Shown here piece by piece: positions 1-58,233 of a stretch of 58,233 bases of DNA. How positions within the stretch are numbered: the stretch's first letter is position 1; every line of letters begins with the position of its first letter. Below the pieces are notes generated by a model, which searched no databases, was not told the origin of the DNA, and saw only the letters and a program-made list of their open reading frames with translations. The translations under genes and the position numbers were made by a program. Source of the DNA: an uncultured Candidatus Saccharibacteria bacterium (GTDB taxonomy: Bacteria > Patescibacteriota > Minisyncoccia > UBA6257 > UBA11618); the NCBI GenBank assembly GCA_964373915.1, contig CAYJWP010000004.1, positions 1 through 58,233 on the forward strand, in the 5' to 3' direction.

Positions 1-286
1 AAGTGGCGTAAGAAGAAATGAATGGTATTTTCCCTGATATGCCAAGACCGGCGGCCACTGCCGCCAGATTCTGTTCCGCCACCCCAATTTCAATAAATCT
101 CTCCGGAAATTTTTCCGCAAAAGCCTGAGAGCGAGTTGATTCCGTCAGGTCGGCGCATAAAACCACCACGTTCTTATCACTATCGCCAGCAATAACCAAA
201 CCCTCGCCATAGCCATTGCGGGTCGGCTGTTGATCAATGCTTTTATTAAAAATCTTGGGGCTTAATCTAGCCTTGGGATTTAACAT
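1..286 (-). CDS. Transketolase C-terminal (pyrimidine-binding) subunit, first 95 codons only; gene continues off the left edge
   Basis: Truncated, so absent from the ORF track. My translation of the minus strand from ATG 286..284 gives MLNPKARLSPKIFNKSIDQQPTRNGYGEGLVIAGDSDKNVVVLCADLTESTRSQAFAEKFPERFIEIGVAEQNLAAVAAGLGISGKIPFISSYAT. This is the typical start of the second half of a split transketolase (TR-x-GYG, CADL, EIGVAEQN). Confidence 0.8.
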   Translation of the reverse strand, partial: MLNPKARLSPKIFNKSIDQQPTRNGYGEGLVIAGDSDKNVVVLCADLTESTRSQAFAEKFPERFIEIGVAEQNLAAVAAGLGISGKIPFISSYAT

Positions 287-301
287 GCTTTACCATTTAA
301 A

Positions 302-535
302 CTACATTTCGCACTTGCCGTAACAACCGGCGCAGCAAGAGTTCATGCCACAGCACAAGCTAAGCACGCCCAGCGCCACCGAACTCAGGAACCAGCCAAA
401 ATAATCCATGTTCCAAAAAACTCCATCCAAAGTATAGTTGGCATACCAGCCCAAAACCAGAGCCAGCAAAGCCGCTACCCAAAAGACGGTGCCGAGAATC
501 GCCTTAAAACCATGGCAACCGCAATTTTTTTTCAT
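302..535 (-). CDS. Small (77 aa) cysteine-rich two-TM membrane protein, function unknown
   Basis: ORF track. N-terminus is MKKNCGCHG and C-terminus is LCCGMNSCCAGCYGKCEM (8 Cys, all at the termini), with two hydrophobic helices between. Same strand as both transketolase halves and wedged between them. No obvious SD. Confidence 0.5.
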   Translation of the reverse strand: MKKNCGCHGFKAILGTVFWVAALLALVLGWYANYTLDGVFWNMDYFGWFLSSVALGVLSLCCGMNSCCAGCYGKCEM

Positions 536-591
536 TATTTTTATTTATTTATTTAACGACCTTTTTATTAATTATACCTTATTCGCTTTCT

Positions 592-1452
592 TTATTGGTG
601 CTCGCTCTTTATCTTGCCCTTCAATGTCCTTAATTGCGATAACGAATCCCGAGCCTCCTCTTTAGAAAAACTCTTGCTGTGCCAGTGAAAATCACGCTCC
701 ATAAAATCCACCCCTCTGCCCGGAATGGTATGGGCAATAATCACCGTCGGCTTTTCATAAATCGCCCTCGCCTCATTAACCGCATCCACAAATTGCTCAA
801 TATTATGGCCGTCAATCTCAATTACGTGCCAATTAAAAGCCTCGTATTTATCTTTAAGAGGTTCCAGAGGCATTATATTTTCAGTCATGCCGTCTATCTG
901 TATATTATTGCGGTCAATGACAGCCGTCAGATTATTCAATTTATTTTTTCCGGCGAACATTGCCGCTTCCCACGTATTGCCCGCCTCCTGCTCGCCATCA
1001 GACATAATGCAGTAAGTGCGGTATTTTTTGCCGTCCAGCCGCGCCGCCAAAGCCACCCCGCAGGATTGCGACAAACCAGAGCCTAAAGGACCGGAGGTAG
1101 TCTCTACCCCCGGCAGAACAGCCCGATGGGGGTGCCCCTGCAAACGAGTGCCTAAGCGACGCAATGTTTTTAATTCTTCAATAGGAAAATACCCGGCGTG
1201 AGCCATCGCCGCATAACGCACCGGGCAGATATGGCCATTAGAAAGTATCAGCCGGTCGCGCTCCGGCCAGTTGGGCTTTTTAGGATTGTGATTTAAAATA
1301 TGAAAATAAAGAGCGGTAAAAATATCGGCCATACCCAAAGGGCCGGCCACATGGCCCGAGCCGGCTTCAATCACCATTTTTATGGTGTCATATCTGATTT
1401 CTGCCGCCCTCTCCTCCAGTTTTTTTAATTTTTCTTCGTGCAAGATGTCCAT
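592..1452 (-). CDS. Transketolase N-terminal (thiamine-diphosphate-binding) subunit
   Basis: 286-aa ORF with SGHVAGPLGMADIFTALYF, LSNGH, QGHP and the SDGEQEAGNTWEAAMFA TPP-binding motif. Abuts rpe with no gap. Confidence 0.9.
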   Translation of the reverse strand: MDILHEEKLKKLEERAAEIRYDTIKMVIEAGSGHVAGPLGMADIFTALYFHILNHNPKKPNWPERDRLILSNGHICPVRYAAMAHAGYFPIEELKTLRRLGTRLQGHPHRAVLPGVETTSGPLGSGLSQSCGVALAARLDGKKYRTYCIMSDGEQEAGNTWEAAMFAGKNKLNNLTAVIDRNNIQIDGMTENIMPLEPLKDKYEAFNWHVIEIDGHNIEQFVDAVNEARAIYEKPTVIIAHTIPGRGVDFMERDFHWHSKSFSKEEARDSLSQLRTLKGKIKSEHQ

Positions 1453-2091
1453 TTAAATATTCTGGAGCTCCTTTAAGGCTTCAGAGGGATTACGGCTGCC
1501 AAAAACATAAGATGCCGAAACAACCATATCGGCTCCCGCTTCTTTTACTTTTCTGGCGGTCTCTAGGTTAATTCCGCCATCAACTTCAATTTTAGCATCC
1601 GGCGCTCTCTCCCGCAAAAATATTATTTTCTCTAAAACCGACTGGTCAAACCTCTGGCCCGCTTTGCCGGGAACTACCGCCAATATCTGAAAAAATTTAA
1701 TGTTACGAAAATAGGGGATGAGATTTTCCACGATTGTTTCCGGATTAATCGCCAGCATCAAATCGGCTTGGTGCTTTTGGCATAAGTCCAACACCGAGGC
1801 AGAATTGCGCAAGGCCTCCAAATGGACAATTAGTCTCCTCGCTCCGGCTTTTAACCATGCCTCGGCCACCGCCTCGGGATTTTCCACCATCAGATGGACC
1901 TCGGTATTAAAAGATTTTACCTTCAAGCTTTCAAACTCCACCGGATCACCCCAGCTTTTAATGGAAGAAAAAATACCGTCGCCGGCATCAAGGTGAAGCC
2001 AACCGCCTCTTCTTATAATCTTCTTAATAACCGCCGCCTGCCTCCTGGCTTCTTTCAAGTCTGGAGCGTTGATGGCTGGAATAATCTGCAT
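1453..2091 (-). CDS. rpe: Ribulose-phosphate 3-epimerase family protein (divergent)
   Basis: 212 aa with HLDAGDGIF, EVHLMVENP, INPET, VVPGKAGQRF, IEVDGGIN and AGADMVVSASYVFG, matching the Rpe TIM-barrel motif order. Confidence 0.8.
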   Translation of the reverse strand: MQIIPAINAPDLKEARRQAAVIKKIIRRGGWLHLDAGDGIFSSIKSWGDPVEFESLKVKSFNTEVHLMVENPEAVAEAWLKAGARRLIVHLEALRNSASVLDLCQKHQADLMLAINPETIVENLIPYFRNIKFFQILAVVPGKAGQRFDQSVLEKIIFLRERAPDAKIEVDGGINLETARKVKEAGADMVVSASYVFGSRNPSEALKELQNI

Positions 2092-2098
2092 GAGTGTA

Positions 2099-2128
2099 AT
2101 TATAACCCCTTAACAAGTTCGGGGTAAA
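2099..2128 (-). promoter_or_regulatory. Candidate sigma70-type promoter giving a leaderless or near-leaderless rpe mRNA
   Basis: Minus strand reads TTTACC-N18-TATAAT-tacactc-ATG. Only 7 nt separate the -10 from the rpe ATG at 2091, and there is no SD. Confidence 0.4.
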
Positions 2129-2153
2129 CAAAAAACCCCGCCTTAGGCGGGGT
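2129..2153 (-). terminator. Intrinsic terminator after rpiB
   Basis: Minus strand reads ACCCCGCC-TAA-GGCGGGGT followed by TTTTTTGTTT. The rpiB TAA stop (2143..2145) is the hairpin loop. Confidence 0.7.
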
Positions 2154-2589
2154 CTATCTTAGCTATTCTCCTCACATGTCTTTCCGCCCTAGAAAAAGGC
2201 GTTTTCAGCCATAAATCTACTGCCAGCAAAGCGTCGGCTTCTCTAAGCAAAAATCCGGCTAGAGAAAGCACGTTAGCATTATTATGTTCCCGTGACAGTT
2301 TAATAACCTCTTCTGAACCGCCATAGTAGACAGCCGCTCGCACGCCCTTGTGCCTATTAGCCACTATCGCCTCTCCTTGGCCGGTGCCTCCCATAATAAT
2401 CCCCCGAACATTATCGGGATCAGCCGCCACTTTCTCAGCTAGAGGATGCATAAAATCCGGGTAGTCGTCTGTCTTAACATAAGAATGGGGGCCGAGATCC
2501 TCAAACTCATAACCCTTCTTCTTTAAAAAAGCCGCTATCTTTTCCTTAAGCCAATATCCGGCATGATCCGACGCAAGATAAATCTTCAT
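2143..2589 (-). CDS. rpiB: Ribose-5-phosphate isomerase B (RpiB/LacA/LacB family)
   Basis: 148 aa starting MKIYLASDHAGYWLKEKI, with GIIMGGTGQGEAIVANR. Confidence 0.9.
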   Translation of the reverse strand: MKIYLASDHAGYWLKEKIAAFLKKKGYEFEDLGPHSYVKTDDYPDFMHPLAEKVAADPDNVRGIIMGGTGQGEAIVANRHKGVRAAVYYGGSEEVIKLSREHNNANVLSLAGFLLREADALLAVDLWLKTPFSRAERHVRRIAKIDPA

Positions 2590-3638
2590 TTCTGCAATCC
2601 CTCCGCCGCTTTTTCAATGTGCTTGGAAAGAGTGGCTATATATCCCCACTCATTGTCATACCAAGATAAAACTTTCACCAGATCGCCGTCAACTACTTTA
2701 GTATAAGAAAGGTCTATGATAGCTCCATAAGGCATACCGATAACATCAGAAGAAACAATCTGGTCCTCCGTTACCGCTAGCACACCATCCCAGCGCGGTT
2801 CTTTAGCCGCCTTGCGGAAAATCCCGTTAATCTCATCAACACTAGTTTTTCTTCCGGCAAGAAATGTGAAATCCACCATTGAACCCACGGGCACGGGCAC
2901 TCTGACCGCTAGACCGTCAAATTTTCCCTCAAGCCCGCTCAAAGCTCTGGTAACTGAAATGATTGCTCCGGTGGAAGAGGGGGAGAAGTTAATCGCCGCC
3001 GCCCGCCCGCGCCGCATGTCTTTGCCCTTAGTGATGCCATCCACCAAGCCCTGGCTGGCGGTATAACCATGGACAGTATTCATCATCGCTTTTTTTATGC
3101 CCACGGTCTCCATCATCACCGCCGCCACCGGGTGGGTGGCATTAGTGGTGCAGGAGCCGTTGGAAGTTATCTTACAATGCTTAAATTGGTCTTCATTAAC
3201 GCCTAACAAAACCGTCTTAGCGTCTTTGCGCTCCTCGTCTTTAGCCGGCGCGGTGATTACCACCCGCTTGGCGCCAGCCTTCAGATGGACAGATGCCTTC
3301 TCAAAAGAATCAAAAACTCCGGTCGCTTCTACCGCAACATCAATACCCAACTTCTTCCAGGGCAGTTTCTTGGGATCCGGCTCCTGCAAAACTAAAACCT
3401 CGTCTCCGCCAACCATAAAATAATTTTTCCCGCCGGCAGTTTTGACATTAACTTCCTGCCCGTAAGCGCGGTAAATAGAATCGTATCTTAGCAAATAAGC
3501 CAAGTTTTCTATATCGCTTAAATCGTTAATCGCCACAATATCAAACAGGGGACTGCCGCAAAGTTTGCGGAACAACAATCGGCCAATGCGGCCAAAACCA
3601 TTAATTGCTAATTTAATTTTTTTATTGCTTTTATCCAT
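2586..3638 (-). CDS. gap: Glyceraldehyde-3-phosphate dehydrogenase, type I
   Basis: Contains KLAINGFGRIGR, SNGSCTTN and WYDNEWGY. I place the start at ATG 3638 (MDKSNKKIK...) rather than the track's 3668, which overlaps the upstream gene. Confidence 0.9.
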   Translation of the reverse strand: MDKSNKKIKLAINGFGRIGRLLFRKLCGSPLFDIVAINDLSDIENLAYLLRYDSIYRAYGQEVNVKTAGGKNYFMVGGDEVLVLQEPDPKKLPWKKLGIDVAVEATGVFDSFEKASVHLKAGAKRVVITAPAKDEERKDAKTVLLGVNEDQFKHCKITSNGSCTTNATHPVAAVMMETVGIKKAMMNTVHGYTASQGLVDGITKGKDMRRGRAAAINFSPSSTGAIISVTRALSGLEGKFDGLAVRVPVPVGSMVDFTFLAGRKTSVDEINGIFRKAAKEPRWDGVLAVTEDQIVSSDVIGMPYGAIIDLSYTKVVDGDLVKVLSWYDNEWGYIATLSKHIEKAAEGLQK

Positions 3639-3654
3639 ATGCTTATAATATACG

Positions 3655-4194
3655 CTAACGCAAATCAAAATTAAAAGCTTTCACCCCGCTCCCCTTGCCT
3701 ATCCCCCATTTTTTAGCCGAGCCGGCGTTCAGCTCCAAAACCACATCCGCCGGCTGGGGCGGCTTGTAATATTCCGGCCGGCTGATTTTCAGCGGCGGCA
3801 GATTTTCCGAAACGCCGACCACCACCCCATTTCTTTTGCCGGTAGATTTTATCCAGACAATATCCAGAGGAAAATTCATCCCCTTCATCCAGAAGCTGTG
3901 AATCTCCGGCTGGTCAAACAAAAACGCCATCCCCCTGTTTTCCGGCAGTGATTTGCGGTCCGATAAGCCCTGCGCCCTGCTCCAAGCGTTATCGGCAATC
4001 TCAACCTGCCATTTACCGGAGCCTAATTGCATGGACGGCTTGCCGTTTTTTATGCCCAGAGCTTCGTTTCTGGCCTCGACAAACGGCTCAACCACAGCCG
4101 ACTTCACAAAATAATTAAAAAGCTGGCCCAATAAAAACAAAACCGCCAGAGCAATAATCACCACCAATATAAAATAAATGGTTTTATCAAACAT
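3655..4194 (-). CDS. DUF192-family protein with N-terminal membrane anchor
   Basis: 179 aa with an N-terminal TM helix. GLSDRKSLPENRGMAFLF...FWMKGMNFPLDIVWI matches the DUF192 pattern. Confidence 0.75.
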   Translation of the reverse strand: MFDKTIYFILVVIIALAVLFLLGQLFNYFVKSAVVEPFVEARNEALGIKNGKPSMQLGSGKWQVEIADNAWSRAQGLSDRKSLPENRGMAFLFDQPEIHSFWMKGMNFPLDIVWIKSTGKRNGVVVGVSENLPPLKISRPEYYKPPQPADVVLELNAGSAKKWGIGKGSGVKAFNFDLR

Positions 4195-4654
4195 TTTTGT
4201 TAGCCAAGTGAAAAGCCACTATCCCAAAGGCGACCGCGACATTCAGGGATTCTTTCCGGCCACGCATCGGTATTTCCAGAATTTTATCACATTTATTCAA
4301 AATATTCTCCGGCAGGCCGTTAACTTCGGCTCCTAAAACTAAAACCATCTTACTACTGCCACGCGCCTTGCGGTAAGGGATGGCCCGCTGGCTCTGCTCC
4401 AGAGCAAATATCTTAAAGCTCTCTTTTTTTAGCCCGTCTATCAATCTGCCTGCCCGAGCGCATTTTTCCCACGGCAGATAATTTTCCGCCCCCAAAGAAA
4501 CCTTGGACAATTGCGGCCTCGGCTTACCAAAACGATCCAGTGGCGCCGGAGTAATGCCGCATAAATAAATTTTTTCCGCCCCCGCTCCATCGGCCGTCCT
4601 GAAAATAGAACCGACATTATGCAGGCTGCGGATGTTATGTAGAATCACTATCAT
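4187..4654 (-). CDS. SpoU/TrmH-family RNA 2'-O-methyltransferase
   Basis: Contains NVGSIFRTADGAG, LVLGAEVNGL and IPMRGRKESLNVAVAFGI. Start placed at ATG 4654 (MIVILHNIRS). The longer track ORF (to 4708) reads through the hairpin and through the neighbouring gene. Confidence 0.75.
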   Translation of the reverse strand: MIVILHNIRSLHNVGSIFRTADGAGAEKIYLCGITPAPLDRFGKPRPQLSKVSLGAENYLPWEKCARAGRLIDGLKKESFKIFALEQSQRAIPYRKARGSSKMVLVLGAEVNGLPENILNKCDKILEIPMRGRKESLNVAVAFGIVAFHLANKNV

Positions 4655-4676
4655 AAAAAAACCCCCTAACAGGGGG
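4655..4676 (-). terminator. Short terminator-like hairpin between the zinc-ribbon ORF and the methyltransferase gene
   Basis: Minus strand reads CCCCCT-GTT-AGGGGG followed by TTTTTTT, directly abutting ATG 4654. The zinc-ribbon TAG stop (4666..4668) lies in the stem-loop. Confidence 0.4.
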
Positions 4677-4863
4677 CATTGTAAACCTTGGCAAGAAAAT
4701 GTCCACACTTGAAACAGTGCACCTCAATTGGCTGATTTTCCGCTCCGCAACGGGAGCAGACAATCCCAAGACCTCTCTTCTTTTTATTTTTCAGGCACGA
4801 TTCGCAATAGTCTCTTTTGGAGTCGCTTTTCTTTTTGCAGTGGGGGCATTGTTCGGTAATCAT
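4666..4863 (-). CDS. Small double zinc-ribbon protein (65 aa)
   Basis: Four CxxC pairs (CPHC, CESC, CSRC, CFKC). AGGAGG precedes ATG 4863. The track start at 4878 is a TTG inside the RBS. Confidence 0.55.
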   Translation of the reverse strand: MITEQCPHCKKKSDSKRDYCESCLKNKKKRGLGIVCSRCGAENQPIEVHCFKCGHFLAKVYNAPC

Positions 4864-4874
4864 CTCTCCTCCTT

Positions 4875-5162
4875 TCAATCCATCACTTCAAAATTTTCCG
4901 GCAGGATAAAACCATTATCCCGCCACCATTCCAAAGAAAGGGGCTTGGCATGGCTGGCGCTAGCCACATTAACCACCGCCCTTTCAAGTTTTCTCAATTC
5001 CAAGTCTAATTGGCTATGAGCGGCGCAACAATTAGACTCTAAATTACTTTTATTCAAGCAGCTGGAACCAAAAATCTTCTGCCATCTCACAAACTGAAGA
5101 TAGTCAAAAAAAAGTCTTGCCAACTTAATGCTTACCTGAGCTGAAGATTCTTTTTTCCCCAT
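4875..5162 (-). CDS. Hypothetical protein (95 aa)
   Basis: ORF track. GGAGG-N6-ATG at 5162 (MGKKESS...). No motif I recognise. Divergent from csrA. Confidence 0.45.
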   Translation of the reverse strand: MGKKESSAQVSIKLARLFFDYLQFVRWQKIFGSSCLNKSNLESNCCAAHSQLDLELRKLERAVVNVASASHAKPLSLEWWRDNGFILPENFEVMD

Positions 5163-5215
5163 TCTCAACCTCCTTGACAAGAAAAACTCAAGAACTAGCC
5201 ATGATTGTACTCTGC

Positions 5216-5244
5216 TTGACTTTATTTGTCAACTATGATATGCT
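5216..5244 (+). promoter_or_regulatory. Candidate csrA promoter
   Basis: TTGACT-N17-TATGCT, 27 nt upstream of the csrA ATG. The leader carries AAAGGAGG. Confidence 0.35.
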
Positions 5245-5270
5245 ACAAAGCAGAAAGGAGGCTAGATAAA

Positions 5271-5474
5271 ATGCTGATCTTGAACCGAAATAAAAATGAG
5301 AGCGTGGTGATTAACGAGAACGTTGTCGTGACTGTGGTAGAGATCCGCGGAGACAGAGTCCGACTGGGATTTGAAGCTCCCAAAGATATCACCATCCATC
5401 GCCAGGAAATCCACGAGATCATCCAACACGAAAAAGAGGAGAAGAGCAAGAACAGCAACAAGGACGCGGGCTGA
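5271..5474 (+). CDS. csrA: Carbon storage regulator CsrA (RNA-binding translational regulator)
   Basis: MLILNRNKNESVVINENVVVTVVEIRGDRVRLGFEAPKDITIHRQEI is near-canonical CsrA. AGGAGG at 5256-5261. ATG 5271 preferred over the track's upstream start. Confidence 0.85.
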   Translation: MLILNRNKNESVVINENVVVTVVEIRGDRVRLGFEAPKDITIHRQEIHEIIQHEKEEKSKNSNKDAG

Positions 5475-5509
5475 TGCCCGCGAGCGGTCGCCGTAGGCGA
5501 CCGCTTTTT
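5466..5509 (+). terminator. Tandem hairpins / intrinsic terminator after csrA
   Basis: GCGGGC-TGAT-GCCCGC (the csrA TGA is in the loop), then GCGGTCGC-CGTAG-GCGACCGC followed by TTTTT. It sits between csrA and the convergent 999-aa gene. Confidence 0.7.
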
Positions 5510-5515
5510 AATATC

Positions 5516-8515
5516 TTAAAATGAACCCAGCTTCAAATACCACTCCCCGGCGACAGAAATGGCATTCTGGAAAAAGCTCTGGAAAAAAGCGCGGTGGTCG
5601 CTGTAGCGCTCCACATCCAACACCAGCCAATAACTCCCTGCTCCTAGAACCACTTCCTGATTAAAAACAAAAGCAAAATCTTTTTCCGGATTAGGATTAA
5701 GCACTCCAACAACTGTTTTGGAAGCCAATAAATTATCCATGTCCGGCTGGCCGTTTTTATCGGGATAAATTCTTAATCTCAAATCAGCCGGCCAACCACC
5801 CTGCGTATGCCTTATTTTTACAACCGTAAAATTAAAAGCGATGGAAGCGCCTAAATCTATTTTCTGGCTCACCAGGGAGCTTTCGCAAGTCGGGCAATTG
5901 GGATTCTTGCTTCCAAAATTATTTCCCCAACCGCCTAATTGGTTTTGATTAAAAACCAGCTGGCTTTCCGGATAGCTCCAATTAGCCGCCTTCGCCTCAG
6001 AATAATTATTAAATTCATCTTTAGCTTTTAAGACAATTTCAAACTCATCGCCGGGAGCAACGGTTAAGACGTGGTTGGTGCCGGCAGTTTCTGTTTTTAA
6101 TCCGTTCACCAACAACTCATATCTTATCAAGCTGTCACGGCTATCAGCATCGGTTGCCTCTGGCCATTTAATCTCCAAAGTATTTTTTCCCTTATCAAAA
6201 ATCAAATCCAAATCTCCGCCCATCACCGGCGGCTGGTAATTAGGCGCTTGCTCTTGGAAAAAATATTTAGTCTTATCGGCAAGCTTCAACTCAAAAGTCT
6301 GCAATCCTCCTCCGGAGCTGTAAAAATCATAAAAAGCAATAGTTAAATACTGCGCCCGCTCATCAGTTCGAAGATGAATAATGTTATCCTCAATAAAACC
6401 ATAATTAAAAGCGCTGTTGTTTATTCCCCCCTGACTGCCAAAATTTTCAGCGATATCGGGCAATATCAGCGAGCTACGGCTGGCGTCACCGGCATAATTG
6501 GGGTAAGTAACAAATAAAAGATTATCGGCTTTAGGCAGCCAGTTGTTGTTGGTGTCTATAAATTGCTGATCGGCCGGATCGGAATCTTTGTAAAAAGCCA
6601 AAATTTTCCACCTGTCAACGCTACCTTCTATAAGGGGATATTGATTAAAAAAGATATCCACCAAAAAACTGCCGGCCCTGTTGGGATCTTTATAAAAATT
6701 TAAATTCTTTAAATGGTTTAAGGGACCAGCTTTTTCCGTAATGGAATCTTTGTCATCGCCTTTGACCGTTATGGCAATCGCTCCGCCACTTTGAGGATTA
6801 GGAAATTTGTTTAAGAAAAAATCTGTTTCTATTTTGCCGCTAGCGCAAACATTTCCCAACAAATCTCCCACTCCCTGCCCCAGAAAGCACCTGCCGTCCC
6901 TCCAGATATTTCTCTCCAAACCATTGCCGGGAATAAAATCAGCAAAACTGTCGCCGCTATAAGCAACCTTATCAACAATATTAGGGTCGCTATCGCCGTC
7001 AATAATCACAGCGTCATTCACTAGATAAATGGTGTCGGCGGAATTTTTCAAACTGCCGCTTTTCCAAAGCATGTCAGCGTCAGTATTATTGCCTAGCCAA
7101 ACCAAAAAAAATGATCGGGGCTTGATGCCGACATTGGCGTCAAAATTCTTCTTTTTGCCAGGCATCTGTAGCGACCAGCCGGTCAAATCAACAATCTGGT
7201 CGGTCGGATTGTAAATTTCTATAAACTCTTTGCCCATATCCACTCCTTCCGCGTCAAATAAAAATTCGCTGATAACCACGCGGTCAGCGGCAGGTGCGGC
7301 CACGGCTACCGGCGGCAGTGGGTCAGCGCCGCCAACGCCGTTATTAGAAATTTCACTAGTTGATGTTGCTAGAATTTTTTTGACAGAAACTATCGGTAAT
7401 AAATTAGCCACCGCTTTAATAGTGCTAGTGGCTTTAGACACTATTTTATTGTCTGTCGTCGTACTAAAACCATCTAAAATAGAACTGGCTTTAGCGAATA
7501 AGTTTGTTGAATTATTGATGAATTCTTTAGAAAGAACCTCCTTTTTAGGTAGGGGCTCAATATTACCAAGATTCTCGCCAACCTCCTTATAAAAGAGCGC
7601 TAAAAGACCGGCGCCAAACTCAATAGCCCGCCCCGACAATCTTTTCCAATGTCCGCTTAGGACTTCTGGGGCATCAACGGTTACATCATTACGATTGGCG
7701 AAAATAACATTCTTTCCTGAATTTCTGTAAAGGAAATAATCTCCAAGCTCATCTTTTTTAATACCGTATTGATAACCGTTATTAAACTCAATCTCATCTC
7801 TTTTTGGCTCAGCGTATTTTTCGACGCCGATGCTATCTTTACTATAAAAATTTTTATTAGTATAACTGGAAAGATTATCAAAATAATCATCAAGGCTATT
7901 TAAAACAACGGGTTTGCCAACGGCTGGCAAGTTATTAGCTCCAAATGTTTTAGAAAAATTCTCGTAGGGATCACCGGCGCCATGAGGATCGTTTCGAGTG
8001 TGAGCCGGAACCGCCTGATCCTGAAGCAAGTGAAGAACATGGCCCAAGCTATAGAAAGCCTGCTCCTTATCGCCATCAGCATAATACCGCAAAGCTTTTT
8101 GCCAAGTAAAATTAGTCTCCTCCGAGGAAAAAGCAAAGGGCAAAAGGCCGACAAAAAGAGAGTTAGGATTTAGAGACGCCTGTTCTTTTCCATTCTGCGA
8201 CCACTGCTTGGCGCTCAGCCATTTTTTGGGACCGATCTTCAACCCCTGATTGTTTACCGGATCGTAAAAATGATAAAGCCACCGCGGAGAATCATCTTCA
8301 TGCAAAGATCCCTTAGTAACAAGCTCTCCCATTTTTTCATTAATAGCTTTATTAGGGAAACGCTTATTAAATAGTCTTATCGCTTCTTCGGTTAAGAGCT
8401 TATGAGTAGACAATTCGTAAGCTAAAGTTTTTAAGGGAAGGAAAAAACAGAAAAGCAGAAGCGGTAAAATTATTATTACTGTCCTATTCATCACTATAAA
8501 CTTTCTATTTTCCAA
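5516..8515 (-). CDS. Large secreted multidomain protein: zinc-dependent phospholipase C-like domain + lamin-tail domain + Fn3-like/beta-rich C-terminal region
   Basis: Signal peptide/TM present. THKLLTEEAI, LYHFYDP and LGHVLHLLQDQAVPAHTRNDPH match the Zn-PLC (alpha-toxin N-domain) metal-ligand motifs. VVISEFLFDAEGVDMGKEFIEIYNPTDQIVDLTGWSL is a lamin-tail-domain signature. Start may be 8515 or 8491 (MNRTV). Confidence 0.8.
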   Translation of the reverse strand: MENRKFIVMNRTVIIILPLLLFCFFLPLKTLAYELSTHKLLTEEAIRLFNKRFPNKAINEKMGELVTKGSLHEDDSPRWLYHFYDPVNNQGLKIGPKKWLSAKQWSQNGKEQASLNPNSLFVGLLPFAFSSEETNFTWQKALRYYADGDKEQAFYSLGHVLHLLQDQAVPAHTRNDPHGAGDPYENFSKTFGANNLPAVGKPVVLNSLDDYFDNLSSYTNKNFYSKDSIGVEKYAEPKRDEIEFNNGYQYGIKKDELGDYFLYRNSGKNVIFANRNDVTVDAPEVLSGHWKRLSGRAIEFGAGLLALFYKEVGENLGNIEPLPKKEVLSKEFINNSTNLFAKASSILDGFSTTTDNKIVSKATSTIKAVANLLPIVSVKKILATSTSEISNNGVGGADPLPPVAVAAPAADRVVISEFLFDAEGVDMGKEFIEIYNPTDQIVDLTGWSLQMPGKKKNFDANVGIKPRSFFLVWLGNNTDADMLWKSGSLKNSADTIYLVNDAVIIDGDSDPNIVDKVAYSGDSFADFIPGNGLERNIWRDGRCFLGQGVGDLLGNVCASGKIETDFFLNKFPNPQSGGAIAITVKGDDKDSITEKAGPLNHLKNLNFYKDPNRAGSFLVDIFFNQYPLIEGSVDRWKILAFYKDSDPADQQFIDTNNNWLPKADNLLFVTYPNYAGDASRSSLILPDIAENFGSQGGINNSAFNYGFIEDNIIHLRTDERAQYLTIAFYDFYSSGGGLQTFELKLADKTKYFFQEQAPNYQPPVMGGDLDLIFDKGKNTLEIKWPEATDADSRDSLIRYELLVNGLKTETAGTNHVLTVAPGDEFEIVLKAKDEFNNYSEAKAANWSYPESQLVFNQNQLGGWGNNFGSKNPNCPTCESSLVSQKIDLGASIAFNFTVVKIRHTQGGWPADLRLRIYPDKNGQPDMDNLLASKTVVGVLNPNPEKDFAFVFNQEVVLGAGSYWLVLDVERYSDHRAFFQSFFQNAISVAGEWYLKLGSF

Positions 8516-8934
8516 ACTCCCGAAAAAGAATTGATTTCCATATTAATAGTTGTTTCAACTTCTCCCAAATCATCCACAATAATAAATTTAAAATCCCCGG
8601 GATGGATTGAATCCAGAGGGTTGGGTTTAGCCTCTAAAACTTTCTTGGCAATAACTCCTAATTCTCTATTATCTTTTTTTAGCTTTAGAACCTCCTCCCA
8701 TTCTTTCCGGCTGCCATTTTCATCCAGTATAAAATATTTAGCAGCCAATTCAGCGTCATTTTTTTCCAACGCTTCCACAAAAAGCCGTAAAGTTTCTTCC
8801 GGAGAACTGCCGCCATAGGTATCGGCTCTCATCAACTTTTCATAACTGCTCAAAACATCTCCGCTTTTTAAAAACCAGAGCAGACCACCCCCCGCAACTA
8901 AAAGCAAAATAAAAACCGGCAAAAATTTTCTCAT
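8494..8934 (-). CDS. Hypothetical membrane-anchored/secreted protein (146 aa)
   Basis: ORF track. N-terminal hydrophobic helix MRKFLPVFILLLVAGGGLLWF. A strong promoter lies just upstream. Confidence 0.55.
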   Translation of the reverse strand: MRKFLPVFILLLVAGGGLLWFLKSGDVLSSYEKLMRADTYGGSSPEETLRLFVEALEKNDAELAAKYFILDENGSRKEWEEVLKLKKDNRELGVIAKKVLEAKPNPLDSIHPGDFKFIIVDDLGEVETTINMEINSFSGVWKIESL

Positions 8935-8949
8935 AAAATTTAAAAGTGG

Positions 8950-8978
8950 ATTATAGTAACCAACAAATAAGAAGTCAA
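8950..8978 (-). promoter_or_regulatory. Strong sigma70-type promoter for the 8934 operon
   Basis: Minus strand reads TTGACT-N17-TATAAT. A 15-nt AT-rich leader without SD precedes ATG 8934. Confidence 0.55.
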
Positions 8979-8980
8979 CA

Positions 8981-9020
8981 CATCCTTCAACATCCGACGA
9001 TCGTCGGATATTGAAGGATG
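8981..9020. repeat. 40-bp near-perfect palindrome (19/20 arm match)
   Basis: CATCCTTCAACATCCGACGA|TCGTCGGATATTGAAGGATG, abutting the -35 box of the promoter above. Confidence 0.9.
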
Positions 9021-9126
9021 ATACTAGATGATGATACTGGATGATGAAGTAATACCGGATGTTGAACGTTGAATGTTGAATGTAAAAGGTTAAAGGTCAA
9101 AGATTGATGGTTAAAGAATGATAATA
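9016..9126. repeat. Tract of degenerate short tandem repeats (13-mers with GGATG cores, then 7-mers)
   Basis: GGATGATACTA / GATGATGATACT / GGATGATGAAGTAATACC / GGATGTT. Then GTTGAAC GTTGAAT GTTGAAT. Then AAAGGTT AAAGGTC AAAGATT GATGGTT AAAGAAT GATAATA. Confidence 0.8.
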
Positions 9127-9127
9127 G

Positions 9128-9169
9128 AAAAAAATAAAAAACCGCCAGGTGCGGTATTGCACCTGGCGG
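9128..9169 (-). terminator. Intrinsic terminator ending the trxB operon
   Basis: Minus strand reads CCGCCAGGTGC-AATACC-GCACCTGGCGG followed by TTTTTTATTTTTTT, 24 nt after the stop at 9194. Confidence 0.75.
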
Positions 9170-9193
9170 GAGCTGGGATCGGTGAAGTTGAAA

Positions 9194-9385
9194 TCAGTAT
9201 GGAATCTCATCAGCTAGATATTGGCAGTTGCGCCAGCCGGGCTGGCCTTTGAAGATTCCATCGGAAGCAGAATCTTGTTTTTCTTTCTCACTTTTTTTTC
9301 TCTTTTTTTTCTGAACTTCAACTGCCGGCAATAAAAGCCGACAACTATGGATGCGGTCTGACGAAAGCAACGCCGGCTCAATCAT
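9194..9385 (-). CDS. Possible small basic protein (63 aa), uncertain
   Basis: ATG 9385 overlaps the stop of the upstream 47-aa ORF (TATGATTGA), with GAGGAGG just upstream. Lys-rich core KKKRKKSEKEK. Could equally be a 3' UTR. Confidence 0.25.
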   Translation of the reverse strand: MIEPALLSSDRIHSCRLLLPAVEVQKKKRKKSEKEKQDSASDGIFKGQPGWRNCQYLADEIPY

Positions 9386-9521
9386 AAGCCTCCTCATCAG
9401 AGCCCTCTCCAACAACTTCCTCACTCTCGTCGCCCGCTTCTCTTAACGGGCGGATAATTTCATCAATTACATCGTCAAAAGTTATGCCGTATCGCTTTTG
9501 GTAAGAATCGGCTTCTGCCAT
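9378..9521 (-). CDS. Possible small acidic protein (47 aa), below the ORF-track cutoff
   Basis: My translation gives MAEADSYQKRYGITFDDVIDEIIRPLREAGDESEEVVGEGSDEEAYD. AAGGAG-N7-ATG. It starts 36 nt after the trxB stop. Confidence 0.4.
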   Translation of the reverse strand: MAEADSYQKRYGITFDDVIDEIIRPLREAGDESEEVVGEGSDEEAYD

Positions 9522-9557
9522 CTGCTTTCTCCTTAGAAGGTTCTGTCAACTAGACTA

Positions 9558-10487
9558 TCACCTTTTATGCAAATAGTCAAATATATTCAATACCGCCTTT
9601 ACCGCATCCCCTACAGAAACATTGTTTTGCTTATACAAGACATCACTGACGTCGCCCGCCGCCCAAATGCCATCAGCGGAAGTTTTTTGAGTTTTGTGGT
9701 CAACGATAATCTCATTGTAATCGTTAACCTCAACTAAATGCTTTACAAAATCATTATTGGGCACGGAACCGATTTCCACAAATACCCCGCCCAGCTTCAA
9801 AGTTTTAGATTTTCCACTCTTAACATCCTTATAACGCAGGCCGGTCAACATCTGGTCGCCTAAAATCTCCTCAGTCACCGAATTAAAAAGCACGGTCATT
9901 TTTTTAAGAGATTTAACCTTCTCCTGCGTTATGGCATCCCCCTTCAACCGATCGCTGCGCTGTACCAGATATAATTTTTTAGCATAAGAATTGAGCGTCA
10001 GCGCCGCTTCTAGGCCGGCATTGCCGCCGCCGATAACAGCCACCACCTTATCTTGAAAAAGAGGCGCGTCACAAGTGGCGCACCAAGCCAGCCCCTTGCC
10101 GTCAAATTTGTCTTCTCCGGGCACACCCAAACGGCGGCGGCGGCTGCCAGAAGCCACCAGCAGCGCTCGCGTCTCGGTTTTTTTGCCTTTTTTAGTGGCG
10201 ACAGAAAAACCCTTGCCTCCGCCAGCTGGCGAACCAATCTTAGTTACCAAATCCCCGTCCCAAATATCAATATCTTTTTCATAATTTCTTAAATGCCCCT
10301 CCAGCATTTGCGCCAAACCGAAACCGGAAACCGACTTGGTGCCAATCCAGTTTTGAACATCAGACGAAACCAAAGATTGTCCGCCAAAACTATCAGCGAT
10401 CAACAATGTTCTTATTTTTTTACGCGCCGCATAGACACCGGCGGCCACACCCGCCGGACCACCGCCGATTATCACTAAATCATACAT
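9558..10487 (-). CDS. trxB: Thioredoxin-disulfide reductase
   Basis: Contains YDLVIIGGGPAGVAAGVYAARK, the redox-active CATCD, GGGNAGLEAA and AAGDV. Confidence 0.9.
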   Translation of the reverse strand: MYDLVIIGGGPAGVAAGVYAARKKIRTLLIADSFGGQSLVSSDVQNWIGTKSVSGFGLAQMLEGHLRNYEKDIDIWDGDLVTKIGSPAGGGKGFSVATKKGKKTETRALLVASGSRRRRLGVPGEDKFDGKGLAWCATCDAPLFQDKVVAVIGGGNAGLEAALTLNSYAKKLYLVQRSDRLKGDAITQEKVKSLKKMTVLFNSVTEEILGDQMLTGLRYKDVKSGKSKTLKLGGVFVEIGSVPNNDFVKHLVEVNDYNEIIVDHKTQKTSADGIWAAGDVSDVLYKQNNVSVGDAVKAVLNIFDYLHKR

Positions 10488-10493
10488 AATAAG

Positions 10494-10727
10494 CTAAAGG
10501 TCTAGCGCCTTAGAAAAACCATCTCGGTCAAAACCGACAAAAATCTCCCCCTCGATGTCAACCACCGGCACCCCCAGTTGATTAGACTTGTCCACCATCT
10601 CTTGCCGCGCCTTGGCATCAGTGGAAACATCATGCTCAACGTACTCCACATTATTTTTCTTAAAGAATTCCTTAGCCATCTTGCAATAAACGCAAGTGGG
10701 GGTCGTGTATATCTCTACTTTCTTCAT
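10494..10727 (-). CDS. Glutaredoxin-like protein (NrdH/YruB-type)
   Basis: MKKVEIYTTPTCVYCKMAKEFF with a CxxC active site and LGVPVV. Start at ATG 10727. Confidence 0.8.
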   Translation of the reverse strand: MKKVEIYTTPTCVYCKMAKEFFKKNNVEYVEHDVSTDAKARQEMVDKSNQLGVPVVDIEGEIFVGFDRDGFSKALDL

Positions 10728-10770
10728 ATTTTTATTATACAATATCTGTCAATACCTCACAAAATCCCCC

Positions 10771-11493
10771 TTACTTATTCAACTCTTCCTCAATCGCCTG
10801 CTTGAAAACTTCATAAGGCTGAGCTCCCTGAATCAGCTTCTCACCCACAAAAATACTGGGTGTAGAAAGGCGCTGTCTAAGAGCGGCGCTGGCTGTTTGG
10901 TTACCGGCCTCAACCTTACCGGCGTACTTCTTGCTGTCCAAACACTGGTCGAATTTACCGGAATCCAATCCCAATGCCTTGGCAAACTTTTTCAGGTTAG
11001 CGTCGCTGAAAGCGCCGACATTTTCTCCATTCTTGCTCTGGGCGTAATAATTATCCCAAAGATATTCATAGAGATAATCGCTATAAGCCCAATACTTGCC
11101 CTGATCACCGGCGCAATGAGCCGCCATTGCCGCTTGTGTTGACTCCGGACCGAGAAAAGCCAGGTCAATCATCACTATGTTTGCCTTCCCTGTCTTTATG
11201 TACTCCTCTCTAATCTGCGCCCCCGCTTCTTTATGGAATCTGCCGCAGAAAGGGCATTGAAAATCGGCGAACTCAACTATTTTCACTGGAGCTTTTGGAT
11301 CACCCAGCACGACTTGGTCTTGGGAGGCCGAACCCAAAATCTTGCCGACATTAGCCACTACCGAATTTTCCTCCTCGGGAGAAACAGAACCGCGGGAACC
11401 GGCGTTGTAGACCAACGCACCCGCCACCACCACCGCCGCCACTAGAATGCTAATCGGCAACAAATACGAAGACCTTTGTTGATTATTTTCCAT
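10771..11493 (-). CDS. Membrane-anchored DsbA-family thiol:disulfide oxidoreductase
   Basis: N-terminal TM helix, VEFADFQCPFC active site and a DsbA-like helical insert. Start placed at MENNQQRSS (11493). Confidence 0.8.
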   Translation of the reverse strand: MENNQQRSSYLLPISILVAAVVVAGALVYNAGSRGSVSPEEENSVVANVGKILGSASQDQVVLGDPKAPVKIVEFADFQCPFCGRFHKEAGAQIREEYIKTGKANIVMIDLAFLGPESTQAAMAAHCAGDQGKYWAYSDYLYEYLWDNYYAQSKNGENVGAFSDANLKKFAKALGLDSGKFDQCLDSKKYAGKVEAGNQTASAALRQRLSTPSIFVGEKLIQGAQPYEVFKQAIEEELNK

Positions 11494-11494
11494 A

Positions 11495-12847
11495 TTGAAA
11501 GTAGCATATAGAAGCGTGAATACTCTTGTCAAGACAAAACAGCTAACTCTGGCCGCAGGCGATGTCTTGATTCTCTATCTGTCGCTGGCTTTGACGCTGA
11601 TTATCCGTTACAGCGATCCCTTTTCCGGCCAGCTGGTGGCCGACCACCTTAAGCCCTTTACCCCGATATTCATTATCTGGATTCTGATTTTTTATATCGC
11701 CGGCCTCTATGAAATCCAGCACCTGAAAAACAATCTGGATTTTATAAAAAAATATGCCGCCGCTATTTCCATTAACGCCATTATCGCCGTTGCCGCTTTT
11801 TATTTTATGGCCTCGGGCATTGCTCCAAAAACCAATTTACTAATCTTACTGGCTCTTTTCAGTATTTTTGAATTCTTTTGGCGCCGTTTTTATAACAAAT
11901 TTTTAAGCGCCGGAGCGCCCATGACCAATGTCTTGCTTATTGGTTCCAGCAATAATGTTCAGGAAATAGTCCGACAAATAAAACAAAACCCCCAACTTGG
12001 TTATGACATCAAATTTTGGATAAAAAGCGAGGTTGGCGACAAAGAAATAGAACACATCAGCCAGATTATCATCTCCGAAAAAATAGACCTTATTGTTATT
12101 CCCAGCCATCTGAAAAAAGATTCCCGCGCCGCCCGCGCCATCTATCGCAATCTGGCCTTAGGCATAGAAACTGTGGATGTCGCCTCTTTTTACGAAGTTA
12201 TTTTTAAAAAAATTCCCCTTTCAGAAATAGAGGAGGTTTGGTTTTTGGAAAATTTGGTCCATAAAAATAAAATTTACAATTGGACTAAACAGCCGCTGGA
12301 TATTATCGCCGCTCTGGCGTTAGCCGTTATAACCTTGCCCCTGTCCTTGCTGATTTTTATTCTGATTAAAATAACCTCCGCCGGTCCGGCGCTTTACAAA
12401 CAAAAAAGAGTGGGCCAATACGAAGCTGAATTCATCCTTTATAAATTCCGCACCATGCTTAAAGACGCGGAAAAAACAGGGGCGCAGTGGTCGCAACCGG
12501 ATGACCAACGAATAACTGCCATCGGCCTTGTTTTGCGACGCAGCCACCTTGATGAACTGCCCCAGCTCATTAATATTATCAAAGGAGAATTATCCTTTGT
12601 CGGCCCCCGCCCGGAAAGGCCAGAATTTACCGGCCAGCTGCAGGAAAAGATTCCCTATTACGAACTGCGTCATCTAATCCGCCCCGGTCTGACCGGCTGG
12701 GCCCAGCTCAATTACCGCTACGGCGCCTCAGTGGAAGATGCTAAAGAAAAACTCCAACATGATATTTTCTATTTGAAAAATCGCTCCCTGTGGCTGGATT
12801 TAGGCATTATCCTAAAGACCATTAAGCTTTTCTTTATAAAAAACTAA
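11495..12847 (+). CDS. Polyprenyl-phosphate glycosyl-1-phosphate transferase (WbaP/bacterial sugar transferase family), priming enzyme
   Basis: N-terminal TM bundle plus C-terminal KRVGQYEAEFILYKFRTM, DELPQLINIIKGELSFVGPRPERPEF and RPGLTGWAQ. TTG start in the track, so the exact start is uncertain. Confidence 0.85.
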   Translation: MKVAYRSVNTLVKTKQLTLAAGDVLILYLSLALTLIIRYSDPFSGQLVADHLKPFTPIFIIWILIFYIAGLYEIQHLKNNLDFIKKYAAAISINAIIAVAAFYFMASGIAPKTNLLILLALFSIFEFFWRRFYNKFLSAGAPMTNVLLIGSSNNVQEIVRQIKQNPQLGYDIKFWIKSEVGDKEIEHISQIIISEKIDLIVIPSHLKKDSRAARAIYRNLALGIETVDVASFYEVIFKKIPLSEIEEVWFLENLVHKNKIYNWTKQPLDIIAALALAVITLPLSLLIFILIKITSAGPALYKQKRVGQYEAEFILYKFRTMLKDAEKTGAQWSQPDDQRITAIGLVLRRSHLDELPQLINIIKGELSFVGPRPERPEFTGQLQEKIPYYELRHLIRPGLTGWAQLNYRYGASVEDAKEKLQHDIFYLKNRSLWLDLGIILKTIKLFFIKN

Positions 12848-12848
12848 G

Positions 12849-14240
12849 ATGCCGGGCACAATATTGAAAAATACGCTCTGGCTGAGCGGCGGAGAAATAT
12901 TAGGCAGATTAATGAGAGCGGTCGTGGTTATTTATGCCGCCAGAGTTTTGGGCGCCTCCCAATGGGGCGTTTTTTCTTACGCCTTAAGCTTAGCCGCCTT
13001 GTTTACGATTTTTGCCGACATCGGCTTAGGGGCCGCTCTTACTAGAGAGCTCGTTAAAAGCCCGGAGCGCCGAGATGAATTTTTATCAGCCTCTCTGGCT
13101 ATCAAAGCCGCACTCCTCCTGTTTGTCTCCCTAATTGTTATCTTTGCCTCTCCTTATCTCACTAAAATAATTATCCCTCAAACTTTAATTATTCTCACGG
13201 CTCTTTTAGTTGTTTTTGATAGCCTGCGCTCCTTCGCTTTTTCCATAGTCCGAACCATGGAAAAAATGCATATTGAGGCGCTAGTCAATATCGTCACTCA
13301 AGCATCTATCGTCGCTTTGGGATTATGGATTCTGACAACTAAACCTTCTATAGAATATCTAGCCGGCGCTTATGTCGCCGCCAGCGCTTTCGGATTTATC
13401 TTGGTTTCGTGGATTATCAGAAATTATTTTAAAAAAATATTTTTCGGCTTTGATCGCCAATTAATAAAAAAAATTATCGTCTCGGCTTGGCCTTTTGCCC
13501 TATTAGGATTGATGGGTAGTGTTATGCTCAATACTGATATCATTATGCTCGGCTGGTTCCGTAGCGCCAACGATATAGGTTATTACTCGGTGGGACAGAA
13601 AATAATATTCGTCCTCTACGTCCTGCCAGCCGTTATCTCCACCGCCGCATTCCCCGCCCTCACCCGACTTGCCAGCCAGCAGAAAAAAGGAGAGTTTGCC
13701 GAACTTTTGGTTAAAACCATTAAAACCACCCTGATAATTGCCTTGCCTGTAGCCGTTGGAGGAATTATTGTCGCTCCAAAGCTTATCAATCTGCTCTTTG
13801 GCCCTGAATATCAAGCAGCTGTTACCGCCTTTAGAATTCTTCTTGCCAGCTTAGTCATTAATTATCCATCAACCGTGCTGGGCAACGCTCTCTTTGCTTA
13901 TGACCAGCAGAAACAATTTATAAAATACGCCGCCATCGGCGCCGGTGGCAATATTGTTTTTAATCTTGCTCTCATTCCCTATTGGGGCGTAGAGGGCGCG
14001 GCTGTTTCCACTCTCTTTACTCAAATTATAAGCAACTATTTTGTCTGGCAAAAAATGAGGCGGATAAATTACTTCAATATGGGCGGTCATCTGATAAAAG
14101 CCATAATCGCCACAATTATCATGGCAGTTCAAGTATGGACTTTCGCTTGGTTTAATGTTAATCTGCCGCTTGTTATTGTAAGCGGCGCCCTTATCTATCT
14201 ATTGGTTCTATTACTAGTGAAAGAACCTGCTTTAACATGA
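12849..14240 (+). CDS. Wzx-like oligosaccharide flippase (MOP superfamily)
   Basis: 463 aa, polytopic (about 12-14 TM), with the typical N-terminal NTLWLSGGEILGRLMRAVVVIYAARVLG. Confidence 0.8.
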   Translation: MPGTILKNTLWLSGGEILGRLMRAVVVIYAARVLGASQWGVFSYALSLAALFTIFADIGLGAALTRELVKSPERRDEFLSASLAIKAALLLFVSLIVIFASPYLTKIIIPQTLIILTALLVVFDSLRSFAFSIVRTMEKMHIEALVNIVTQASIVALGLWILTTKPSIEYLAGAYVAASAFGFILVSWIIRNYFKKIFFGFDRQLIKKIIVSAWPFALLGLMGSVMLNTDIIMLGWFRSANDIGYYSVGQKIIFVLYVLPAVISTAAFPALTRLASQQKKGEFAELLVKTIKTTLIIALPVAVGGIIVAPKLINLLFGPEYQAAVTAFRILLASLVINYPSTVLGNALFAYDQQKQFIKYAAIGAGGNIVFNLALIPYWGVEGAAVSTLFTQIISNYFVWQKMRRINYFNMGGHLIKAIIATIIMAVQVWTFAWFNVNLPLVIVSGALIYLLVLLLVKEPALT

Positions 14241-15049
14241 AAATCATATATGTCCTCGGCTTAAGCCATAGCGGCTCCACCTTGCTGGATTTTTTATTGA
14301 GCCACCACAAAAAAGTAGTAGGCCTTGGAGAATCTTATTCCGTGTTAGAAAATAAATTCTCTAATGCGGAAGAGACAGAAAAAATATGCTCTTGCGGGAA
14401 AAATCTTTCTTCGTGCGATTTGTGGTCAAATTATCCACAAAATCAAAAAAAGAACGACAAACAAGCGGCTATAGCCAGCTATAAAAAAATTATAAATCTT
14501 GCCTTTTCTATTCCCGGAAAAGAAGTTGTGGTGGATTCCTCAAAAAAAATATGGTTACTGGAAGAGCTCTTGAAAATGCAAGCCGCCAAAGAATTGGATT
14601 TAAAAATAATCTTTCTTGTTAGAGAAGCCCGTAGCTGGTCAACCTCTTACATTGAAGGCGGCAGAAGGACCAACCAGTGGATAAAACCGCCGATCTTTCC
14701 TCTACATCGCTGGTATTTTGAGAACAGAAAAATAAAAAATTTTTTAGATAAAAATAAAATTCCTTACTTTCAAACAAGCTATAGTAGTATCTGTTTTGAA
14801 ACCGATGAAACTATTGGTAAAATATTAGACTTTGCCGGCCTGCCCAGAGAAGAATTTTATTGGGATAATAATCCCGACAGCCATATCGCCTATGGCAACC
14901 GTGCCAAATTCGACCTAATGGAGCACAAAAAAATATCTTACGACTCCCGCTGGATTCACCGCTACTGGCTTAATTTATTTTTTACCCTAATGCCTCATAT
15001 TTACCTGTGGAACAAAAAAAATGTCATTCTTCTTAGGTATAAAAAATAA
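14237..15049 (+). CDS. Sulfotransferase-family protein (PAPS-dependent, inferred)
   Basis: N-terminal P-loop-like 5'-PSB motif GLSHSGSTLL and downstream VREARSWSTS (3'-PB-like). 4-nt overlap with the flippase gene. Confidence 0.7.
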   Translation: MKIIYVLGLSHSGSTLLDFLLSHHKKVVGLGESYSVLENKFSNAEETEKICSCGKNLSSCDLWSNYPQNQKKNDKQAAIASYKKIINLAFSIPGKEVVVDSSKKIWLLEELLKMQAAKELDLKIIFLVREARSWSTSYIEGGRRTNQWIKPPIFPLHRWYFENRKIKNFLDKNKIPYFQTSYSSICFETDETIGKILDFAGLPREEFYWDNNPDSHIAYGNRAKFDLMEHKKISYDSRWIHRYWLNLFFTLMPHIYLWNKKNVILLRYKK

Positions 15050-15052
15050 CTT

Positions 15053-15799
15053 ATGAGCAAAGACTCATTTCCCCAAAATTATTTCAGAAGCGAAATTGAT
15101 AAATCGGTCCCGGATAAAAACTCCTTAGAGAAAACCGCTCCCCGCCGGCGGCGTTTTCTGGTTAATTTTATAAAAAATCTGCCACCCAACGCCCGAGTTC
15201 TAGACGCCGGCTGCGGCACCGCCAAGGGCCTGAAAATGGTTATGGCTTATCGGCCGGATATAGAGGCCGTTGGCTTGGATGTTAGCGACGTCAGCCGCTT
15301 CGTCCCTGATAAAGCAAAGTTTTTAATTGGCTCCATTGAGGAAGCCGACAAACTTTTCGCTGAAGATTCCTTTGACGCCGTCATCTGCCTCCACGTTATG
15401 GAACATCTGCTTTATCCCATGAAAACTATGGAATCTTTTAAAAAAATTATTAAAAACGACGGTCTGCTCTTTATAGAAGTCCCCAATTGGGCGAGAATCA
15501 TCAATCCTTTTGCTTATATGTTTTTTTGGAATGATTATACTCACGTCAGATTATTCACTAAACAGGCCATGTGCCGCCTCATGGAAGACTATTCTTTTGA
15601 GATAAAATTACTAAAAACAATTATGTCCAGCGCCATTATTGAAGAGACGGAAACCTTAGCCAACGCCAAAAAAATTTACCGCCATAAAAAAATGTCCCCC
15701 CAGGACTTCATAAAAAAAGCTTCACGTTTAATTATTAATCGTTTTATTAATCTATTTATCAGAGATCTGCTGATTGTTATTGCTAAAAATCAAAAATGA
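15053..15799 (+). CDS. Class I SAM-dependent methyltransferase
   Basis: Motif I VLDAGCGTAKG, and FDAVICLHVMEHLLYP. Confidence 0.8.
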   Translation: MSKDSFPQNYFRSEIDKSVPDKNSLEKTAPRRRRFLVNFIKNLPPNARVLDAGCGTAKGLKMVMAYRPDIEAVGLDVSDVSRFVPDKAKFLIGSIEEADKLFAEDSFDAVICLHVMEHLLYPMKTMESFKKIIKNDGLLFIEVPNWARIINPFAYMFFWNDYTHVRLFTKQAMCRLMEDYSFEIKLLKTIMSSAIIEETETLANAKKIYRHKKMSPQDFIKKASRLIINRFINLFIRDLLIVIAKNQK

Positions 15800-16839
15800 A
15801 AAACTATTTCTATTTCTACGGCGGGGGCATAGGCAGTTTTTTTTTAGCCCTTTTTCTGATAGAAAATATCAGGTTAAATTTTGGCAACGAATCGGCGAAA
15901 TTTTATATTGTTGTTCCAACTCAAAAAAATATCTGTGAAGAATTAGGGGTTTGTTATCCATATATTAAAATAATCCAATTAAATAGAAAAAATTTTTTTT
16001 ATCGGATATTTGCTCTTCTGCCAAAAATTTTCTCCGAAAATTATGCCATGATGGCTCCGTCCTTTGGTAAAGGAAAAAACAACGTCAAATTAGCCGCTAA
16101 AATCATAACCTTATTAAACCCCAGAAGCAGGCTTATCGGCTTTAACGATGGAGCTAGATTAAGCCAAATTATTTATAACAAGGTTATTAGCCAGAATTTT
16201 GAAAAAAATATTTTCCAAACGATAAAGGAAATGCTTTTTGCCCTTGATTTAAAAGACCTGAAAGCAAATCCGGATTTTAAATTTATTCATGACGAGTCTG
16301 TGCTCCATCGCTACAGCCTGACTGCCAATAAATATCTTATCATCCACCCCTTTGCCGCTAATCCCAAAAGAAGTTTGCCGCCCGAACGCTGGTCTTCTCT
16401 TATAAAATACCTGCTCCGTAATCACTCCGGCTACAAAATTATCCTAATCGGCGGACCTAAAGATTCCCTAAAAGCCAAAGAGATTGTTGAAGACCTGAAT
16501 CACTCATTAGTCATTAACATTTCCGGAAAAACAACTCTGCAGGAAGAGGCTAATTTAATTCATCACGCTCTAGGTTACATTGGCGTGGACACAGGCATTA
16601 CCCATCTCGCCAGTTTAGTCGGCAAAAACAGCGTTGTTTTTGGCAATCTTTCTAATCCTTGCTGGCTGCCCCATTACAACCCAAACGCCAAAATATTAAC
16701 CAACAGCCAAAACTGCTCTTGTCAAAAAGACAAATCGGGCGATTGTTCAATTGTCCACAACGGAGCTTCCTATTTCCGCTGTCTTTTTGATATTCCCCAA
16801 GAGGAGATAGAAATTGCGGCTTCTTCACTTTTCCATTGA
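15796..16839 (+). CDS. Glycosyltransferase family 9 (heptosyltransferase-like)
   Basis: IIHPFAANPKRSLPPERW, IILIGGPKD, SGKTTLQEEANLI and IGVDTGITHLAS follow the GT9 (WaaC/WaaF-like) C-terminal pattern. Confidence 0.75.
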   Translation: MKNYFYFYGGGIGSFFLALFLIENIRLNFGNESAKFYIVVPTQKNICEELGVCYPYIKIIQLNRKNFFYRIFALLPKIFSENYAMMAPSFGKGKNNVKLAAKIITLLNPRSRLIGFNDGARLSQIIYNKVISQNFEKNIFQTIKEMLFALDLKDLKANPDFKFIHDESVLHRYSLTANKYLIIHPFAANPKRSLPPERWSSLIKYLLRNHSGYKIILIGGPKDSLKAKEIVEDLNHSLVINISGKTTLQEEANLIHHALGYIGVDTGITHLASLVGKNSVVFGNLSNPCWLPHYNPNAKILTNSQNCSCQKDKSGDCSIVHNGASYFRCLFDIPQEEIEIAASSLFH

Positions 16840-18087
16840 GCTAGCCGTAATTTTCAGAGCTACAACATGAATCGCCGCGCCGAACCATTGGGAAATTACT
16901 CTGGATATCACCACTCCCAAAAATCCTAGCCAATACCAAAAAATAATGACCAGCATAATTTGGACTATAGGATAGGTTAAATTAAGAACTGAAACTGAAA
17001 AAATTTTTTTATGGGCAAAAAAGGCCGAATTGACAATTGACATCATTCCGCCGCTCACAATCACCAACGATGCTATTTGAGAGTAAAAAACCGACTCTTG
17101 ATACTGGGGAAATAATAAGCTAAATATTAGCGGCGCCGCCAAAATATAAACTCCGGCTAAAATAAAAGTTAAAGAAATCATAATTAAAAATTTTCTAGGC
17201 AAAGTGGAAGCAATTTCTCCAAATTGACGATCGCTGAATTTGGGCAGCGACAACTGGGAGTTAAGGCGCAACAAACTCCTGATTTTATCGGGAACAATAA
17301 AGGCAAAATTATATATAGCAAGCTGCGCCGCGCCTAAAAAATTAAAAATTATAATCTGGTCAATGTATTGGGCGACATCGGAAAGAATGTTTATAAAGCT
17401 TAATTGTTTTCCAAATTTTATGGCTGAAAAATCAATTTTGTGGTTGGGCTGGAATTTTCTCAAAGAGATAAAATACAGCGCCATTGAAACCAACGCTTGA
17501 GAAATAAAATAAGCCGAAACGATAATTAATGGATTACTGCTATAAAAAATAATTGCCAGTAAAATAACCGTCGGCACCAGTTTATACCAGACGCTGTAAA
17601 TAGCCGATGTTTTAAAATCCTTCCTGCCGACTGCTAGATGGCCGAAAAGTTTGCCGCTCTCTATAAAAGGGGTGGAAACGCCGATTAAAAAAAGAGATAA
17701 CGACAAAAAAATATCTCCTTGGATTAAATAATAAAAGCCAGCCGCTAAAGAAATGAAAAATGGGGCCGCTCCCCAAACTAATTTCGTTTTAAATCCAGCC
17801 ATGACCGTCCCTTCAAAGCCTTTGGCAACAGCCCGGATAATAGCATTACCCATTCCTGTCAGAGAAAAACCGGCTATCACGCCAGCTAAAGAAAGCGCGT
17901 AGCGGTAATTTCCATAAACCTCCTTGGACACAAGATGAGAAAAGCCGATGGTAAGCGCCAATCCTGCCAAAGAACTGGCAATTTGGCCAATAACCAGCCA
18001 AAAACCTCCTTTCGCTATATACCTTACATCAGTTTTTACAAACCTCTCCGTAACCTTGATTATCTTGCTTAAATCGCTATTTTCCAT
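16825..18087 (-). CDS. Second Wzx-like flippase (MOP superfamily)
   Basis: 420 aa, polytopic, with a polysaccharide-biosynthesis-protein-like N-terminus. Convergent 15-nt overlap with the GT9 gene. Confidence 0.7.
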   Translation of the reverse strand: MENSDLSKIIKVTERFVKTDVRYIAKGGFWLVIGQIASSLAGLALTIGFSHLVSKEVYGNYRYALSLAGVIAGFSLTGMGNAIIRAVAKGFEGTVMAGFKTKLVWGAAPFFISLAAGFYYLIQGDIFLSLSLFLIGVSTPFIESGKLFGHLAVGRKDFKTSAIYSVWYKLVPTVILLAIIFYSSNPLIIVSAYFISQALVSMALYFISLRKFQPNHKIDFSAIKFGKQLSFINILSDVAQYIDQIIIFNFLGAAQLAIYNFAFIVPDKIRSLLRLNSQLSLPKFSDRQFGEIASTLPRKFLIMISLTFILAGVYILAAPLIFSLLFPQYQESVFYSQIASLVIVSGGMMSIVNSAFFAHKKIFSVSVLNLTYPIVQIMLVIIFWYWLGFLGVVISRVISQWFGAAIHVVALKITASSMEK

Positions 18088-18115
18088 ATATTAATGGTAA
18101 CTCTATTACAAAACA

Positions 18116-19540
18116 TTGGAAAACTTAATAGAAAACTTAAAAGGCAGGAAAATAGGCGTTATCGGCGACTTAATGCTTGATGTTTTTATTGAGGGCGAAA
18201 GTTCTAGAATATCCCCAGAAGCTCCGGTGCCGATTGTGAATTTTATCGGGGAAACACTCATGCCCGGAGGAGCAGCTAACATAGCCGCCAATATAAAATC
18301 TCTGGGGGGGCAGGCTGTTATTTTCGGGATTATCGGCAATGATGTCGGTGGAGAACAACTTCTCAAACAATTGTCGGATTGCGGCTTAGCGACTGATTTT
18401 ATTACCACGGAAAACCAGCGCATCACCACAAAAAAAACCCGAATCCTTTCAAGCAACCATCATATCGTGCGTATTGACCGTGAGGAGATAATGCCGCCAT
18501 TAGCAGAAACAGAACTTCGCCACATAGACCTGATTAAAAAAGAAATGGCAAACTGGGAGGCGATTATCATCGCCGATTACGGCAAAGGCTATCTGACACA
18601 AAAGATGGCGGAAGAAATAATAAATAAAGCGCTTCTAGTGTCTTTGCCGGTAATTGTGGATGCCAAACCTCAACATGTGAACTGGTACAAAAACTGCACC
18701 TTAATCAAACCCAATAAAGAGGAGGCTCTATCTATTTCCCAAACTTCCAATATCAATGAAGCAGGAAAAATAATTCAAAAAAATCTCCAATCAAACGTTT
18801 TAATCACTCTTGGCAGAGAAGGAATGGTTTTATTTCATGAAGATCAAATCCGCGCTTGGCCATCATTTGCCAAAGAGATAGTGGATGTCTCAGGCTGCGG
18901 CGACACAGTAATAGCCGCCTGCGCCCTTGCCTTATCTGTTAAAGCAAGCCTCGCGGACGCCGCTTTTATTGCCAACACAGCCGCTGGAATTGCCGTCGGT
19001 AAAATCGGAACCTCAACAGTTTCTTTTCAGGAATTAGAAAAAGCAATCAAAAATACCAGCCGCCCTTTCATCGTCTCAACTAAGGAAGAATTACTTGATT
19101 GCGTTAAAAAAGCACGCCGGCGGGGAGAGAAAATAGTAATGACCAACGGCTGTTTTGATATCCTGCATGTTGGCCATATTAAAATACTGAGAGAAGCTAA
19201 AGCTCTAGGGGATCGTTTGATTGTCGCTCTTAATAGCGACCATTCCGTAAAAAGATTAAAAGGAAAAACAAGGCCCATCAATTCTCAAGAAAAAAGGGCG
19301 GAGATTTTGGCAGCGCTAAAATTCGTGGATTGGGTGACTATATTCAACGAAGACACTCCGGAAGAACTTATCAAAAGCGTTTCCCCGGATTTTCTGGTCA
19401 AAGGCGGCGATTACAAAGTGGAAGATATAGCCGGCAGCGACCATGTTAAAAAAACCGGGGGTAAGATTGTCCTTATACCTTTGGCATTAGAAGAAAGTTC
19501 CACTAAAATAATTGAGATATTAAAAAATAACCTTGAATAA
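18116..19540 (+). CDS. hldE: Bifunctional D-glycero-beta-D-manno-heptose-7-phosphate kinase / heptose-1-phosphate adenylyltransferase
   Basis: 474 aa. N-terminal PfkB/ribokinase-like half (GGAANIAANI, DVSGCGDT). C-terminal cytidylyltransferase half (TNGCFDILHVGHIKILREAKALGDRLIVALNSD). TTG start in the track. Confidence 0.85.
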   Translation: MENLIENLKGRKIGVIGDLMLDVFIEGESSRISPEAPVPIVNFIGETLMPGGAANIAANIKSLGGQAVIFGIIGNDVGGEQLLKQLSDCGLATDFITTENQRITTKKTRILSSNHHIVRIDREEIMPPLAETELRHIDLIKKEMANWEAIIIADYGKGYLTQKMAEEIINKALLVSLPVIVDAKPQHVNWYKNCTLIKPNKEEALSISQTSNINEAGKIIQKNLQSNVLITLGREGMVLFHEDQIRAWPSFAKEIVDVSGCGDTVIAACALALSVKASLADAAFIANTAAGIAVGKIGTSTVSFQELEKAIKNTSRPFIVSTKEELLDCVKKARRRGEKIVMTNGCFDILHVGHIKILREAKALGDRLIVALNSDHSVKRLKGKTRPINSQEKRAEILAALKFVDWVTIFNEDTPEELIKSVSPDFLVKGGDYKVEDIAGSDHVKKTGGKIVLIPLALEESSTKIIEILKNNLE

Positions 19541-20180
19541 ATTTATTTTTTTAATCCAGGAAATTGCCGGGGGGAAAACCATTTACCGTTCTTTTTTTAA
19601 TTATTATTTTTGGAAACACTGCCGCAATGCCACAGACCGCGTTATAGATTTAGCGTCGGGCAAACAACCAAGTTATTATAAATACCTTGATAATAATTTG
19701 AAATTAATCAGAGCCGACAACAACCCAGAATCAAAACCTGATGTTATTGTTGATTTAAATAATAAACTTCCTTTCCAAGATAGTGAATTTGAAAATGTCT
19801 TTCTTTTTAACATAATTTACATATTAGAAAATCCAGAAAAAACTTTTGAAGAGTGTTTTCGTATTTTAAAAAATAGCGGCTCCTTTTATTTAAGTTCGCC
19901 TTTTATTTTTAACGAAGCTAGAGAGCCCCATGATTATCAACGCTTTACCTCCGAGGGCCTGACTCGCCTGCTGATAAAAGCCGGTTTCAGCAATTATAAA
20001 ATCATTCCCATGGGGGAGAGATTCACCGCCGCCCTTTCGCTAATTCACAAATTTATTTTTTTCAGAATATTTCAACTGCCTTTTTTTGCTCTGGCGTTTT
20101 TTATGGATGGACTGGTGACTAAAAATATTAAAACCAACCATCCCTGTCCTTTGGGTTATTTTTGTGTTGCTAAGAAATAA
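19533..20180 (+). CDS. Class I SAM-dependent methyltransferase (Methyltransf_11-like)
   Basis: Contains VIDLASGKQ, FENVFLFNIIYILENP and LKNSGSFYL. The TTG start overlaps the hldE stop. Confidence 0.65.
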   Translation: MNKFIFLIQEIAGGKTIYRSFFNYYFWKHCRNATDRVIDLASGKQPSYYKYLDNNLKLIRADNNPESKPDVIVDLNNKLPFQDSEFENVFLFNIIYILENPEKTFEECFRILKNSGSFYLSSPFIFNEAREPHDYQRFTSEGLTRLLIKAGFSNYKIIPMGERFTAALSLIHKFIFFRIFQLPFFALAFFMDGLVTKNIKTNHPCPLGYFCVAKK

Positions 20181-20817
20181 TTTTAGCTCTAACAACGAAA
20201 GAAAGGGCAAATAAAGCAGGCCACCACTTAGCAAGTAATTTAAATAATTTGCCCGCAACAAAAATATTTTCTTTATAAGAATTAATTCTAACGTCAACTG
20301 ATGCCAAACCGTTTTCTTTTAGCATCTTGTTTAAAATATTATGGTTAAACCAATAAATATGGCCTTTTTTAGGAATATTGTTTTCCGGCGCTCTACCCAG
20401 TAGCATCTGAAGCCGAGCTGAAAGTGAATTAAAATTAGGAACACTAATCACAACATACTCTTTGGAAATTCTAACCATTTCTTTTAATAGATTTTCTGGA
20501 AAATAAAGATGCTCCAGAACGTCAAGAGCAACTACATATTGAAAAGTTTTATTCCTAAAAGGCAAAGGAGTTTTAGTCAGATCGTAAAGTTTTATTTCAA
20601 TGCCTTTAGTCCGGCATTTTTCTGCCGCCGCTTCGGAAAAATCAACGCCGACGCCAATAATTCCCTTTTCTTCAAGTTTTTCTAAAAGAAAACCATCGCC
20701 ACAACCCAAATCCAGCACCTCTCCGCTATCAATTAACTCCAGAGCTTTCCGATGCATAAAATTAAGCCCCTGATTTTTCTTCTCCCATCTTTTATTTTCA
20801 AATTTAACGTTTTCCAT
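20170..20817 (-). CDS. Class I SAM-dependent methyltransferase
   Basis: Contains VLDLGCGDGFLL, GVDFS and FQYVVALDVLEHLYFP. Confidence 0.8.
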   Translation of the reverse strand: MENVKFENKRWEKKNQGLNFMHRKALELIDSGEVLDLGCGDGFLLEKLEEKGIIGVGVDFSEAAAEKCRTKGIEIKLYDLTKTPLPFRNKTFQYVVALDVLEHLYFPENLLKEMVRISKEYVVISVPNFNSLSARLQMLLGRAPENNIPKKGHIYWFNHNILNKMLKENGLASVDVRINSYKENIFVAGKLFKLLAKWWPALFALSFVVRAKIIS

Positions 20818-20819
20818 AA

Positions 20820-21527
20820 TTATTTTTTCCAGTAGTTAAATTTTTGTTTGCCTATTTTAACTATTCCCTTGAATTGGCCAAAATCAACTCCAGCGTCAAT
20901 GGAATTGCGAGGAATTAAAAAAGTATCGGTTATAGAATTGACTGCTCCGGGCTTATTGCCATAGCCAAATTTATAATATTTCTTAGTTATCAATTTTACA
21001 CGTTCATCACAATCTCCATGAGGATAAGCCACTGAATCAACCTCTGCGCCTAATATATTCTCCAGCAACTCTTTAGAAGTCTTTAGTTCATTTTCTATCT
21101 CCTCCTCATTAAGTTGAGACAACCGACGATGATGATGGCCATGCGAACCGAATTTAACTAAACCGCTAGCAAGCATCTCTTTAATTTCTTGTTCGGATAA
21201 CATCTCCATTTCTAAACCCTCTTTTGTGGTCACGCTCTTTCCGATGTTAGCTGTATTAATAAAAATAATAGCCGGCACATTAAACTTTTTTAAAATAGGA
21301 TAGGCATTTCGGTAGTTATCTCTAAAGCCATCATCAAAAGTCACAGTAATATTTTTTAATCCTCCCCAACTTATATATTCTATCTGCTTTGCAAATTCCG
21401 CCGGCTTAACGGTAGAAAATTTATCATTCTCCCCCACCGAGTGGTACATTAAAACAACCCTTTTCTCCGAGGTAAAAATGAGCGCTATTTTATAAAACAG
21501 ATTTTTTAAAAAGTTCTTCATAATCAT
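20820..21527 (-). CDS. Polysaccharide deacetylase (NodB homology domain)
   Basis: TFDDGFRDNY, PAIIFINT and GSHGHHH are the NodB motifs. Confidence 0.75.
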   Translation of the reverse strand: MIMKNFLKNLFYKIALIFTSEKRVVLMYHSVGENDKFSTVKPAEFAKQIEYISWGGLKNITVTFDDGFRDNYRNAYPILKKFNVPAIIFINTANIGKSVTTKEGLEMEMLSEQEIKEMLASGLVKFGSHGHHHRRLSQLNEEEIENELKTSKELLENILGAEVDSVAYPHGDCDERVKLITKKYYKFGYGNKPGAVNSITDTFLIPRNSIDAGVDFGQFKGIVKIGKQKFNYWKK

Positions 21528-24342
21528 TTAAATATTTTTCTTCTGAAAAAAAACTTTCGGCAAACTTTTGCCCATTGCCCGCCAGCTTTTGGATAAGCTC
21601 ATCATCGGTCATAATCCGCTTTAAAATTGAGGCCAAACCAATTTTGTCTCCAGCCGCAAAAAGCAGTCCCGTCTCTCCGTCCTTAATCATATCTGGTATA
21701 CCCCCCACTCGACTGCCAATAACTGCCAAACCAGCCGCCATCGCTTCCAGAATAACCCTGCCTAATGCCTCGGAGTAAGAAGGCAAGACCAAGATAGCGC
21801 ATTCGGACATTTTTTCAGCCAGTTCTTTTTGAGAAATTTTACCCAAAAACAAAACCCTCTCTCGGTCCTTTAACTTACCTGCGTAATCTTTATCCTTCTC
21901 CTCACCAACAATAAAAAGATTAACATCTGGAAATTCAGAAGAAATTTTATCAAAAGCGTCTATTAAAATATCAACGCCTTTAAGGGGAATAATATCTCCG
22001 GCAAAAATAATATTCTTCTCGCCACTCCTTCTTTGAGCCGCCGCCTTAAAAACACTAATGTCAGTCCATGCGGGAAATTTAACAACTGTTTTACCAACGC
22101 TCCATTTTATTAATTGATCAACGGTGGCCTTAGAAACACCCCGCAAGATATCGGCTTTACTCAAAGCAAAATGCGCCATTTTTTTCATAATCCAGAAGTA
22201 AACCCTCTCTCCTAAAATTTTCTTTCGCAGAAAAACAGCTCTTTCAAAATCTCCATGGCTTTCTATAATTAATTTAATTTTTTTACCAAAAAAACTGGCA
22301 AAAATTTTTGCCCAAGCGCCGGTAAATCCTTCGTAAGAGTCTTCGGCAACAATAATCTTCGCGCCTTTTGTAAAAATAAGCCAAAGAGACAATTTCAAAC
22401 CGAAGAAAAACATTAATAATCGGCGCATAAATGCAAAGGGCAGACGAGGAGCAAGATAAAAAACAGCGTGATTTTCGAATCTTTCAAATTTTCCCCGCGT
22501 TGAATAACCTATAACAAAAATTCTTCCTAATTTTGACAAAAGAGAAAACTTTTTAGCGGAAGTCTCATCTAAAGGACAACTATATTTTGTTTTTCCTAAA
22601 AAAATAATAGCTCGCTTGGATAAAAACTTGCGCTGATAATAAAAATCCAGCCAACCGCTTAACCTTAATCTCCACCAAAGATTAGAGTGTTTAATATTAA
22701 GGCTGTCCCGATGTAAATAAAATCTATTAGCGCCCCTATTTAAGAACCCCGGCACGATAGTAAACGCCCCATTAAAATTATTTTCTTTCAAAACAGAAAC
22801 GGCTTTTTCTGAAGTATTAGATAGTTGGCCAAAAGGATAGGCGAACCAGATGATTTTTTTGCCAGTCCACTCCTCTAAAGTTTTTTTATCACTTGTTATT
22901 TCCTCCTTAGAACAATCCCTACCCAAATCCATATGGTGGACTGTATGTCCGCCGATATCAAAGAGCGAATCGCCGGCTAAATCTTTTAACTGGTCTACGG
23001 TCAAAGGAAACAGTCTTCTATTTCTTTTTAAAAATCGCTTTCTAAAATCAGCCGCCGCTCCCCCATGTAAACCGATAAATCCAGAGCAAACAAAAAATGT
23101 CGCTGGTATTTTCAACTCCCGAAGGGCTGACGCAACAATTTCATGCCAAGAAGCGTATCCATCGTCAAGTGTAATAGCAATTTTACTCTTGTTATTCTGG
23201 TCTTGTTTAAGAATCTTCTCCAAAGAAACGATTTCGTATCTTTTTTGTAGCCATTCCATTTTCTCCCTAAATTTTTTTCCATCATTAATATCATGAAAAG
23301 CAATAACTCTATTTTTCGGCCAATTTATTTCGCTGATAATTTTAAAAATAAGCGATTTTATGGAATGCCCTTCTTTTACAATCAGACTCAAATCCCCCGG
23401 CTTATCAAAAAGCAAAGCCTTATCCAATTTTTCCATCTGATCTTCAATATCCTCCCCCTTAATTATAAATTTTTCCTTTATGGCTTCTGGTAAAATCTCC
23501 TCTACGCAATTGTTCGGAGTAAGCACCGGCAAACCACACGCTAACGCTTCTACCACCGCCTTATCCAAAGCGCCATCATTAAAACTGACAAAAACCCTGT
23601 GGCTATTTAGAATTTGCGGCAGTTCATCATGCTTTGTCCGCCCGTGCCATTGCACCAAATCCTCAACCCCAAGGATTTGAGACAAATTTTTAAGGCTATC
23701 GGCGTATGCCTTATCTTTTTCCAGTACCGGGCCATAAATATGCAACTTAAGCGGAGTTTGATATTTGCGATTATAACTGGCTAAAAGTTTAATCGCCTTT
23801 TCCAGTCGCTTCACCGGAGAAATTCTGCCCACTGTCACTAAGTCCCCCGCCTTATCAAGACCTAATGGTCTGAATTCTTCCGTATCAACTCCCTGTCCAA
23901 CAATACGCACTTTGCGCGATTTTAAAGGAAAAGCATTTTTAGTAGAGGCAAATATAAGATTATCGCAAAAGTAGGCATAAAAACGCATCATTGGACCGAT
24001 GCGCGGATGCGATTTCCATTGATAAACCGGCTTCCTCCAAAATAGTTTAAAAGGCAAAAGCAATAATGGATAAGGCCCGCCCATATAAATAAAAAAATAG
24101 TCGGTCTCTTTGATGTGCTTTAATATTTCTCTGTAAAAATTAATAAATTTCGCTAACTTTCCTCCTCTTACGTGGCGGACTCCAACCTTTTCTGAAAAAT
24201 TAAAATCGCCTCTCCTTAGAGTCAGAACGGTTAATTTTTCTATGGCGGAATTTTTGCTAAATTCTTCTATCCAACTGACAGTCGTTGCCAGTATTGGATC
24301 ATTGATATCAACCGCTTCGCAGATAAAAATTACCTTGGCCAT
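21490..24342 (-). CDS. Tri-domain fusion: GT4 glycosyltransferase - NodB polysaccharide deacetylase - GT4 glycosyltransferase (950 aa)
   Basis: The N-terminal GT-B half ends with ALDKAVVEALACGLPVL. The middle has ITLDDGYASWHEIV, PATFFVCSG and GGHTVHHMDL. The C-terminus has IIFAGDIIPLKGVD, LVLPSYSEALGRVILEAMAAGLAVIGSRVGGIPDMIKDGETGLLF. Confidence 0.8.
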   Translation of the reverse strand: MAKVIFICEAVDINDPILATTVSWIEEFSKNSAIEKLTVLTLRRGDFNFSEKVGVRHVRGGKLAKFINFYREILKHIKETDYFFIYMGGPYPLLLLPFKLFWRKPVYQWKSHPRIGPMMRFYAYFCDNLIFASTKNAFPLKSRKVRIVGQGVDTEEFRPLGLDKAGDLVTVGRISPVKRLEKAIKLLASYNRKYQTPLKLHIYGPVLEKDKAYADSLKNLSQILGVEDLVQWHGRTKHDELPQILNSHRVFVSFNDGALDKAVVEALACGLPVLTPNNCVEEILPEAIKEKFIIKGEDIEDQMEKLDKALLFDKPGDLSLIVKEGHSIKSLIFKIISEINWPKNRVIAFHDINDGKKFREKMEWLQKRYEIVSLEKILKQDQNNKSKIAITLDDGYASWHEIVASALRELKIPATFFVCSGFIGLHGGAAADFRKRFLKRNRRLFPLTVDQLKDLAGDSLFDIGGHTVHHMDLGRDCSKEEITSDKKTLEEWTGKKIIWFAYPFGQLSNTSEKAVSVLKENNFNGAFTIVPGFLNRGANRFYLHRDSLNIKHSNLWWRLRLSGWLDFYYQRKFLSKRAIIFLGKTKYSCPLDETSAKKFSLLSKLGRIFVIGYSTRGKFERFENHAVFYLAPRLPFAFMRRLLMFFFGLKLSLWLIFTKGAKIIVAEDSYEGFTGAWAKIFASFFGKKIKLIIESHGDFERAVFLRKKILGERVYFWIMKKMAHFALSKADILRGVSKATVDQLIKWSVGKTVVKFPAWTDISVFKAAAQRRSGEKNIIFAGDIIPLKGVDILIDAFDKISSEFPDVNLFIVGEEKDKDYAGKLKDRERVLFLGKISQKELAEKMSECAILVLPSYSEALGRVILEAMAAGLAVIGSRVGGIPDMIKDGETGLLFAAGDKIGLASILKRIMTDDELIQKLAGNGQKFAESFFSEEKYLNDYEELFKKSVL

Positions 24343-25187
24343 TGTTTTATTTTATATCCCAATAAAAATTCTAATTCCTCAACTTCGCCTTTCAACATTT
24401 CCCAAACAATCTTTTCTTCCTCCTCGCTTAAAATCGGCTCCCGGTCGCCCCCTTTTTCAGTATTTACCTTTTTTAAAATTATGGTTGGCAGTCCACTTTT
24501 CTTAATCATCCACCACAAGCCCTGCAAACCGTTGTTCCTTAAAAAATCAGAAACATTAATAAATAATCTATCCAACCAAATAAATTTTGGTATTCTGCCT
24601 TCGTTAACTTTTTTATTAAGATAAACCGGCCGGAAATTAGCAGGTACTCCGATAAATTCATAAACTCTCCTAATAAATGACCCAGGATCTGTTAACCCGT
24701 CTTCGTAAATAAGAATTAGAATCTGGTCTTTGGGGAAAAAATTGAGATAACGTCTCAAATTTGTCGCATAGCTGCTCCTGTTTATATAATCAGGATTAAT
24801 TTTTAGGGCCTCTAAGAAAAAAGTTTCTTTGGGAATTATCCCCGACTTAATATCATTAATGAATTGGGAAAAAGTCCTCTTAACCGGATTCCTTAAAGAA
24901 ACAATTAATTTAATCTTCGGATATCTGTTAAAAATTCTCTCCGGCGTTTCTGGATGAGAAAAATAAGAGGTACTGCTTTCTCCTATGACTTTTTTCCCGC
25001 TGTATTTAGAAAATAATGATTCATACCAATCGTAGCCTCTGGCCCAGTTTTTCTCCCGGCTAAAAAAACTGGGCTCATCCATAGGAATGCCAACTTCCGG
25101 ATGCTCGTATAAGCAAGTCGTCATCCAACGCGTTCCTGATCTGCCGGCGCCTATACCAATAAAATCAGGGCTTCTTTTCATTGCCAC
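24330..25187 (-). CDS. Sulfotransferase-domain protein
   Basis: FIGIGAGRSGTRWM (5'-PSB) and VSLRNPVKRTFSQF (3'-PB, RNP-x-x-R). Confidence 0.75.
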   Translation of the reverse strand: MAMKRSPDFIGIGAGRSGTRWMTTCLYEHPEVGIPMDEPSFFSREKNWARGYDWYESLFSKYSGKKVIGESSTSYFSHPETPERIFNRYPKIKLIVSLRNPVKRTFSQFINDIKSGIIPKETFFLEALKINPDYINRSSYATNLRRYLNFFPKDQILILIYEDGLTDPGSFIRRVYEFIGVPANFRPVYLNKKVNEGRIPKFIWLDRLFINVSDFLRNNGLQGLWWMIKKSGLPTIILKKVNTEKGGDREPILSEEEEKIVWEMLKGEVEELEFLLGYKIKQWPR

Positions 25188-25245
25188 AAAATACCATTTT
25201 TAAATAGTTTTGACAATAGAAGGAAAACCATTATATTCTTCTTTT

Positions 25246-25887
25246 ATGCAATTTACCCGAAAAATATTAAACGGCTTATTCATCTGGTATGGAGGGCCAA
25301 AAAGATATCACAATATATATAAAATTATTAATGAGATAAAGCCAAAAAATATAATGGAGATAGGCACCTATAGGGGAGAAAGAGGATTGCGAATGATAAC
25401 CGAAGCTAAAAAATTTCACCCAGCAGAAGCAATTAATTATTATGGCTTTGACCTTTTTGAAGAAATGAAAGAAGAAACATTTGTTAAAGAAATTTCTAAA
25501 AATCCAATAACGGAAGAACAAACTAAAATAAAACTTGGTGAAACTGGCGCCAACATCGATCTCTTTAAGGGTTACACTTCATCAACCCTACCTCAGGCCT
25601 TTCCCCTCCTCCCTAAAATGGATTTTATTTTTATAGATGGCGGCCATAGCCTGGACACTGTCGCTAACGATTGGCAATGGTGTGAAAGGTTAATGCACGA
25701 TAACACGGTAGTCATTTTTGACGATTATTGGAACCGCGATGACGCCGGAGCAAAACCTATAATTGAAAATTTGGATAGAAATAAATACGAAGTAGCAATA
25801 TTGAATCCTCAAGATAAATTTAAAAAAGATTGGGGGGTGTTAGAAATAAATTTCGTTCGTGTCCAAAGAAAAAATACCGCGGCCTAG
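25246..25887 (+). CDS. Class I SAM-dependent methyltransferase (Methyltransf_24-like)
   Basis: Contains IMEIGTYRGERG, FIFIDGGHSLDTVANDW and VVIFDDY. ATG 25246 preferred over the track's TTG 25210. Confidence 0.65.
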   Translation: MQFTRKILNGLFIWYGGPKRYHNIYKIINEIKPKNIMEIGTYRGERGLRMITEAKKFHPAEAINYYGFDLFEEMKEETFVKEISKNPITEEQTKIKLGETGANIDLFKGYTSSTLPQAFPLLPKMDFIFIDGGHSLDTVANDWQWCERLMHDNTVVIFDDYWNRDDAGAKPIIENLDRNKYEVAILNPQDKFKKDWGVLEINFVRVQRKNTAA

Positions 25888-26468
25888 GCCAGCAACAACT
25901 CTCCCACCTCCGGCTCCGGAGAAACATTAGACTTCCACTTTAAGCATCTTTGATCACACAAACTCTCTTCGTCGCTCAAACCCAACACCCCGGCTTGGAG
26001 CATCCTTAACGGATTACCATGGCTGATGATTAAAATACTATGATTCTGGTGCTTACTATCTATGTCCCGCCAAGCCGCCAACATCCTTTCCTTTAAATCA
26101 TTTAGGTTTTCTCCTCCGGGAGGACGTTTAACAAATTTCTCCATGTCATTTTTAAAGAAACCATCCCGCTCTTTCCAAGTTCTGCCGTTAAAAATCCCGC
26201 AATCAAGCTGCCTCAAACGGTTATCGGCAAAAGCTGGAACGTTTAAATAAACGTTGACCAATCTGCAAGTTTCACAGACCCTTTTAAAAGGGGAATGGTA
26301 AATCATATGGATGTTTAATTTCACCAGCTCCTTCCCCAATCTCTCCGCTTGCTTTAAGCCCTCGGGAGTGATATTAGATTTTTCATCAGTTTCTCTGTCC
26401 GCCGATATCCAGCCACCGACATTATGGTCGGATTGGACATGACGCATAATAAGATAATTATTCCCCAT
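25884..26468 (-). CDS. Histidine phosphatase family protein (phosphoglycerate-mutase-like)
   Basis: LIMRHVQSDHN (RHG-type catalytic motif) and IISHGNPLR (second catalytic His). Start at MGNNY (26468). Confidence 0.75.
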   Translation of the reverse strand: MGNNYLIMRHVQSDHNVGGWISADRETDEKSNITPEGLKQAERLGKELVKLNIHMIYHSPFKRVCETCRLVNVYLNVPAFADNRLRQLDCGIFNGRTWKERDGFFKNDMEKFVKRPPGGENLNDLKERMLAAWRDIDSKHQNHSILIISHGNPLRMLQAGVLGLSDEESLCDQRCLKWKSNVSPEPEVGELLLA

Positions 26469-26484
26469 TTTAAAAGTCATTATA

Positions 26485-27537
26485 ATGAAAATTTTATTTA
26501 TTGTCACCCAGTCGGAATTAGGCGGCGCCCAGCGCTGGATTTTTGATACGGCTACTCATTTGGATAAAAATAAATATCAAATTGCCGTCGCCTCTGGCGG
26601 CAACGGCCCCTTGTCGGCAAATTTACAACAAAAAAATATTACCGTTTTCAGGCTCAAATATTTGGCCAGAAACATCAGTCCCTTCACCGACTTTTTTAGC
26701 TTGCTGGAAATTTACCGCCTTATTAAAAAAGAAAAACCTGGCATTTTACAGCTCTGCAGCACCAAAGCCGGTTTTCTCGGCTCCATCTCCGGCAAGCTAG
26801 CCCATGTACCAAAAATAGTCTATCGCATCGGCGGCTGGAGTTTTAATGATCCTCGCCCTCGTTGGCAAAATTTAATTTTTTTATGGCTAGAAAAATTAAC
26901 CGCGCCATTTAAAGATAAGATTATTGTCAATTCCCAATATGATTTTAATCAAGCGATTAAATTAAAAATATGTCCTAAAGAAAAATTAATTTTAATTTAT
27001 AATGGCATAAATTTGGAAGAGATAAGTAATGCTAGTGTTTTTTCTAACGATGAGACCCACCTTATAAAAATAGGCGCTATCGCTAACAACTATCCCGCTA
27101 AAGGGCTTAAATATTTATACAAAGCCATGGACTTGATAGAAAAAAATAATAAATTAGAACTTCTAGTTATTGGCAAAGGCACAAAAATTGGACCCAAAGA
27201 CGACCCTTGGCAATATTTCGCCGAACAGGGCGGTATTGGTATTTTTGTCATCCCTTCTCTTAAAGAAGGAGTCCCCTATGTTTTACTTGAAGCTATGGCC
27301 GCCGGCCTGCCGATTATTGCTACCAAAGTCGGAGGCATTCCGGAAATCATAGCCGATAGAAAAGAAGGGTTGCTCATTCCGCCTGCTAATTCTGAAAAGA
27401 TAGCCGAAGCAATAAAAACGCTTGCAGAAAATCAGGGCCTAAGAAAATCCCTAGCTCAAACCGCCAAAGAAACCGTTAAAAATTTTTCGCTGGAGAAAAT
27501 GATTGCCAAATATAGCCAATTAATACTTAATCTTTAG
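26485..27537 (+). CDS. GT4-family glycosyltransferase
   Basis: MKILFIVTQSELGGAQR and PSLKEGVPYVLLEAMAAGLPIIATKVGGIPEII (E-x7-E). Confidence 0.85.
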   Translation: MKILFIVTQSELGGAQRWIFDTATHLDKNKYQIAVASGGNGPLSANLQQKNITVFRLKYLARNISPFTDFFSLLEIYRLIKKEKPGILQLCSTKAGFLGSISGKLAHVPKIVYRIGGWSFNDPRPRWQNLIFLWLEKLTAPFKDKIIVNSQYDFNQAIKLKICPKEKLILIYNGINLEEISNASVFSNDETHLIKIGAIANNYPAKGLKYLYKAMDLIEKNNKLELLVIGKGTKIGPKDDPWQYFAEQGGIGIFVIPSLKEGVPYVLLEAMAAGLPIIATKVGGIPEIIADRKEGLLIPPANSEKIAEAIKTLAENQGLRKSLAQTAKETVKNFSLEKMIAKYSQLILNL

Positions 27538-29652
27538 AGCGATATCCAGTTCGCCCCATCGTTCTTTTTTTGTGAGTTCAATAATGATATCCATCTCTTT
27601 TACTAGATCTTCGCTTATATCTTTCATTCTGTCAGCGTTTTTAATAACCGCCTCCTTATTTCTCTGCCTAACATGATAAATAATATTACTGCTTAAAATA
27701 GTTATCATATTCTGATAGTCTGGTTCATTAAAATAAAGACGGCCCAATTCAAAAGCCTTGTTAATAGACGCTTCGCCTTCAATGCTGTGTCCTTGATTTG
27801 CTAAATATAAAATAGCGCCAAAAATATAGTGCGCTCTTCCGGAATTTGGACTAAGCTCTATTCCCTGTCTCGCTGTCGCCAAAGCCTGTTCCTTTTTTCC
27901 AGCAAGAACAAGAGAATAGGCATAAGTAAAATACAATTCCTGCCTTCTGGGCGACAGCTCTAGAGCCTTCTTCATAGCCACTTCAGCTTTAGTAAAATAA
28001 GACGCGTCAACCCGTCCTTTGTTGTTGTACATTTCCGCTAAACGAATAAATGAACGGGGACTGTAAGGTTCACGCCCCACATAATCTTCCATCGCCGCCA
28101 ACGCCTTATTAGTCAAAAGATTAAGCTCTTCTTTTGAGAAAGCGTCCGCCCTTACTAAAAGATCTACTAATTCGCCCCTGATGGTAGATTGGACGAAAGT
28201 ATAGGGCTCTAAAAAATTATCTAACTTTTCATACAAAATCTCTGTACTTCCCTGATGCCTCGTCACGTTAAAGGTTCTAGCTTGCCGATAAGGAAGGTAA
28301 TTATAGGCAAAAATAGAGTAAGCTATCGGAAGTATCATAAGCGTCATTAAAACTTGAAACCAAAAACTGGAAACAAATGAGCTGTTTTGAAACTGATTAT
28401 TTCTCTCAATAACTAATATAAAAACCAATCCCAAAGAAACGAAGAACATTAAATAACTGTTAACCTGATCAAAAACAAAAAGATTCTGAACAAAATAAGC
28501 AACGAACAAAAAACTTAGAATAGCGCTTAGTTTTTTGTCGCCGTTTTTTATTAAATAGAAAAATACCCAGCCGAATATTGTTAGATAAAGCGCTAACCCT
28601 AACAAGCCCTGCATTACTGCCACATCTAAAATCTTGTTATGGGCCCGATCAAACCATGAAGCTTCGTAGAGCAAATAGTCGGGATTGTAATATTTATTGT
28701 AGGCAATCTCCACATTCTCTAACCCCCATCCCAAAATCGGCTTTTCTTTTAAAGCTAATCCAGCTGTGCTTATTGATATCAATCTTGTCTGCACTGTCGG
28801 ATGTTTCCAAGAAACTCTGGCCACTCTATTCAATCCCGGAATCTTCTGCCACACAGAACTGCTTCTAGTCGCCCAAAAGCCAGCCATTGATAAAAAAATC
28901 AAAATTACTGCCAATAAAAGATATTTCTTGGTTAAAACAACTCGCCAATAATAAGCTCCGATAAAAACCAATCCTGCCAATAAACCTACCAAGGCTCCCC
29001 TAGTGCTTGATAAGAACAGCTCCACGAAAAAAAGAATGGCGGCTAATAAAGAGAAATACCTCCAAAAACTTCTTTTTTCTGAATTAATAAAAATTAATAT
29101 GGCTAAAGGCAGGAGAAATAAAAAATGAGTTCCCAGATAAGAAGAGTTGCCTAAGAAAGCATCGGGTCTTGGATTAACAGAGAAAGCAAAGGGAAATCTA
29201 TCCCAGCCAAAAAACTGAAGAAAGCTGTAGAAAACAATTATTGTTCCCGCAACCAGAGTGGTTTTTATATACAAAAACCACTCTCTTTTCTGAAAAACAA
29301 CCGCTGCCATTACAAAAAAAGCCAGATAATGTAGCCAGCCAAACAACCCCTCCATTCTTTCCGCCTCCCCCCAAAACGCCCGATAAACATTATCTGCCAA
29401 AAAAGTGCTTATAGCCGCTGAAACAAAAAACAACAAAACAAAAATAAACAACGGCTGTTTTATTAATGCCAGCATTCTATTTTTCAAATCAGCTCCTCTG
29501 ATAAGCTCAACTATAAATAAAATTAAACCCAACTCTACCAACGCCCTAAAGAAAAAAGCTTTTCCAGTAACAAAGGGAAAAATAAGCGACGGCGTATAAA
29601 TCAAGGGCGTAACAGCCGTTGCAAGAAGCAAAAACTTCAAAATTCTCTGCAT
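27520..29652 (-). CDS. Wzy_C (O-antigen ligase/O-oligosaccharyltransferase-like) polytopic membrane protein with C-terminal TPR domain
   Basis: 710 aa, about 12 TM. GWGLENVEIAYNKYYNPDYLLYEASWFDRAHN lies in a periplasmic-type loop. The C-terminal ~230 aa has TPR-like A/Y/G-spaced repeats. Confidence 0.75.
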   Translation of the reverse strand: MQRILKFLLLATAVTPLIYTPSLIFPFVTGKAFFFRALVELGLILFIVELIRGADLKNRMLALIKQPLFIFVLLFFVSAAISTFLADNVYRAFWGEAERMEGLFGWLHYLAFFVMAAVVFQKREWFLYIKTTLVAGTIIVFYSFLQFFGWDRFPFAFSVNPRPDAFLGNSSYLGTHFLFLLPLAILIFINSEKRSFWRYFSLLAAILFFVELFLSSTRGALVGLLAGLVFIGAYYWRVVLTKKYLLLAVILIFLSMAGFWATRSSSVWQKIPGLNRVARVSWKHPTVQTRLISISTAGLALKEKPILGWGLENVEIAYNKYYNPDYLLYEASWFDRAHNKILDVAVMQGLLGLALYLTIFGWVFFYLIKNGDKKLSAILSFLFVAYFVQNLFVFDQVNSYLMFFVSLGLVFILVIERNNQFQNSSFVSSFWFQVLMTLMILPIAYSIFAYNYLPYRQARTFNVTRHQGSTEILYEKLDNFLEPYTFVQSTIRGELVDLLVRADAFSKEELNLLTNKALAAMEDYVGREPYSPRSFIRLAEMYNNKGRVDASYFTKAEVAMKKALELSPRRQELYFTYAYSLVLAGKKEQALATARQGIELSPNSGRAHYIFGAILYLANQGHSIEGEASINKAFELGRLYFNEPDYQNMITILSSNIIYHVRQRNKEAVIKNADRMKDISEDLVKEMDIIIELTKKERWGELDIALKIKY

Positions 29653-29691
29653 AATATTCTTTGGATATATTAATCAAAACAACGATAAAAC

Positions 29692-29727
29692 AAAAGCCCC
29701 CGTCCGCCGACTGGCGGAGCGGGGGGC
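29692..29727 (-). terminator. Intrinsic terminator after the 1136-aa surface-protein gene
   Basis: Minus strand reads GCCCCCCGCTCCGCC-AGTC-GGCGGACGGGGGC followed by TTTTGTTTT. Confidence 0.75.
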
Positions 29728-29780
29728 TTTTGTTTCGTTTCAGTCGTTACAGATTTACAGATATTCAGCTTTCAAGACTA

Positions 29781-32700
29781 CTAACTGCTCTTGACCAAAG
29801 CTTTAGAGCCAGACGGTAAGGTCTTGACGTTAAAGCCGTTGTGCCAATCGGCAGAGGTAGCGCTGTGAGGAAGGACGCCGCGATCGCTCCAAACGAAGGA
29901 ATCGCCGTCATTCTCTTGAGCTACTCTACCAGCAGCAGCGTCATAGCCCGTCTCATCTCTCTTCAACTTGGTAACCAAGGAGGCGGAGGTGGAACCGACA
30001 GCAGAGACGTCAAGCAGTAAGGAGTAGGTCTTGGACTGACCGGCAGAAATTCTTTCTGGGGTTGTCAAAGCAATAACGCCTTCACCGCCTGTAGCCGCCA
30101 CAGTCTTTGTTGCTAAGCTCAAATCAGTACCGCTATATCTCAAAGTAATGGTGTTCGCCGTTAGGGTCGCACTGCTAAGAGAAGCGGTGAATTCGATTTG
30201 AGACCACTCAACGTCGCCGTTAGTGTCAGCTGCGATAGTAAACTTCAGAGCTTCAACTTCGCCAGCGGTCAAGACAGAGCTTGATGGGCTGGAAACAGTG
30301 ACGGTCGGAATAGTCTTGTACAATCTCTTGACGTTGGCCGCGCCAGCGCCGGTAAGAGTTGTTAATTGAGTAGTTCCGGCCACACCTTCAAAGTTGGCAG
30401 TAGAGATGTAGGCATTCAAGCTTGTGCCAGTGTTGGCACCGCCGGTAACGCCAGTTACATCAGCCATCAAAGCCCTAACTTCAAGTTGCTTGGTAGTATC
30501 GCCAGGAGCAGTAAAGAGGCCGTTGCGGTTTTCAAATTTCACCGCGCCGGCATCAGCGCCGCTACCAGCGGGCACGCCAGACATAAGCAGAGTGTTACCA
30601 TCATAAACTCGGATTTCTTTCACCTCTTCGTTCAACGCCGTGGTGGTCGTTGTGCCAGAGGTAGCAACACCAATCTTGATCTTAGTGACTTGCACCGCCG
30701 CATTAGCGGCAAAGAAGTCATACCTAGCCAGTAATCGCTCGCCATTGGCGGCAACTAAGCCAGCTTCAGTGTCTTGATCGGTAACCGCGTCAACCCGAAT
30801 AGTCGGAGCAGTGACAGTTACTTTAACAGCCGCTGTGTCGTTAACCGCACCAGTTAGAGACAGAGTGTTACCTTCAATATCTACCGCCGTTAAATCAGTG
30901 CTCAAATCAGCAAGACTAACGAAGTAGGCATTGGTAGCAGTGGCGTCTGTGGCTATAGAATCAGCCTTAACAACCACCTTCACAGTCGCGCCTTCCGGTA
31001 TGGTGTACTCAATATTGCTAAAGGTAGCAGTATTAAGACTGGAGGCGGTCGCGAAGTTTTGCTTGGTAGCTAACGATTGATCGCCGATAAAGATACCAAT
31101 GGTTCTCAAGTCATTAATCAACTGAGCATCAGTACCAGCATCACCGGCCGCAGAAGAAGCGGTAAGCTTCAAGCTGGTAATCTTAACCGGACCGTTAACA
31201 GCTTTCAAGTTAAAACCGAACAGAGATTCATTAAGCGTACCCTTGACCACATTGTGTGAGGCCGGAGTACCACTCAAAGTCACATCTAGACTGACAGCTT
31301 TAACCGTCTGGGTGTTACCAACAATGTCCGCGTTAGGAACGATATCGGCTTGAGCAACAAACTGATTGTTGTCCAAGTTCTTGATATCGCTGGCGCCAAT
31401 CTGGTTGAAAGTAACCTTAATGGAGTCGCTAGCATCGTTGTCAGGATCAACATCGGCCGTTACCAAGAACCTTCTTGATGTGCCGGCGGAAATGTTGATG
31501 AAGTCAGTGACAGAAGTATTACCATCAGCGGTAATATCGCTGGCACTGCTAACAGCCGCGCCGGTAGAAGCGTCAACAATCTTCCAATCGTTGAACCCCT
31601 CGCCAGTGCCAATGTTAGTGACATCATTGTTAAAGACCAGTTTCCTAATCTCAACATTGTTCTTAGCGGCAATAGTGAAGTCAAACAGAGTCACATCTTG
31701 AGCTTTAGCTGGGATGTCCCGAGTCGCTGGACCATTGAAAGTAACGGTCACCTCAGCGCCTCTTAATGTCAATACGTGGTGGTCGCTGGGGTCAGAGTCA
31801 AACGCAGTGCTTGTAACAGTCACTCCGTAACCATAAGTCGCGCCCGTCGCGTAGAAGTCATTAGTGACGTCCAAATAAAACTTGATAGTCTCATCTTTCT
31901 TCGCTAAAGGACCAATATCGCCGTAAACCTCAAAAGTCCTATTTTGTCCCTTTAAGATTTTAAACGGATTAGCCAACTCTAAGACATATAAGTCTCGGCC
32001 AACATGGCCTGCAACAGAGGCAACGGTTTGGCCAGCCTGCATCATTTTGACATTTGTTACGTTAGCAGAGTTGATGCTACCCGCCTGGGTAAGCACTACC
32101 CTCTTGACCCACAAATCTTCAGTTGCACCCGCAGTCACTTTAAACTCAGAAAGCTTAGCTCCCACCTGGCCAACCGTCGGGTTGGAAAGAGAGCTTTGTT
32201 TGGCAACAGTTACCGAGCCAACAGTAGCGCCGGCAATAACCATCTGGTTGCCCTTTAAGGGAACAGCCAACTCGTTGCCATTAACCTTTATCAAGTTAAA
32301 GGCGTTGATATTGCCGCCGGTAGCTGTAGCACTCATATCAGCCGCCAAGGTAAATGTCCTAGAACCATTAACAACTAGGTTAAGGTTAGTGAAATCTACC
32401 TCATGGGAGGTGGAGTTCAGGCTCTTGCCCGTGGTTAATCTGTTACTGCCCTCATAAACCTTTACACCGCTGCTAGCAAAGTCAGCCGTAGCTCCCAAAC
32501 CAACTCTCTTGAAGGTTAAGGAATTAAGCGTGCCATTGCCATAAACGGCAAATTTCATGTATGGGGCTTCAGCCGCGCCAATCGGGATATTAGAGCTCGG
32601 AACATTATCAGCCGCTAAAGCGAAAGATAATCCTGCCGCGCTAGGAATTACTGGAGATCCAGGAGCTGTCGGGACAGATACGGACGTAGCGGGAGCTCCC

Positions 32701-33191
32701 CCTAGCAAAGCGTTAACTTTTGCTCTTGTAGAAGCGCCAAAATAGCCAGTTCCTTTAGTCAAACCAACAGGCCCTAAAATATCAGACGCGTATTTGTCCT
32801 GAAACTTCGCAACAGCCGCTTTGGTCAAAGAACCAAAGTACTGCGATTCCTTTCCAGGAGAACCAGCGCCAGAAGAAGCGACTCTAGTGCTCGGATCAGC
32901 ATTCAAGAACATCTGCATGTACATAACGGCGGAACCAGTGCTACCAACAGTGAGGTTGTCGGTAAACTTGTATCCAGCCGGAATACCAGCAGTTGATCCA
33001 GAAGGAGCCGAAGTGCCTTGCAAAACGTCTAATTGAGAGGTCAACTGAGCGATTAACGCCTGAAGTTGAGAAATCTCGCTAGCGCTGCTTTGAGCTAAGG
33101 CAATAGGCATAAAAGCCGATGCTCCTGTGAGCCAAACAACAGTCGTTGTAGATAATGCAATCGAAGTAATCTTAGATATAGATTTACTCAT
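29781..33191 (-). CDS. Giant cell-surface (S-layer-like) protein with N-terminal peptidoglycan-binding domain and Thr/Ala/Ser/Val-rich beta-repeat body
   Basis: Signal peptide present. GSTGSAVMYMQMFLN...YFGSLTKAAVAKFQDKY...YFGASTRAKVNALL matches PG_binding_1. About 950 aa of low-complexity Ig-like beta segments follow. It has its own promoter and terminator. Confidence 0.8.
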   Translation of the reverse strand: MSKSISKITSIALSTTTVVWLTGASAFMPIALAQSSASEISQLQALIAQLTSQLDVLQGTSAPSGSTAGIPAGYKFTDNLTVGSTGSAVMYMQMFLNADPSTRVASSGAGSPGKESQYFGSLTKAAVAKFQDKYASDILGPVGLTKGTGYFGASTRAKVNALLGGAPATSVSVPTAPGSPVIPSAAGLSFALAADNVPSSNIPIGAAEAPYMKFAVYGNGTLNSLTFKRVGLGATADFASSGVKVYEGSNRLTTGKSLNSTSHEVDFTNLNLVVNGSRTFTLAADMSATATGGNINAFNLIKVNGNELAVPLKGNQMVIAGATVGSVTVAKQSSLSNPTVGQVGAKLSEFKVTAGATEDLWVKRVVLTQAGSINSANVTNVKMMQAGQTVASVAGHVGRDLYVLELANPFKILKGQNRTFEVYGDIGPLAKKDETIKFYLDVTNDFYATGATYGYGVTVTSTAFDSDPSDHHVLTLRGAEVTVTFNGPATRDIPAKAQDVTLFDFTIAAKNNVEIRKLVFNNDVTNIGTGEGFNDWKIVDASTGAAVSSASDITADGNTSVTDFINISAGTSRRFLVTADVDPDNDASDSIKVTFNQIGASDIKNLDNNQFVAQADIVPNADIVGNTQTVKAVSLDVTLSGTPASHNVVKGTLNESLFGFNLKAVNGPVKITSLKLTASSAAGDAGTDAQLINDLRTIGIFIGDQSLATKQNFATASSLNTATFSNIEYTIPEGATVKVVVKADSIATDATATNAYFVSLADLSTDLTAVDIEGNTLSLTGAVNDTAAVKVTVTAPTIRVDAVTDQDTEAGLVAANGERLLARYDFFAANAAVQVTKIKIGVATSGTTTTTALNEEVKEIRVYDGNTLLMSGVPAGSGADAGAVKFENRNGLFTAPGDTTKQLEVRALMADVTGVTGGANTGTSLNAYISTANFEGVAGTTQLTTLTGAGAANVKRLYKTIPTVTVSSPSSSVLTAGEVEALKFTIAADTNGDVEWSQIEFTASLSSATLTANTITLRYSGTDLSLATKTVAATGGEGVIALTTPERISAGQSKTYSLLLDVSAVGSTSASLVTKLKRDETGYDAAAGRVAQENDGDSFVWSDRGVLPHSATSADWHNGFNVKTLPSGSKALVKSS

Positions 33192-33360
33192 TTATAAATT
33201 ATTATTTTTTATACGACTTTGTAATTTTATAATTTGCCATATTACCTTAATTCTTCATCGACCTTGTTCAAATAAAGGTAATCGCTAATAACAAAAAATC
33301 CGACAGAGTCGGAGGCCAAACCAAAAAACATAGGCTCAGGCCTCACTCTGAACCATCTAT

Positions 33361-33381
33361 TCCGGATAATTGCTATCCGGA
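33361..33381. promoter_or_regulatory. Perfect 8-N5-8 palindrome at the predicted transcription start of the surface-protein gene (operator or 5' stem-loop)
   Basis: TCCGGATA-attgc-TATCCGGA, starting 2 nt downstream of the -10 element. Confidence 0.4.
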
Positions 33382-33382
33382 C

Positions 33383-33411
33383 ATACTATATTAATGTAGC
33401 TGGAATGTCAA
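33383..33411 (-). promoter_or_regulatory. Sigma70-type promoter of the surface-protein gene
   Basis: Minus strand reads TTGACA-N17-TAGTAT. This leaves a roughly 185-nt AT-rich 5' UTR without an SD. Confidence 0.5.
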
Positions 33412-33476
33412 TAAAGACAGCTAAACACAGAAAAATCTGGGGTTCTACTAAAGGAAACGAAAAAAGGCTTACTTTA

Positions 33477-34028
33477 TTACGATTTTACGAAGTAAGTAGT
33501 CCCCGGACCGCTGTCTCCTACTCTAGCAATTAAATTCTGATTGATAAGTTTCTGAAGATCATAGCGCAAAGTTCTTTCGCTGACCTCGGGAAAACTGGAT
33601 GTTAAATCCTTTAATTGACATCCTTCGCCATCTTTTTGCCGGATTTTTTCTATAATTGCCGATTGCCGGATTAGAGGTTTAACCCCGTTTTCATTATCAT
33701 TTTCATCACTTTCACTAAATATAGTTGATAAATCCGGCAATTTGTCTAAGCCATATGTTTGCCGGATTTCCGAATCGACTGTGGATAACTCCTTAATAAT
33801 TAAACCGGCGTTTATGGGCTCTATTTCAAAAATTAACTGGCTAAAATTTATAAAAGATTTAAGAACCTTAATAGTCTTCAGAGATTTTTCAAAATCTCCA
33901 AAAGAAACATCCTCCAACAACTCCAAAGACCACCTCTCCAGCTTAGACCTTAAATCAGATCTTCTAACATAAACAGCGGACCTCAAAATAGAATAAGCCA
34001 GCTCCCTTGCTTTGTGCTCCAGAAACAT
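33477..34028 (-). CDS. Putative transcriptional regulator: N-terminal helical bundle + C-terminal DeoR-type winged HTH
   Basis: The C-terminus CQLKDLTSSFPEVSERTLRYDLQKLINQNLIARVG resembles HTH_DeoR. The N-terminal ~90 aa is predicted all-helical. Confidence 0.6.
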   Translation of the reverse strand: MFLEHKARELAYSILRSAVYVRRSDLRSKLERWSLELLEDVSFGDFEKSLKTIKVLKSFINFSQLIFEIEPINAGLIIKELSTVDSEIRQTYGLDKLPDLSTIFSESDENDNENGVKPLIRQSAIIEKIRQKDGEGCQLKDLTSSFPEVSERTLRYDLQKLINQNLIARVGDSGPGTTYFVKS

Positions 34029-34068
34029 TTCCTACCAGTGTAAAAATGTTTTAGTATATTGTCAAAGT

Positions 34069-35907
34069 ATGGCTAGGTATTTTTATAGAATTTCACAAAT
34101 ATTTATTTATATTGCTCTCGTCAGCTTAATTCTCATCAACAAATCCCTTTTTTATCCTTTTATATCCGGTAAGATTATTTGGTTCCGAACAGCGGTGGAG
34201 ATATCATTGGCTTGTTTTTTAATATTTTTAATATTAAACAAAAATTATTGGCAGAAAATCAAAAGCCGGTTGTTCCATCCAGTAAGCTCGGCGGTGATAG
34301 TTTTCACTATTATCTTCCTTGCAACTTCTTTTTTGGGCATTAACCCCCAAAATAGTTTTTGGTCAAACTTTGAGAGAGGCGAGGGAGGGTTTCAAATTAT
34401 CCACTACGCTTTATTTTTTCTCTTAACTTGCGTTCTTTTCCAAACCAAATCCGACTGGCGCCGCCTCTTTTACTTCTTATTTTTCATCACTTTTCTAGTA
34501 ATGCTTTATGCCACAGGCCAAATCCTCTCTCTGGATTGGTTTATAGCAAAAAATCTGACCCCATCAGGAACTTTTGGCAATGCTTCCTATCTAGGAAGCT
34601 TTCTTTCCATCGCCTTCTTTTTTCTTTTTTGGACACTAATTGGCAACAAATCAAGAATAACTCAGATAATGTTGGGAGGATTGTTCCTGATGATGGTTTA
34701 CGTTTTTTATAAATCAGACACCTCGGCCGCCCTGGGCGCCTTGCTTATAGGGTCGACGGTTATCTTCTTTTCAACCTTTTGGCGTAAATCAAACTGGCAC
34801 AAGATAATTATCTTACTAGCAATTGTCGTTTTCTTAAACACTTCTTTCTTTTTAGTGTGGAAATCAAAAAATGGAGAAGTTGTCAATTCTCTCCAGCCTC
34901 GTTTGTGGACCTGGGGTTCAGCTCTGGCTGGCTTTATGGAAAAACCGATTTTGGGTTGGGGAGCGGAAAATTTTCCCTATGTTTTTGATAAATACTACAA
35001 TGCCAACCACTTCGGCAAAGAAACTTGGTTTGACAGAACGCACAACATTCTCCTTGAGTATTTGGTAGCTGGCGGAATAATATTACTCCTCTCCTATCTT
35101 CTGATATTCTTTTTTTACTTTAAATATCTTTTCAAAATAAAGGGGCGGGGATTGGAGTGGAATTTATTTCTGGTCGTTCCCTTGGTCTATTTAATTCAGG
35201 GCTTGACTCTTTTTGAAACTCTGCCTATTTATATATCTCTCTTCCTTTTTTTGGCTTTGTTTATAAATTATTCGCTGGAATTTCAAGGCAATCAGCCGGA
35301 ATTTAAAGACACTGCTTATAAAATAATCACGCCTGTGGCTTTATTAACGATTCTTCTTGCCTCATTATTTTTTACCAGCTACCTTCCTCTAAAAAAAAAT
35401 AAATTGACTATTAGCGCCTCTGATACCAGCGGTAAACCTCTGGAAGAAATATACTCTCAATTCTCCAAAGCGTTAGTTTTTTACTCTCCTGTCGGGCAGG
35501 AAGAGTTAAAGAACAGCCTCTTTTTTACAACCTACAATATCTTTAGCTTCATCCAAAAAGAAAAATCTCCTCTGGGTAATAACAAAGAATTTATCGGAAA
35601 TATCATCACCTTTAATCGGCAATGGTTTGAAAAAAACCGTTCTAATTACTTCGGCGTAAAAAATCTTTATGCCTTTACCTCTACTCTACTCAAAGCTTTT
35701 GAAATCACTGATGATAAAAAATACTTATCCGAAGCTAAGGAATTGGTTGAACGAGGAGTGAAGCTGGCTCCCAGCCGGCTGGAGTTTATTAAACAACAGA
35801 TGATTATTGCTCGGATAGAGAAAGATAATCAGGCGCTAAAAAACCTGGAGTTAAAACTAAACAAGCTAAGGCCTGATATTATTCACGTTGTTACAGAGTC
35901 CAACTAG
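34069..35907 (+). CDS. Second Wzy_C (O-antigen ligase-like) membrane protein, paralog of 27520..29652
   Basis: GWGAENFPYVFDKYYNANHFGKETWFDRTHN parallels the motif in the other protein. Polytopic, with a helical C-terminal domain. Start at ATG 34069 (MARYFYR). Confidence 0.75.
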   Translation: MARYFYRISQIFIYIALVSLILINKSLFYPFISGKIIWFRTAVEISLACFLIFLILNKNYWQKIKSRLFHPVSSAVIVFTIIFLATSFLGINPQNSFWSNFERGEGGFQIIHYALFFLLTCVLFQTKSDWRRLFYFLFFITFLVMLYATGQILSLDWFIAKNLTPSGTFGNASYLGSFLSIAFFFLFWTLIGNKSRITQIMLGGLFLMMVYVFYKSDTSAALGALLIGSTVIFFSTFWRKSNWHKIIILLAIVVFLNTSFFLVWKSKNGEVVNSLQPRLWTWGSALAGFMEKPILGWGAENFPYVFDKYYNANHFGKETWFDRTHNILLEYLVAGGIILLLSYLLIFFFYFKYLFKIKGRGLEWNLFLVVPLVYLIQGLTLFETLPIYISLFLFLALFINYSLEFQGNQPEFKDTAYKIITPVALLTILLASLFFTSYLPLKKNKLTISASDTSGKPLEEIYSQFSKALVFYSPVGQEELKNSLFFTTYNIFSFIQKEKSPLGNNKEFIGNIITFNRQWFEKNRSNYFGVKNLYAFTSTLLKAFEITDDKKYLSEAKELVERGVKLAPSRLEFIKQQMIIARIEKDNQALKNLELKLNKLRPDIIHVVTESN

Positions 35908-36583
35908 AAGTTAAAAAGATTATTGCCAGTAAAAATAGAAAAACGCCGATATCTTTGATTAACAGCCGGCGATTGATATTTTTTTGGTGGTAATTAGCTA
36001 ATAAATCCAGCAGTAAAAGTATTGATAAGATAACCAGATTAGAGGAGTTTAAAAAGCCTATCGGCAGCCAATTAACCACCCAAAGCAGTTGGCTAATAAT
36101 AAAAACAACAACCAAGATGAAAACTGGCGGCAAAACGGCCGTAAACAACTCCCTTACTAAAATAAATATTAATCCTGCGAACAAAAGCCAGCTAAGGAAA
36201 AACCACTGTGATTTATCCACTATAAAATAACTAATCAGCAAGAGATAAATCAAAGAAATTATCAGGATGGCGTGCCATTTTTTCCGATTTACCAATACCA
36301 TATTTTTCACTCCCAAGATTATAAAAAACAAAAAGGAAAAAAAGGCCGCCAAAAAAATCCGCAGAAGAAAAATATCAGCCCCCGCCATCCACAAAGCTAA
36401 AAATAAAAAAACCGCAAATGAATAAAAGAAAGTGAAAGCGTTTAGCAGAGGCCGAAAGTAAAGCCACAATGCCGCCACCAAAAAAGCCCAAGGCGACCAG
36501 AGTAAAGCAAGACCGGAAATAAAGACCTTAAACGCTAATTGAAATATCTGATTGTTTAAAACTAATTTTAGCCCTGCCGCCAT
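35891..36583 (-). CDS. Polytopic membrane protein, unknown function
   Basis: 230-aa ORF with 6-7 hydrophobic helices. The track start overlaps the clpB 3' end by 56 nt, so the true start is probably an internal TTG/GTG. Confidence 0.5.
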
Positions 36584-39167
36584 CTTTAAGCTGTCCCCTA
36601 ATTATCTTATCCGCCAACTTATCCATAATCACCTTCTGAATCAAACGCCTTATGGGACGGACGCCATAATCGGAGCTGAAGCCGTTGTCCACAATATACT
36701 TTTTGGCAGAATTATCAATAGCCACTTTTATGTTCTTGGCGGCTAATAGTTGTTTAACTTTAATTAATTGGATATCAACAATCTTCTCAATTTCTTTACG
36801 CCGCAAAGAATTAAAGACGATTATATCGTCAAGGCGGTTTAAAAATTCCGGCCTGAATTTTTCCCGCAAAGATTGGATGACAATCTCCTTAAATTCCGCC
36901 TCCTTGTTTTTTAAACTATCATCTTCAGAAGCCGTCAGGCTAAAACCCAGATTATTAATCTCCTTAAAATGTTGGCTGCCCACATTAGAGGTCAAAATAA
37001 TGATAGAGTTCTTAAAATTTATTACCTTGCCCTTGTTGTCGGTTAATCGGCCATTATCTAAAACCTGAAGCAAAATATTGAAGACCTCAGGGTGGGCCTT
37101 TTCTATCTCATCAAACAAAATCAAACTGTAAGGCCGATGGCGGACAACCTCCGTCAACTGGCCGCCCTCGTCAAAACCAACATAGCCCGGAGGAGAGCCT
37201 ATCAGCCGTGAAACGGCATGCCGCTCCATATACTCAGACATATCTATCCTTATCAAAGCTTTTTCATCATTAAACATAAACTCTGCCAATGTTTTAGCTA
37301 GCTCTGTTTTTCCCACGCCCGTGGGGCCTAAAAACATAAAAGAGCCCAGCGGCCGACTGTCGTCGGCAAGCCCTGCCCGGCTTCTCCGTAAAGCATTTGC
37401 AATAACATTAATAGCCTCTCTCTGGCCGACCACACGCTTTTCCAAAACATCCTCTATTCTTGATAATTTATCCGCCTCGGTTTCCAACATCCTGTTAACC
37501 GGAATACCGGTCCAGCGGGAAACAACGGTGGCTACATCTTCCTCGTCTACCGCTTCCTTCAAAAATCTGTCCCCTTCTTTATTCTTAGAGCGATTGGCAT
37601 ATTTCTTTTCAAAACTTTTGTATTCTTTTTCCGCCGCCGGCAACTGGCCATAGAGAATTTGGGCAACCTCCTCCAAACTGCCCTTTCTTTCAGCTAACTC
37701 CGCCTGCCGCTTCAGGTCGTCCAACTTCCTCCGTAAATTATGCAAATCCTCAAAAGCGATTTTTTCGGCATGCCAAGCGCTGGAAAGTTCGTCATTTCTC
37801 TCCTTAAAGCCAGCTAATTGTTTATCAATTTCTGCTAACCGCGCCTTGTTTTTTTCTCCGCCCTCGCTTAATAAAGCGGAACGCTCAATTTCTAAACGAG
37901 TTATCTCCCTTCTCACCTTGTCTATCTCTCTCGGCAAGCTCTCCGTCTCCAAACGCCGAGCTGCCGCTGCCTCATCCATTAAATCTACCGCCTTGTCCGG
38001 TAAAAACCTGTCAGTAATATAGCGGGCTGATAAATTTACCGCCGCCACCAACGCCTCATCGCTGATTCTTAAACCGTGATGAATTTCATATCTCTCTTTA
38101 AGGCCTCTTAAAATAGCAATCGCATCTTCAATATTTGGCTCTTCAACTAAAATCGGCTGGAAGCGCCTCTCTAAAGCGGCATCTTTTTCTATATAACGCT
38201 GGTATTCTCTTAAAGTAGTGGCGCCTATGGCCCTTAACTCCCCTCTTGCCAAAGAAGGCTTTAATAAATTAGAAGCGTCAATAGCCCCCTCGGCCGCGCC
38301 GGCTCCTACGATAGTGTGCAATTCATCAATAAAAAGAATAATGCGGCCAGAAGAATTAATCACCTCTTTGATAAAAGCTTTGAGCCGATCCTCAAACTCG
38401 CCTCTGAATTTGGTGCCGGCAATCAAAGAACCGATGTCCAACATAATCACCTCCTTATCTTTAAGAGTTTCGGGCACATCTCCGGCAATAATCCTTTGAG
38501 CTAATCCTTCCACAATCGCCGTCTTTCCCACTCCCGGCTCTCCAATTAAAACCGGATTATTTTTAGTGCGGCGAGAAAGTACCTGGACCAGCCGCCTCAA
38601 CTCCTCGCTTCTGCCAACCACCGGATCAAGCTTACTGCCTCTGGCCTGCTGGGTAAGATTAACCGCATATTTTTCTAAAACCTGGAACTTGCTCTCCGGC
38701 ATCTCATCGGTCACTCGCATTGATCCTCGAAGCTGGGCCAATGTTCTTAGTAAAGTCTCCCGCCGCACGCCAAACCTCTCCAGAATATCATTGGCGCTGG
38801 AAGCGGTGTCCACAACACTTAGCAATAAATGCTCGCAAGAAATGAACTCGTCTCTTTGCGTCAAAGCAATTTTTGCCGCCCGATCCAGAGTCTTAATAAT
38901 TTCTTGCGACAGATAAAGCTGGCCGACATTGCTATTGGCAAGAATTTTAGGCATGCGATTCATTTCCATCTCCAACTCCTGATTGAGCGCCTCCAAATTA
39001 ACTCCCGCCTTTAATAACATGGGCTGGACCAACGATTGGCCATCGCTGATAAGGCTGGCTAAGAGATGGATGGCTTTAAACTCGCCATGATTTCTCTGCG
39101 CGGCTAAATCCTGAGAATTTTGCAAAGCCTCTTGGGCCTTAATAGTAAAACGATGAAATGATTTCAT
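36528..39167 (-). CDS. clpB: ATP-dependent chaperone/disaggregase ClpB
   Basis: 879 aa. Clp N domain, two Walker A motifs ([16 protein letters not shown]), a long coiled-coil middle domain, and [10 protein letters not shown]. Confidence 0.95.
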
Positions 39168-39189
39168 ACGATATACAATTTTCGCTCAT

Positions 39190-39218
39190 ATTCTAAGATA
39201 AAAACTCACAAAAGTCAA
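39190..39218 (-). promoter_or_regulatory. Candidate clpB promoter
   Basis: Minus strand reads TTGACT-N17-TAGAAT, 22 nt upstream of ATG 39167. I saw no CIRCE-like inverted repeat. Confidence 0.45.
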
Positions 39219-39258
39219 TAAAATTACCTTCATTTTATTCTATCATATCTTTTAAGAC

Positions 39259-40419
39259 TTAATTACTTCCAAATCTTTTCTTAAAAACATCTAAAACAAA
39301 GTCTATTTCCTTCTTGGTTGTTTGGCGTCCCAAGGAAAATCTTAAACTGCTGTACGGCCGGTCGCCGCTATAACCCAAAGATTCAATCACATAAGAAGGC
39401 TTGACGCTTCTGGCCGAGCAGGCCATTCCCGAAGAAACCGCCACTCCCATCAAATCAAGTTCTATTAATAAATCCTGCGCCGGCCTGCCGGGAAAATAAA
39501 TATTCAGATTGTTAGGCAAACGTTTTTCCAGAGAACCGTTAAGCTCAACATTGGGCAGTATTTTTTTTATTCCCTGCCATAAATAATTGCGCAAAAATCC
39601 TACTCTTTTAGCTTCTTTAATCCGCGTTTTTTCCGCCAACTCCACCGCCACGCCAAAAGCAATTATATAAGGAGTATTTTCCGTCCCTCCCCGCAAGCCA
39701 TACTCCTGCAAACTGCTTCCGCTTATCAAGGGACTGAGCAAACCCTTGTCCCTGGTATAAAGAATGCCTATGCCCTTTGGCCCATAAATCTTATGGGCGG
39801 AAAGGGTCATAAAATCAACTCCTATTTTCTCAACATCGCACCGCAAATATTGAAAGGCCTGGACGGCATCGGAGTGGAAAAGGGGATAAATATTATTTCC
39901 TCGAAAATCTTTAATAATTTTTGCTACGCCCTCAATTGGCTGAATAGTTCCAATCTCGCTGTTGGCATACATTACTGAAACCAAAATCGTATTTTTATTT
40001 AGGGAAGATTTTAGTTTTTTAACATCAATTATCCCCTCGCGGCTTATGGGGATATAGACAACTTCCGCGCCGTAATGCCCCTCCAAATCGCGGCACGCCT
40101 CCATCACCGATTGATGCTCAAAAGCGGAAACAACCACCCTCGCTGGTTTCTTGTTTTTAACATTTTTAACAACGGCGCCTTTCAGTGCCAAACTATTGGC
40201 CTCGCTCGCCGAACCGGTAAAAATTATATCTTTATAATCGGCGCCGATCGCCGCCGCAATCTTCCGCCTCGCCTCATAAACCGCCGCCGACGCCTCCTGC
40301 CCAAACCAATGAGCCGAACCCGGATTGCCGAATTTTTGGGAAAAATAAGGCTTGGTCGCCCTTATCGCCTCCGGAGCCATCGGCGTGGAAGCGGCATAGT
40401 CCAAATAGACCCTTTTCAT
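39259..40419 (-). CDS. Cysteine desulfurase (NifS/IscS class V aminotransferase)
   Basis: Contains YLDYAASTP, SAHKIYGPKGIGILY (PLP lysine) and SSGMACS (catalytic Cys loop). Confidence 0.9.
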   Translation of the reverse strand: MKRVYLDYAASTPMAPEAIRATKPYFSQKFGNPGSAHWFGQEASAAVYEARRKIAAAIGADYKDIIFTGSASEANSLALKGAVVKNVKNKKPARVVVSAFEHQSVMEACRDLEGHYGAEVVYIPISREGIIDVKKLKSSLNKNTILVSVMYANSEIGTIQPIEGVAKIIKDFRGNNIYPLFHSDAVQAFQYLRCDVEKIGVDFMTLSAHKIYGPKGIGILYTRDKGLLSPLISGSSLQEYGLRGGTENTPYIIAFGVAVELAEKTRIKEAKRVGFLRNYLWQGIKKILPNVELNGSLEKRLPNNLNIYFPGRPAQDLLIELDLMGVAVSSGMACSARSVKPSYVIESLGYSGDRPYSSLRFSLGRQTTKKEIDFVLDVFKKRFGSN

Positions 40420-40461
40420 AACAATAAAATATAATATCGGTTGACGAATTAAGCAATTATA

Positions 40462-40497
40462 TAAAAACCCCCGTCCGCCAAGTGGCAGACGGGGGGC
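40462..40497 (-). terminator. Intrinsic terminator after the Gly/His-rich protein gene
   Basis: Minus strand reads CCCCCCGTCTGCC-ACTT-GGCGGACGGGGG followed by TTTTTAT. The sequence is related to the terminator at 29692..29727. Confidence 0.7.
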
Positions 40498-40509
40498 TTA
40501 GCCAAGCAG

Positions 40510-41079
40510 TCAGCGCTGGATGTAGTGGCTGTCAGGCCGGGGCAACGGGTTGATGCTGGCGCCGTAGTGATGAGGCCGCCACTGGTGCGTGTAGTGGGAA
40601 TGCGGCATCGGCGTTACCCGATAACCGTGTCCCCAACCCAACCCGCCGTAACCATAGCCATGGCCAAAATGGCCAAGACCCAAGCCGCCGCCAAACCCGA
40701 CTCCCACATTGGGATATTGATAAGGCCACAAGCAACGGGTGCTGTGAGGCCTTGACGCCGGATGGTAAAGACAGGGTGTCGGTGTGCCGCAAGTGCAGAC
40801 TGGCTGGCAAGTCTTGTATCCGATGTTCAAGCTCACAAAAGGCACCTCCAACCCCAGAAGGGTATGGCGCCTTTCCTGATACTGAACCCGATATGGCTGC
40901 CTTGCTCCGACATTCGGCGCCGGCTCAATCTCCGGCTTCGCCTCAATCGAGGCAATATCTGCCGGAGGAGGAGGCGCGATTTCCGCCGCCTTGCCAACCT
41001 TGGTCCGGCCTTCAGGCGCCAGAAACACTACCCCCACAACAACCGCCACTGCCACCAGTAACGCCAACACAGTCTTCAT
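40510..41079 (-). CDS. Secreted Pro-rich / Gly-His-Tyr-rich protein, unknown function
   Basis: Signal peptide MKTVLALLVAVAVVVGVVFLA. C-terminus is GVGFGGGLGLGHFGHGYGYGGLGWGHGY...HSHYTHQWRPHHYG. It is the only frame with a promoter, an RBS (AAGGAGAG) and a terminator. The locus is locally GC-rich. Confidence 0.6.
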   Translation of the reverse strand: MKTVLALLVAVAVVVGVVFLAPEGRTKVGKAAEIAPPPPADIASIEAKPEIEPAPNVGARQPYRVQYQERRHTLLGLEVPFVSLNIGYKTCQPVCTCGTPTPCLYHPASRPHSTRCLWPYQYPNVGVGFGGGLGLGHFGHGYGYGGLGWGHGYRVTPMPHSHYTHQWRPHHYGASINPLPRPDSHYIQR

Positions 41080-41125
41080 CTTCTCTCTCCTTAAAAGAGA
41101 CTCAGAAAATCAACGTTCTGTGCGC

Positions 41126-41154
41126 ATTATAGCAGGTATATATATAATTGTCAA
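41126..41154 (-). promoter_or_regulatory. Perfect-consensus sigma70 promoter for the Gly/His-rich protein gene
   Basis: Minus strand reads TTGACA-N17-TATAAT, with a 46-nt leader. Confidence 0.6.
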
Positions 41155-41217
41155 TGCCTTCCAACCGTAACTTTTTTTGACAAAAAAGCCATAAAATTAT
41201 AACCTTTGAAGGCATTT

Positions 41218-41706
41218 ATGGATTTAATTTTCAATAGTTCAAAGGGAGATAAACTGCAGCCAGAGGAAGTTGTCAAAGAAATAATCAATTATATGCGCGC
41301 CGATGAAGGGCGTCTATATAAGATTACTATCGGCACCGACTCGGAAAAAATGACTGGCGATAAGGCGGATTTCGTCACCGCTATTGTTGTTCATCGCCTT
41401 GGCAACGGCGGCCGTTATTTTTGGCGCCGCATAGAAATAGGCAAAATCCACACCCTAAGGGACAGGATTTGGCAGGAAGTAATCGTCTCCCTTGATATCG
41501 CCAAGCAGTTTTTAAATTTTATAAAAATATTTAATGTTCCCCATTTTGATTTTGAGATTCATGTTGATGTCGGAGAAAAAGGCAAAACCAATGTCATGAT
41601 TCAGGAATTGGTCGGCATGATTCGCGCCAATAATTTTGAGGCTAAGACCAAGCCCAACAGCTACGCCGCCAGCTCGGTGGCCGACCGCCATAATTATAGA
41701 CATTAA
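41218..41706 (+). CDS. DUF458 (YkuK-like, predicted RNase H-fold) protein
   Basis: YKITIGTDSEKMTGDKADFVTAIVVHRLGNGGRYFWRR resembles the DUF458 core. ATG 41218 preferred over the TTG at 41206. Confidence 0.7.
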   Translation: MDLIFNSSKGDKLQPEEVVKEIINYMRADEGRLYKITIGTDSEKMTGDKADFVTAIVVHRLGNGGRYFWRRIEIGKIHTLRDRIWQEVIVSLDIAKQFLNFIKIFNVPHFDFEIHVDVGEKGKTNVMIQELVGMIRANNFEAKTKPNSYAASSVADRHNYRH

Positions 41707-41707
41707 A

Positions 41708-42277
41708 ATGAACAAGGATAAATTAGTCATAGACATAGAAACCAAAAATACCTTCGCCGATATCGGCGGCCAGGAGAATTTAGAGAAACTGGACGTTTCT
41801 TTCATCGGCGCCTACTCTTACAACCAAGATAAATATCTCTCTTTTAAAGAAAACGAGCTGGAAAATTTCGGTCCTATTTTGCAAAATGCCGGCTTAATAA
41901 TCGGCTTTGCCATCAACCGTTTTGACCTGCCCGTCCTTAAAAAGTATTACAACTTCAATGTCATGGCTCTCCCCCGCCTCGACCTGCTGGAAGAGGTGGA
42001 GCTCGCTTACGGCCAGCGAGTTAGCCTTGATGTTTTAGCTAAAGCCAATCTTCAAATCAGCAAAAGCGGACATGGCTTGGACGCGATAGAGTTTTATAAA
42101 AAAGGCGACTGGCAGGCCTTAGCCGATTATTGCCTGCAGGACGTCAAAGTCACCAAAGAACTATACGATTTCATTAAAAAAGAAGAGCATATTTTAATAC
42201 CCAAAAAATACACCGAAGAAATTGTTAAAGTATCAGTAAAAATAAAAGAAACTGAACCAATGTTGCAGTTGTTTTAG
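41708..42277 (+). CDS. RNase H-like / PolB-exonuclease-like 3'-5' exonuclease domain protein
   Basis: LVIDIETKN (ExoI), GFAINRFDLPVLKKY (ExoII-like) and YCLQDVKVTKELYDF (ExoIII-like). The ATG lies 1 nt after the DUF458 stop. Confidence 0.65.
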   Translation: MNKDKLVIDIETKNTFADIGGQENLEKLDVSFIGAYSYNQDKYLSFKENELENFGPILQNAGLIIGFAINRFDLPVLKKYYNFNVMALPRLDLLEEVELAYGQRVSLDVLAKANLQISKSGHGLDAIEFYKKGDWQALADYCLQDVKVTKELYDFIKKEEHILIPKKYTEEIVKVSVKIKETEPMLQLF

Positions 42278-43093
42278 ACTCTGCATCATATTCCCCAAAG
42301 AACTTCTGACTAAAGCAAAACCCAGCCGGGGCCTCAAGCCGAAATAAACGCCATCCTCAGCCTCCCAAACGGAGGCGTAAGTATAACCATTCCAGAGTAG
42401 AAAGGGATTTTTATTTCCCTTACTGGCGCCATTTACCATCTCCGGCGCCTCCCCCTCGGTAAAATAAATAGAGCCCCCTGCGTCTGAAATAATTCCTCGG
42501 CGGTCGCGGCCGCTGACTTTTTGCCACTGCTCATCGTTTGGCTGAACCTTATTTAAAATCAAAACCGTCCCATGCTTATTAACCTCCGAATAAAAACGCC
42601 TGCCGCCTTCATCTTCCCAGCCAACGGCAAAAGCGCCGCCGTCAATCCATTTTAAATAGGGCCTTTGCAATTTTATTTTATCCTTGAGATCAGACAGTTC
42701 AACATCGGACAACTTTCTGCCATCAGAATCAAGAATGGCAAATTTTACCACCTTATTGTCAATCCAAACAACGCCGTATTTTTTATCGCCATTCCAGGCC
42801 GCCACCGGCATAGCGGCCGTCAAACAATCCTTGCAAAAGCCGTGATAAGTAATTCTCTGCGGCTTTCCCAATATTCGCCCCTCAACATCTAACTTGGCAA
42901 AAAAAAGATTATTATTCTCCGGAAATAAATCATCCCCTATCCAAACCGCCCCATAGCCATCACCCAACCAAGCCACAGCGGGCCAACGACCGAAGTCGGA
43001 TATTTTATTAACAGACCAAAAAACCTGGCCCAACACCACCAGCGGCAGCAGAAAAAGAAGGGCGACAATTGAAAACCTTTTGACGAAACTCAT
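42233..43093 (-). CDS. Secreted repeat protein (four P-x3-W-x-G-x2-[YF]-x3-W units, beta-propeller-like)
   Basis: Signal peptide present. The repeats are PAVAWLGDGYGAVWIGD, PVAAWNGDKKYGVVWIDN, PYLKWIDGGAFAVGWEDE and PFLLWNGYTYASVWEAE. Confidence 0.55.
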   Translation of the reverse strand: MSFVKRFSIVALLFLLPLVVLGQVFWSVNKISDFGRWPAVAWLGDGYGAVWIGDDLFPENNNLFFAKLDVEGRILGKPQRITYHGFCKDCLTAAMPVAAWNGDKKYGVVWIDNKVVKFAILDSDGRKLSDVELSDLKDKIKLQRPYLKWIDGGAFAVGWEDEGGRRFYSEVNKHGTVLILNKVQPNDEQWQKVSGRDRRGIISDAGGSIYFTEGEAPEMVNGASKGNKNPFLLWNGYTYASVWEAEDGVYFGLRPRLGFALVRSSLGNMMQSLKQLQHWFSFFYFY

Positions 43094-43134
43094 CTTTTTT
43101 ATGATAACATATAAGCATAATAGCCATTAGACAA

Positions 43135-45204
43135 ATGAGAAAAAAAATAGAAGAAGAAAAGCCGGAATCAAAATGGTCCTCTGTTAGCATTGACATCAAA
43201 AAAAGCGCCGCCGCTATTTTGCTTGTTGGTTTGGCTGTCATTCTGATTTTAGCTAGCTTCGGCCAGGCGGGTCCTATCGGCAATCTCATTTACAAAAGCT
43301 TAAGCGGCCTTTTTGGCTGGGGATATTATCTTCTGCCAGCAGTAGCCCTGATTATCGCCTTCGTTTTTCTTCTAGCCGATGAAATAAAATTCCTTAGCCC
43401 GACATTTTTCGGCGCCGCTGTTTTAATTGTTTCCGCTCTGGGACTAATTGATATCGTCTTCCCCGGAAAGGCCGGTTTTACCGGCAATGTTTTGGGGTTG
43501 ATAGAAAACCCTTTCGGCCGCATCGCTTCACTGGTTATAGTTGGAGCGGTTATCGGCGCTTCCTTGTTAGTGACTCTCAATATTCCTCTGAAAATAAAAT
43601 CTTTTTCCTTTAAGAAAGATGAAGAGGATATAAATATCAAGGAAATGGATGGGGTGGCTACGACAGAGTCAAACAGCGGCGCCAAGACTGCAAATGAAGA
43701 AAAAGAAGTTGAGGAAAAAGCAAGTTCCCAAGAAATAAAAGAGGTAAAAATAAAGCCGATTAAATTCAAAAACTATGTCCCTCCGCCTTTAGCTCTCCTA
43801 AAAGCCACCGTTGAAAAGCCCACCTCCGGAGATTTGCGCGCTAACGCCAACATTATCAAAAGAACTTTTGATAGTTTCGGCATTAGAGTAGAAATGGGTG
43901 AGATAAACATCGGTCCCAAAGTTACTCGCTACACCCTCAAGCCAGCAGAGGGCATTAAGTTGGCCAGAATCACCACTCTTAATCAAGATTTATCTTTAGC
44001 TTTGGCCGCCCATCCCTTAAGAATTGAGGCGCCCATCCCCGGTCGCTCCTTGGTCGGCATTGAAGTCCCTAATAAAGCGGCCGCTATCGTCCGCCTCGGC
44101 AGTCTGATGGCTTACCCGGAATTTGCCAAAAACAGCCCTCTCTCCTTCATTCTTGGCCGAGACGTCAACGGCCAGCCCATAGCCGCTGATATAGAAAAAA
44201 TGCCTCATTGCCTCATTTCCGGCTCCACCGGTTCGGGCAAATCCATCCTTATTCATTCCATTATTGTCTCCTTGCTCTACAAAAACTCTCCCGAAGCCCT
44301 GCGCATGATTTTAATAGACCCTAAAAGGGTAGAACTTTCCGTTTACAACGGCATTCCCCACCTGACAGCGCCCGTCATCACCGACGGCAGAAAGGCCATT
44401 AATGTTTTCCGCTGGGCGGTGCAGGAAATGGAGCAACGCTACGAGACTCTCCTTAAAGCGGGAGCGCGGGACATCGGCGGCTACAATAACAACAATAAAG
44501 ATGAACCCATGCCCTATTTATTGATAGTTGTTGATGAATTAGCCGACCTGATGGCCTCCCATGGCCGAGAAATTGAATCGACTATTGTCCGCTTGGCTCA
44601 AATGGCGCGCGCCACCGGCATCCACCTTTTACTCTCCACTCAAAGGCCATCGGTGGAAGTTATCACCGGCCTGATTAAGGCCAATATCACCAGCAGAGTC
44701 GCTCTGCAGGTGGCCAGCCAGATAGACTCCCGCACTATTCTTGATATGGCGGGCGCTGAAAAACTACTGGGTGGCGGAGATATGCTTTTTATTTCTTACG
44801 AATTTTCCAAACCAAAAAGAATTCAGGGCGCCTATATTTCTGAAGAAGAAGTAAGCAGAGTGGCCAAGTTTGTCAGGGACAACAACAAATCATTAAACGC
44901 CGAAAGCGAATCAAGCGAGGACTTAGAAAATCAGCGGACTGATTTTGAAAATTTTGAAGCCAATCAACAAGACATTGACGATGATCTTTATGACGAAGCG
45001 GTAACGGTCGTCTGCCAAGCCAAGAAAGCTTCCGCTTCTCTGCTGCAACGCCGGTTAAAAGTCGGCTATGCCAGAGCCGCCCGCCTTTTGGATTTGATGG
45101 AAGGCAATGGATTGATAGGTCCGGGAGATGGAGCCAAACCGAGAGAAGTTTTTCTGGACCGCCCCTCCTTCGCTTCCCAAAATGAATTTGAGGATATACA
45201 ATAG
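43135..45204 (+). CDS. ftsK: DNA translocase FtsK/SpoIIIE
   Basis: N-terminal TM helices, Walker A GSTGSGKS, LLIVVDELADL, and a C-terminal gamma wHTH (ASASLLQRRLKVGYARAARLLDLME). Confidence 0.9.
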   Translation: MRKKIEEEKPESKWSSVSIDIKKSAAAILLVGLAVILILASFGQAGPIGNLIYKSLSGLFGWGYYLLPAVALIIAFVFLLADEIKFLSPTFFGAAVLIVSALGLIDIVFPGKAGFTGNVLGLIENPFGRIASLVIVGAVIGASLLVTLNIPLKIKSFSFKKDEEDINIKEMDGVATTESNSGAKTANEEKEVEEKASSQEIKEVKIKPIKFKNYVPPPLALLKATVEKPTSGDLRANANIIKRTFDSFGIRVEMGEINIGPKVTRYTLKPAEGIKLARITTLNQDLSLALAAHPLRIEAPIPGRSLVGIEVPNKAAAIVRLGSLMAYPEFAKNSPLSFILGRDVNGQPIAADIEKMPHCLISGSTGSGKSILIHSIIVSLLYKNSPEALRMILIDPKRVELSVYNGIPHLTAPVITDGRKAINVFRWAVQEMEQRYETLLKAGARDIGGYNNNNKDEPMPYLLIVVDELADLMASHGREIESTIVRLAQMARATGIHLLLSTQRPSVEVITGLIKANITSRVALQVASQIDSRTILDMAGAEKLLGGGDMLFISYEFSKPKRIQGAYISEEEVSRVAKFVRDNNKSLNAESESSEDLENQRTDFENFEANQQDIDDDLYDEAVTVVCQAKKASASLLQRRLKVGYARAARLLDLMEGNGLIGPGDGAKPREVFLDRPSFASQNEFEDIQ

Positions 45205-45209
45205 TGGTC

Positions 45210-45884
45210 ATGGAGAATGCTTCTTTCAAGGATTTCCTCAAAGAGTATGCCGACATAAAAAATCTAAGCGTTAAAAAACTTTCCGATGCCACTGGCGTTC
45301 CGGAAAGATACCTTGAGGCAATGATGGATGGCGATAAAGAATCCCTGCCGCCCTCTCCTTACATAAGGGGATACATAAGCAAACTGGCGAGCGTTTTGGA
45401 TTTTGACAGCGAGGAAATGTGGCGGCTTTGCAAAAAAGATTTTCTTTCAGAAAATAGCAGCTATCCCGACCGCCTGCCCAGCAATCGTTTTGCCATCAAA
45501 CGTTTTGATAAAAAAATATTACTCGGCGGGCTTTTGGGATTAATAATTATTGTTTATATCGTTTGGAATTTTAATAAATTTATAGGCAATCCCAAACTGG
45601 AACTCACTTATCCAACTTCAGAGAATCTAATCGTTGCCCAACCTACTATCTCCATAGAGGGCCGGACTGACAGCAATAATAAATTAACAATCAATGACAG
45701 CGAGATTTATGTTGACGAAGACGGGCGTTTCCAGCAGGAAATTATTCTTGACCCGGGACTGAATATCATTAAGATTAAATCCAAGAAATTTCTCGGACGC
45801 GAAGCGGATATTACCAGAGAGATTATCTACCAGCCGCCGGTAGAAATTGCCGCCGAAGAAATTGTTGATGATTTAAAACAATAA
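45210..45884 (+). CDS. RodZ-like HTH membrane protein
   Basis: N-terminal XRE-type HTH ([23 protein letters not shown]), a single TM helix, and a C-terminal beta domain. Confidence 0.65.
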
Positions 45885-45886
45885 TT

Positions 45887-46909
45887 ATGATTAAAAAAAA
45901 CGAAAAAGAAAATAATAAAGCGGACAAGGAAAAAGAAAAAGAAATAGAAAAATTGCTTGCTTCTTTGCGGGAAAAATTCGGCGAGGGGGCTATTATGAAG
46001 CTCGGCGAAGTCAAAAGAATTAATATTGACGTCATACCCACCGGCTCCTTTTCTCTAGACATCGCTTTAGGTGTCGGCGGCCTGCCCAGAGGGCGTATAG
46101 TAGAAGTTTTTGGGCCAGAATCTTCGGGAAAAACCACCCTAGCCCTTAATGTTATTGCCCAAGCGCAAAAAACCGGCGGCCGCTGCGCCTTCATTGACGC
46201 CGAACACGCTATGGACCCGGAGTACGCCGCCAAGCTGGGAGTTAAAGTGGAGGAGCTTTTAGTTTCCCAGCCGGACTATGGAGAGGAGGCGCTTAACATA
46301 TTAGAGGGATTGGTCCGTTCCGGCAGTATTAATGTGGTAGTGGTTGATTCGGTGGCCGCTCTCACTCCTAAAGCGGAGATAGAAGGCGAAATGGGCCAGC
46401 AATTTATCGGCCTGCAAGCTAGGATGATGTCCCAAGCCCTGCGCAAATTAACTGCCATCTCCGCTAAAAGCGGCACATTAGTTATCTTTATTAATCAGCT
46501 TAGGGAAAAAATAGGCATTATGTTCGGTAATCCGGAAACCACGCCGGGCGGCCGCGCCTTAAAATTTTACTCCTCCGTCCGCATTGATGTCCGCCGCTTG
46601 GCGCAGATAAAAAAGGGAGAGGAAATTGTCGGCAACCGAGTTAAAGCTAAAGTAGTTAAAAATAAAGTGGCGCCGCCTTTTAAAATCGCTGAGTTTGACA
46701 TTATGTATGGCGAGGGAATTTCTTATGAAGCTGATGTTTTAAACACTGCGCTCAAATACGGCGTTCTGGCAAAAGCGGGAGCTTCTTATAGTTTCGGCGC
46801 CATCAAACTAGGCACCGGCTTTGACAATATCAGACTAAAATTAAAAGAAGATAAACAAATTTTAAAAAATATTGAGAAAGGCATTTTGGATAAAATTAAA
46901 GAGGTTTAA
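45887..46909 (+). CDS. recA: Recombinase RecA
   Basis: Contains [11 protein letters not shown], Walker [26 protein letters not shown] and [10 protein letters not shown]. Confidence 0.95.
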
Positions 46910-47678
46910 GCAAATAAAAATTATTGAAAAGCTCCGCCACTATGATAGGCCCCGTACCGCCGGGAGTGGGGGTATAAAAAGATAAGCGTTTATAATCGCC
47001 GCCTGCTAAATCCGGCGGGTAGCCAAAATCTATCACGCCAGCCCCTTTTCTCAGCCACTCCGGATTAATCAGGTCTTTTTTACCTACACCGCTAATAATT
47101 AAATCGGCATCGGCCAGAAAGCCTTTCAAATCTTTAGTTTCAATATCGGATGTTTTAAGATTAAAATTTTTACCAGTAATTTGCAGATGTTCAAGCCGAC
47201 GTACGACGGGTTGGCCCACTAAAAAACCCTTGCTCCCAACAACTGCCACCGTCTTATTATCCAAATCCCAGCCAACTTTTTTTAGAATATCTTTAACCAC
47301 TCCGACCGCCGGAGGTTCAACGCCTGCTTCGCCGGTCAAATTATCAACGTCTTTTTTGGGATTGATTTTTGCTAAAACGCTGTCTCTGCCAAACTTCTTT
47401 GGCAGAGGCAGTTGCGCAATAATCCCGCCCACTCTTTCGTCATTGGACAGTCTTTCAATCTGCTCCTCCAAATCACCTTGGCTAATCTCACTGCTTAAAT
47501 CATAAAGCTTGAATTCTATTCCCAATTCATCAGCGACTCTCTTTTTCTGTTTTACAAAAGAAAAAGAAGCCGGATTATCGCCAACTAAAACCGCCGCCAG
47601 AATTTTATTTGGTTTAGGTTTCGTTTTCAGCTCATCAATAATTTCTTGAGCTATTTTTTTGCCATCTATTTTAAACAT
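46896..47678 (-). CDS. folD: Bifunctional methylenetetrahydrofolate dehydrogenase/cyclohydrolase
   Basis: Contains [46 protein letters not shown] and TPTPGGTGP. Somewhat short at 260 aa. Confidence 0.85.
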
Positions 47679-47751
47679 AAAAATATAAATTTGAGTTTTA
47701 TGTTTTGATTTTGTTTTGTTATTTAGATTTGGTTTTCTTGATATTCATAAA

Positions 47752-47912
47752 GCCGAACGGAGTGTGTTTTAAAGGAGTGTATCGGAGGCGCTTTTGATTG
47801 GTTCGCTCGTTATAATATCTTATCCAACGAGCGAAAAAGCGCCGAGATTCAAGGAGAGGCGAGCCGCTGGAGCGAGCCCACTCCGGCTCCTGAGAAATAT
47901 ACTCCGTTCGGC
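47752..47912. other. About 160-nt three-stem structured element (candidate ncRNA, cis-regulatory RNA or MITE-like insert), strand unresolved
   Basis: Perfect 12-bp closing stem GCCGAACGGAGT (47752-63) / ACTCCGTTCGGC (47901-12). It encloses a long hairpin 47787-47843 (GGCGCTTTT..TTCGCTCGTT/AACGAGCGAA..AAAAGCGCC) and a hairpin 47861-47889 (GAGCC..GGAG/CTCC..GGCTC). Confidence 0.4.
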
Positions 47913-47979
47913 GTTTAGAGTATTGGATGGCAGTTGGGGATGTGGGTTTGGTTTTATAAAGAGAGAAATAGAACTCATT

Positions 47980-49197
47980 TCAATATTCTAGAGAAAACTT
48001 CCGACATAAAGCTTCAACTTTTTTTCTAATAACCGCGGGTTTAGCTTTCTTGGTCAGCAATTTAACAATCCAGTCAGCTATCATTTTCATTTCCCTCTCA
48101 TCCATCCCCCTTGCCGTCACTGCCGGCGTCCCTATGCGAATGCCTGAGGGATTAAAGGGAGAAATATCTCCCGGGATAGAATTGCGATTGGCCGTTATGC
48201 CCGCCTCCTCCAATAATTTTTCGGCTGTTTTTCCATCAATCTCCAATAATTTCAAATTTATCAGTAATAAATGATTGTCCGTCCCCCCCGTCACTAAATT
48301 AAAGCCCGATTTTTTAAATTCCTCGGCTAAAGTCCGGCAATTTTTAACAATCTGCTCCTGATATTGTTTAAAGGATGGCCCAGTATTCCGGAAAGCCATC
48401 AAAGCAATCGCCGCCGTCTGGTTGTTGTGCGGCCCGCCCTGCAAGCCGGGAAAAACCGACTTATCAATCCTGTCAGCTAGCTCTTGCCGACAGATAATAA
48501 CCGCCCCTCTCGGCCCCCGGAGAGTTTTGTGAGTCGTGGATGTTACCACATCGCAATCGGCAAAGGGCGCGGGATGCAAACCGGCCGCCACTAATCCGGC
48601 AATGTGAGAGATGTCTGCCACATGATAAGCGCTTATCTTGCGGGCAATTTTCCCTATCCTCTTAAAATCAATTTTTCTCGGATAAGCCGTCGCCCCAGAA
48701 ACAATGACTTTAGGCTGGTGCATTGCGGCTAATCTCTCCAAATCATCATAATCAATCAGGCCAGTGGTTGAATCAACTCCATACTGCACAGATTTATATG
48801 AGCGGCCGGAAACATTAACTCTGTGGCCATGGGTGAGGTGGCCGCCAGCCGCCAACTGCATGCCCATCAAAGTTTCTCCGCACTCCATAAGAGAAAAATA
48901 AACAGCAAGATTGGCTGGAGAGCCGGAGTATGGCTGAACATTGACATGCCATTCTTTGCCCAAACCAAACATCTTTTTTACTCTTTCCTTAGCCAGCTCT
49001 TCAATCCGATCGTAAAATTCATTACCCGGATAATATCTCTTACCTGGATAACCTTCGGAATATTTATTAACTAAAACCGACCCTAAAACATTAAGGGTGT
49101 CTTTAGAGGCATAATTCTCTGAAGCAATCAAATTAATCGTCTTGACCTGCCGCTTTGCTTCAGCTTTTATTAGTTTTTCTAAAACCTTGTCTTTCAT
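47980..49197 (-). CDS. glyA: Serine hydroxymethyltransferase
   Basis: Contains LIASENY, GYPGKRYY, TTHKTLRGPRG (PLP lysine) and GLQGGPH. Confidence 0.95.
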   Translation of the reverse strand: MKDKVLEKLIKAEAKRQVKTINLIASENYASKDTLNVLGSVLVNKYSEGYPGKRYYPGNEFYDRIEELAKERVKKMFGLGKEWHVNVQPYSGSPANLAVYFSLMECGETLMGMQLAAGGHLTHGHRVNVSGRSYKSVQYGVDSTTGLIDYDDLERLAAMHQPKVIVSGATAYPRKIDFKRIGKIARKISAYHVADISHIAGLVAAGLHPAPFADCDVVTSTTHKTLRGPRGAVIICRQELADRIDKSVFPGLQGGPHNNQTAAIALMAFRNTGPSFKQYQEQIVKNCRTLAEEFKKSGFNLVTGGTDNHLLLINLKLLEIDGKTAEKLLEEAGITANRNSIPGDISPFNPSGIRIGTPAVTARGMDEREMKMIADWIVKLLTKKAKPAVIRKKVEALCRKFSLEY

Positions 49198-49198
49198 T

Positions 49199-50257
49199 TT
49201 ACAAATATGGCCTTAAAGCCAAAAAAATCGCCTCACCTAACCTCCAATACCATTTTCTGCCTTCTTTTTGAAACACCATCTCTTCGCTATCTTTCTTCCA
49301 ACCATCAAAAATTTCTTTCAAATCTTTAACCATATCTTTCCTCTGAAACATTATTCCGCTCTCTAAGTTGTAATCAAAACTAAATGCGTCAATATTCTGC
49401 GAACCAATCAAGCCCTCCTTGCCATCAACTAAAAAAGCTTTAGCGTGAATCATTGATTCAGTTAGAAAAAAATTCATTCCCGGCCTGTATATCAAAGATA
49501 TTAAAGTATAGTTGGCTAAAGTCGCCAGCCAGTAATCAGTCTTTTTAGGAATAATTAGCTCCACCCTCACGCCCCTTCTCACCGCTCCCCGCAAACATCG
49601 CATCAGCCAAGCCGGTGGCACAAAATAAGGAGTAGCGATTACAATGCTTTTTTTAGCATTTAAACAGGAAATTTTGTAATACTTTCTCAAAACCTCCTTG
49701 TCCGTTAGCGGAGAATGATGAAAAATTTTTATTTTTGACTTACTTAGGACGCCTCTGTATTTAATCTTGTCCTTGCCCCCGCATAGCTCATAAGAAGCGG
49801 CGAAAGAACGAATTATATAACGGACGATAACCCCTCTTAACTCCACGTGCAAATCCAGCCAATTACTGGAACGCTTAGCCACATTTACCCCACCCACAAA
49901 AGCCACCTCCTCATCCACAATCAGCATTTTTTTATGGTTGCGGTTGAACCACCAATGTTTCAGCCGGTAAGGATTCCACCAAGGCAGAAGACGATTGTAA
50001 AACAAAACCTCCGCTCCGGAGTCTTTAAGTTTTTGTATCGCCTCGGAGCTTAGCCAAAAACTTCCCAAACTATCCACTATTATTTTTACCCTTACGCCGG
50101 CTACCGCTTTTTGCTTTAAAGCGCCAAAGAAATTATGGGTATCAGTGTCATCGCTTAAAATATAACTCTCCCAGTAAATTGATTTCTTCGCCCCCTTAAT
50201 GGCCTTTAACATAGCATCCCAAGCGTGGGAAGAAAGAGTAAAAAACCTATAATTCAT
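49199..50257 (-). CDS. Phospholipase D-family protein (cardiolipin-synthase-like, two HKD motifs)
   Basis: HKD motifs NHKKMLIVDEEVAFVGGVN and IHAKAFLVDGKEGLIGSQN. ATG 50257 overlaps the MFS stop (ATGA). The longer track ORF reads into the MFS gene. Confidence 0.8.
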   Translation of the reverse strand: MNYRFFTLSSHAWDAMLKAIKGAKKSIYWESYILSDDTDTHNFFGALKQKAVAGVRVKIIVDSLGSFWLSSEAIQKLKDSGAEVLFYNRLLPWWNPYRLKHWWFNRNHKKMLIVDEEVAFVGGVNVAKRSSNWLDLHVELRGVIVRYIIRSFAASYELCGGKDKIKYRGVLSKSKIKIFHHSPLTDKEVLRKYYKISCLNAKKSIVIATPYFVPPAWLMRCLRGAVRRGVRVELIIPKKTDYWLATLANYTLISLIYRPGMNFFLTESMIHAKAFLVDGKEGLIGSQNIDAFSFDYNLESGIMFQRKDMVKDLKEIFDGWKKDSEEMVFQKEGRKWYWRLGEAIFLALRPYL

Positions 50258-51504
50258 GAACGATAAGCTTTGAAATTTTTTGCCGATACCGAGATAACCG
50301 TCGCCTGGTCTTTTTGATGCCGCACCCTGACTAACACTACCCCAGCCAACAAAATAAACACAGCGCTCAAAACAAAAGGCCATGGCGCCCCAAAAATCTG
50401 CCACACCAAACCGCCAAGAAAATTGCCCAGCAAAGTCGCTAAACCAATAACGGTATAGTAGATGCCGAATCCCTCTCCCCGCCTTTCTTGCGCCACCAGG
50501 TCGGCAACAAATGCTTTAAAAACAGCGTCGGTTAATCCAATAAATAATCCGTATAAAGCAAACAACAACCAAATGGTAATCTGATTAGCCGCAAAGGCAA
50601 ATCCAAGATTGATGGCCGCAAATAAAATAAACGCTGACAATAGAAGAGGTTTGCGCCCGACACGGTCAGAAAGTTTGCCCGCCGGATAGACGCTGACAGC
50701 GTAAAAAATATTATACAAAAGATAAACTACGGGAATTAAAAATATCAGCAAACCGATATCGTCAGCTCTTAAAATATAAAAAGCGTAACTATAATTGGCT
50801 AAACCAAAAAGGGCGGCTGACAGCAAAAAAATTTTGAAACTGGAGGAGAAGGAGCCGAAATCAAAAAGGCGCCTCTTGTCGCTCTCTAAATCCACTCGCC
50901 GCCCCGCCGGAACCTCCTTAATCCCGAATAATAGCAGCAAGCCCAAAAAAGCAGGAATAACTGAAGCGTATAAAATAAAACGGATGCTTGAATAAAGTAA
51001 ATCTTCCAACAAATAAAGAACTGCGATAGCAATAATGGTTCCAGCAACCGCGCCTGCCGTATCTGAAGCTCTGTGAATCCCGAAATATTTTCCTCTTTCT
51101 TTAAAATCAACCGAATCGGCAATTAAGGCGTCTCGTGGGGAAGTCCTGATGCCTTTGCCCATCCGGTCTATAGTCCTGAAAATCAAAACCACCCAAGCGC
51201 TTGTGGCTAAAGCAAAAGAAAGTTTAGCCAGGGCGCTTAAGCTATAACCAGCAAAAGTCAGGCCTTTTCTTTTGTGGATGCGATCGGAAAGATAGCCGGA
51301 AAAATATTTCAGCAGAGAGCCTAATCCCTCGGCCACCCCCTCTATCAGTCCGATAAAAACCAGCGGCGTCCCCAAAACGCTTTTAAGAAAAATCGGCAGG
51401 ATGGGGAAAATCATCTCGGAGCTTACATCTGTAAAAAATGAGGTCAGGGACAGCCACCAAACATTTTTTGTTCTCCGGAAATTTGGCTTATTTTCCATTT
51501 TCAT
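50254..51504 (-). CDS. MFS transporter
   Basis: About 12 TM, with GYLSDRIHKRKG (MFS loop 2-3 motif). Start at MKMENKP/MENKP (51504 or 51498), overlapping the dedA 3' end. Confidence 0.8.
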   Translation of the reverse strand: MKMENKPNFRRTKNVWWLSLTSFFTDVSSEMIFPILPIFLKSVLGTPLVFIGLIEGVAEGLGSLLKYFSGYLSDRIHKRKGLTFAGYSLSALAKLSFALATSAWVVLIFRTIDRMGKGIRTSPRDALIADSVDFKERGKYFGIHRASDTAGAVAGTIIAIAVLYLLEDLLYSSIRFILYASVIPAFLGLLLLFGIKEVPAGRRVDLESDKRRLFDFGSFSSSFKIFLLSAALFGLANYSYAFYILRADDIGLLIFLIPVVYLLYNIFYAVSVYPAGKLSDRVGRKPLLLSAFILFAAINLGFAFAANQITIWLLFALYGLFIGLTDAVFKAFVADLVAQERRGEGFGIYYTVIGLATLLGNFLGGLVWQIFGAPWPFVLSAVFILLAGVVLVRVRHQKDQATVISVSAKNFKAYRS

Positions 51505-52129
51505 TTTTATAAAAAAAGTAGAAGGCGATGGCCACCACCGCAACAATCAAAAATATGGTTCCGTATTTTTCCCATTGCAGCAGCCGGCCGCCAAAAATAT
51601 CATAAGCGCCTCCCAACTCCCATCCCGCCATACCTAAAATAGCAATTCGCACCGCTGAACCTAAGAAGGTGTAGAAGCCGAAAGTTTTCCAAGAAAGCCG
51701 TATTAAACCGCAGAACGCCGACACTATAGTGATAGACCAAAAAGGCAAGGCGCGTAAAACAAAAATAGCTATTTCATCCTTGGCGCCGGCAGAAAATTTC
51801 TTTTCTATCTTTTCCACCTCTGCCCAAGAAATTCCCAGATAACGGCCATATCTATCAAGAAAAGCTTTACCGCCCCAATAAAAAATACCGTAAATGAAAA
51901 AAGAACCGACTGTTATCCCCAGCGCCCCCCAGAAACTTAATTTCCACAAAACCGAGGCCAGCGCCGCCCAAAAACTCAAACTATGGTCTATCAGAAAAAA
52001 ACCCGTGGCCAGGAACATTAAGCTAGAGGGGATAATAAACAAAACCTCCTCTAGAACCCCCAATAAAAAAACAGCTATTATGCCATAATTTGCCAACCAG
52101 GCCTCAATTAACGAAAGTAAGTTCTCCAT
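51488..52129 (-). CDS. DedA-family membrane protein
   Basis: 213 aa with GVLEEVLFIIPSSLMFLATGF and a SNARE-associated/DedA-type topology. Confidence 0.8.
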   Translation of the reverse strand: MENLLSLIEAWLANYGIIAVFLLGVLEEVLFIIPSSLMFLATGFFLIDHSLSFWAALASVLWKLSFWGALGITVGSFFIYGIFYWGGKAFLDRYGRYLGISWAEVEKIEKKFSAGAKDEIAIFVLRALPFWSITIVSAFCGLIRLSWKTFGFYTFLGSAVRIAILGMAGWELGGAYDIFGGRLLQWEKYGTIFLIVAVVAIAFYFFYKNENGK

Positions 52130-54705
52130 AAATATTTCCTTATTTCTTCAGCGATAATAATGAAAGAAGAGATTATAATCGCTAACAGCCAGTCAAATAA
52201 TGTTAAGGGCACTGTTCTAAAAAGCACCTGTAAAGGATGCCAATAAATCACCATTATTTGCAAACTTATAACAATAAAAGTTGCTAAAAATAAAAATTTA
52301 TTAGAAAGCCAATTTATCTTAAAAACAGACTGGTCTTGAGAACGGACATTCCAAGCGTTAAACCATTGCATAATCGCTAGAGTTGTTAAAGACATCGTTA
52401 ATGCTTTAGGCAAGTCGGTTCTAAAATACCAGTTAAAAACCCAGACAGAGCCCACCATCATCACCAAACTCATAATTATCGCCCTTTCAACCATCAGCCG
52501 GTCTATTAAAAACTTTTTAGGCCTCTCAAAACCGCCTCGTAAAAGATTTTTATCTTTTGGCTCCCAAGCAAAAGCCGCTGTTAAAAAGCCATCGGTAATA
52601 AAATTAAGCCAGATAATCTGTGAGGGAAGTAATAACAAAGGCCAACCCAAAAAAATAGAGGCGCTGATAGCCAGCACTTCCCCGGCGCTAGTGGAAAAAA
52701 GATATAAAATCGCCTTTTTTATAGTCCGATAAATAGCCCTTCCCTCTTCCACCGCCGCCGTAATCGTTCCAAAATTATCATCAAGTAAAACAATATCGCT
52801 AGCCTCCCGCGCCACTGGCGTGCCGATGATACCCATAGTCACTCCCAAATCAGCCGCCACTAAAGAGGGAGCGTCATTAACTCCATCCCCTGTCATAGCC
52901 ACAATTTCTTTGCGCCGCCGGTAGGCCTCAATAATTCTTACTTTGTGGTTCGGGATAACACGAGCAAAAACACTTACCTTATCTAACAAACTATCTAATC
53001 TCCTGTTGCTCGTTTCCGACAAGTCTTCACCTGTTAAAATCAAATCTCCCTTAGTAAATATGCCGGCTTTTTTAGCAACCGCTATAGCAGTTTCTTTGTG
53101 GTCGCCCGTTATCATTACCACTTTCATCCCCGCCCTCATCACTTTCTTAACAGCCGCCGGCACCTCACTGCGCATCTCATCCTCAATGCCGTAAAAACCG
53201 GCAAAGGCTAATTTTTTAAGCCCATGCTCGCCGTAAGCAAAAGCGATAACTCGCAAGCCCTCCCTTGCCATTTCTTCAAGCTTCTTACCAATATCTTTTT
53301 TGGCCCTGTTACTCATAACCAGCTCTTTACCCCCAAACCATATCCGGTTACACATAGATATCACTCTTTCGGGAGCGCCCGTCACCGTAATAAATTTTTT
53401 TCCAGAAACAAGGTGAGAAACAAGACGGTATTTCTTTTTATAATCAAACGGTTTATCAAAAATAATGGGGTTATTTTTTTCCATTTCTTTTTTCTTCATC
53501 CCCATCCTTTCGGCTAAAATTAACATAGCCGCCTCGGTAGGATCGCCTATGACACGATCTTTAATAATTCGGGCATCAGCGCTATAAACGGCTATCTTCC
53601 CCGCTAAAAGAAGTTCCGGGCTATCTTTGATGTTAATCTTCTTTTTCCCGCTTTTAGCATCAAATAATTTACCGCCTATAAAAATCTTGGTCACTGCCAT
53701 CTGATTGCGGGTAATGGTACCGGTTTTATCAACAGCGATTACTCTCGCCTGCCCCAAAGCCTCCACCGCCTGCAGTCTTTTAACCAACGCTTTACGCTTG
53801 GCCATTCTCATCACGCCAAAAGCTAAAATCAGAGTTGTGACCACCGGCAATCCTTCTGGAATAATAGAAACGGAAACAGAAACCACCGTCAAAAACATGG
53901 TTTTCAAATTAATTCCACGCCAAATACCAAAAACAAAAAGCAGTGATGAAATAACAGAAACAGCCGCGATTATAGAATAAGATAAGTAACGAATATTAGC
54001 CCTAAAAGGAATCTCCGCCTCCTGGCCGATAATCGTTTGGCTGATTTTACCTATCTCTGTCTTTAATCCGGTTTCAACTACAATGGCTCTCGCCGAACCG
54101 CTAATCACGCTCGTGCCTCTAAAAATCATATTTTTCTGCTCAGTAATAGCCAATTTATTCCTCCTTAAAATAGAATCTGTTTTCAAAACCGCCGCAGACT
54201 CCCCAGTTAATGAAGCCTCATTAACTATTAAGTTGTTTACATTAATAACTCTGCAATCAGCTGGCACCTTATCTCCTTCACGAATCAACACAACATCACC
54301 GGGTACCAGTCTTGTATCCCTGATAAAAACCTCCGCGCCATCACGCAAAGCTGTCACATAAGTTTCCACAAAATCTTTTAAGGCTCGCAGGGTGTTTCTT
54401 GCCTTACCCTCTTGGATAGTCCCGATAATGGCATTAAATACCAAAACAAAAATAATAATAAAGCCATCTATGTATTCACCCAGTAAAAAAACCACTATTG
54501 CCGCCACCAATAGCACGTATATAAGAGAACTTCTAAATTGCCGAAAAAAAATAACCGCCCAGCTGTCTATCTCGGCTTCGGGCAATTCGTTGGCGCCAAA
54601 CCGCTTAAATCTCTTTTCCGCCTCAACAGAAGCCAGTCCATTTTTACTAGTTTCTACTTTTTTAAAGACTTCCTCTAAGGAAAGATTGTGCCATTGGAAG
54701 GCCAT
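52108..54705 (-). CDS. P-type ATPase, cation-transporting (P2, Ca2+/Mg2+-type)
   Basis: Contains TGES, DKTGTIT, MITGDH and MTGDGVNDAPSL, with 10 TM helices. Confidence 0.9.
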   Translation of the reverse strand: MAFQWHNLSLEEVFKKVETSKNGLASVEAEKRFKRFGANELPEAEIDSWAVIFFRQFRSSLIYVLLVAAIVVFLLGEYIDGFIIIFVLVFNAIIGTIQEGKARNTLRALKDFVETYVTALRDGAEVFIRDTRLVPGDVVLIREGDKVPADCRVINVNNLIVNEASLTGESAAVLKTDSILRRNKLAITEQKNMIFRGTSVISGSARAIVVETGLKTEIGKISQTIIGQEAEIPFRANIRYLSYSIIAAVSVISSLLFVFGIWRGINLKTMFLTVVSVSVSIIPEGLPVVTTLILAFGVMRMAKRKALVKRLQAVEALGQARVIAVDKTGTITRNQMAVTKIFIGGKLFDAKSGKKKINIKDSPELLLAGKIAVYSADARIIKDRVIGDPTEAAMLILAERMGMKKKEMEKNNPIIFDKPFDYKKKYRLVSHLVSGKKFITVTGAPERVISMCNRIWFGGKELVMSNRAKKDIGKKLEEMAREGLRVIAFAYGEHGLKKLAFAGFYGIEDEMRSEVPAAVKKVMRAGMKVVMITGDHKETAIAVAKKAGIFTKGDLILTGEDLSETSNRRLDSLLDKVSVFARVIPNHKVRIIEAYRRRKEIVAMTGDGVNDAPSLVAADLGVTMGIIGTPVAREASDIVLLDDNFGTITAAVEEGRAIYRTIKKAILYLFSTSAGEVLAISASIFLGWPLLLLPSQIIWLNFITDGFLTAAFAWEPKDKNLLRGGFERPKKFLIDRLMVERAIIMSLVMMVGSVWVFNWYFRTDLPKALTMSLTTLAIMQWFNAWNVRSQDQSVFKINWLSNKFLFLATFIVISLQIMVIYWHPLQVLFRTVPLTLFDWLLAIIISSFIIIAEEIRKYLWRTYFR

Positions 54706-55367
54706 CCCTTAAATAATAACACATCATCCGGTATGGCGATGGGATGCCAAAAATCAGCTTTTTCCACGAAAATTCTTCTTTCTTCAGCCATTTTATTAAC
54801 TATTCTAGGCAGGTAAAATTCTCCATTAAGAGCCGGCTCGGCGCTGTAATTAAAAACATCGCTATCCAAAGCCATTACTCCGGTGCTCACTAAATTAGAA
54901 AGAGGATTTTTTGGTTTTTCATCAATTGCCTTTAAAGTGCTATCGCTATTGAGAACTATTACGCCAAATCTTTCCGGATTTTCCCTCTCCGCCGCCAGCA
55001 GACACAAATCATGCTTCAGACAATTTTTAATGCCCTCCCCACCATGTAAATCATCCGCGCACATTACTAAAAATTTTTCATTCTGCAACGCTTTCCGGCA
55101 AAGTTTCAAGGCGTGGCCCGTCCCCAGCTGGTCTTTTTGCCAAACGTAACTTATTTTGCGGCCGCAAAAATTATCTCCGCAAAATTTTTTTATCTGCTCT
55201 CCCAAATAACCGACAACCAAAATCAGCTCATTAATTTCCGGCGGCAGAGAGATGATAGTATGTTCCAGAAGAGTTTTGCCGGCCAACTTAACCAGCGCCT
55301 TGGGCCTGTCCGCAGTCAAAGGCATCATTCTCTCGCCCCTGCCAGCAGCCAGAATAACGCATTTCAT
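54675..55367 (-). CDS. Sugar-phosphate nucleotidyltransferase
   Basis: MKCVILAAGRGERMMPLTADRPKALVKLAGKTLLEH (G-x-G-x-R signature) and LGTGHAL. Start at ATG 55367 rather than the track's 55586. Confidence 0.8.
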   Translation of the reverse strand: MKCVILAAGRGERMMPLTADRPKALVKLAGKTLLEHTIISLPPEINELILVVGYLGEQIKKFCGDNFCGRKISYVWQKDQLGTGHALKLCRKALQNEKFLVMCADDLHGGEGIKNCLKHDLCLLAAERENPERFGVIVLNSDSTLKAIDEKPKNPLSNLVSTGVMALDSDVFNYSAEPALNGEFYLPRIVNKMAEERRIFVEKADFWHPIAIPDDVLLFKGWPSNGTIFP

Positions 55368-55442
55368 CTTTTTATTTTGACAAAAAGTGTAACTATTGTT
55401 AAGTTGTTGGCGGTTCTTTGACCAACAAATAAGGAGACCGTT

Positions 55443-56045
55443 GTGCCCTACATTGAACAGAAAGATAGGACTGAGGAACTGAACGCTCTTATCAGTAAGA
55501 CGGCTCAATTTCTTGGAGAGATGCCCTTGCGCAACTCGTTCGGCTTGGAATTTTTTGCCATCACTCTGGCACGCAAGGTAGTTCATAGCCTTTTCGGCAA
55601 ATTCAACTACGGCAAGATAGCAATTGTCAGCGGCGTTTTCTTGAATGTCGCCAGCGAATTAAGAGAACGCCTTGTTTTCTGTCCACAAGGAAATAAGCAA
55701 TTTTTTTGGCACAAAAATTGCATTAATAACAAATACTCACGGTCTCTGCAGGAATTAGCTAAAGAAATCGCCTCGGTTATTTCTTCTCTGGCTAAGCAGA
55801 ACGGCAAGGAAGACGCCTTTGCCGGCATCCTCAACTACACTCTGACATCGGTCGCCCTTGAAACTATGGAACTAGGAAGCGGGGACCGAATTACCTTGGA
55901 AATGGTTGATAAGTTTGCTAACGAATTCGAAAAAATCTACAAGTTTTTTTACAAAGACATCGCTGTCCCTTATGAAAGGGATAAAACCAGAGAAAACGGC
56001 GACTTGCCCCTCTATGAAAAATATGCCATCGTCACCCGCCCCTGA
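55443..56045 (+). CDS. Hypothetical protein (200 aa)
   Basis: AAGGAG-N5-GTG start, and its own terminator. I cannot assign a family with confidence. Confidence 0.55.
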   Translation: MPYIEQKDRTEELNALISKTAQFLGEMPLRNSFGLEFFAITLARKVVHSLFGKFNYGKIAIVSGVFLNVASELRERLVFCPQGNKQFFWHKNCINNKYSRSLQELAKEIASVISSLAKQNGKEDAFAGILNYTLTSVALETMELGSGDRITLEMVDKFANEFEKIYKFFYKDIAVPYERDKTRENGDLPLYEKYAIVTRP

Positions 56046-56056
56046 GCGGGTTTTTT
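56034..56056 (+). terminator. Intrinsic terminator
   Basis: ACCCGC-cccTGA-GCGGGT followed by TTTTTT. The TGA stop codon sits in the loop. Confidence 0.7.
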
Positions 56057-56097
56057 ATTTTGATTTTAGTTGCTTTTATGATAAAATACTTGTGATT

Positions 56098-56168
56098 CGG
56101 GCCGTAGTGTAATGGCAGCACGAGTCTTTTGGGAAGATTTAGTCCGAGTTCAAGTCTCGGCGGCCCGA
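56098..56168 (+). tRNA. tRNA-Pro (anticodon TGG)
   Basis: Hand-folded cloverleaf. Acceptor CGGGCCG/CGGCCCG, D stem GTGT/GCAC, anticodon stem AGTCT/AGATT with loop TTTGGGA, T arm CCGAG-TTCAAGT-CTCGG. No encoded CCA. Confidence 0.9.
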
Positions 56169-56180
56169 CCCGAATTGAGA

Positions 56181-56252
56181 GCCCTCGTAGCTCAATGGAT
56201 AGAGTAGCGGTCTTCTAAGCCGTAGATGTAGGTTCGATTCCTACCGAGGGCG
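56181..56252 (+). tRNA. tRNA-Arg (anticodon TCT)
   Basis: Acceptor GCCCTCG/CGAGGGC, anticodon loop CTTCTAA, T arm GTAGG-TTCGATT-CCTAC. The anticodon stem has two G-U pairs. Confidence 0.85.
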
Positions 56253-56295
56253 CCCGAACCGCCGGCACCGACAGGGGTTGCAGGAGCTTAGTTGT

Positions 56296-56324
56296 TTGCA
56301 AAAAAGCTTGTTTTTCAGTATAAT
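56296..56324 (+). promoter_or_regulatory. Internal promoter within the tRNA cluster
   Basis: TTGCAA-N17-TATAAT, 21 nt upstream of tRNA-Phe. Confidence 0.55.
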
Positions 56325-56345
56325 AACTTGGTAAAATTGAACTAT

Positions 56346-56417
56346 GCCGAGGTAGCTCAGTGGTAGAGCGCAGCCCTGAAGAGGCTGGCGTCGGCAGTTC
56401 GATTCTGCCCCTCGGCA
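56346..56417 (+). tRNA. tRNA-Phe (anticodon GAA)
   Basis: Acceptor GCCGAGG/CCTCGGC, D arm GCTC-AGTGGTA-GAGC, anticodon loop CTGAAGA, T arm GGCAG-TTCGATT-CTGCC. Confidence 0.9.
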
Positions 56418-56477
56418 CACTTCGACAAGCTCAATGAAAGCAATTAGAGTGCGAGTAATTTGTCGAGAAAAATATAT

Positions 56478-56549
56478 GGTGCCCGTAGCTTAGTGGTAAA
56501 GCTCCGCTCTGTGGCAGCGGCGACGCGGGTTCGATCCCCGTCGGGCACC
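56478..56549 (+). tRNA. tRNA-His (anticodon GTG) with encoded G-1
   Basis: G(-1) plus acceptor GTGCCCG/CGGGCAC and C73. Anticodon stem CCGCT/AGCGG with loop CTGTGGC. T loop TTCGATC. Confidence 0.9.
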
Positions 56550-56562
56550 CAATAAAATTTTA

Positions 56563-56904
56563 ATGAAACTAAACCTCAAAAACTTCTCCCAAAACCCCAC
56601 AGTTTTCATGAGATCTCTCGGTTATGCTTTTGACAGAAATGTCGGGGAAGAAATGAGTTTTATGCGCCGCCTCTCCGGCCAAGACTACCCCCGCTTCCAC
56701 GCCTATATCAGCAAGAACGGCAATGACTTAATAATCAATCTCCATTTAGACCAAAAAAAGCCGAGCTACCCGCCAGCTGACGGAGGGCTCGACTACCACT
56801 CTCATAGTGGAGAGTATGAGGGGAGTTTGATTGAGGAAGAAATAATAAGAATCAATAAAAACTCCTCGCCTAAGCGAGGGGTTTTTATTGATTTTATACT
56901 TTAA
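56563..56904 (+). CDS. Hypothetical protein (113 aa)
   Basis: ORF track. Contains YPRFHAYI, LHLDQKKPSY and HSHSGEYEG. I do not recognise a function. Confidence 0.55.
   Translation: MKLNLKNFSQNPTVFMRSLGYAFDRNVGEEMSFMRRLSGQDYPRFHAYISKNGNDLIINLHLDQKKPSYPPADGGLDYHSHSGEYEGSLIEEEIIRINKNSSPKRGVFIDFIL
56862..56886. terminator. Bidirectional-looking terminator hairpin lying inside the last 14 codons of ORF 56563..56904
   Basis: CTCCTCGC-CTAA-GCGAGGGG, with TTTTT on the plus strand and TTTTTATT on the minus strand. It serves the convergent gene 56907..57440. Confidence 0.55.
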
Positions 56905-56906
56905 TT

Positions 56907-57440
56907 TTAATCGTAACAAGCATCATCCCCTTTAAGTAACCTTCTAGGATCCCAATCACAAGAGTAAGGGGGACCTGCATTTGCCTTGCACTCCTCAAAT
57001 GTATCAAACTCACCACAAGGATTAAAAGGCTCTACAACCGTCGGATCAGGACACCCCTCATCCGGCAAATCAAGGCTAAAAAGACCTACCGGCCCACTAA
57101 CCCTCTGCCCTCCAAGAGGAGCCGTCCTGCCAGGAAAACCGGTAGGGCATCTGTATCTACACTCATTATCCAAAGGAGGTCCATCCCACTCCCACGTCCC
57201 ATCCCAGCCTTTAATTTTTCTTAATTGTTCCACACATTCTTCATCTGAATCCGCCATTATTGTAGGACACTCTTCCCCAAAAGCAAAACTATCCCCATAA
57301 TCATAACTAACCCCTCCTTTGTATCCTTTAAAAGTCCCCGAAGAGGAAGCTAGTAAAATCAACCCGACGACTATTACCCCAAACACGACCCAAAATAAAG
57401 CTTGGTTGGTCGCGGCTCCTTTTTTGTAAATCTTTCCCAT
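56907..57440 (-). CDS. Membrane-anchored/secreted cysteine-rich acidic protein
   Basis: N-terminal TM helix. 9 Cys in the ectodomain, mostly in acid-Cys contexts (EEC x3, NEC, EGC, DAC). Confidence 0.55.
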   Translation of the reverse strand: MGKIYKKGAATNQALFWVVFGVIVVGLILLASSSGTFKGYKGGVSYDYGDSFAFGEECPTIMADSDEECVEQLRKIKGWDGTWEWDGPPLDNECRYRCPTGFPGRTAPLGGQRVSGPVGLFSLDLPDEGCPDPTVVEPFNPCGEFDTFEECKANAGPPYSCDWDPRRLLKGDDACYD

Positions 57441-57482
57441 AGTGAATTTATTTTAACACCAGCTTAATGCAATGCAATAGGG

Positions 57483-58097
57483 TCAATTATCCACAGCTTT
57501 TAAAATTTTGTCAAACATTTCCATTGTAGAATTAAACTTCTGATTAAGATTATTAATCGCCTTAATCTCGCTATTAATGGAAGCTAACAGTTTCTTTGTT
57601 AAATCATCGTTACTGGCCAGCCTTCCTCTAAATTTATTTCCCAGCAACTCAAAGAGCTGATTCAAAAGATCGTGGTAGTTGATTAGCCGATTAACCAAAC
57701 TCACCTCATAGCCCACCGCCTCGGTTGCAAGTTCTCTTGCCTTAGCCGGCTCAATCTGGGGCAGAAAAGCCGCCATCGTCCCCAGATAACTAGAAAGCAC
57801 GATCGCCTCTTGCCGCGCCTGCTTATTCCTCTCCAGCTCCTTTTCCACCAGCTCCAGCGCCGACTCATAATTTTTCTTTTCATCATACTGGCCGATTTGT
57901 TCCAAACCGGCTAAAGCCTGGTGGGAGAAAAAAACTATTCTCTCGGCTGTCCTGGCCCCCTCTTTTCTAGCTTCAATAAAATCAACCGGCAGATTTTTAG
58001 CCTCGGCGCGCCAGCTTCTAAAGATGAAAAAAGCCGCCGCAACCACAGCGGCCGCTCCCAAAGCAGCTAGGATTAGCTGTTGCTGACGCCTGCTCAT
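57483..58097 (-). CDS. Membrane-anchored helical (coiled-coil-like) protein, unknown function
   Basis: N-terminal TM helix LILAALGAAAVVAAAFFIF. The remainder is predicted helical. Confidence 0.5.
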   Translation of the reverse strand: MSRRQQQLILAALGAAAVVAAAFFIFRSWRAEAKNLPVDFIEARKEGARTAERIVFFSHQALAGLEQIGQYDEKKNYESALELVEKELERNKQARQEAIVLSSYLGTMAAFLPQIEPAKARELATEAVGYEVSLVNRLINYHDLLNQLFELLGNKFRGRLASNDDLTKKLLASINSEIKAINNLNQKFNSTMEMFDKILKAVDN

Positions 58098-58167
58098 TAA
58101 ACATCTTATTATCGCTTAAATCTTGGCAAAAATCAATATAAGTTGTATTAATTTAGATGTCTTTACA

Positions 58168-58233
58168 GCGGGAGTAGCACAGTGGCAGTGCGCCTGCCTT
58201 CCAAGCAGGATACGCGGGTTCGATTCCCGTCTC
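58168..58233 (+). tRNA. tRNA-Gly (anticodon TCC), 3' acceptor strand cut by the window end
   Basis: Acceptor GCGGGAG, D arm GCAC-AGTGGCA-GTGC, anticodon stem CCTGC/GCAGG with loop CTTCCAA, T arm GCGGG-TTCGATT-CCCGT. Confidence 0.85.

Follow-up and report, generated by a model that had tools for sequence, protein, structure and literature searches.

All known O-oligosaccharyltransferases (O-OTases) carry Wzy_C/WaaL-like domains (PMC12645811). Ligases, polymerases and O-OTases have the Wzy_C domain and WaaL fold in common, and neither feature by itself identifies the acceptor (PMC12645811). Dedicated O-OTases are often encoded beside their own substrate, and PglL prefers disordered regions rich in Ala, Pro and Ser (PMC12645811). 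A TPR motif is found at the C terminus of both WsfB and PglL, and slg clusters may have S-layer genes as neighbours (PMC2943079). Here we analysed a stretch of 58,233 nucleotides from an ultra-small, uncultivated member of the Patescibacteria (hereafter, the window), in which a glycan-assembly island adjoins the gene of a secreted surface protein (Surf). We consider it probable that this island is a Wzx/Wzy_C-type en bloc locus, similar to those of PglL and WsfB, that is dedicated to O-glycosylation of Surf. Machinery of this type is known, whereas both the lineage and the chemistry are unstudied.

Gene content and integrity of the island

Glycan-assembly genes tile the whole island (11495-29652), with intergenic gaps of -38 to +28 nt, in the following order (TM, transmembrane segment).

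11495..12847, + strand: PGT, priming polyprenyl-phosphate glycosyl-1-phosphate transferase (about 5 TM plus Bac_transf); backbone
12849..14240, + strand: Wzx1, MOP-family flippase (Polysacc_synt, about 12 TM); backbone
14237..15049, + strand: ST3, Sulfotransfer_3-family sulfotransferase (PF13469); first cassette gene
15053..15799, + strand: MT23, class I SAM methyltransferase (Methyltransf_23, PF13489, 1e-19); cassette
15796..16839, + strand: GT9, heptosyltransferase-like glycosyltransferase (PF01075); cassette
16825..18087, - strand: Wzx2, divergent second MOP/Wzx-like flippase (Polysacc_synt, about 10 TM); cassette
18116..19540, + strand: HldE, bifunctional heptose-7-phosphate kinase/heptose-1-phosphate adenylyltransferase (PfkB plus CTP_transf_like); cassette
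19533..20180, + strand: MT11, class I SAM methyltransferase (Methyltransf_11, PF08241, a weak 33.6 bits); cassette
20170..20817, - strand: MetW-MT, MetW-like class I SAM methyltransferase (PF07021, 1.5e-23); cassette
20820..21527, - strand: stand-alone NodB-type polysaccharide deacetylase (PF01522, 7e-27); cassette
21490..24342, - strand: GT4-NodB-GT4 triple fusion of 950 aa (two Glycos_transf_1 domains plus Polysacc_deac_1 at residues 382-516); cassette
24330..25187, - strand: ST1, Sulfotransfer_1-family sulfotransferase (PF00685, 63 bits, 4e-17); variable, at the cassette edge
25246..25887, + strand: MT24, Methyltransf_24, TylF/MycF-like O-methyltransferase class (PF13578, 1e-13); backbone
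25884..26480, - strand: histidine phosphatase, branch 1 (PF00300, 1.6e-32); window only
26485..27537, + strand: stand-alone GT4 (Glyco_transf_4 plus Glycos_transf_1); backbone
27520..29652, - strand: Wzy_C-TPR, WaaL-fold membrane enzyme (about 13 TM plus C-terminal TPR); candidate O-OTase

This tiling gives 16 genes instead of the 19 originally predicted, a single stand-alone GT4 (26485-27537) where two had been listed, and seven strand switches where five had been counted. The domain classes proposed earlier were each matched by Pfam above the gathering score in the window ORFs, and domain searches upheld the sulfotransferase, GT9 and Wzx calls. Also as predicted, Wzz/PCP chain-length regulators, ABC exporters and LPS-core proteins were without a match in the scanned window ORFs; GmhA, GmhB and PAPS-synthesis genes were likewise absent from the window. 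The GC content was 0.36-0.41 within the island vs 0.45-0.48 in the flanks. Coverage of the island by near-identical contigs was even in four metagenomes, drawn from two studies, and the island is therefore not an assembly chimera.

PGT matched Bac_transf (212 bits, 5.6e-63) and passed TIGR03025 (352 bits vs a cutoff of 296), and fell below the cutoffs of both the WbaP and WcaJ models (WbaP, 204 vs 403). The earlier description as WbaP-type therefore holds for its architecture, that of a large PGT of the WbaP/WcaJ kind, and not for the WbaP subfamily; because of this score we left its sugar specificity unassigned. Wzx1 (Polysacc_synt 135 bits, 4e-39; Polysacc_synt_3 and MurJ also match) gave a stronger flippase match than Wzx2 (44.8 bits vs a cutoff of 28.2). 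HldE scored below the cutoff of the full-length model (NF008454, 5.5e-145, 484 vs 521), with domain II above that of TIGR02199, and matched HldA (4e84, 2e-46) and HldC (5x9q, 1e-33) in the PDB. The stand-alone NodB was without a TM segment or signal.

ST3 matched PF13469 (35.5 bits vs a cutoff of 27) and, weakly, the CurM sulfotransferase. Its loop GLSHSGST and motif REARSWSTS are kept in an orthologue of 50% identity, and its 5'-phosphosulfate loop has a His in place of the Lys or Arg usual in sulfotransferases; its family counts 70 representatives at E<=1e-30, a number that rises to 3349 when the threshold is relaxed to E<=1e-3. The closest PDB matches of ST1 were 3rnl (6e-23) and heparan-sulfate 3-O-sulfotransferases (7e-21). 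MT24 has its own promoter-like site (TTGACA-16-TATATT), and since this fills 25210-25237, we preferred the originally proposed start at 25246 to the longest-ORF start at 25210. The histidine phosphatase probably starts at ATG 26480 or 26468, downstream of a promoter-like GTGACA-17-TATAAT site.

Conserved site, backbone and accessory cassette

Comparison with relatives' loci showed that the island occupies a conserved site. In a relative of 53% identity (L007) the gene order is ClpB, 6-TM membrane protein, (HTH), Surf (~1140 aa), Wzy_C, variable glycan genes, Wzx, PGT, DsbA and TrxB. Both flanks (the ClpB side and the DsbA/TrxB side) are the same in the closest relative (L001/L003/L012), where Surf is 66% and the enzymes are 44–62% identical and where 14 of the 16 island genes are syntenic, not scattered. 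At this site L007 has six genes only (Wzy_C, GT4, MT24, GT4-like, Wzx and PGT), and in the distant relative L015 the site is empty, with no island.

PGT, Wzx1, MT24, GT4 and Wzy_C-TPR are common to the window and L007. The block comprising ST3, MT23, GT9, Wzx2, HldE, MT11, MetW-MT, NodB, the fusion and ST1 was found in the window and one relative only. Thus, the minimal L007 locus, the empty L015 site and the syntenic closest relative show the island to consist of a conserved backbone and, added to it, an accessory cassette of ~11 kb. By its domains, the cassette (14237-25187) carries the putative heptose, sulfate and deacetylase genes, most of the predicted methyl genes and a candidate flippase of its own, Wzx2. 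The two-sub-pathway mosaic of the original prediction stands in this evolutionary sense, as a backbone and an accessory block with a second flippase; the cassette, together with Wzx2, would have been inserted into the backbone at the fixed site between ClpB and DsbA/TrxB.

Among backbone proteins, PGT was 67% identical to its L007 orthologue and 62% to that of L012, Wzx1 58% to that of L007, and the stand-alone GT4 59% and 55% to those of L001 and L007, respectively; MT24 has orthologues of 56% identity in L007 and L001, the L001 copy sitting elsewhere in the order. L001 also encodes orthologues of MT23 (60%), MT11 (51%), MetW-MT (55%), the stand-alone NodB (50%) and, at the equivalent position, Wzx2 (49%; none in L007), and ST1 is shrunk there to a 55-aa remnant. 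The histidine phosphatase had no orthologue in L001, L007 or L012. For the triple fusion, a single other full-length homologue (P0003, 48% identity) was found among 5.8 billion proteins.

Surf, Wzy_C-TPR and their neighbours

Beyond Wzy_C-TPR lie four further genes of interest.

29781..33191, - strand: Surf, secreted 1136-aa surface protein (N-terminal helix, PG_binding_1-like domain, about 8 Ig-like beta-sandwich domains); proposed glycan acceptor
33477..34028, - strand: small DeoR-like HTH protein (HTH_DeoR, 2.4e-5); upstream of Surf, recurrent neighbour
34012..35907, + strand: WzyC2, second Wzy_C paralogue of 631 aa (Wzy_C, 2.4e-13; about 12 TM plus a helical C-terminal domain)
35891..36583, - strand: conserved 6-TM membrane protein (six TM-like segments)

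The island had been described as ending at a giant surface-protein gene; Surf (29781-33191) does adjoin it, and at 1136 aa is large rather than giant. Its gene is preceded by a promoter-like site of its own (33411-33383) and followed by a terminator hairpin (~29690-29735). The AF2 model (pLDDT 85.5) contains disordered segments at residues 1-39, 58-66 and 165-182, and fold searches returned generic multi-Ig matches. Surf has ~110 homologues; the taxon-named ones belong to Parcubacteria/Patescibacteria candidate phyla (Harrison-, Lipton- and Sungbacteria and Paceibacterota), with the exception of one labelled 'bacterium' only. Two disordered linkers are rich in Ser, Thr, Pro and Ala, and it is this composition, not the sequence, that is kept in ~35 of 37 family members.

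Wzy_C-TPR matched Wzy_C (62.9 bits) and TPR models, with a weak sub-threshold match to the repeat-unit polymerase model TIGR04370 (25 bits). It gave a confident AF2 model (pLDDT 92.7), and the best PDB fold match of its membrane domain was WaaL (7tpg, TM 0.63). R218, R290, D335, R336 and H338 are invariant, with the invariant Arg, Arg and His predicted to lie in outward-facing loops. Helix counting and a weak positive-inside signal suggest that the TPR domain, past the 13th TM helix, should face outside. A C-terminal TPR is a feature shared with WsfB and PglL; in contrast, the accessory domains that mark PglL/PglS (PglL_A and Wzy_C_2) were undetected by Pfam in Wzy_C-TPR. All taxon-named members among its >900 homologues are Patescibacteria/Parcubacteria, and those of Surf and Wzy_C-TPR together include Harrison-, Lipton-, Sung-, Wolfe-, Vogel- and Zambryskibacteria and Parcubacteria. 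These names assign the contig to the Parcubacteria/Patescibacteria.

WzyC2 aligned with the Wzy_C-TPR family (hhalign, 5e-61, 24% identity) and retains WFDRxHN and R290, with Ser in place of R218; orthologues occupy the equivalent position in L006 (41% identity) and L015, with none in L003 or L007. The HTH protein has orthologues upstream of Surf in L006, L007, L008 and L015, and none in L003. The 6-TM protein, without Pfam or NCBIfam match, separates ClpB from the Surf locus in six of the seven relatives' loci containing ClpB (the exception being L014), with counterparts of 238-251 aa in L003, L006, L007, L008 and L015.

Predicted O-glycosylation of Surf and alternative readings

The acceptor had been left open in the original prediction; most likely it is the adjacent Surf. 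From domain content we infer a glycan that would be heptose-containing, N-deacetylated, O-methylated and sulfated. At the cytoplasmic face, PGT would load a sugar-phosphate onto polyprenyl phosphate, and the stand-alone GT4, both fusion GT4 domains and GT9, the latter drawing on ADP-heptose from HldE, would extend it to roughly a pentasaccharide. The fusion NodB domain and the stand-alone NodB may de-N-acetylate HexNAc residues, and the four SAM methyltransferases and two sulfotransferases may add further decoration. Once flipped outward by Wzx1 and/or Wzx2, the lipid-linked glycan would be transferred extracellularly by Wzy_C-TPR to Ser/Thr of the Ser/Thr/Pro-rich disordered linkers of Surf, with the outward TPR domain docking the protein substrate. 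As judged from its predicted functions, the L007 set is the exact minimal gene set for en bloc O-glycosylation; its locus lacks a polymerase/ligase pair as well as Wzz and LCP.

The alternative that survives best, which we nevertheless regard as doubtful, is that the island makes a wall polysaccharide or glycolipid (cf. secondary cell-wall polymers or teichuronic acid) instead of a protein glycan. Wzy_C-TPR, perhaps with WzyC2, would then be the repeat-unit polymerase and/or a ligase to lipid or peptidoglycan, and Surf would bind the polymer, as S-layer proteins do with SCWP, or be organised by it, or simply be an inherited neighbour. Wzy_C-domain proteins of monoderms are often polymerases (TuaE, capsule Wzy), the weak TIGR04370 match points the same way, two Wzy_C paralogues and two Wzx in the window suit a polymerase and ligase pair, and the N-terminal domain of Surf is predicted to bind the wall. 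Ligases, polymerases and O-OTases are, moreover, inseparable by domain or fold (PMC12645811). However, no Wzz/PCP and no LCP ligase was found in the scanned window ORFs or any relative's locus, and the minimal loci of L007 and L001 have one Wzy_C enzyme each, too few for polymerisation plus attachment. The predicted outward TPR is a protein-binding module, also present in WsfB and PglL, and the mucin-like Ser/Thr/Pro linkers are conserved in Surf, both of which count against this alternative.

A second alternative, which we find unlikely, retains protein O-glycosylation and makes it general, like the PglL systems of Neisseria and Burkholderia: a large number of secreted proteins would be modified, with Surf as one abundant substrate and not a dedicated partner. 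The Wzy_C-TPR family (>900) far exceeds the Surf family (~110), a Wzy_C-TPR homologue of 30% identity lies in a nonulosonate cluster with no Surf adjoining (L010), and PglL-type enzymes have relaxed substrate specificity (PMC12645811). A dedicated pair is favoured by substrate-adjacent encoding, which is typical of dedicated O-OTases (PMC12645811), and by the persistence of the pairing within the Surf clade through complete turnover of the sugar genes. Of 9 sampled loci, 7 have a Wzy_C-family gene adjoining Surf, over a Surf identity range of 26-66%, with wholly different sugar genes (fucose/epimerase in L009, AsnB in L008, ATP-grasp in L006); the distant Surf loci L013 and L014 are without Wzy_C within 8 kb. 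This adjacency may in part be inherited gene order.

Very improbable is a third reading, in which GT9 is a direct protein heptosyltransferase of the TibC/Aah kind that heptosylates Surf in the cytoplasm from ADP-heptose, separately from the lipid-linked pathway. GT9 does match TIGR04414 (Aah/TibC) weakly in NCBIfam (3e-7), and its C-terminal five-Cys cluster (C289, C307, C309, C317 and C329), which is kept in the orthologue, presumably resembles the TibC iron-finger, a likeness we take as a lead only. Nevertheless, LPS heptosyltransferase models outscore Aah/TibC (4e-16), the Glyco_transf_9 match (PF01075) reaches 78.7 bits vs a cutoff of 22, the top PDB matches are WaaF (1psw, 1.8e-6) and WaaC, with TibC at E=2.4, and the gene lies between a methyltransferase and a flippase, inside the lipid-linked-glycan cassette.

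Scarcely credible is an LPS core/O-antigen module in a diderm envelope, with Wzy_C-TPR as the WaaL ligase to lipid A-core: HldE, GT9 and the WaaL fold all belong to the classical LPS repertoire, but the locus is not one for LPS, since the host belongs to the Patescibacteria, which are not known to have an outer membrane or lipid A genes, all taxon-named homologues of the flank and backbone proteins are from Patescibacteria, the scanned window ORFs and relatives' loci yielded none of the Lpx, Kdo, Lpt and Wzz genes, and Surf appears to be anchored via its peptidoglycan-binding domain. In species-representative genomes, the sole ST3 homologue found belongs to a Gammaproteobacteria MAG, where it adjoins GT9, GT4 and methyltransferase genes; the cassette thus appears to have relatives in LPS loci and may have originated from one.

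Gene content, integrity and lineage of the island

Sixteen ORFs tile the island between 11495 and 29652, with spacings of -38 to +28 nt in the ORF listing, where the original prediction had counted 19 genes; it had also given two stand-alone GT4 domains and five strand switches, and we found one free GT4 and seven switches. The domain classes that it named were all confirmed by Pfam and NCBIfam, and its WbaP-type priming transferase held in part: the protein is a large Bac_transf protein (212 bits) that passed TIGR03025 (352 versus a cutoff of 296) but fell below the WbaP and WcaJ cutoffs. The two MOP/Wzx flippases, Wzx1 and Wzx2, have 10-12 TM segments each and Polysacc_synt scores of 135 and 44.8 bits, both above the cutoff of 28.2. 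The island also encodes a 950-aa GT4-NodB-GT4 fusion and a separate, stand-alone NodB, a branch-1 histidine phosphatase, a Sulfotransfer_3 and a Sulfotransfer_1 protein (ST3 and ST1) and four class I SAM methyltransferases.

Genes at the right-hand end of the island and beyond
27520-29652, minus strand: Wzy_C-TPR, a 710-aa membrane enzyme with a Wzy_C domain (62.9 bits in Pfam)
29781-33191, minus strand: Surf, a 1136-aa surface protein and the proposed glycan acceptor
34012-35907, plus strand: WzyC2, a second Wzy_C paralogue

The GC content is 0.36-0.41 in the island versus 0.45-0.48 in its flanks. Near-identical contigs from four metagenomes (two studies) cover the island evenly, and their alignment to it gave no supported structural variants (few joints, with sides shorter than 30 nt); the island is therefore a genuine and stable part of this population's genome. 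Consistently with the prediction that no chain-length regulator or LPS core genes are in view, Wzz/PCP and LPS genes were not found in the scanned ORFs of the window, and the Wzz/PCP chain-length regulator of a polymerising variant was absent from the relatives' loci as well.

The organism was placed from the taxon names of homologues. Named members of the approximately 110 Surf homologues come from Candidatus Harrisonbacteria (56% identity), Liptonbacteria, Sungbacteria, Parcubacteria and Paceibacterota, and all taxon-named matches among the more than 900 Wzy_C-TPR homologues are Patescibacteria, which identifies the window as a Parcubacteria/Patescibacteria contig. Anammox S-layer glycosylation, first weighed on GC content and methylation, was dropped because the homologue names are those of Parcubacteria. 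Patescibacteria are monoderm, account for much of bacterial diversity and live attached to other cells; to our knowledge, they have no LPS and almost nothing is known of their surface chemistry.

A conserved backbone and a variable cassette at one site

Among 5.8 billion proteins, the fusion had one full-length homologue (48% identity); an exact look-up gave no match, and a scan of species-representative genomes found no relative. Of the 16 island genes, 14 have orthologues (44-62% identity), with order and orientation kept, on the contig that encodes this homologue, from the closest relative; the flanks there match those of the window, with an LTD protein, TrxB and DsbA on one side and Surf, a membrane protein and ClpB on the other. 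Surf is the best-conserved gene of the locus (66% versus 44-62% for the enzymes). Compared with the window, only a 55-aa remnant is left of ST1, there is no histidine phosphatase, a 759-aa double GT4 is extra and the methyltransferase MT24 is relocated. The remnant ORF (9846-10013 of the relative's locus L001; 62% identity to ST1 over 40 aa) adjoins the double-GT4 gene, which occupies the place of ST1 and the histidine phosphatase; we take this as direct evidence that the cassette was remodelled recently.

At locus L007, whose Surf is 53% identical, the stretch from Surf to DsbA holds only Wzy_C, GT4, MT24, a GT4-like gene, Wzx and a priming transferase, with 40-67% identity to the Wzy_C-TPR, GT4, MT24, Wzx1 and priming transferase of the window. 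Surf loci from Harrisonbacteria (L006) and Liptonbacteria (L008), and a third one (L009), have Surf, then one or two Wzy_C genes, then unrelated sugar genes that differ from locus to locus (ATP-grasp in L006; AsnB in L008; epimerases, GT2 and GT11 in L009). L015 (GCA_028865725.1, JAGWJP010000002.1, 4768-13808; Surf 26% identical) is an 'empty site' with no glycan island, in which Surf is directly followed by DsbA-Grx-TrxB-GAPDH-RpiB-Rpe-Tkt and a WzyC2-like gene and an HTH gene lie upstream of Surf. Despite complete sugar-gene turnover, Surf has a Wzy_C-family neighbour in seven of the nine sampled loci. No Wzy_C gene was found within 8 kb of Surf in the distant loci L013 and L014 (Surf 25% identical), where a 250-278-aa membrane-anchored TPR-only protein is encoded after Surf (L013:12445-13281 and L014:11775-12527); these proteins had no significant similarity to the TPR domain of Wzy_C-TPR and were left out of the evidence.

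Since the same site has differing contents across the Surf clade, we divide the window island into a backbone and an accessory cassette.

Parts of the window island
Conserved backbone: priming transferase, Wzx1, MT24, GT4 and Wzy_C-TPR
Accessory cassette, 14237-25187, about 11 kb: ST3, the methyltransferase MT23, GT9, Wzx2, HldE, the methyltransferases MT11 and MetW-MT, NodB, the GT4-NodB-GT4 fusion and ST1
Extra gene specific to the window: histidine phosphatase

The earlier view of the island as a mosaic of sub-pathways is supported by this comparison of conserved core and variable cassette, which puts the second flippase in the cassette.

Two further genes of the flanks keep their position. 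In the left flank, a 999-aa secreted lamin-tail protein (5516-8515, minus strand) has a 39%-identity orthologue at the same position in the closest relative (L012:1-2403). A protein of 230 aa (35891-36583, minus strand), with six TM-like segments and without any family match, sits between ClpB and the Surf locus; its counterparts of 238-251 aa are at the same position in L003, L006, L007, L008 and L015.

Wzy_C-TPR, Surf and the proposed O-glycosylation

The AlphaFold model of Wzy_C-TPR (pLDDT 92.7) shows a membrane domain followed by a C-terminal TPR superhelix. A PDB profile search with the full alignment was swamped by TPR proteins and a fold search was used instead, in which the best match of the membrane domain was the WaaL O-antigen ligase of Cupriavidus metallidurans (7tpg; TM 0.63 over 451 columns, with a sequence identity of 16%). 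R99, R218, R290, D335, R336 and H338 are invariant in an alignment of 45 Wzy_C-TPR sequences, and the outer-face Arg/Arg/His of WaaL are conserved. As in WaaL, the predicted donor is a polyprenyl-diphosphate-linked glycan; unlike Wzy_C-TPR, WaaL has no TPR domain, and its lipid A-core acceptor is not expected in Patescibacteria. Helix counting gave 13 TM helices and the positive-inside signal was weak; the topology of WaaL (N-terminus inside, catalytic loop outside), taken together with the 13th helix, would put the TPR domain on the outer side of the membrane, that of the catalytic loop. WzyC2 is of the same family (hhalign 5e-61); the WFDRxHN motif and R290 are retained, and a Ser takes the place of the otherwise invariant R218. 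A counterpart of WzyC2 precedes Surf in L006 and L015 and is missing in L003 and L007.

The model of Surf (pLDDT 85.5) comprises a signal/anchor region, a helix, a PG_binding_1-like helical domain and approximately eight Ig-like beta-sandwich domains, with disordered segments at 58-66 and 165-182. In about 35 of the 37 aligned family members, both are rich in Ser/Thr/Pro/Ala/Gly, and the linkers vary in length and sequence with their composition kept (TPTTPTTPTTP or poly-Thr runs, for example). The protein has zero Cys and 21% Ser+Thr. It has a PG_binding_1-like anchor and no SLH domain, and a specific S-layer family was not retained for it, as the fold search gave generic multi-Ig matches only. 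The gene has its own promoter-like site and a leader of about 190 nt. Its terminator hairpin, long, GC-rich and followed by a T-run (29690-29735, minus strand), comes directly after the stop codon; not listed by the consensus scan, it is a strong candidate for an intrinsic terminator.

The O-OTases known so far all have Wzy_C/WaaL-like domains, dedicated ones are usually encoded next to their own substrate, and PglL prefers disordered Ala/Pro/Ser-rich regions (PMC12645811). Wzy_C-TPR has the O-antigen-ligase-related (Wzy_C) and WaaL-like membrane domain of the PglL/PglS class, and the locus encodes the priming glycosylphosphotransferase, MOP/Wzx flippase and Wzy_C-family enzyme of en bloc assembly. 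It resembles the PglL/PglS/TfpO systems of Neisseria, Burkholderia and Acinetobacter (PMC12645811) in the order from priming transferase through GTs and flippase to a Wzy_C/WaaL-like O-OTase, in having that enzyme beside its candidate substrate, in the hypervariable glycan genes and in the disordered Ser/Ala/Pro-rich nature of the acceptor regions, which are here proposed. Unlike those systems, it belongs to a monoderm envelope and has as its candidate substrate a multi-Ig wall protein of 1136 aa instead of a pilin or periplasmic protein; unlike PglL and PglS, Wzy_C-TPR lacks PglL_A and Wzy_C_2 (Pfam lists Wzy_C and TPR families only) and carries a TPR superhelix of about 250 residues after the 13th TM helix.

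A second likeness is to the slg loci of Paenibacillus alvei and Geobacillus stearothermophilus (WsfB/WsaB, WsaP), which have a WbaP-like priming transferase and O-methyltransferases and which the S-layer gene can adjoin; a C-terminal TPR motif is found in PglL and in WsfB, the predicted S-layer O-OTase (PMC2943079). Shared features are the monoderm host, the WbaP-like priming transferase, glycan O-methylation, a target gene that can adjoin the cluster with its own transcription (here Surf, with its promoter-like site and terminator hairpin) and a Wzy_C-domain transferase, with a C-terminal TPR as in WsfB, whose predicted role is to pass a lipid-linked glycan to a surface-layer protein, a likeness to WsfB/WsaB drawn from their descriptions. 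The AsnB homologue wsfA of the P. alvei slg locus (PMC2943079) has a parallel in L008, in which an asparagine-synthase homologue (18100-20025) follows two Wzy_C genes. The differences are the Wzx flippases here versus the Wzm/Wzt ABC transporter of G. stearothermophilus, the PG_binding_1-type anchor versus SLH domains, a heptose that would be ADP-activated (HldE and GT9), the sulfotransferases and the GT4-NodB-GT4 fusion, and the Patescibacteria lineage.

The minimal set of L007 (priming transferase, two GTs, methyltransferase, Wzx and one Wzy_C) is exactly what en bloc protein O-glycosylation needs. Together with the O-OTase and slg parallels, it leads us to read the locus as PglL/WsfB-like O-glycosylation of Surf, and we consider a system dedicated to Surf, perhaps not exclusively, the likelier account on balance. 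Transfer of a lipid-linked glycan to Ser/Thr of a protein is predicted, with indirect support from the adjacency of Surf and its conserved Ser/Thr/Pro linkers. That the locus makes a wall polysaccharide, with Surf as its binder, is less likely yet plausible. The Wzy_C domain and WaaL fold are common to O-OTases, ligases and polymerases (PMC12645811) and do not tell the first from the other two, PglL_A and Wzy_C_2 are missing and Wzy_C-TPR has a sub-threshold match to a polymerase model. The L007 set is without the additions of a polymer pathway, namely a second Wzy_C enzyme, Wzz and LCP. For O-glycosylation of Surf, the kind of machinery is known; what is new is the lineage and the fixed-site core-plus-cassette architecture beside a conserved surface protein, together with the family of TPR-fused WaaL-fold enzymes and a heptose/sulfate/methyl cassette whose fusion is nearly unique. 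For Patescibacteria, our literature searches gave no paper on either protein O-glycosylation or enzymes like the O-antigen ligase.

Predicted cassette chemistry, wider meaning and transcription starts

HldE and GT9, both present for the ADP-L/D-glycero-D-manno-heptose pathway, recall LPS inner-core heptose synthesis. HldE is full-length and bifunctional, scores slightly below the equivalog cutoff and matches HldA (2e-46) and HldC (1e-33) in the PDB; GT9 has WaaF and WaaC as its best PDB relatives (divergent, E about 1e-6). Unlike the LPS pathway, they lie in a Wzx-type glycan island of a bacterium without LPS, with no gmhA, gmhB or hldD nearby: Pfam scanning of the window ORFs found none of these, nor cysC or cysDN, and PAPS supply (sulfate adenylyltransferase and APS kinase) was not found in the same ORFs. 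The window does encode non-oxidative pentose-phosphate enzymes, a source of sedoheptulose-7-phosphate. GT9 (15796-16839) further differs from WaaC/WaaF by an extra conserved Cys cluster near its C-terminus (C289, C307, C309, C317 and C329, within residues 289-329); all five Cys are kept in the 47%-identity orthologue L001:17608-18651, and the cluster, judged from sequence, may be metal-binding. A TibC/Aah-like protein heptosyltransferase was rejected for GT9 (TIGR04414 29.7 bits versus a cutoff of 200; PDB 4rap, E=2.4).

ST1 scores above its profile cutoff, has the 5'-PSB and 3'-PB motifs of sulfotransferases (GAGRSGT and LRNPVKRTFS) and matches the bacterial sulfotransferase 3rnl and heparan-sulfate 3-O-sulfotransferases in the PDB. 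ST3 is above the Pfam cutoff, with a weak PDB match to the CurM sulfotransferase, and its 5'-phosphosulfate loop SHSGST has a conserved His at the position usually taken by Lys or Arg. Its family comprises 70 representatives at E<=1e-30; a scan with the ST3 alignment found one Gammaproteobacteria MAG among species-representative genomes and, among metagenome contigs, only the relative already known. The ST3 homologue of that MAG (JARRNJ010000078.1, 1-10789) is 40% identical, in a locus of 61% GC, with GT9-, GT4- and methyltransferase-like genes beside it. From these neighbours, the cassette probably has LPS-locus relatives, and the ST3/GT9 module may have been horizontally acquired. An LPS-type product, which that sole ST3 homologue beside GT9, GT4 and methyltransferase genes would favour, is unlikely in a Patescibacteria lineage with no LPS genes in the scanned window ORFs.

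Returning to O-glycosylation of Surf, we infer every chemical step as follows. The accessory cassette would elaborate the basal glycan with heptose (HldE and GT9), de-N-acetylated hexosamine (NodB twice), methyl and sulfate groups; five transferase domains would give roughly a pentasaccharide; and Wzx2 may flip either this elaborated unit or a separate one that contains heptose. Tentatively, and with the odds somewhat against so broad a claim, we propose that Parcubacteria have lineage-wide, dedicated glycosylation of their main wall-anchored surface protein by a WaaL-fold OTase with an outward TPR 'reader' encoded beside its substrate, with cassettes swapped like O-antigen loci at a fixed hotspot, here yielding a sulfated, O-methylated, partly de-N-acetylated heptoglycan without LPS, and that this coat governs how these episymbionts attach to hosts or evade phages. 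The locus offers a concrete model with three parts: the surface protein, abundant and conserved; next to it, a WaaL-fold enzyme whose protein-binding domain would face outward; and, at a fixed site, a hypervariable cassette. If true, it would account for LPS-type parts (HldE, GT9, WaaL-like) in bacteria without LPS, predict that strain-specific heptoglycans, sulfated and methylated, determine host recognition or phage resistance and add a new O-oligosaccharyltransferase class for glycoengineering; if the acceptor is wrong, the core-plus-cassette architecture still documents a monoderm episymbiont diversifying in the manner of O-antigen loci.

MT24, the histidine phosphatase and possibly Wzy_C-TPR have promoter-like -10 boxes at 0-9 nt upstream of their start codons.

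Promoter-like sites at start codons
25210-25248: MT24, TTGACA-16-TATATT, then ATG 25246
26466-26507, minus strand: histidine phosphatase, GTGACA-17-TATAAT overlapping ATG 26480; next ATG 26468
29650-29677, minus strand: possible promoter-like site of Wzy_C-TPR

Their position suggests that small transcription units are leaderless or near-leaderless, and indicates that the longest-ORF starts at 25210 and 26507 are too long.

Follow-up and report, generated by a model that had tools for sequence, protein, structure and literature searches.

The closest described counterparts of the locus analyzed here are WsfB of Paenibacillus alvei and WsaA/WsaB of Geobacillus stearothermophilus, predicted S-layer O-oligosaccharyltransferases encoded in slg gene clusters (PMC2943079). 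WsfB unites a Wzy_C domain with a C-terminal TPR domain, while WsaB is accompanied by WsaA, a TPR protein of 168 aa whose gene adjoins that of WsaB, next to the S-layer gene; a C-terminal TPR motif has also been reported in PglL (PMC2943079). The gene of a substrate-specific O-oligosaccharyltransferase typically adjoins that of its target (PMC3643930, PMC12645811), and TfpO and TfpM modify a C-terminal residue of the substrate (PMC12645811). An Arg/Arg/His triad is conserved in Escherichia coli WaaL (R215, R288, H338) and in PglL (R224, R298, H349) (PMC3643930). In Streptococcus pneumoniae, the lipoteichoic-acid ligase TacL, a Wzy_C-type enzyme, moves an undecaprenyl pyrophosphate-linked polymer onto a glycolipid (PMC5727136).

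The present module comes from an uncultured ultra-small bacterium of the Patescibacteria and lies within a 58,233-nucleotide stretch of DNA, hereafter the window. Much of bacterial diversity belongs to the Patescibacteria, most of which remain uncultured; they depend on contact with other cells and are regarded as monoderm, and their envelopes are poorly understood. An earlier reading made from the DNA letters without database searches (the sequence-only reading) had proposed that a surface protein encoded here is O-glycosylated by two flanking Wzy_C paralogs. The coordinates that it gave for the four open reading frames of the module were confirmed, and the features of the locus are as follows.

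11495..27537: glycan-assembly island (context; Pfam matches)
27520..29652, minus strand: WzyA, 710 aa, WaaL-fold Wzy_C enzyme (Pfam Wzy_C and TPR matches)
29692..29727, minus strand: intrinsic terminator, behind the surface-protein gene and ahead of WzyA (hairpin and U-run)
29781..33191, minus strand: S-layer-type surface protein, 1136 aa (translation, homologs, AF2 model, composition)
33192..33411, minus strand: promoter and 5' leader (TTGACA-17-TAGTAT and hairpins)
33477..34028, minus strand: putative regulator, 183 aa, with a C-terminal DeoR-type winged HTH (HTH_DeoR match)
34069..35907, plus strand: WzyB, 612 aa, paralog of WzyA, a Wzy_C enzyme whose C-terminal domain is helical and TPR-like
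35891..36583, minus strand: conserved protein of 230 aa without assigned function, which separates the module from ClpB (context)

The locus is best explained as a conserved cell-surface module of Parcubacteria-type Patescibacteria, in which the pairing of the surface protein with a Wzy_C-TPR enzyme probably marks a dedicated system that adds sugars to the coat protein.

WzyA matched the Pfam family Wzy_C (PF04932) over residues 203–357 (62.9 bits against a cut-off of 31.7), and several TPR families matched residues 553–616. Its AF2 model (pLDDT 91.6, pTM 0.88) comprises 13 predicted transmembrane helices and a C-terminal TPR superhelix of about 250 aa (approximately residues 470–705); from this model and the positive-inside rule, the TPR domain is predicted to be extracytoplasmic, placed outside by the extra thirteenth helix. 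Among solved structures, Foldseek retrieved WaaL as the sole relative of the membrane domain (7TPG_B; E 8.9e-4, target TM-score 0.61, 450 aligned columns), an enzyme that differs from WzyA in having 12 transmembrane helices, no TPR domain and lipid A-core as its acceptor. In direct sequence searches of the PDB, WzyA returned TPR proteins only and its membrane part nothing, WaaL being reached solely through a family profile. R218, R290 and H338 of WzyA are invariant in 30 homologs and match the WaaL/PglL triad.

For WzyB, the Wzy_C match scored 50.1 bits (cut-off 31.7). Its family profile aligned with WaaL (7TPG) at E 3.7e-11, including the TRGA, RLxxW and AHN motifs; R278 and R323 are invariant in the family and H325 is at least 90% conserved. 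The two enzymes align end to end with 27% identity (E 9e-37) and share a loop that reads ILGWGLEN..YNKYYN..SWFDRAHN in one paralog and ILGWGAEN..FDKYYN..TWFDRTHN in the other, the pattern GWGxEN...KYYN...WFDRxHN being invariant or nearly so across both families. They are thus true paralogs with a shared loop motif, as the sequence-only reading had claimed, and its assignment of TPR or helical C-terminal domains also held: the domain is TPR in WzyA and TPR-like in WzyB, where Pfam gave no TPR match, the family profile weakly matched Rrp5 HAT/TPR repeats towards the C terminus (E 0.007), and the C-terminal region, where it is split off, gave a weak TPR_19 match. The WaaL fold and the triad were recovered, but the PglL-class domains PglL_A (PF15864) and Wzy_C_2 (PF11846) were absent from both paralogs even at E <= 10. 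Among the best 120 homologs of each paralog, all those with a named source belong to Patescibacteria or to unclassified bacteria.

The 1136-aa protein begins with a signal peptide, followed by a coiled coil, a PG_binding_1 domain, a Pro/Thr/Ser linker (residues 165–185), roughly nine beta-sandwich domains and, at the C terminus, a conserved tail. It is rich in Ala (12.9%), Thr (11.6%) and Ser (9.4%), lacks Cys and carries a net acidic charge. The PG_binding_1 domain stood as a three-helix domain in the AF2 model (approximately residues 70–163) and exceeded the threshold in most homologs, although the match in this copy is sub-threshold (20.4 bits against 23); in distant homologs, SLH takes its place. 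The body matched no Pfam family, a direct sequence search of the PDB gave no match, and Foldseek returned only generic strings of Ig-like domains (macroglobulins, integrins), which are uninformative. The linker is Pro/Thr/Ser-rich in all aligned homologs, with poly-Thr runs at the extreme, and may provide acceptor sites, while the tail motif, WSD..H[ST]..DWxNG..VKxLPS, occurs in the surface-protein family only. This family comprises 619 clusters (50% identity) at E <= 1e-30. The protein is secreted and anchored to the wall, acidic, free of Cys, rich in Thr and Ala, and encoded by a single gene with strong expression signals. These hallmarks support its earlier description as S-layer-like, although "giant" overstates a length of 1136 aa. 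It is likely the main cell-surface coat protein, of S-layer type, with lattice formation putative, and offers a widespread candidate for the principal coat of Patescibacteria.

Both expression signals postulated for this gene, a promoter of its own and a strong terminator, were found. The near-consensus promoter TTGACA-17-TAGTAT at 33411..33383 precedes a 5' leader, some 190 nt long, that opens with a hairpin and also contains two hairpins resembling terminators; neither the leader nor the rest of the module matched an Rfam family. A search of sequencing runs for the locus turned up no RNA run. The terminator hairpin (approximately 29727..29692; -38.6 kcal/mol, z -6.6) is followed by UUUUGUUUU, and all 17 relatives examined have an equivalent hairpin with a U-run in the gap that separates the surface-protein gene from WzyA. 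Because a terminator separates them, the two genes are not simply co-transcribed; the signals are best explained by a separate transcription unit for the surface protein, predicted to be highly expressed. The product of the putative regulator gene upstream matched HTH_DeoR with 24.4 bits (cut-off 21). In 14 loci of the first set, and in many of the second, a homolog sits immediately upstream of the surface-protein gene and is read from the same strand.

To assess conservation of the arrangement, the Wzy_C-TPR alignment and an alignment of the closer surface-protein homologs were used as queries in locus searches. The Wzy_C-TPR gene lies directly downstream of the surface-protein gene in all six PG_binding-type loci. 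Of 32 metagenome loci with a surface protein of at least 34% identity, 29 have it no more than 2.5 kb downstream (about 25 of 27 once duplicates are collapsed). In GTDB species genomes, the surface-protein gene is directly upstream of 16 of the 18 closest Wzy_C-TPR homologs, across gaps of 87–600 bp. Among the exceptions, two duplicate loci carry an IS200-type transposase gene exactly at the Wzy_C-TPR position, and in another (L017) the enzyme faces a 1080-aa SPOR-anchored surface protein, for which membership of the family was ruled out by a negative hhalign comparison. The usual order in relatives is regulator, surface protein, WzyA, WzyB, with WzyB usually directly after WzyA. The pair of surface protein and Wzy_C-TPR is therefore conserved, and WzyB and the regulator recur; by contrast, the order Wzy_C, surface protein, regulator, Wzy_C expected by the sequence-only reading is not, and bracketing by two Wzy_C genes is a local rearrangement. 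The pair linkage also fades in the deeper branch, being seen in 2 of 16 loci at 25–29% surface-protein identity, and it was absent from all four SLH-anchored relatives examined. Given that the enzyme gene stands beside the candidate substrate gene here and in the 29 of 32 and 16 of 18 related loci, we infer that the adjacent surface protein is the substrate of the Wzy_C-TPR enzyme. No description of such a Patescibacterial pairing was found in literature searches, which does not by itself prove novelty.

According to Pfam, the neighboring island encodes one Bac_transf priming enzyme, two Wzx-type flippases (Polysacc_synt), GT4 and GT9 glycosyltransferases, an HldE-like protein (PfkB and CTP_transf), His_Phos_1, two sulfotransferases, methyltransferases and deacetylases (Polysacc_deac_1), and could supply an undecaprenyl pyrophosphate-linked donor. 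In the scheme that we infer for donor, protein acceptor, TPR domain and WzyB, the priming transferase and glycosyltransferases would build an oligosaccharide on undecaprenyl pyrophosphate, which Wzx would flip outward. The surface-protein gene is preceded by the DeoR-type regulator gene, with WzyA behind the terminator and WzyB in the same module. WzyA would move the glycan en bloc onto Ser/Thr hydroxyls of the secreted surface protein, using the conserved Arg/Arg/His site in its external loop; in P. alvei, the acceptor residue of the S-layer glycan is Tyr. The TPR domain would grip the substrate, whose candidate docking or acceptor sites are the linker, a disordered Pro/Thr/Ser stretch, and the C-terminal tail, which is conserved but has little structure, and WzyB would act as a second transferase or as the repeat-unit polymerase. 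That the two flippases correspond to two glycans or two acceptor classes is speculation.

With a little less than an even chance of being right, in our estimate, the module is the Patescibacterial counterpart of the Firmicute enzymes WsfB and WsaA/WsaB. The likeness is one of architecture, as described in PMC2943079: a Wzy_C enzyme and a TPR domain, fused or separate, are encoded beside an S-layer gene and a Bac_transf-primed glycan cluster, and here too both TPR forms occur, fused in WzyA and free-standing in locus L005 and the deep branch. The differences lie in the phylum, in an unrelated S-layer family with a PG_binding_1 anchor and a body that matches no Pfam family, in apparently Wzx-type export, whereas G. 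stearothermophilus uses an ABC transporter, and in the presence of two paralogous Wzy_C enzymes per module. TfpO/PilO, TfpM and PglS are WaaL-related O-oligosaccharyltransferases whose genes lie directly beside that of a single protein substrate, an arrangement like the one proposed here; TfpO and TfpM likewise lack PglL_A and Wzy_C_2, and their modification of a C-terminal residue may be compared with the conserved Ser/Thr-containing tail of the candidate substrate here. They differ in targeting type IV pilins of Proteobacteria and in having no TPR domain. PglL of Neisseria and others shares the Wzy_C core with the triad, and its preference for disordered Ser/Ala/Pro-rich regions would fit the surface-protein linker (PMC3643930, PMC12645811), but its PglL_A and Wzy_C_2 signatures are missing here and it is usually unlinked to any one substrate gene.

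If the TPR domain selects the substrate, it would constitute a natural modular acceptor-recognition domain on a WaaL-fold transferase and bear on how O-oligosaccharyltransferases choose their proteins. A bolder version, which we consider unlikely, is that WzyA and WzyB form an undescribed class of substrate-dedicated O-oligosaccharyltransferases, in which a membrane-anchored extracytoplasmic TPR module, fused or free, reads the S-layer tail (WSD..H[ST]..DWxNG..LPS) and presents the protein to the WaaL-fold core, the paralogs serving different glycans or sites; such a modular "reader plus transferase" system, if real, could be reusable for glycoengineering. More immediately, a conserved enzyme module that probably decorates the surface protein provides targets for metaproteomic glycopeptide searches and reconstitution.

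The O-glycosylation proposal of the sequence-only reading thus gains from the linkage in a large clade, the outward TPR domain and the Firmicute precedent, while the absence of PglL markers and the lipid acceptor of WaaL count against it. One of its arguments, from the lack of a lipid A-core to a protein acceptor, does not follow; lipid A genes are absent from the window, but the acceptor of the Gram-positive Wzy_C-type ligase TacL is a glycolipid (PMC5727136). TacL, an O-antigen-ligase-like enzyme in a monoderm, is the model for the main rival explanation, in which the acceptors of both paralogs are not proteins. One paralog would serve the island's Wzx-dependent glycan as its Wzy-type polymerase, and the other would attach the finished polymer to a glycolipid of the membrane or to a component of the wall; adjacency to the surface protein would reflect envelope clustering and small-genome collinearity, and the TPR domain would make contacts within the assembly machinery. 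We judge this somewhat unlikely, although several observations speak for it. A polymeric Wzx-dependent glycan needs a polymerase, for which the window holds no candidate besides the Wzy_C paralogs; WzyA, though not WzyB, has a weak, sub-threshold match to TIGR04370, a model for repeat-unit polymerases (25.3 bits; cut-off 40), while the Pfam polymerase families O-ag_pol_Wzy and EpsG gave no match at E <= 10; and the nearest solved structure is a lipid-acceptor ligase, termed "polymerase/ligase" by its depositors. In many loci, glycan genes also flank the pair, so that the enzyme may serve the glycan pathway and not the protein, and in one locus WzyA lies within a glycan cluster that has no surface-protein gene. 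Moreover, ClpB, surely unrelated in function, is often syntenic as well, so some of the conservation simply reflects how collinear small genomes remain. Against this reading, the pair outlasts adjacency to glycan genes in three loci, among them L005, where ribosomal genes are the neighbors; adjacency to the surface protein (about 90% of loci) is tighter than to any glycan gene; and in L017 the enzyme is paired with a different wall-anchored surface protein. The histidine of the ligase/oligosaccharyltransferase triad is retained in both paralog families, and the window contains no Wzz or LCP-type partner. We know of no TPR domain in TacL and of no linkage of TacL to an S-layer gene.

The presence of a free-standing TPR module behind the surface-protein gene, even at loci that lack a neighboring Wzy_C gene, likewise disfavors non-protein acceptors, but it also raises another explanation, which we consider very unlikely: that the true partner of the surface protein is a membrane-anchored TPR module acting in S-layer assembly, export or anchoring, with the fused Wzy_C domain separate or accessory and the linkage unrelated to glycosylation. 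In at least 13 loci of the deep branch, the surface-protein gene is followed by a gene for a transmembrane-anchored TPR protein of 210–280 aa, and the surrounding 6 kb or so contain no Wzy_C gene. This small protein resembles the module of thirteenth helix and TPR domain in Wzy_C-TPR enzymes, with colinear single-pass matches down to E 9e-9, and an iterated search from it reached WzyA residues 438–627 (E 4e-25); the resemblance is suggestive, since hhalign against the WzyA profile was not significant (E 0.05), and the connection to WzyA arises from the family HMM or iteration only, where TPR repeats invite profile drift. WzyB, too, is often split, into a core of about 450–490 aa and a TPR-like ORF of about 200 aa. 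The pattern suggests that the TPR module tracks the surface protein across the family, which also speaks for the glycosylation reading. However, the catalytic residues are strictly conserved in the fused domains, which indicates that the Wzy_C enzyme itself is under selection; the single-pass similarity is modest; and Firmicute WsaA/WsaB ties such TPR proteins to a transferase, not to assembly (PMC2943079).

That the adjacency is merely gene order inherited in one reduced-genome clade, without any functional link, would agree with the recurrence of ClpB, the 230-aa protein and FtsK/RecA as neighbors and with the decay of linkage with divergence, but is the least probable explanation, as same-strand adjacency at about 100 bp survives reshuffled surroundings in three loci, the enzyme gene is tandemly amplified behind surface-protein-like genes in two others, and an extracytoplasmic TPR domain beside a secreted protein makes sense as domain logic. 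The 230-aa protein matches no Pfam family, and its homologs keep the same position in 10 loci.

The source of the window is a Patescibacterial (Parcubacteria-type) genome; wherever a source is named, the close homologs of the studied genes all come from such organisms. The ORFs named in the sequence-only reading are present as described, and the locus comprises:

27520..29652, minus strand: WzyA, 710 aa; Wzy_C over residues 203-357 (score 62.9 bits, cut-off 31.7) and TPR repeats at residues 553-616 (Pfam-type domain match)
29781..33191, minus strand: surface protein, 1136 aa
33477..34028, minus strand: DeoR-type HTH protein, 183 aa, lying with the surface protein between WzyA and WzyB
34069..35907, plus strand: WzyB, 612 aa; Wzy_C domain (50.1 bits)
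35891-36583, minus strand: 230-aa protein with no Pfam match, overlapping the 3' end of clpB

The start of WzyB at 34069 was preferred over an upstream TTG, with homologs spanning 98-99% of the resulting length. Public gene calls in this region (window 29781-33191 and 34012-35907) are too short, giving a surface protein of 1109 aa, which lacks the signal peptide, and a WzyB of 405 aa; homolog alignments support full lengths of 1136 and 612 aa. In 10 related loci, a homolog of the 230-aa protein is found at this same position, with ClpB on one side and the module on the other.

From N- to C-terminus, the surface protein is composed of a signal peptide, a coiled coil (residues 36-56), a three-helix PG_binding_1 domain, a disordered Pro/Thr/Ser linker (165-185), approximately nine beta-sandwich domains extending to residue 1076, and a conserved, poorly structured tail. 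PG_binding_1 is sub-threshold in the window's protein (20.4 bits against 23) and above threshold in most homologs, and the body of the protein matched no Pfam family. The protein is rich in Ala (12.9%), Thr (11.6%) and Ser (9.4%), contains no Cys and is net acidic. Its family comprises 619 clusters at 50% identity (E <= 1e-30), and in distant homologs SLH domains replace PG_binding_1, an exchange of wall anchors often seen among S-layer proteins. All homologs aligned have a linker rich in Pro, Thr and Ser, with poly-Thr runs at the extreme, and the C-terminal motif WSD..H[ST]..DWxNG..VKxLPS is retained down to 25% identity and absent from every other ORF of the window and of the first 87 related loci (L001-L087). 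The gene has a near-consensus promoter, a leader of ~190 nt and a strong terminator (folding energy -38.6 kcal/mol, z -6.6), and a terminator-like hairpin with a U-run separates it from WzyA in 17/17 relatives. Taken together, domains, composition, anchor swap and expression signals point to an S-layer protein.

The leader (window 33192-33382, minus strand) opens with a perfect hairpin, GUCCGGAUA…UAUCCGGA; two terminator-like hairpins with U-runs are present as well, at 33354-33333 and 33313-33299. An Rfam search of the leader gave no match. The leader may serve as an operator to which the neighbouring HTH protein binds, as a 5' structure that stabilises the mRNA, or as an attenuator. Lamin Tail Domain proteins of ~1000-1150 aa, which may be further surface proteins, recur near the locus (window 5516-8515, minus strand; related loci L094:11991-15239 and L154:6237-9695).

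A Wzy_C-TPR enzyme is encoded directly downstream in 6/6 PG_binding-type homologs of the surface protein, at 66% to 27% identity; one of the six (L005) has ribosomal neighbours and no glycan genes, and the enzyme is still downstream. Among SLH-type relatives, it was downstream in none of the four examined. The pattern was followed further in 80 metagenome loci sampled without bias, with WzyA within 2.5 kb downstream as the criterion.

WzyA downstream of the surface-protein gene, by identity to the window's surface protein
Identity >= 34%: 29/32 (~25/27 with duplicates collapsed)
Identity 30-33%: 2/4
Identity 20-29%: 2/16, both on the opposite strand

Among the loci lacking WzyA at this place, one, represented by the duplicates L094 and L095, carries an IS200-type transposase gene immediately after the surface-protein gene. 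The SLH-anchored distant relatives (L006, L088, L089 and the P0090 contig), of 1400-1560 aa, lack a Wzy_C neighbour. Most of these loci instead encode, a few kb downstream, an ABC-2 transporter pair and a ~1000-1100-aa fusion of GT2 and methyltransferase, with only a ~1000-aa GT2 within reach in L006 and the stretch ending at the transporter in L089. PIN-domain genes are interspersed, and the layout recalls S-layer glycan pathways that depend on an ABC transporter.

Viewed from the enzyme, Wzy_C-TPR relatives were found in at least 595 stretches of GTDB species genomes, and 80 loci were kept; this set partly overlaps the surface-protein-based one (L012 and L004 are the same contig). The surface-protein gene lies directly upstream, on the same strand and with a gap of 87-600 bp, in 16 of the 18 loci with the closest homologs. 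In the two exceptions, the WzyA homolog faces an unrelated 1080-aa SPOR-anchored surface protein (L017) or sits inside a glycan cluster, flanked by genes for a DegT aminotransferase and a Wzx flippase (L042). A distant Wzy_C-TPR group of ~740 aa, the third Patescibacterial group, generally does not adjoin this surface-protein family. The 1080-aa protein (L017:4486-7728, minus strand), with which the enzyme is divergently paired, combines beta-sandwich domains of the CarboxypepD_reg and SdrD_B types with a SPOR peptidoglycan-binding domain at its C-terminus; the label of this contig, Hydrogenophilales, is probably a binning error.

WzyA and WzyB are indeed paralogs, aligning over their whole length (27% identity, E 9e-37), and the shared loop GWGxEN…KYYN…WFDRxHN is invariant or almost so in both families. 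The AF2 model of WzyA (pLDDT 91.6, pTM 0.88) consists of a polytopic core, an extra long helix (430-467) and a helical-repeat domain ending at residue 705. WaaL (7TPG) is the only solved structure matching the core (target TM-score 0.61); for the tail, the matches are consensus TPR proteins and the O-GlcNAc transferase TPR domain. The WzyB family profile also matches 7TPG (E 3.7e-11), and in this alignment the TRGA, RLxxW and AHN motifs coincide. R218, R290 and H338 of WzyA, invariant across 30 homologs, are the counterparts of the triad common to WaaL and PglL (PMC3643930). WzyA has 13 predicted TM segments with K/R-rich cytoplasmic loops; by the positive-inside rule and WaaL homology, its catalytic loop (262-340) and TPR domain are predicted to lie outside the membrane.

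Among described systems, the S-layer glycosylation clusters of Firmicutes come closest. There, WsfB is a Wzy_C protein with TPR at its C-terminus, WsaB lacks TPR and is preceded by WsaA, a 168-aa TPR protein, and the genes of both WsfB and WsaB lie beside an S-layer gene and a glycan cluster (PMC2943079). The substrate-specific O-oligosaccharyltransferases TfpO, TfpM and PglS have genes adjoining those of their targets (PMC12645811), and pglL homologs adjoin pilin genes in 21/31 cases (PMC3643930). The dedicated surface-protein O-glycosylation proposed for this locus is plausible and partly supported, the gene arrangement being confirmed and the surface protein a putative acceptor; we tentatively favor glycosylation of the surface protein by WzyA, at somewhat less than even odds. 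If true, this would be an S-layer O-glycosylation module in Patescibacteria, a phylum for which none was found described in the literature searched.

Alternatively, WzyA and WzyB may act as polymerases or ligases on an acceptor other than protein, which we consider a serious contender, if an unlikely one. Wzy polymerases belong to the same superfamily as Wzy_C enzymes, and the sole polymerase-model match, TIGR04370, is weak and sub-threshold. Neither PglL_A nor Wzy_C_2 was found in WzyA or WzyB, even at E <= 10. These domains are marks of PglL/PglS-type O-oligosaccharyltransferases; TfpO and TfpM, although they modify proteins, lack both (PMC12645811). As a counter-example to a protein acceptor, the Wzy_C-type enzyme TacL of a monoderm serves a glycolipid (PMC5727136).

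In the deep branch of surface-protein relatives, at about 25-29% identity, Wzy_C is mostly missing; in at least 13 loci without it (e.g., L128:9476-10174), the next gene after that of the surface protein encodes 210-280 aa, with a TM anchor at the N-terminus followed by a Ser/Thr-rich spacer and a small TPR domain. In L005, this small protein (13506-14057) and Wzy_C-TPR are both present. A single-pass HMM of 14 small TPR proteins matched the TM13+TPR module of Wzy_C-TPR enzymes (~442-656) colinearly, at E 9e-9 to 1e-4. An iterated search reached residues 438-627 of WzyA (E 4e-25), with profile drift possible for TPR repeats, and direct profile comparison of the small protein with WzyA was not significant. 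These matches are suggestive of a relationship between the small proteins and the TM13+TPR module; if the link is real, an outward-facing TPR module would be the constant companion of the surface protein, with the enzyme fused or not. Such a companion would also suit an assembly role for the TPR module, its linkage to the surface protein then not being about glycosylation, which we regard as improbable.

In 14 loci of the first set, and in many of the second, the gene directly upstream of that for the surface protein encodes a homolog of the regulator. As a rule, WzyB comes after WzyA, with both on one strand, and WzyB is often split into a ~450-490-aa core and a ~200-aa TPR-like ORF; its bracketing position in the window, upstream and divergent, did not generalize, recurring only in L002/L090. 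Three or four Wzy_C-TPR paralogs stand in tandem in L023, L048 and L060, the arrays in L023 and L060 lying directly behind a surface-protein-like gene. Upstream, ClpB and the uncharacterised 230-aa protein are frequent neighbours too, so that some of the conserved order reflects mere collinearity. The lack of any functional link between the genes is very improbable.

No LPS genes are evident within the window. Enzymes of the glycan island (window 11495..27537) include two sulfotransferases that differ from each other, a heptosyltransferase-like GT9 and an HldE-like kinase/nucleotidyltransferase (window 14237-15049, 24330-25187 and 15796-19540), a gene content that suggests a sulfated, heptose-containing glycan as its product. 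The plus strand also carries a cluster of four tRNA genes and a fifth cut off at the window end (56098-56549 and 58168-58233).
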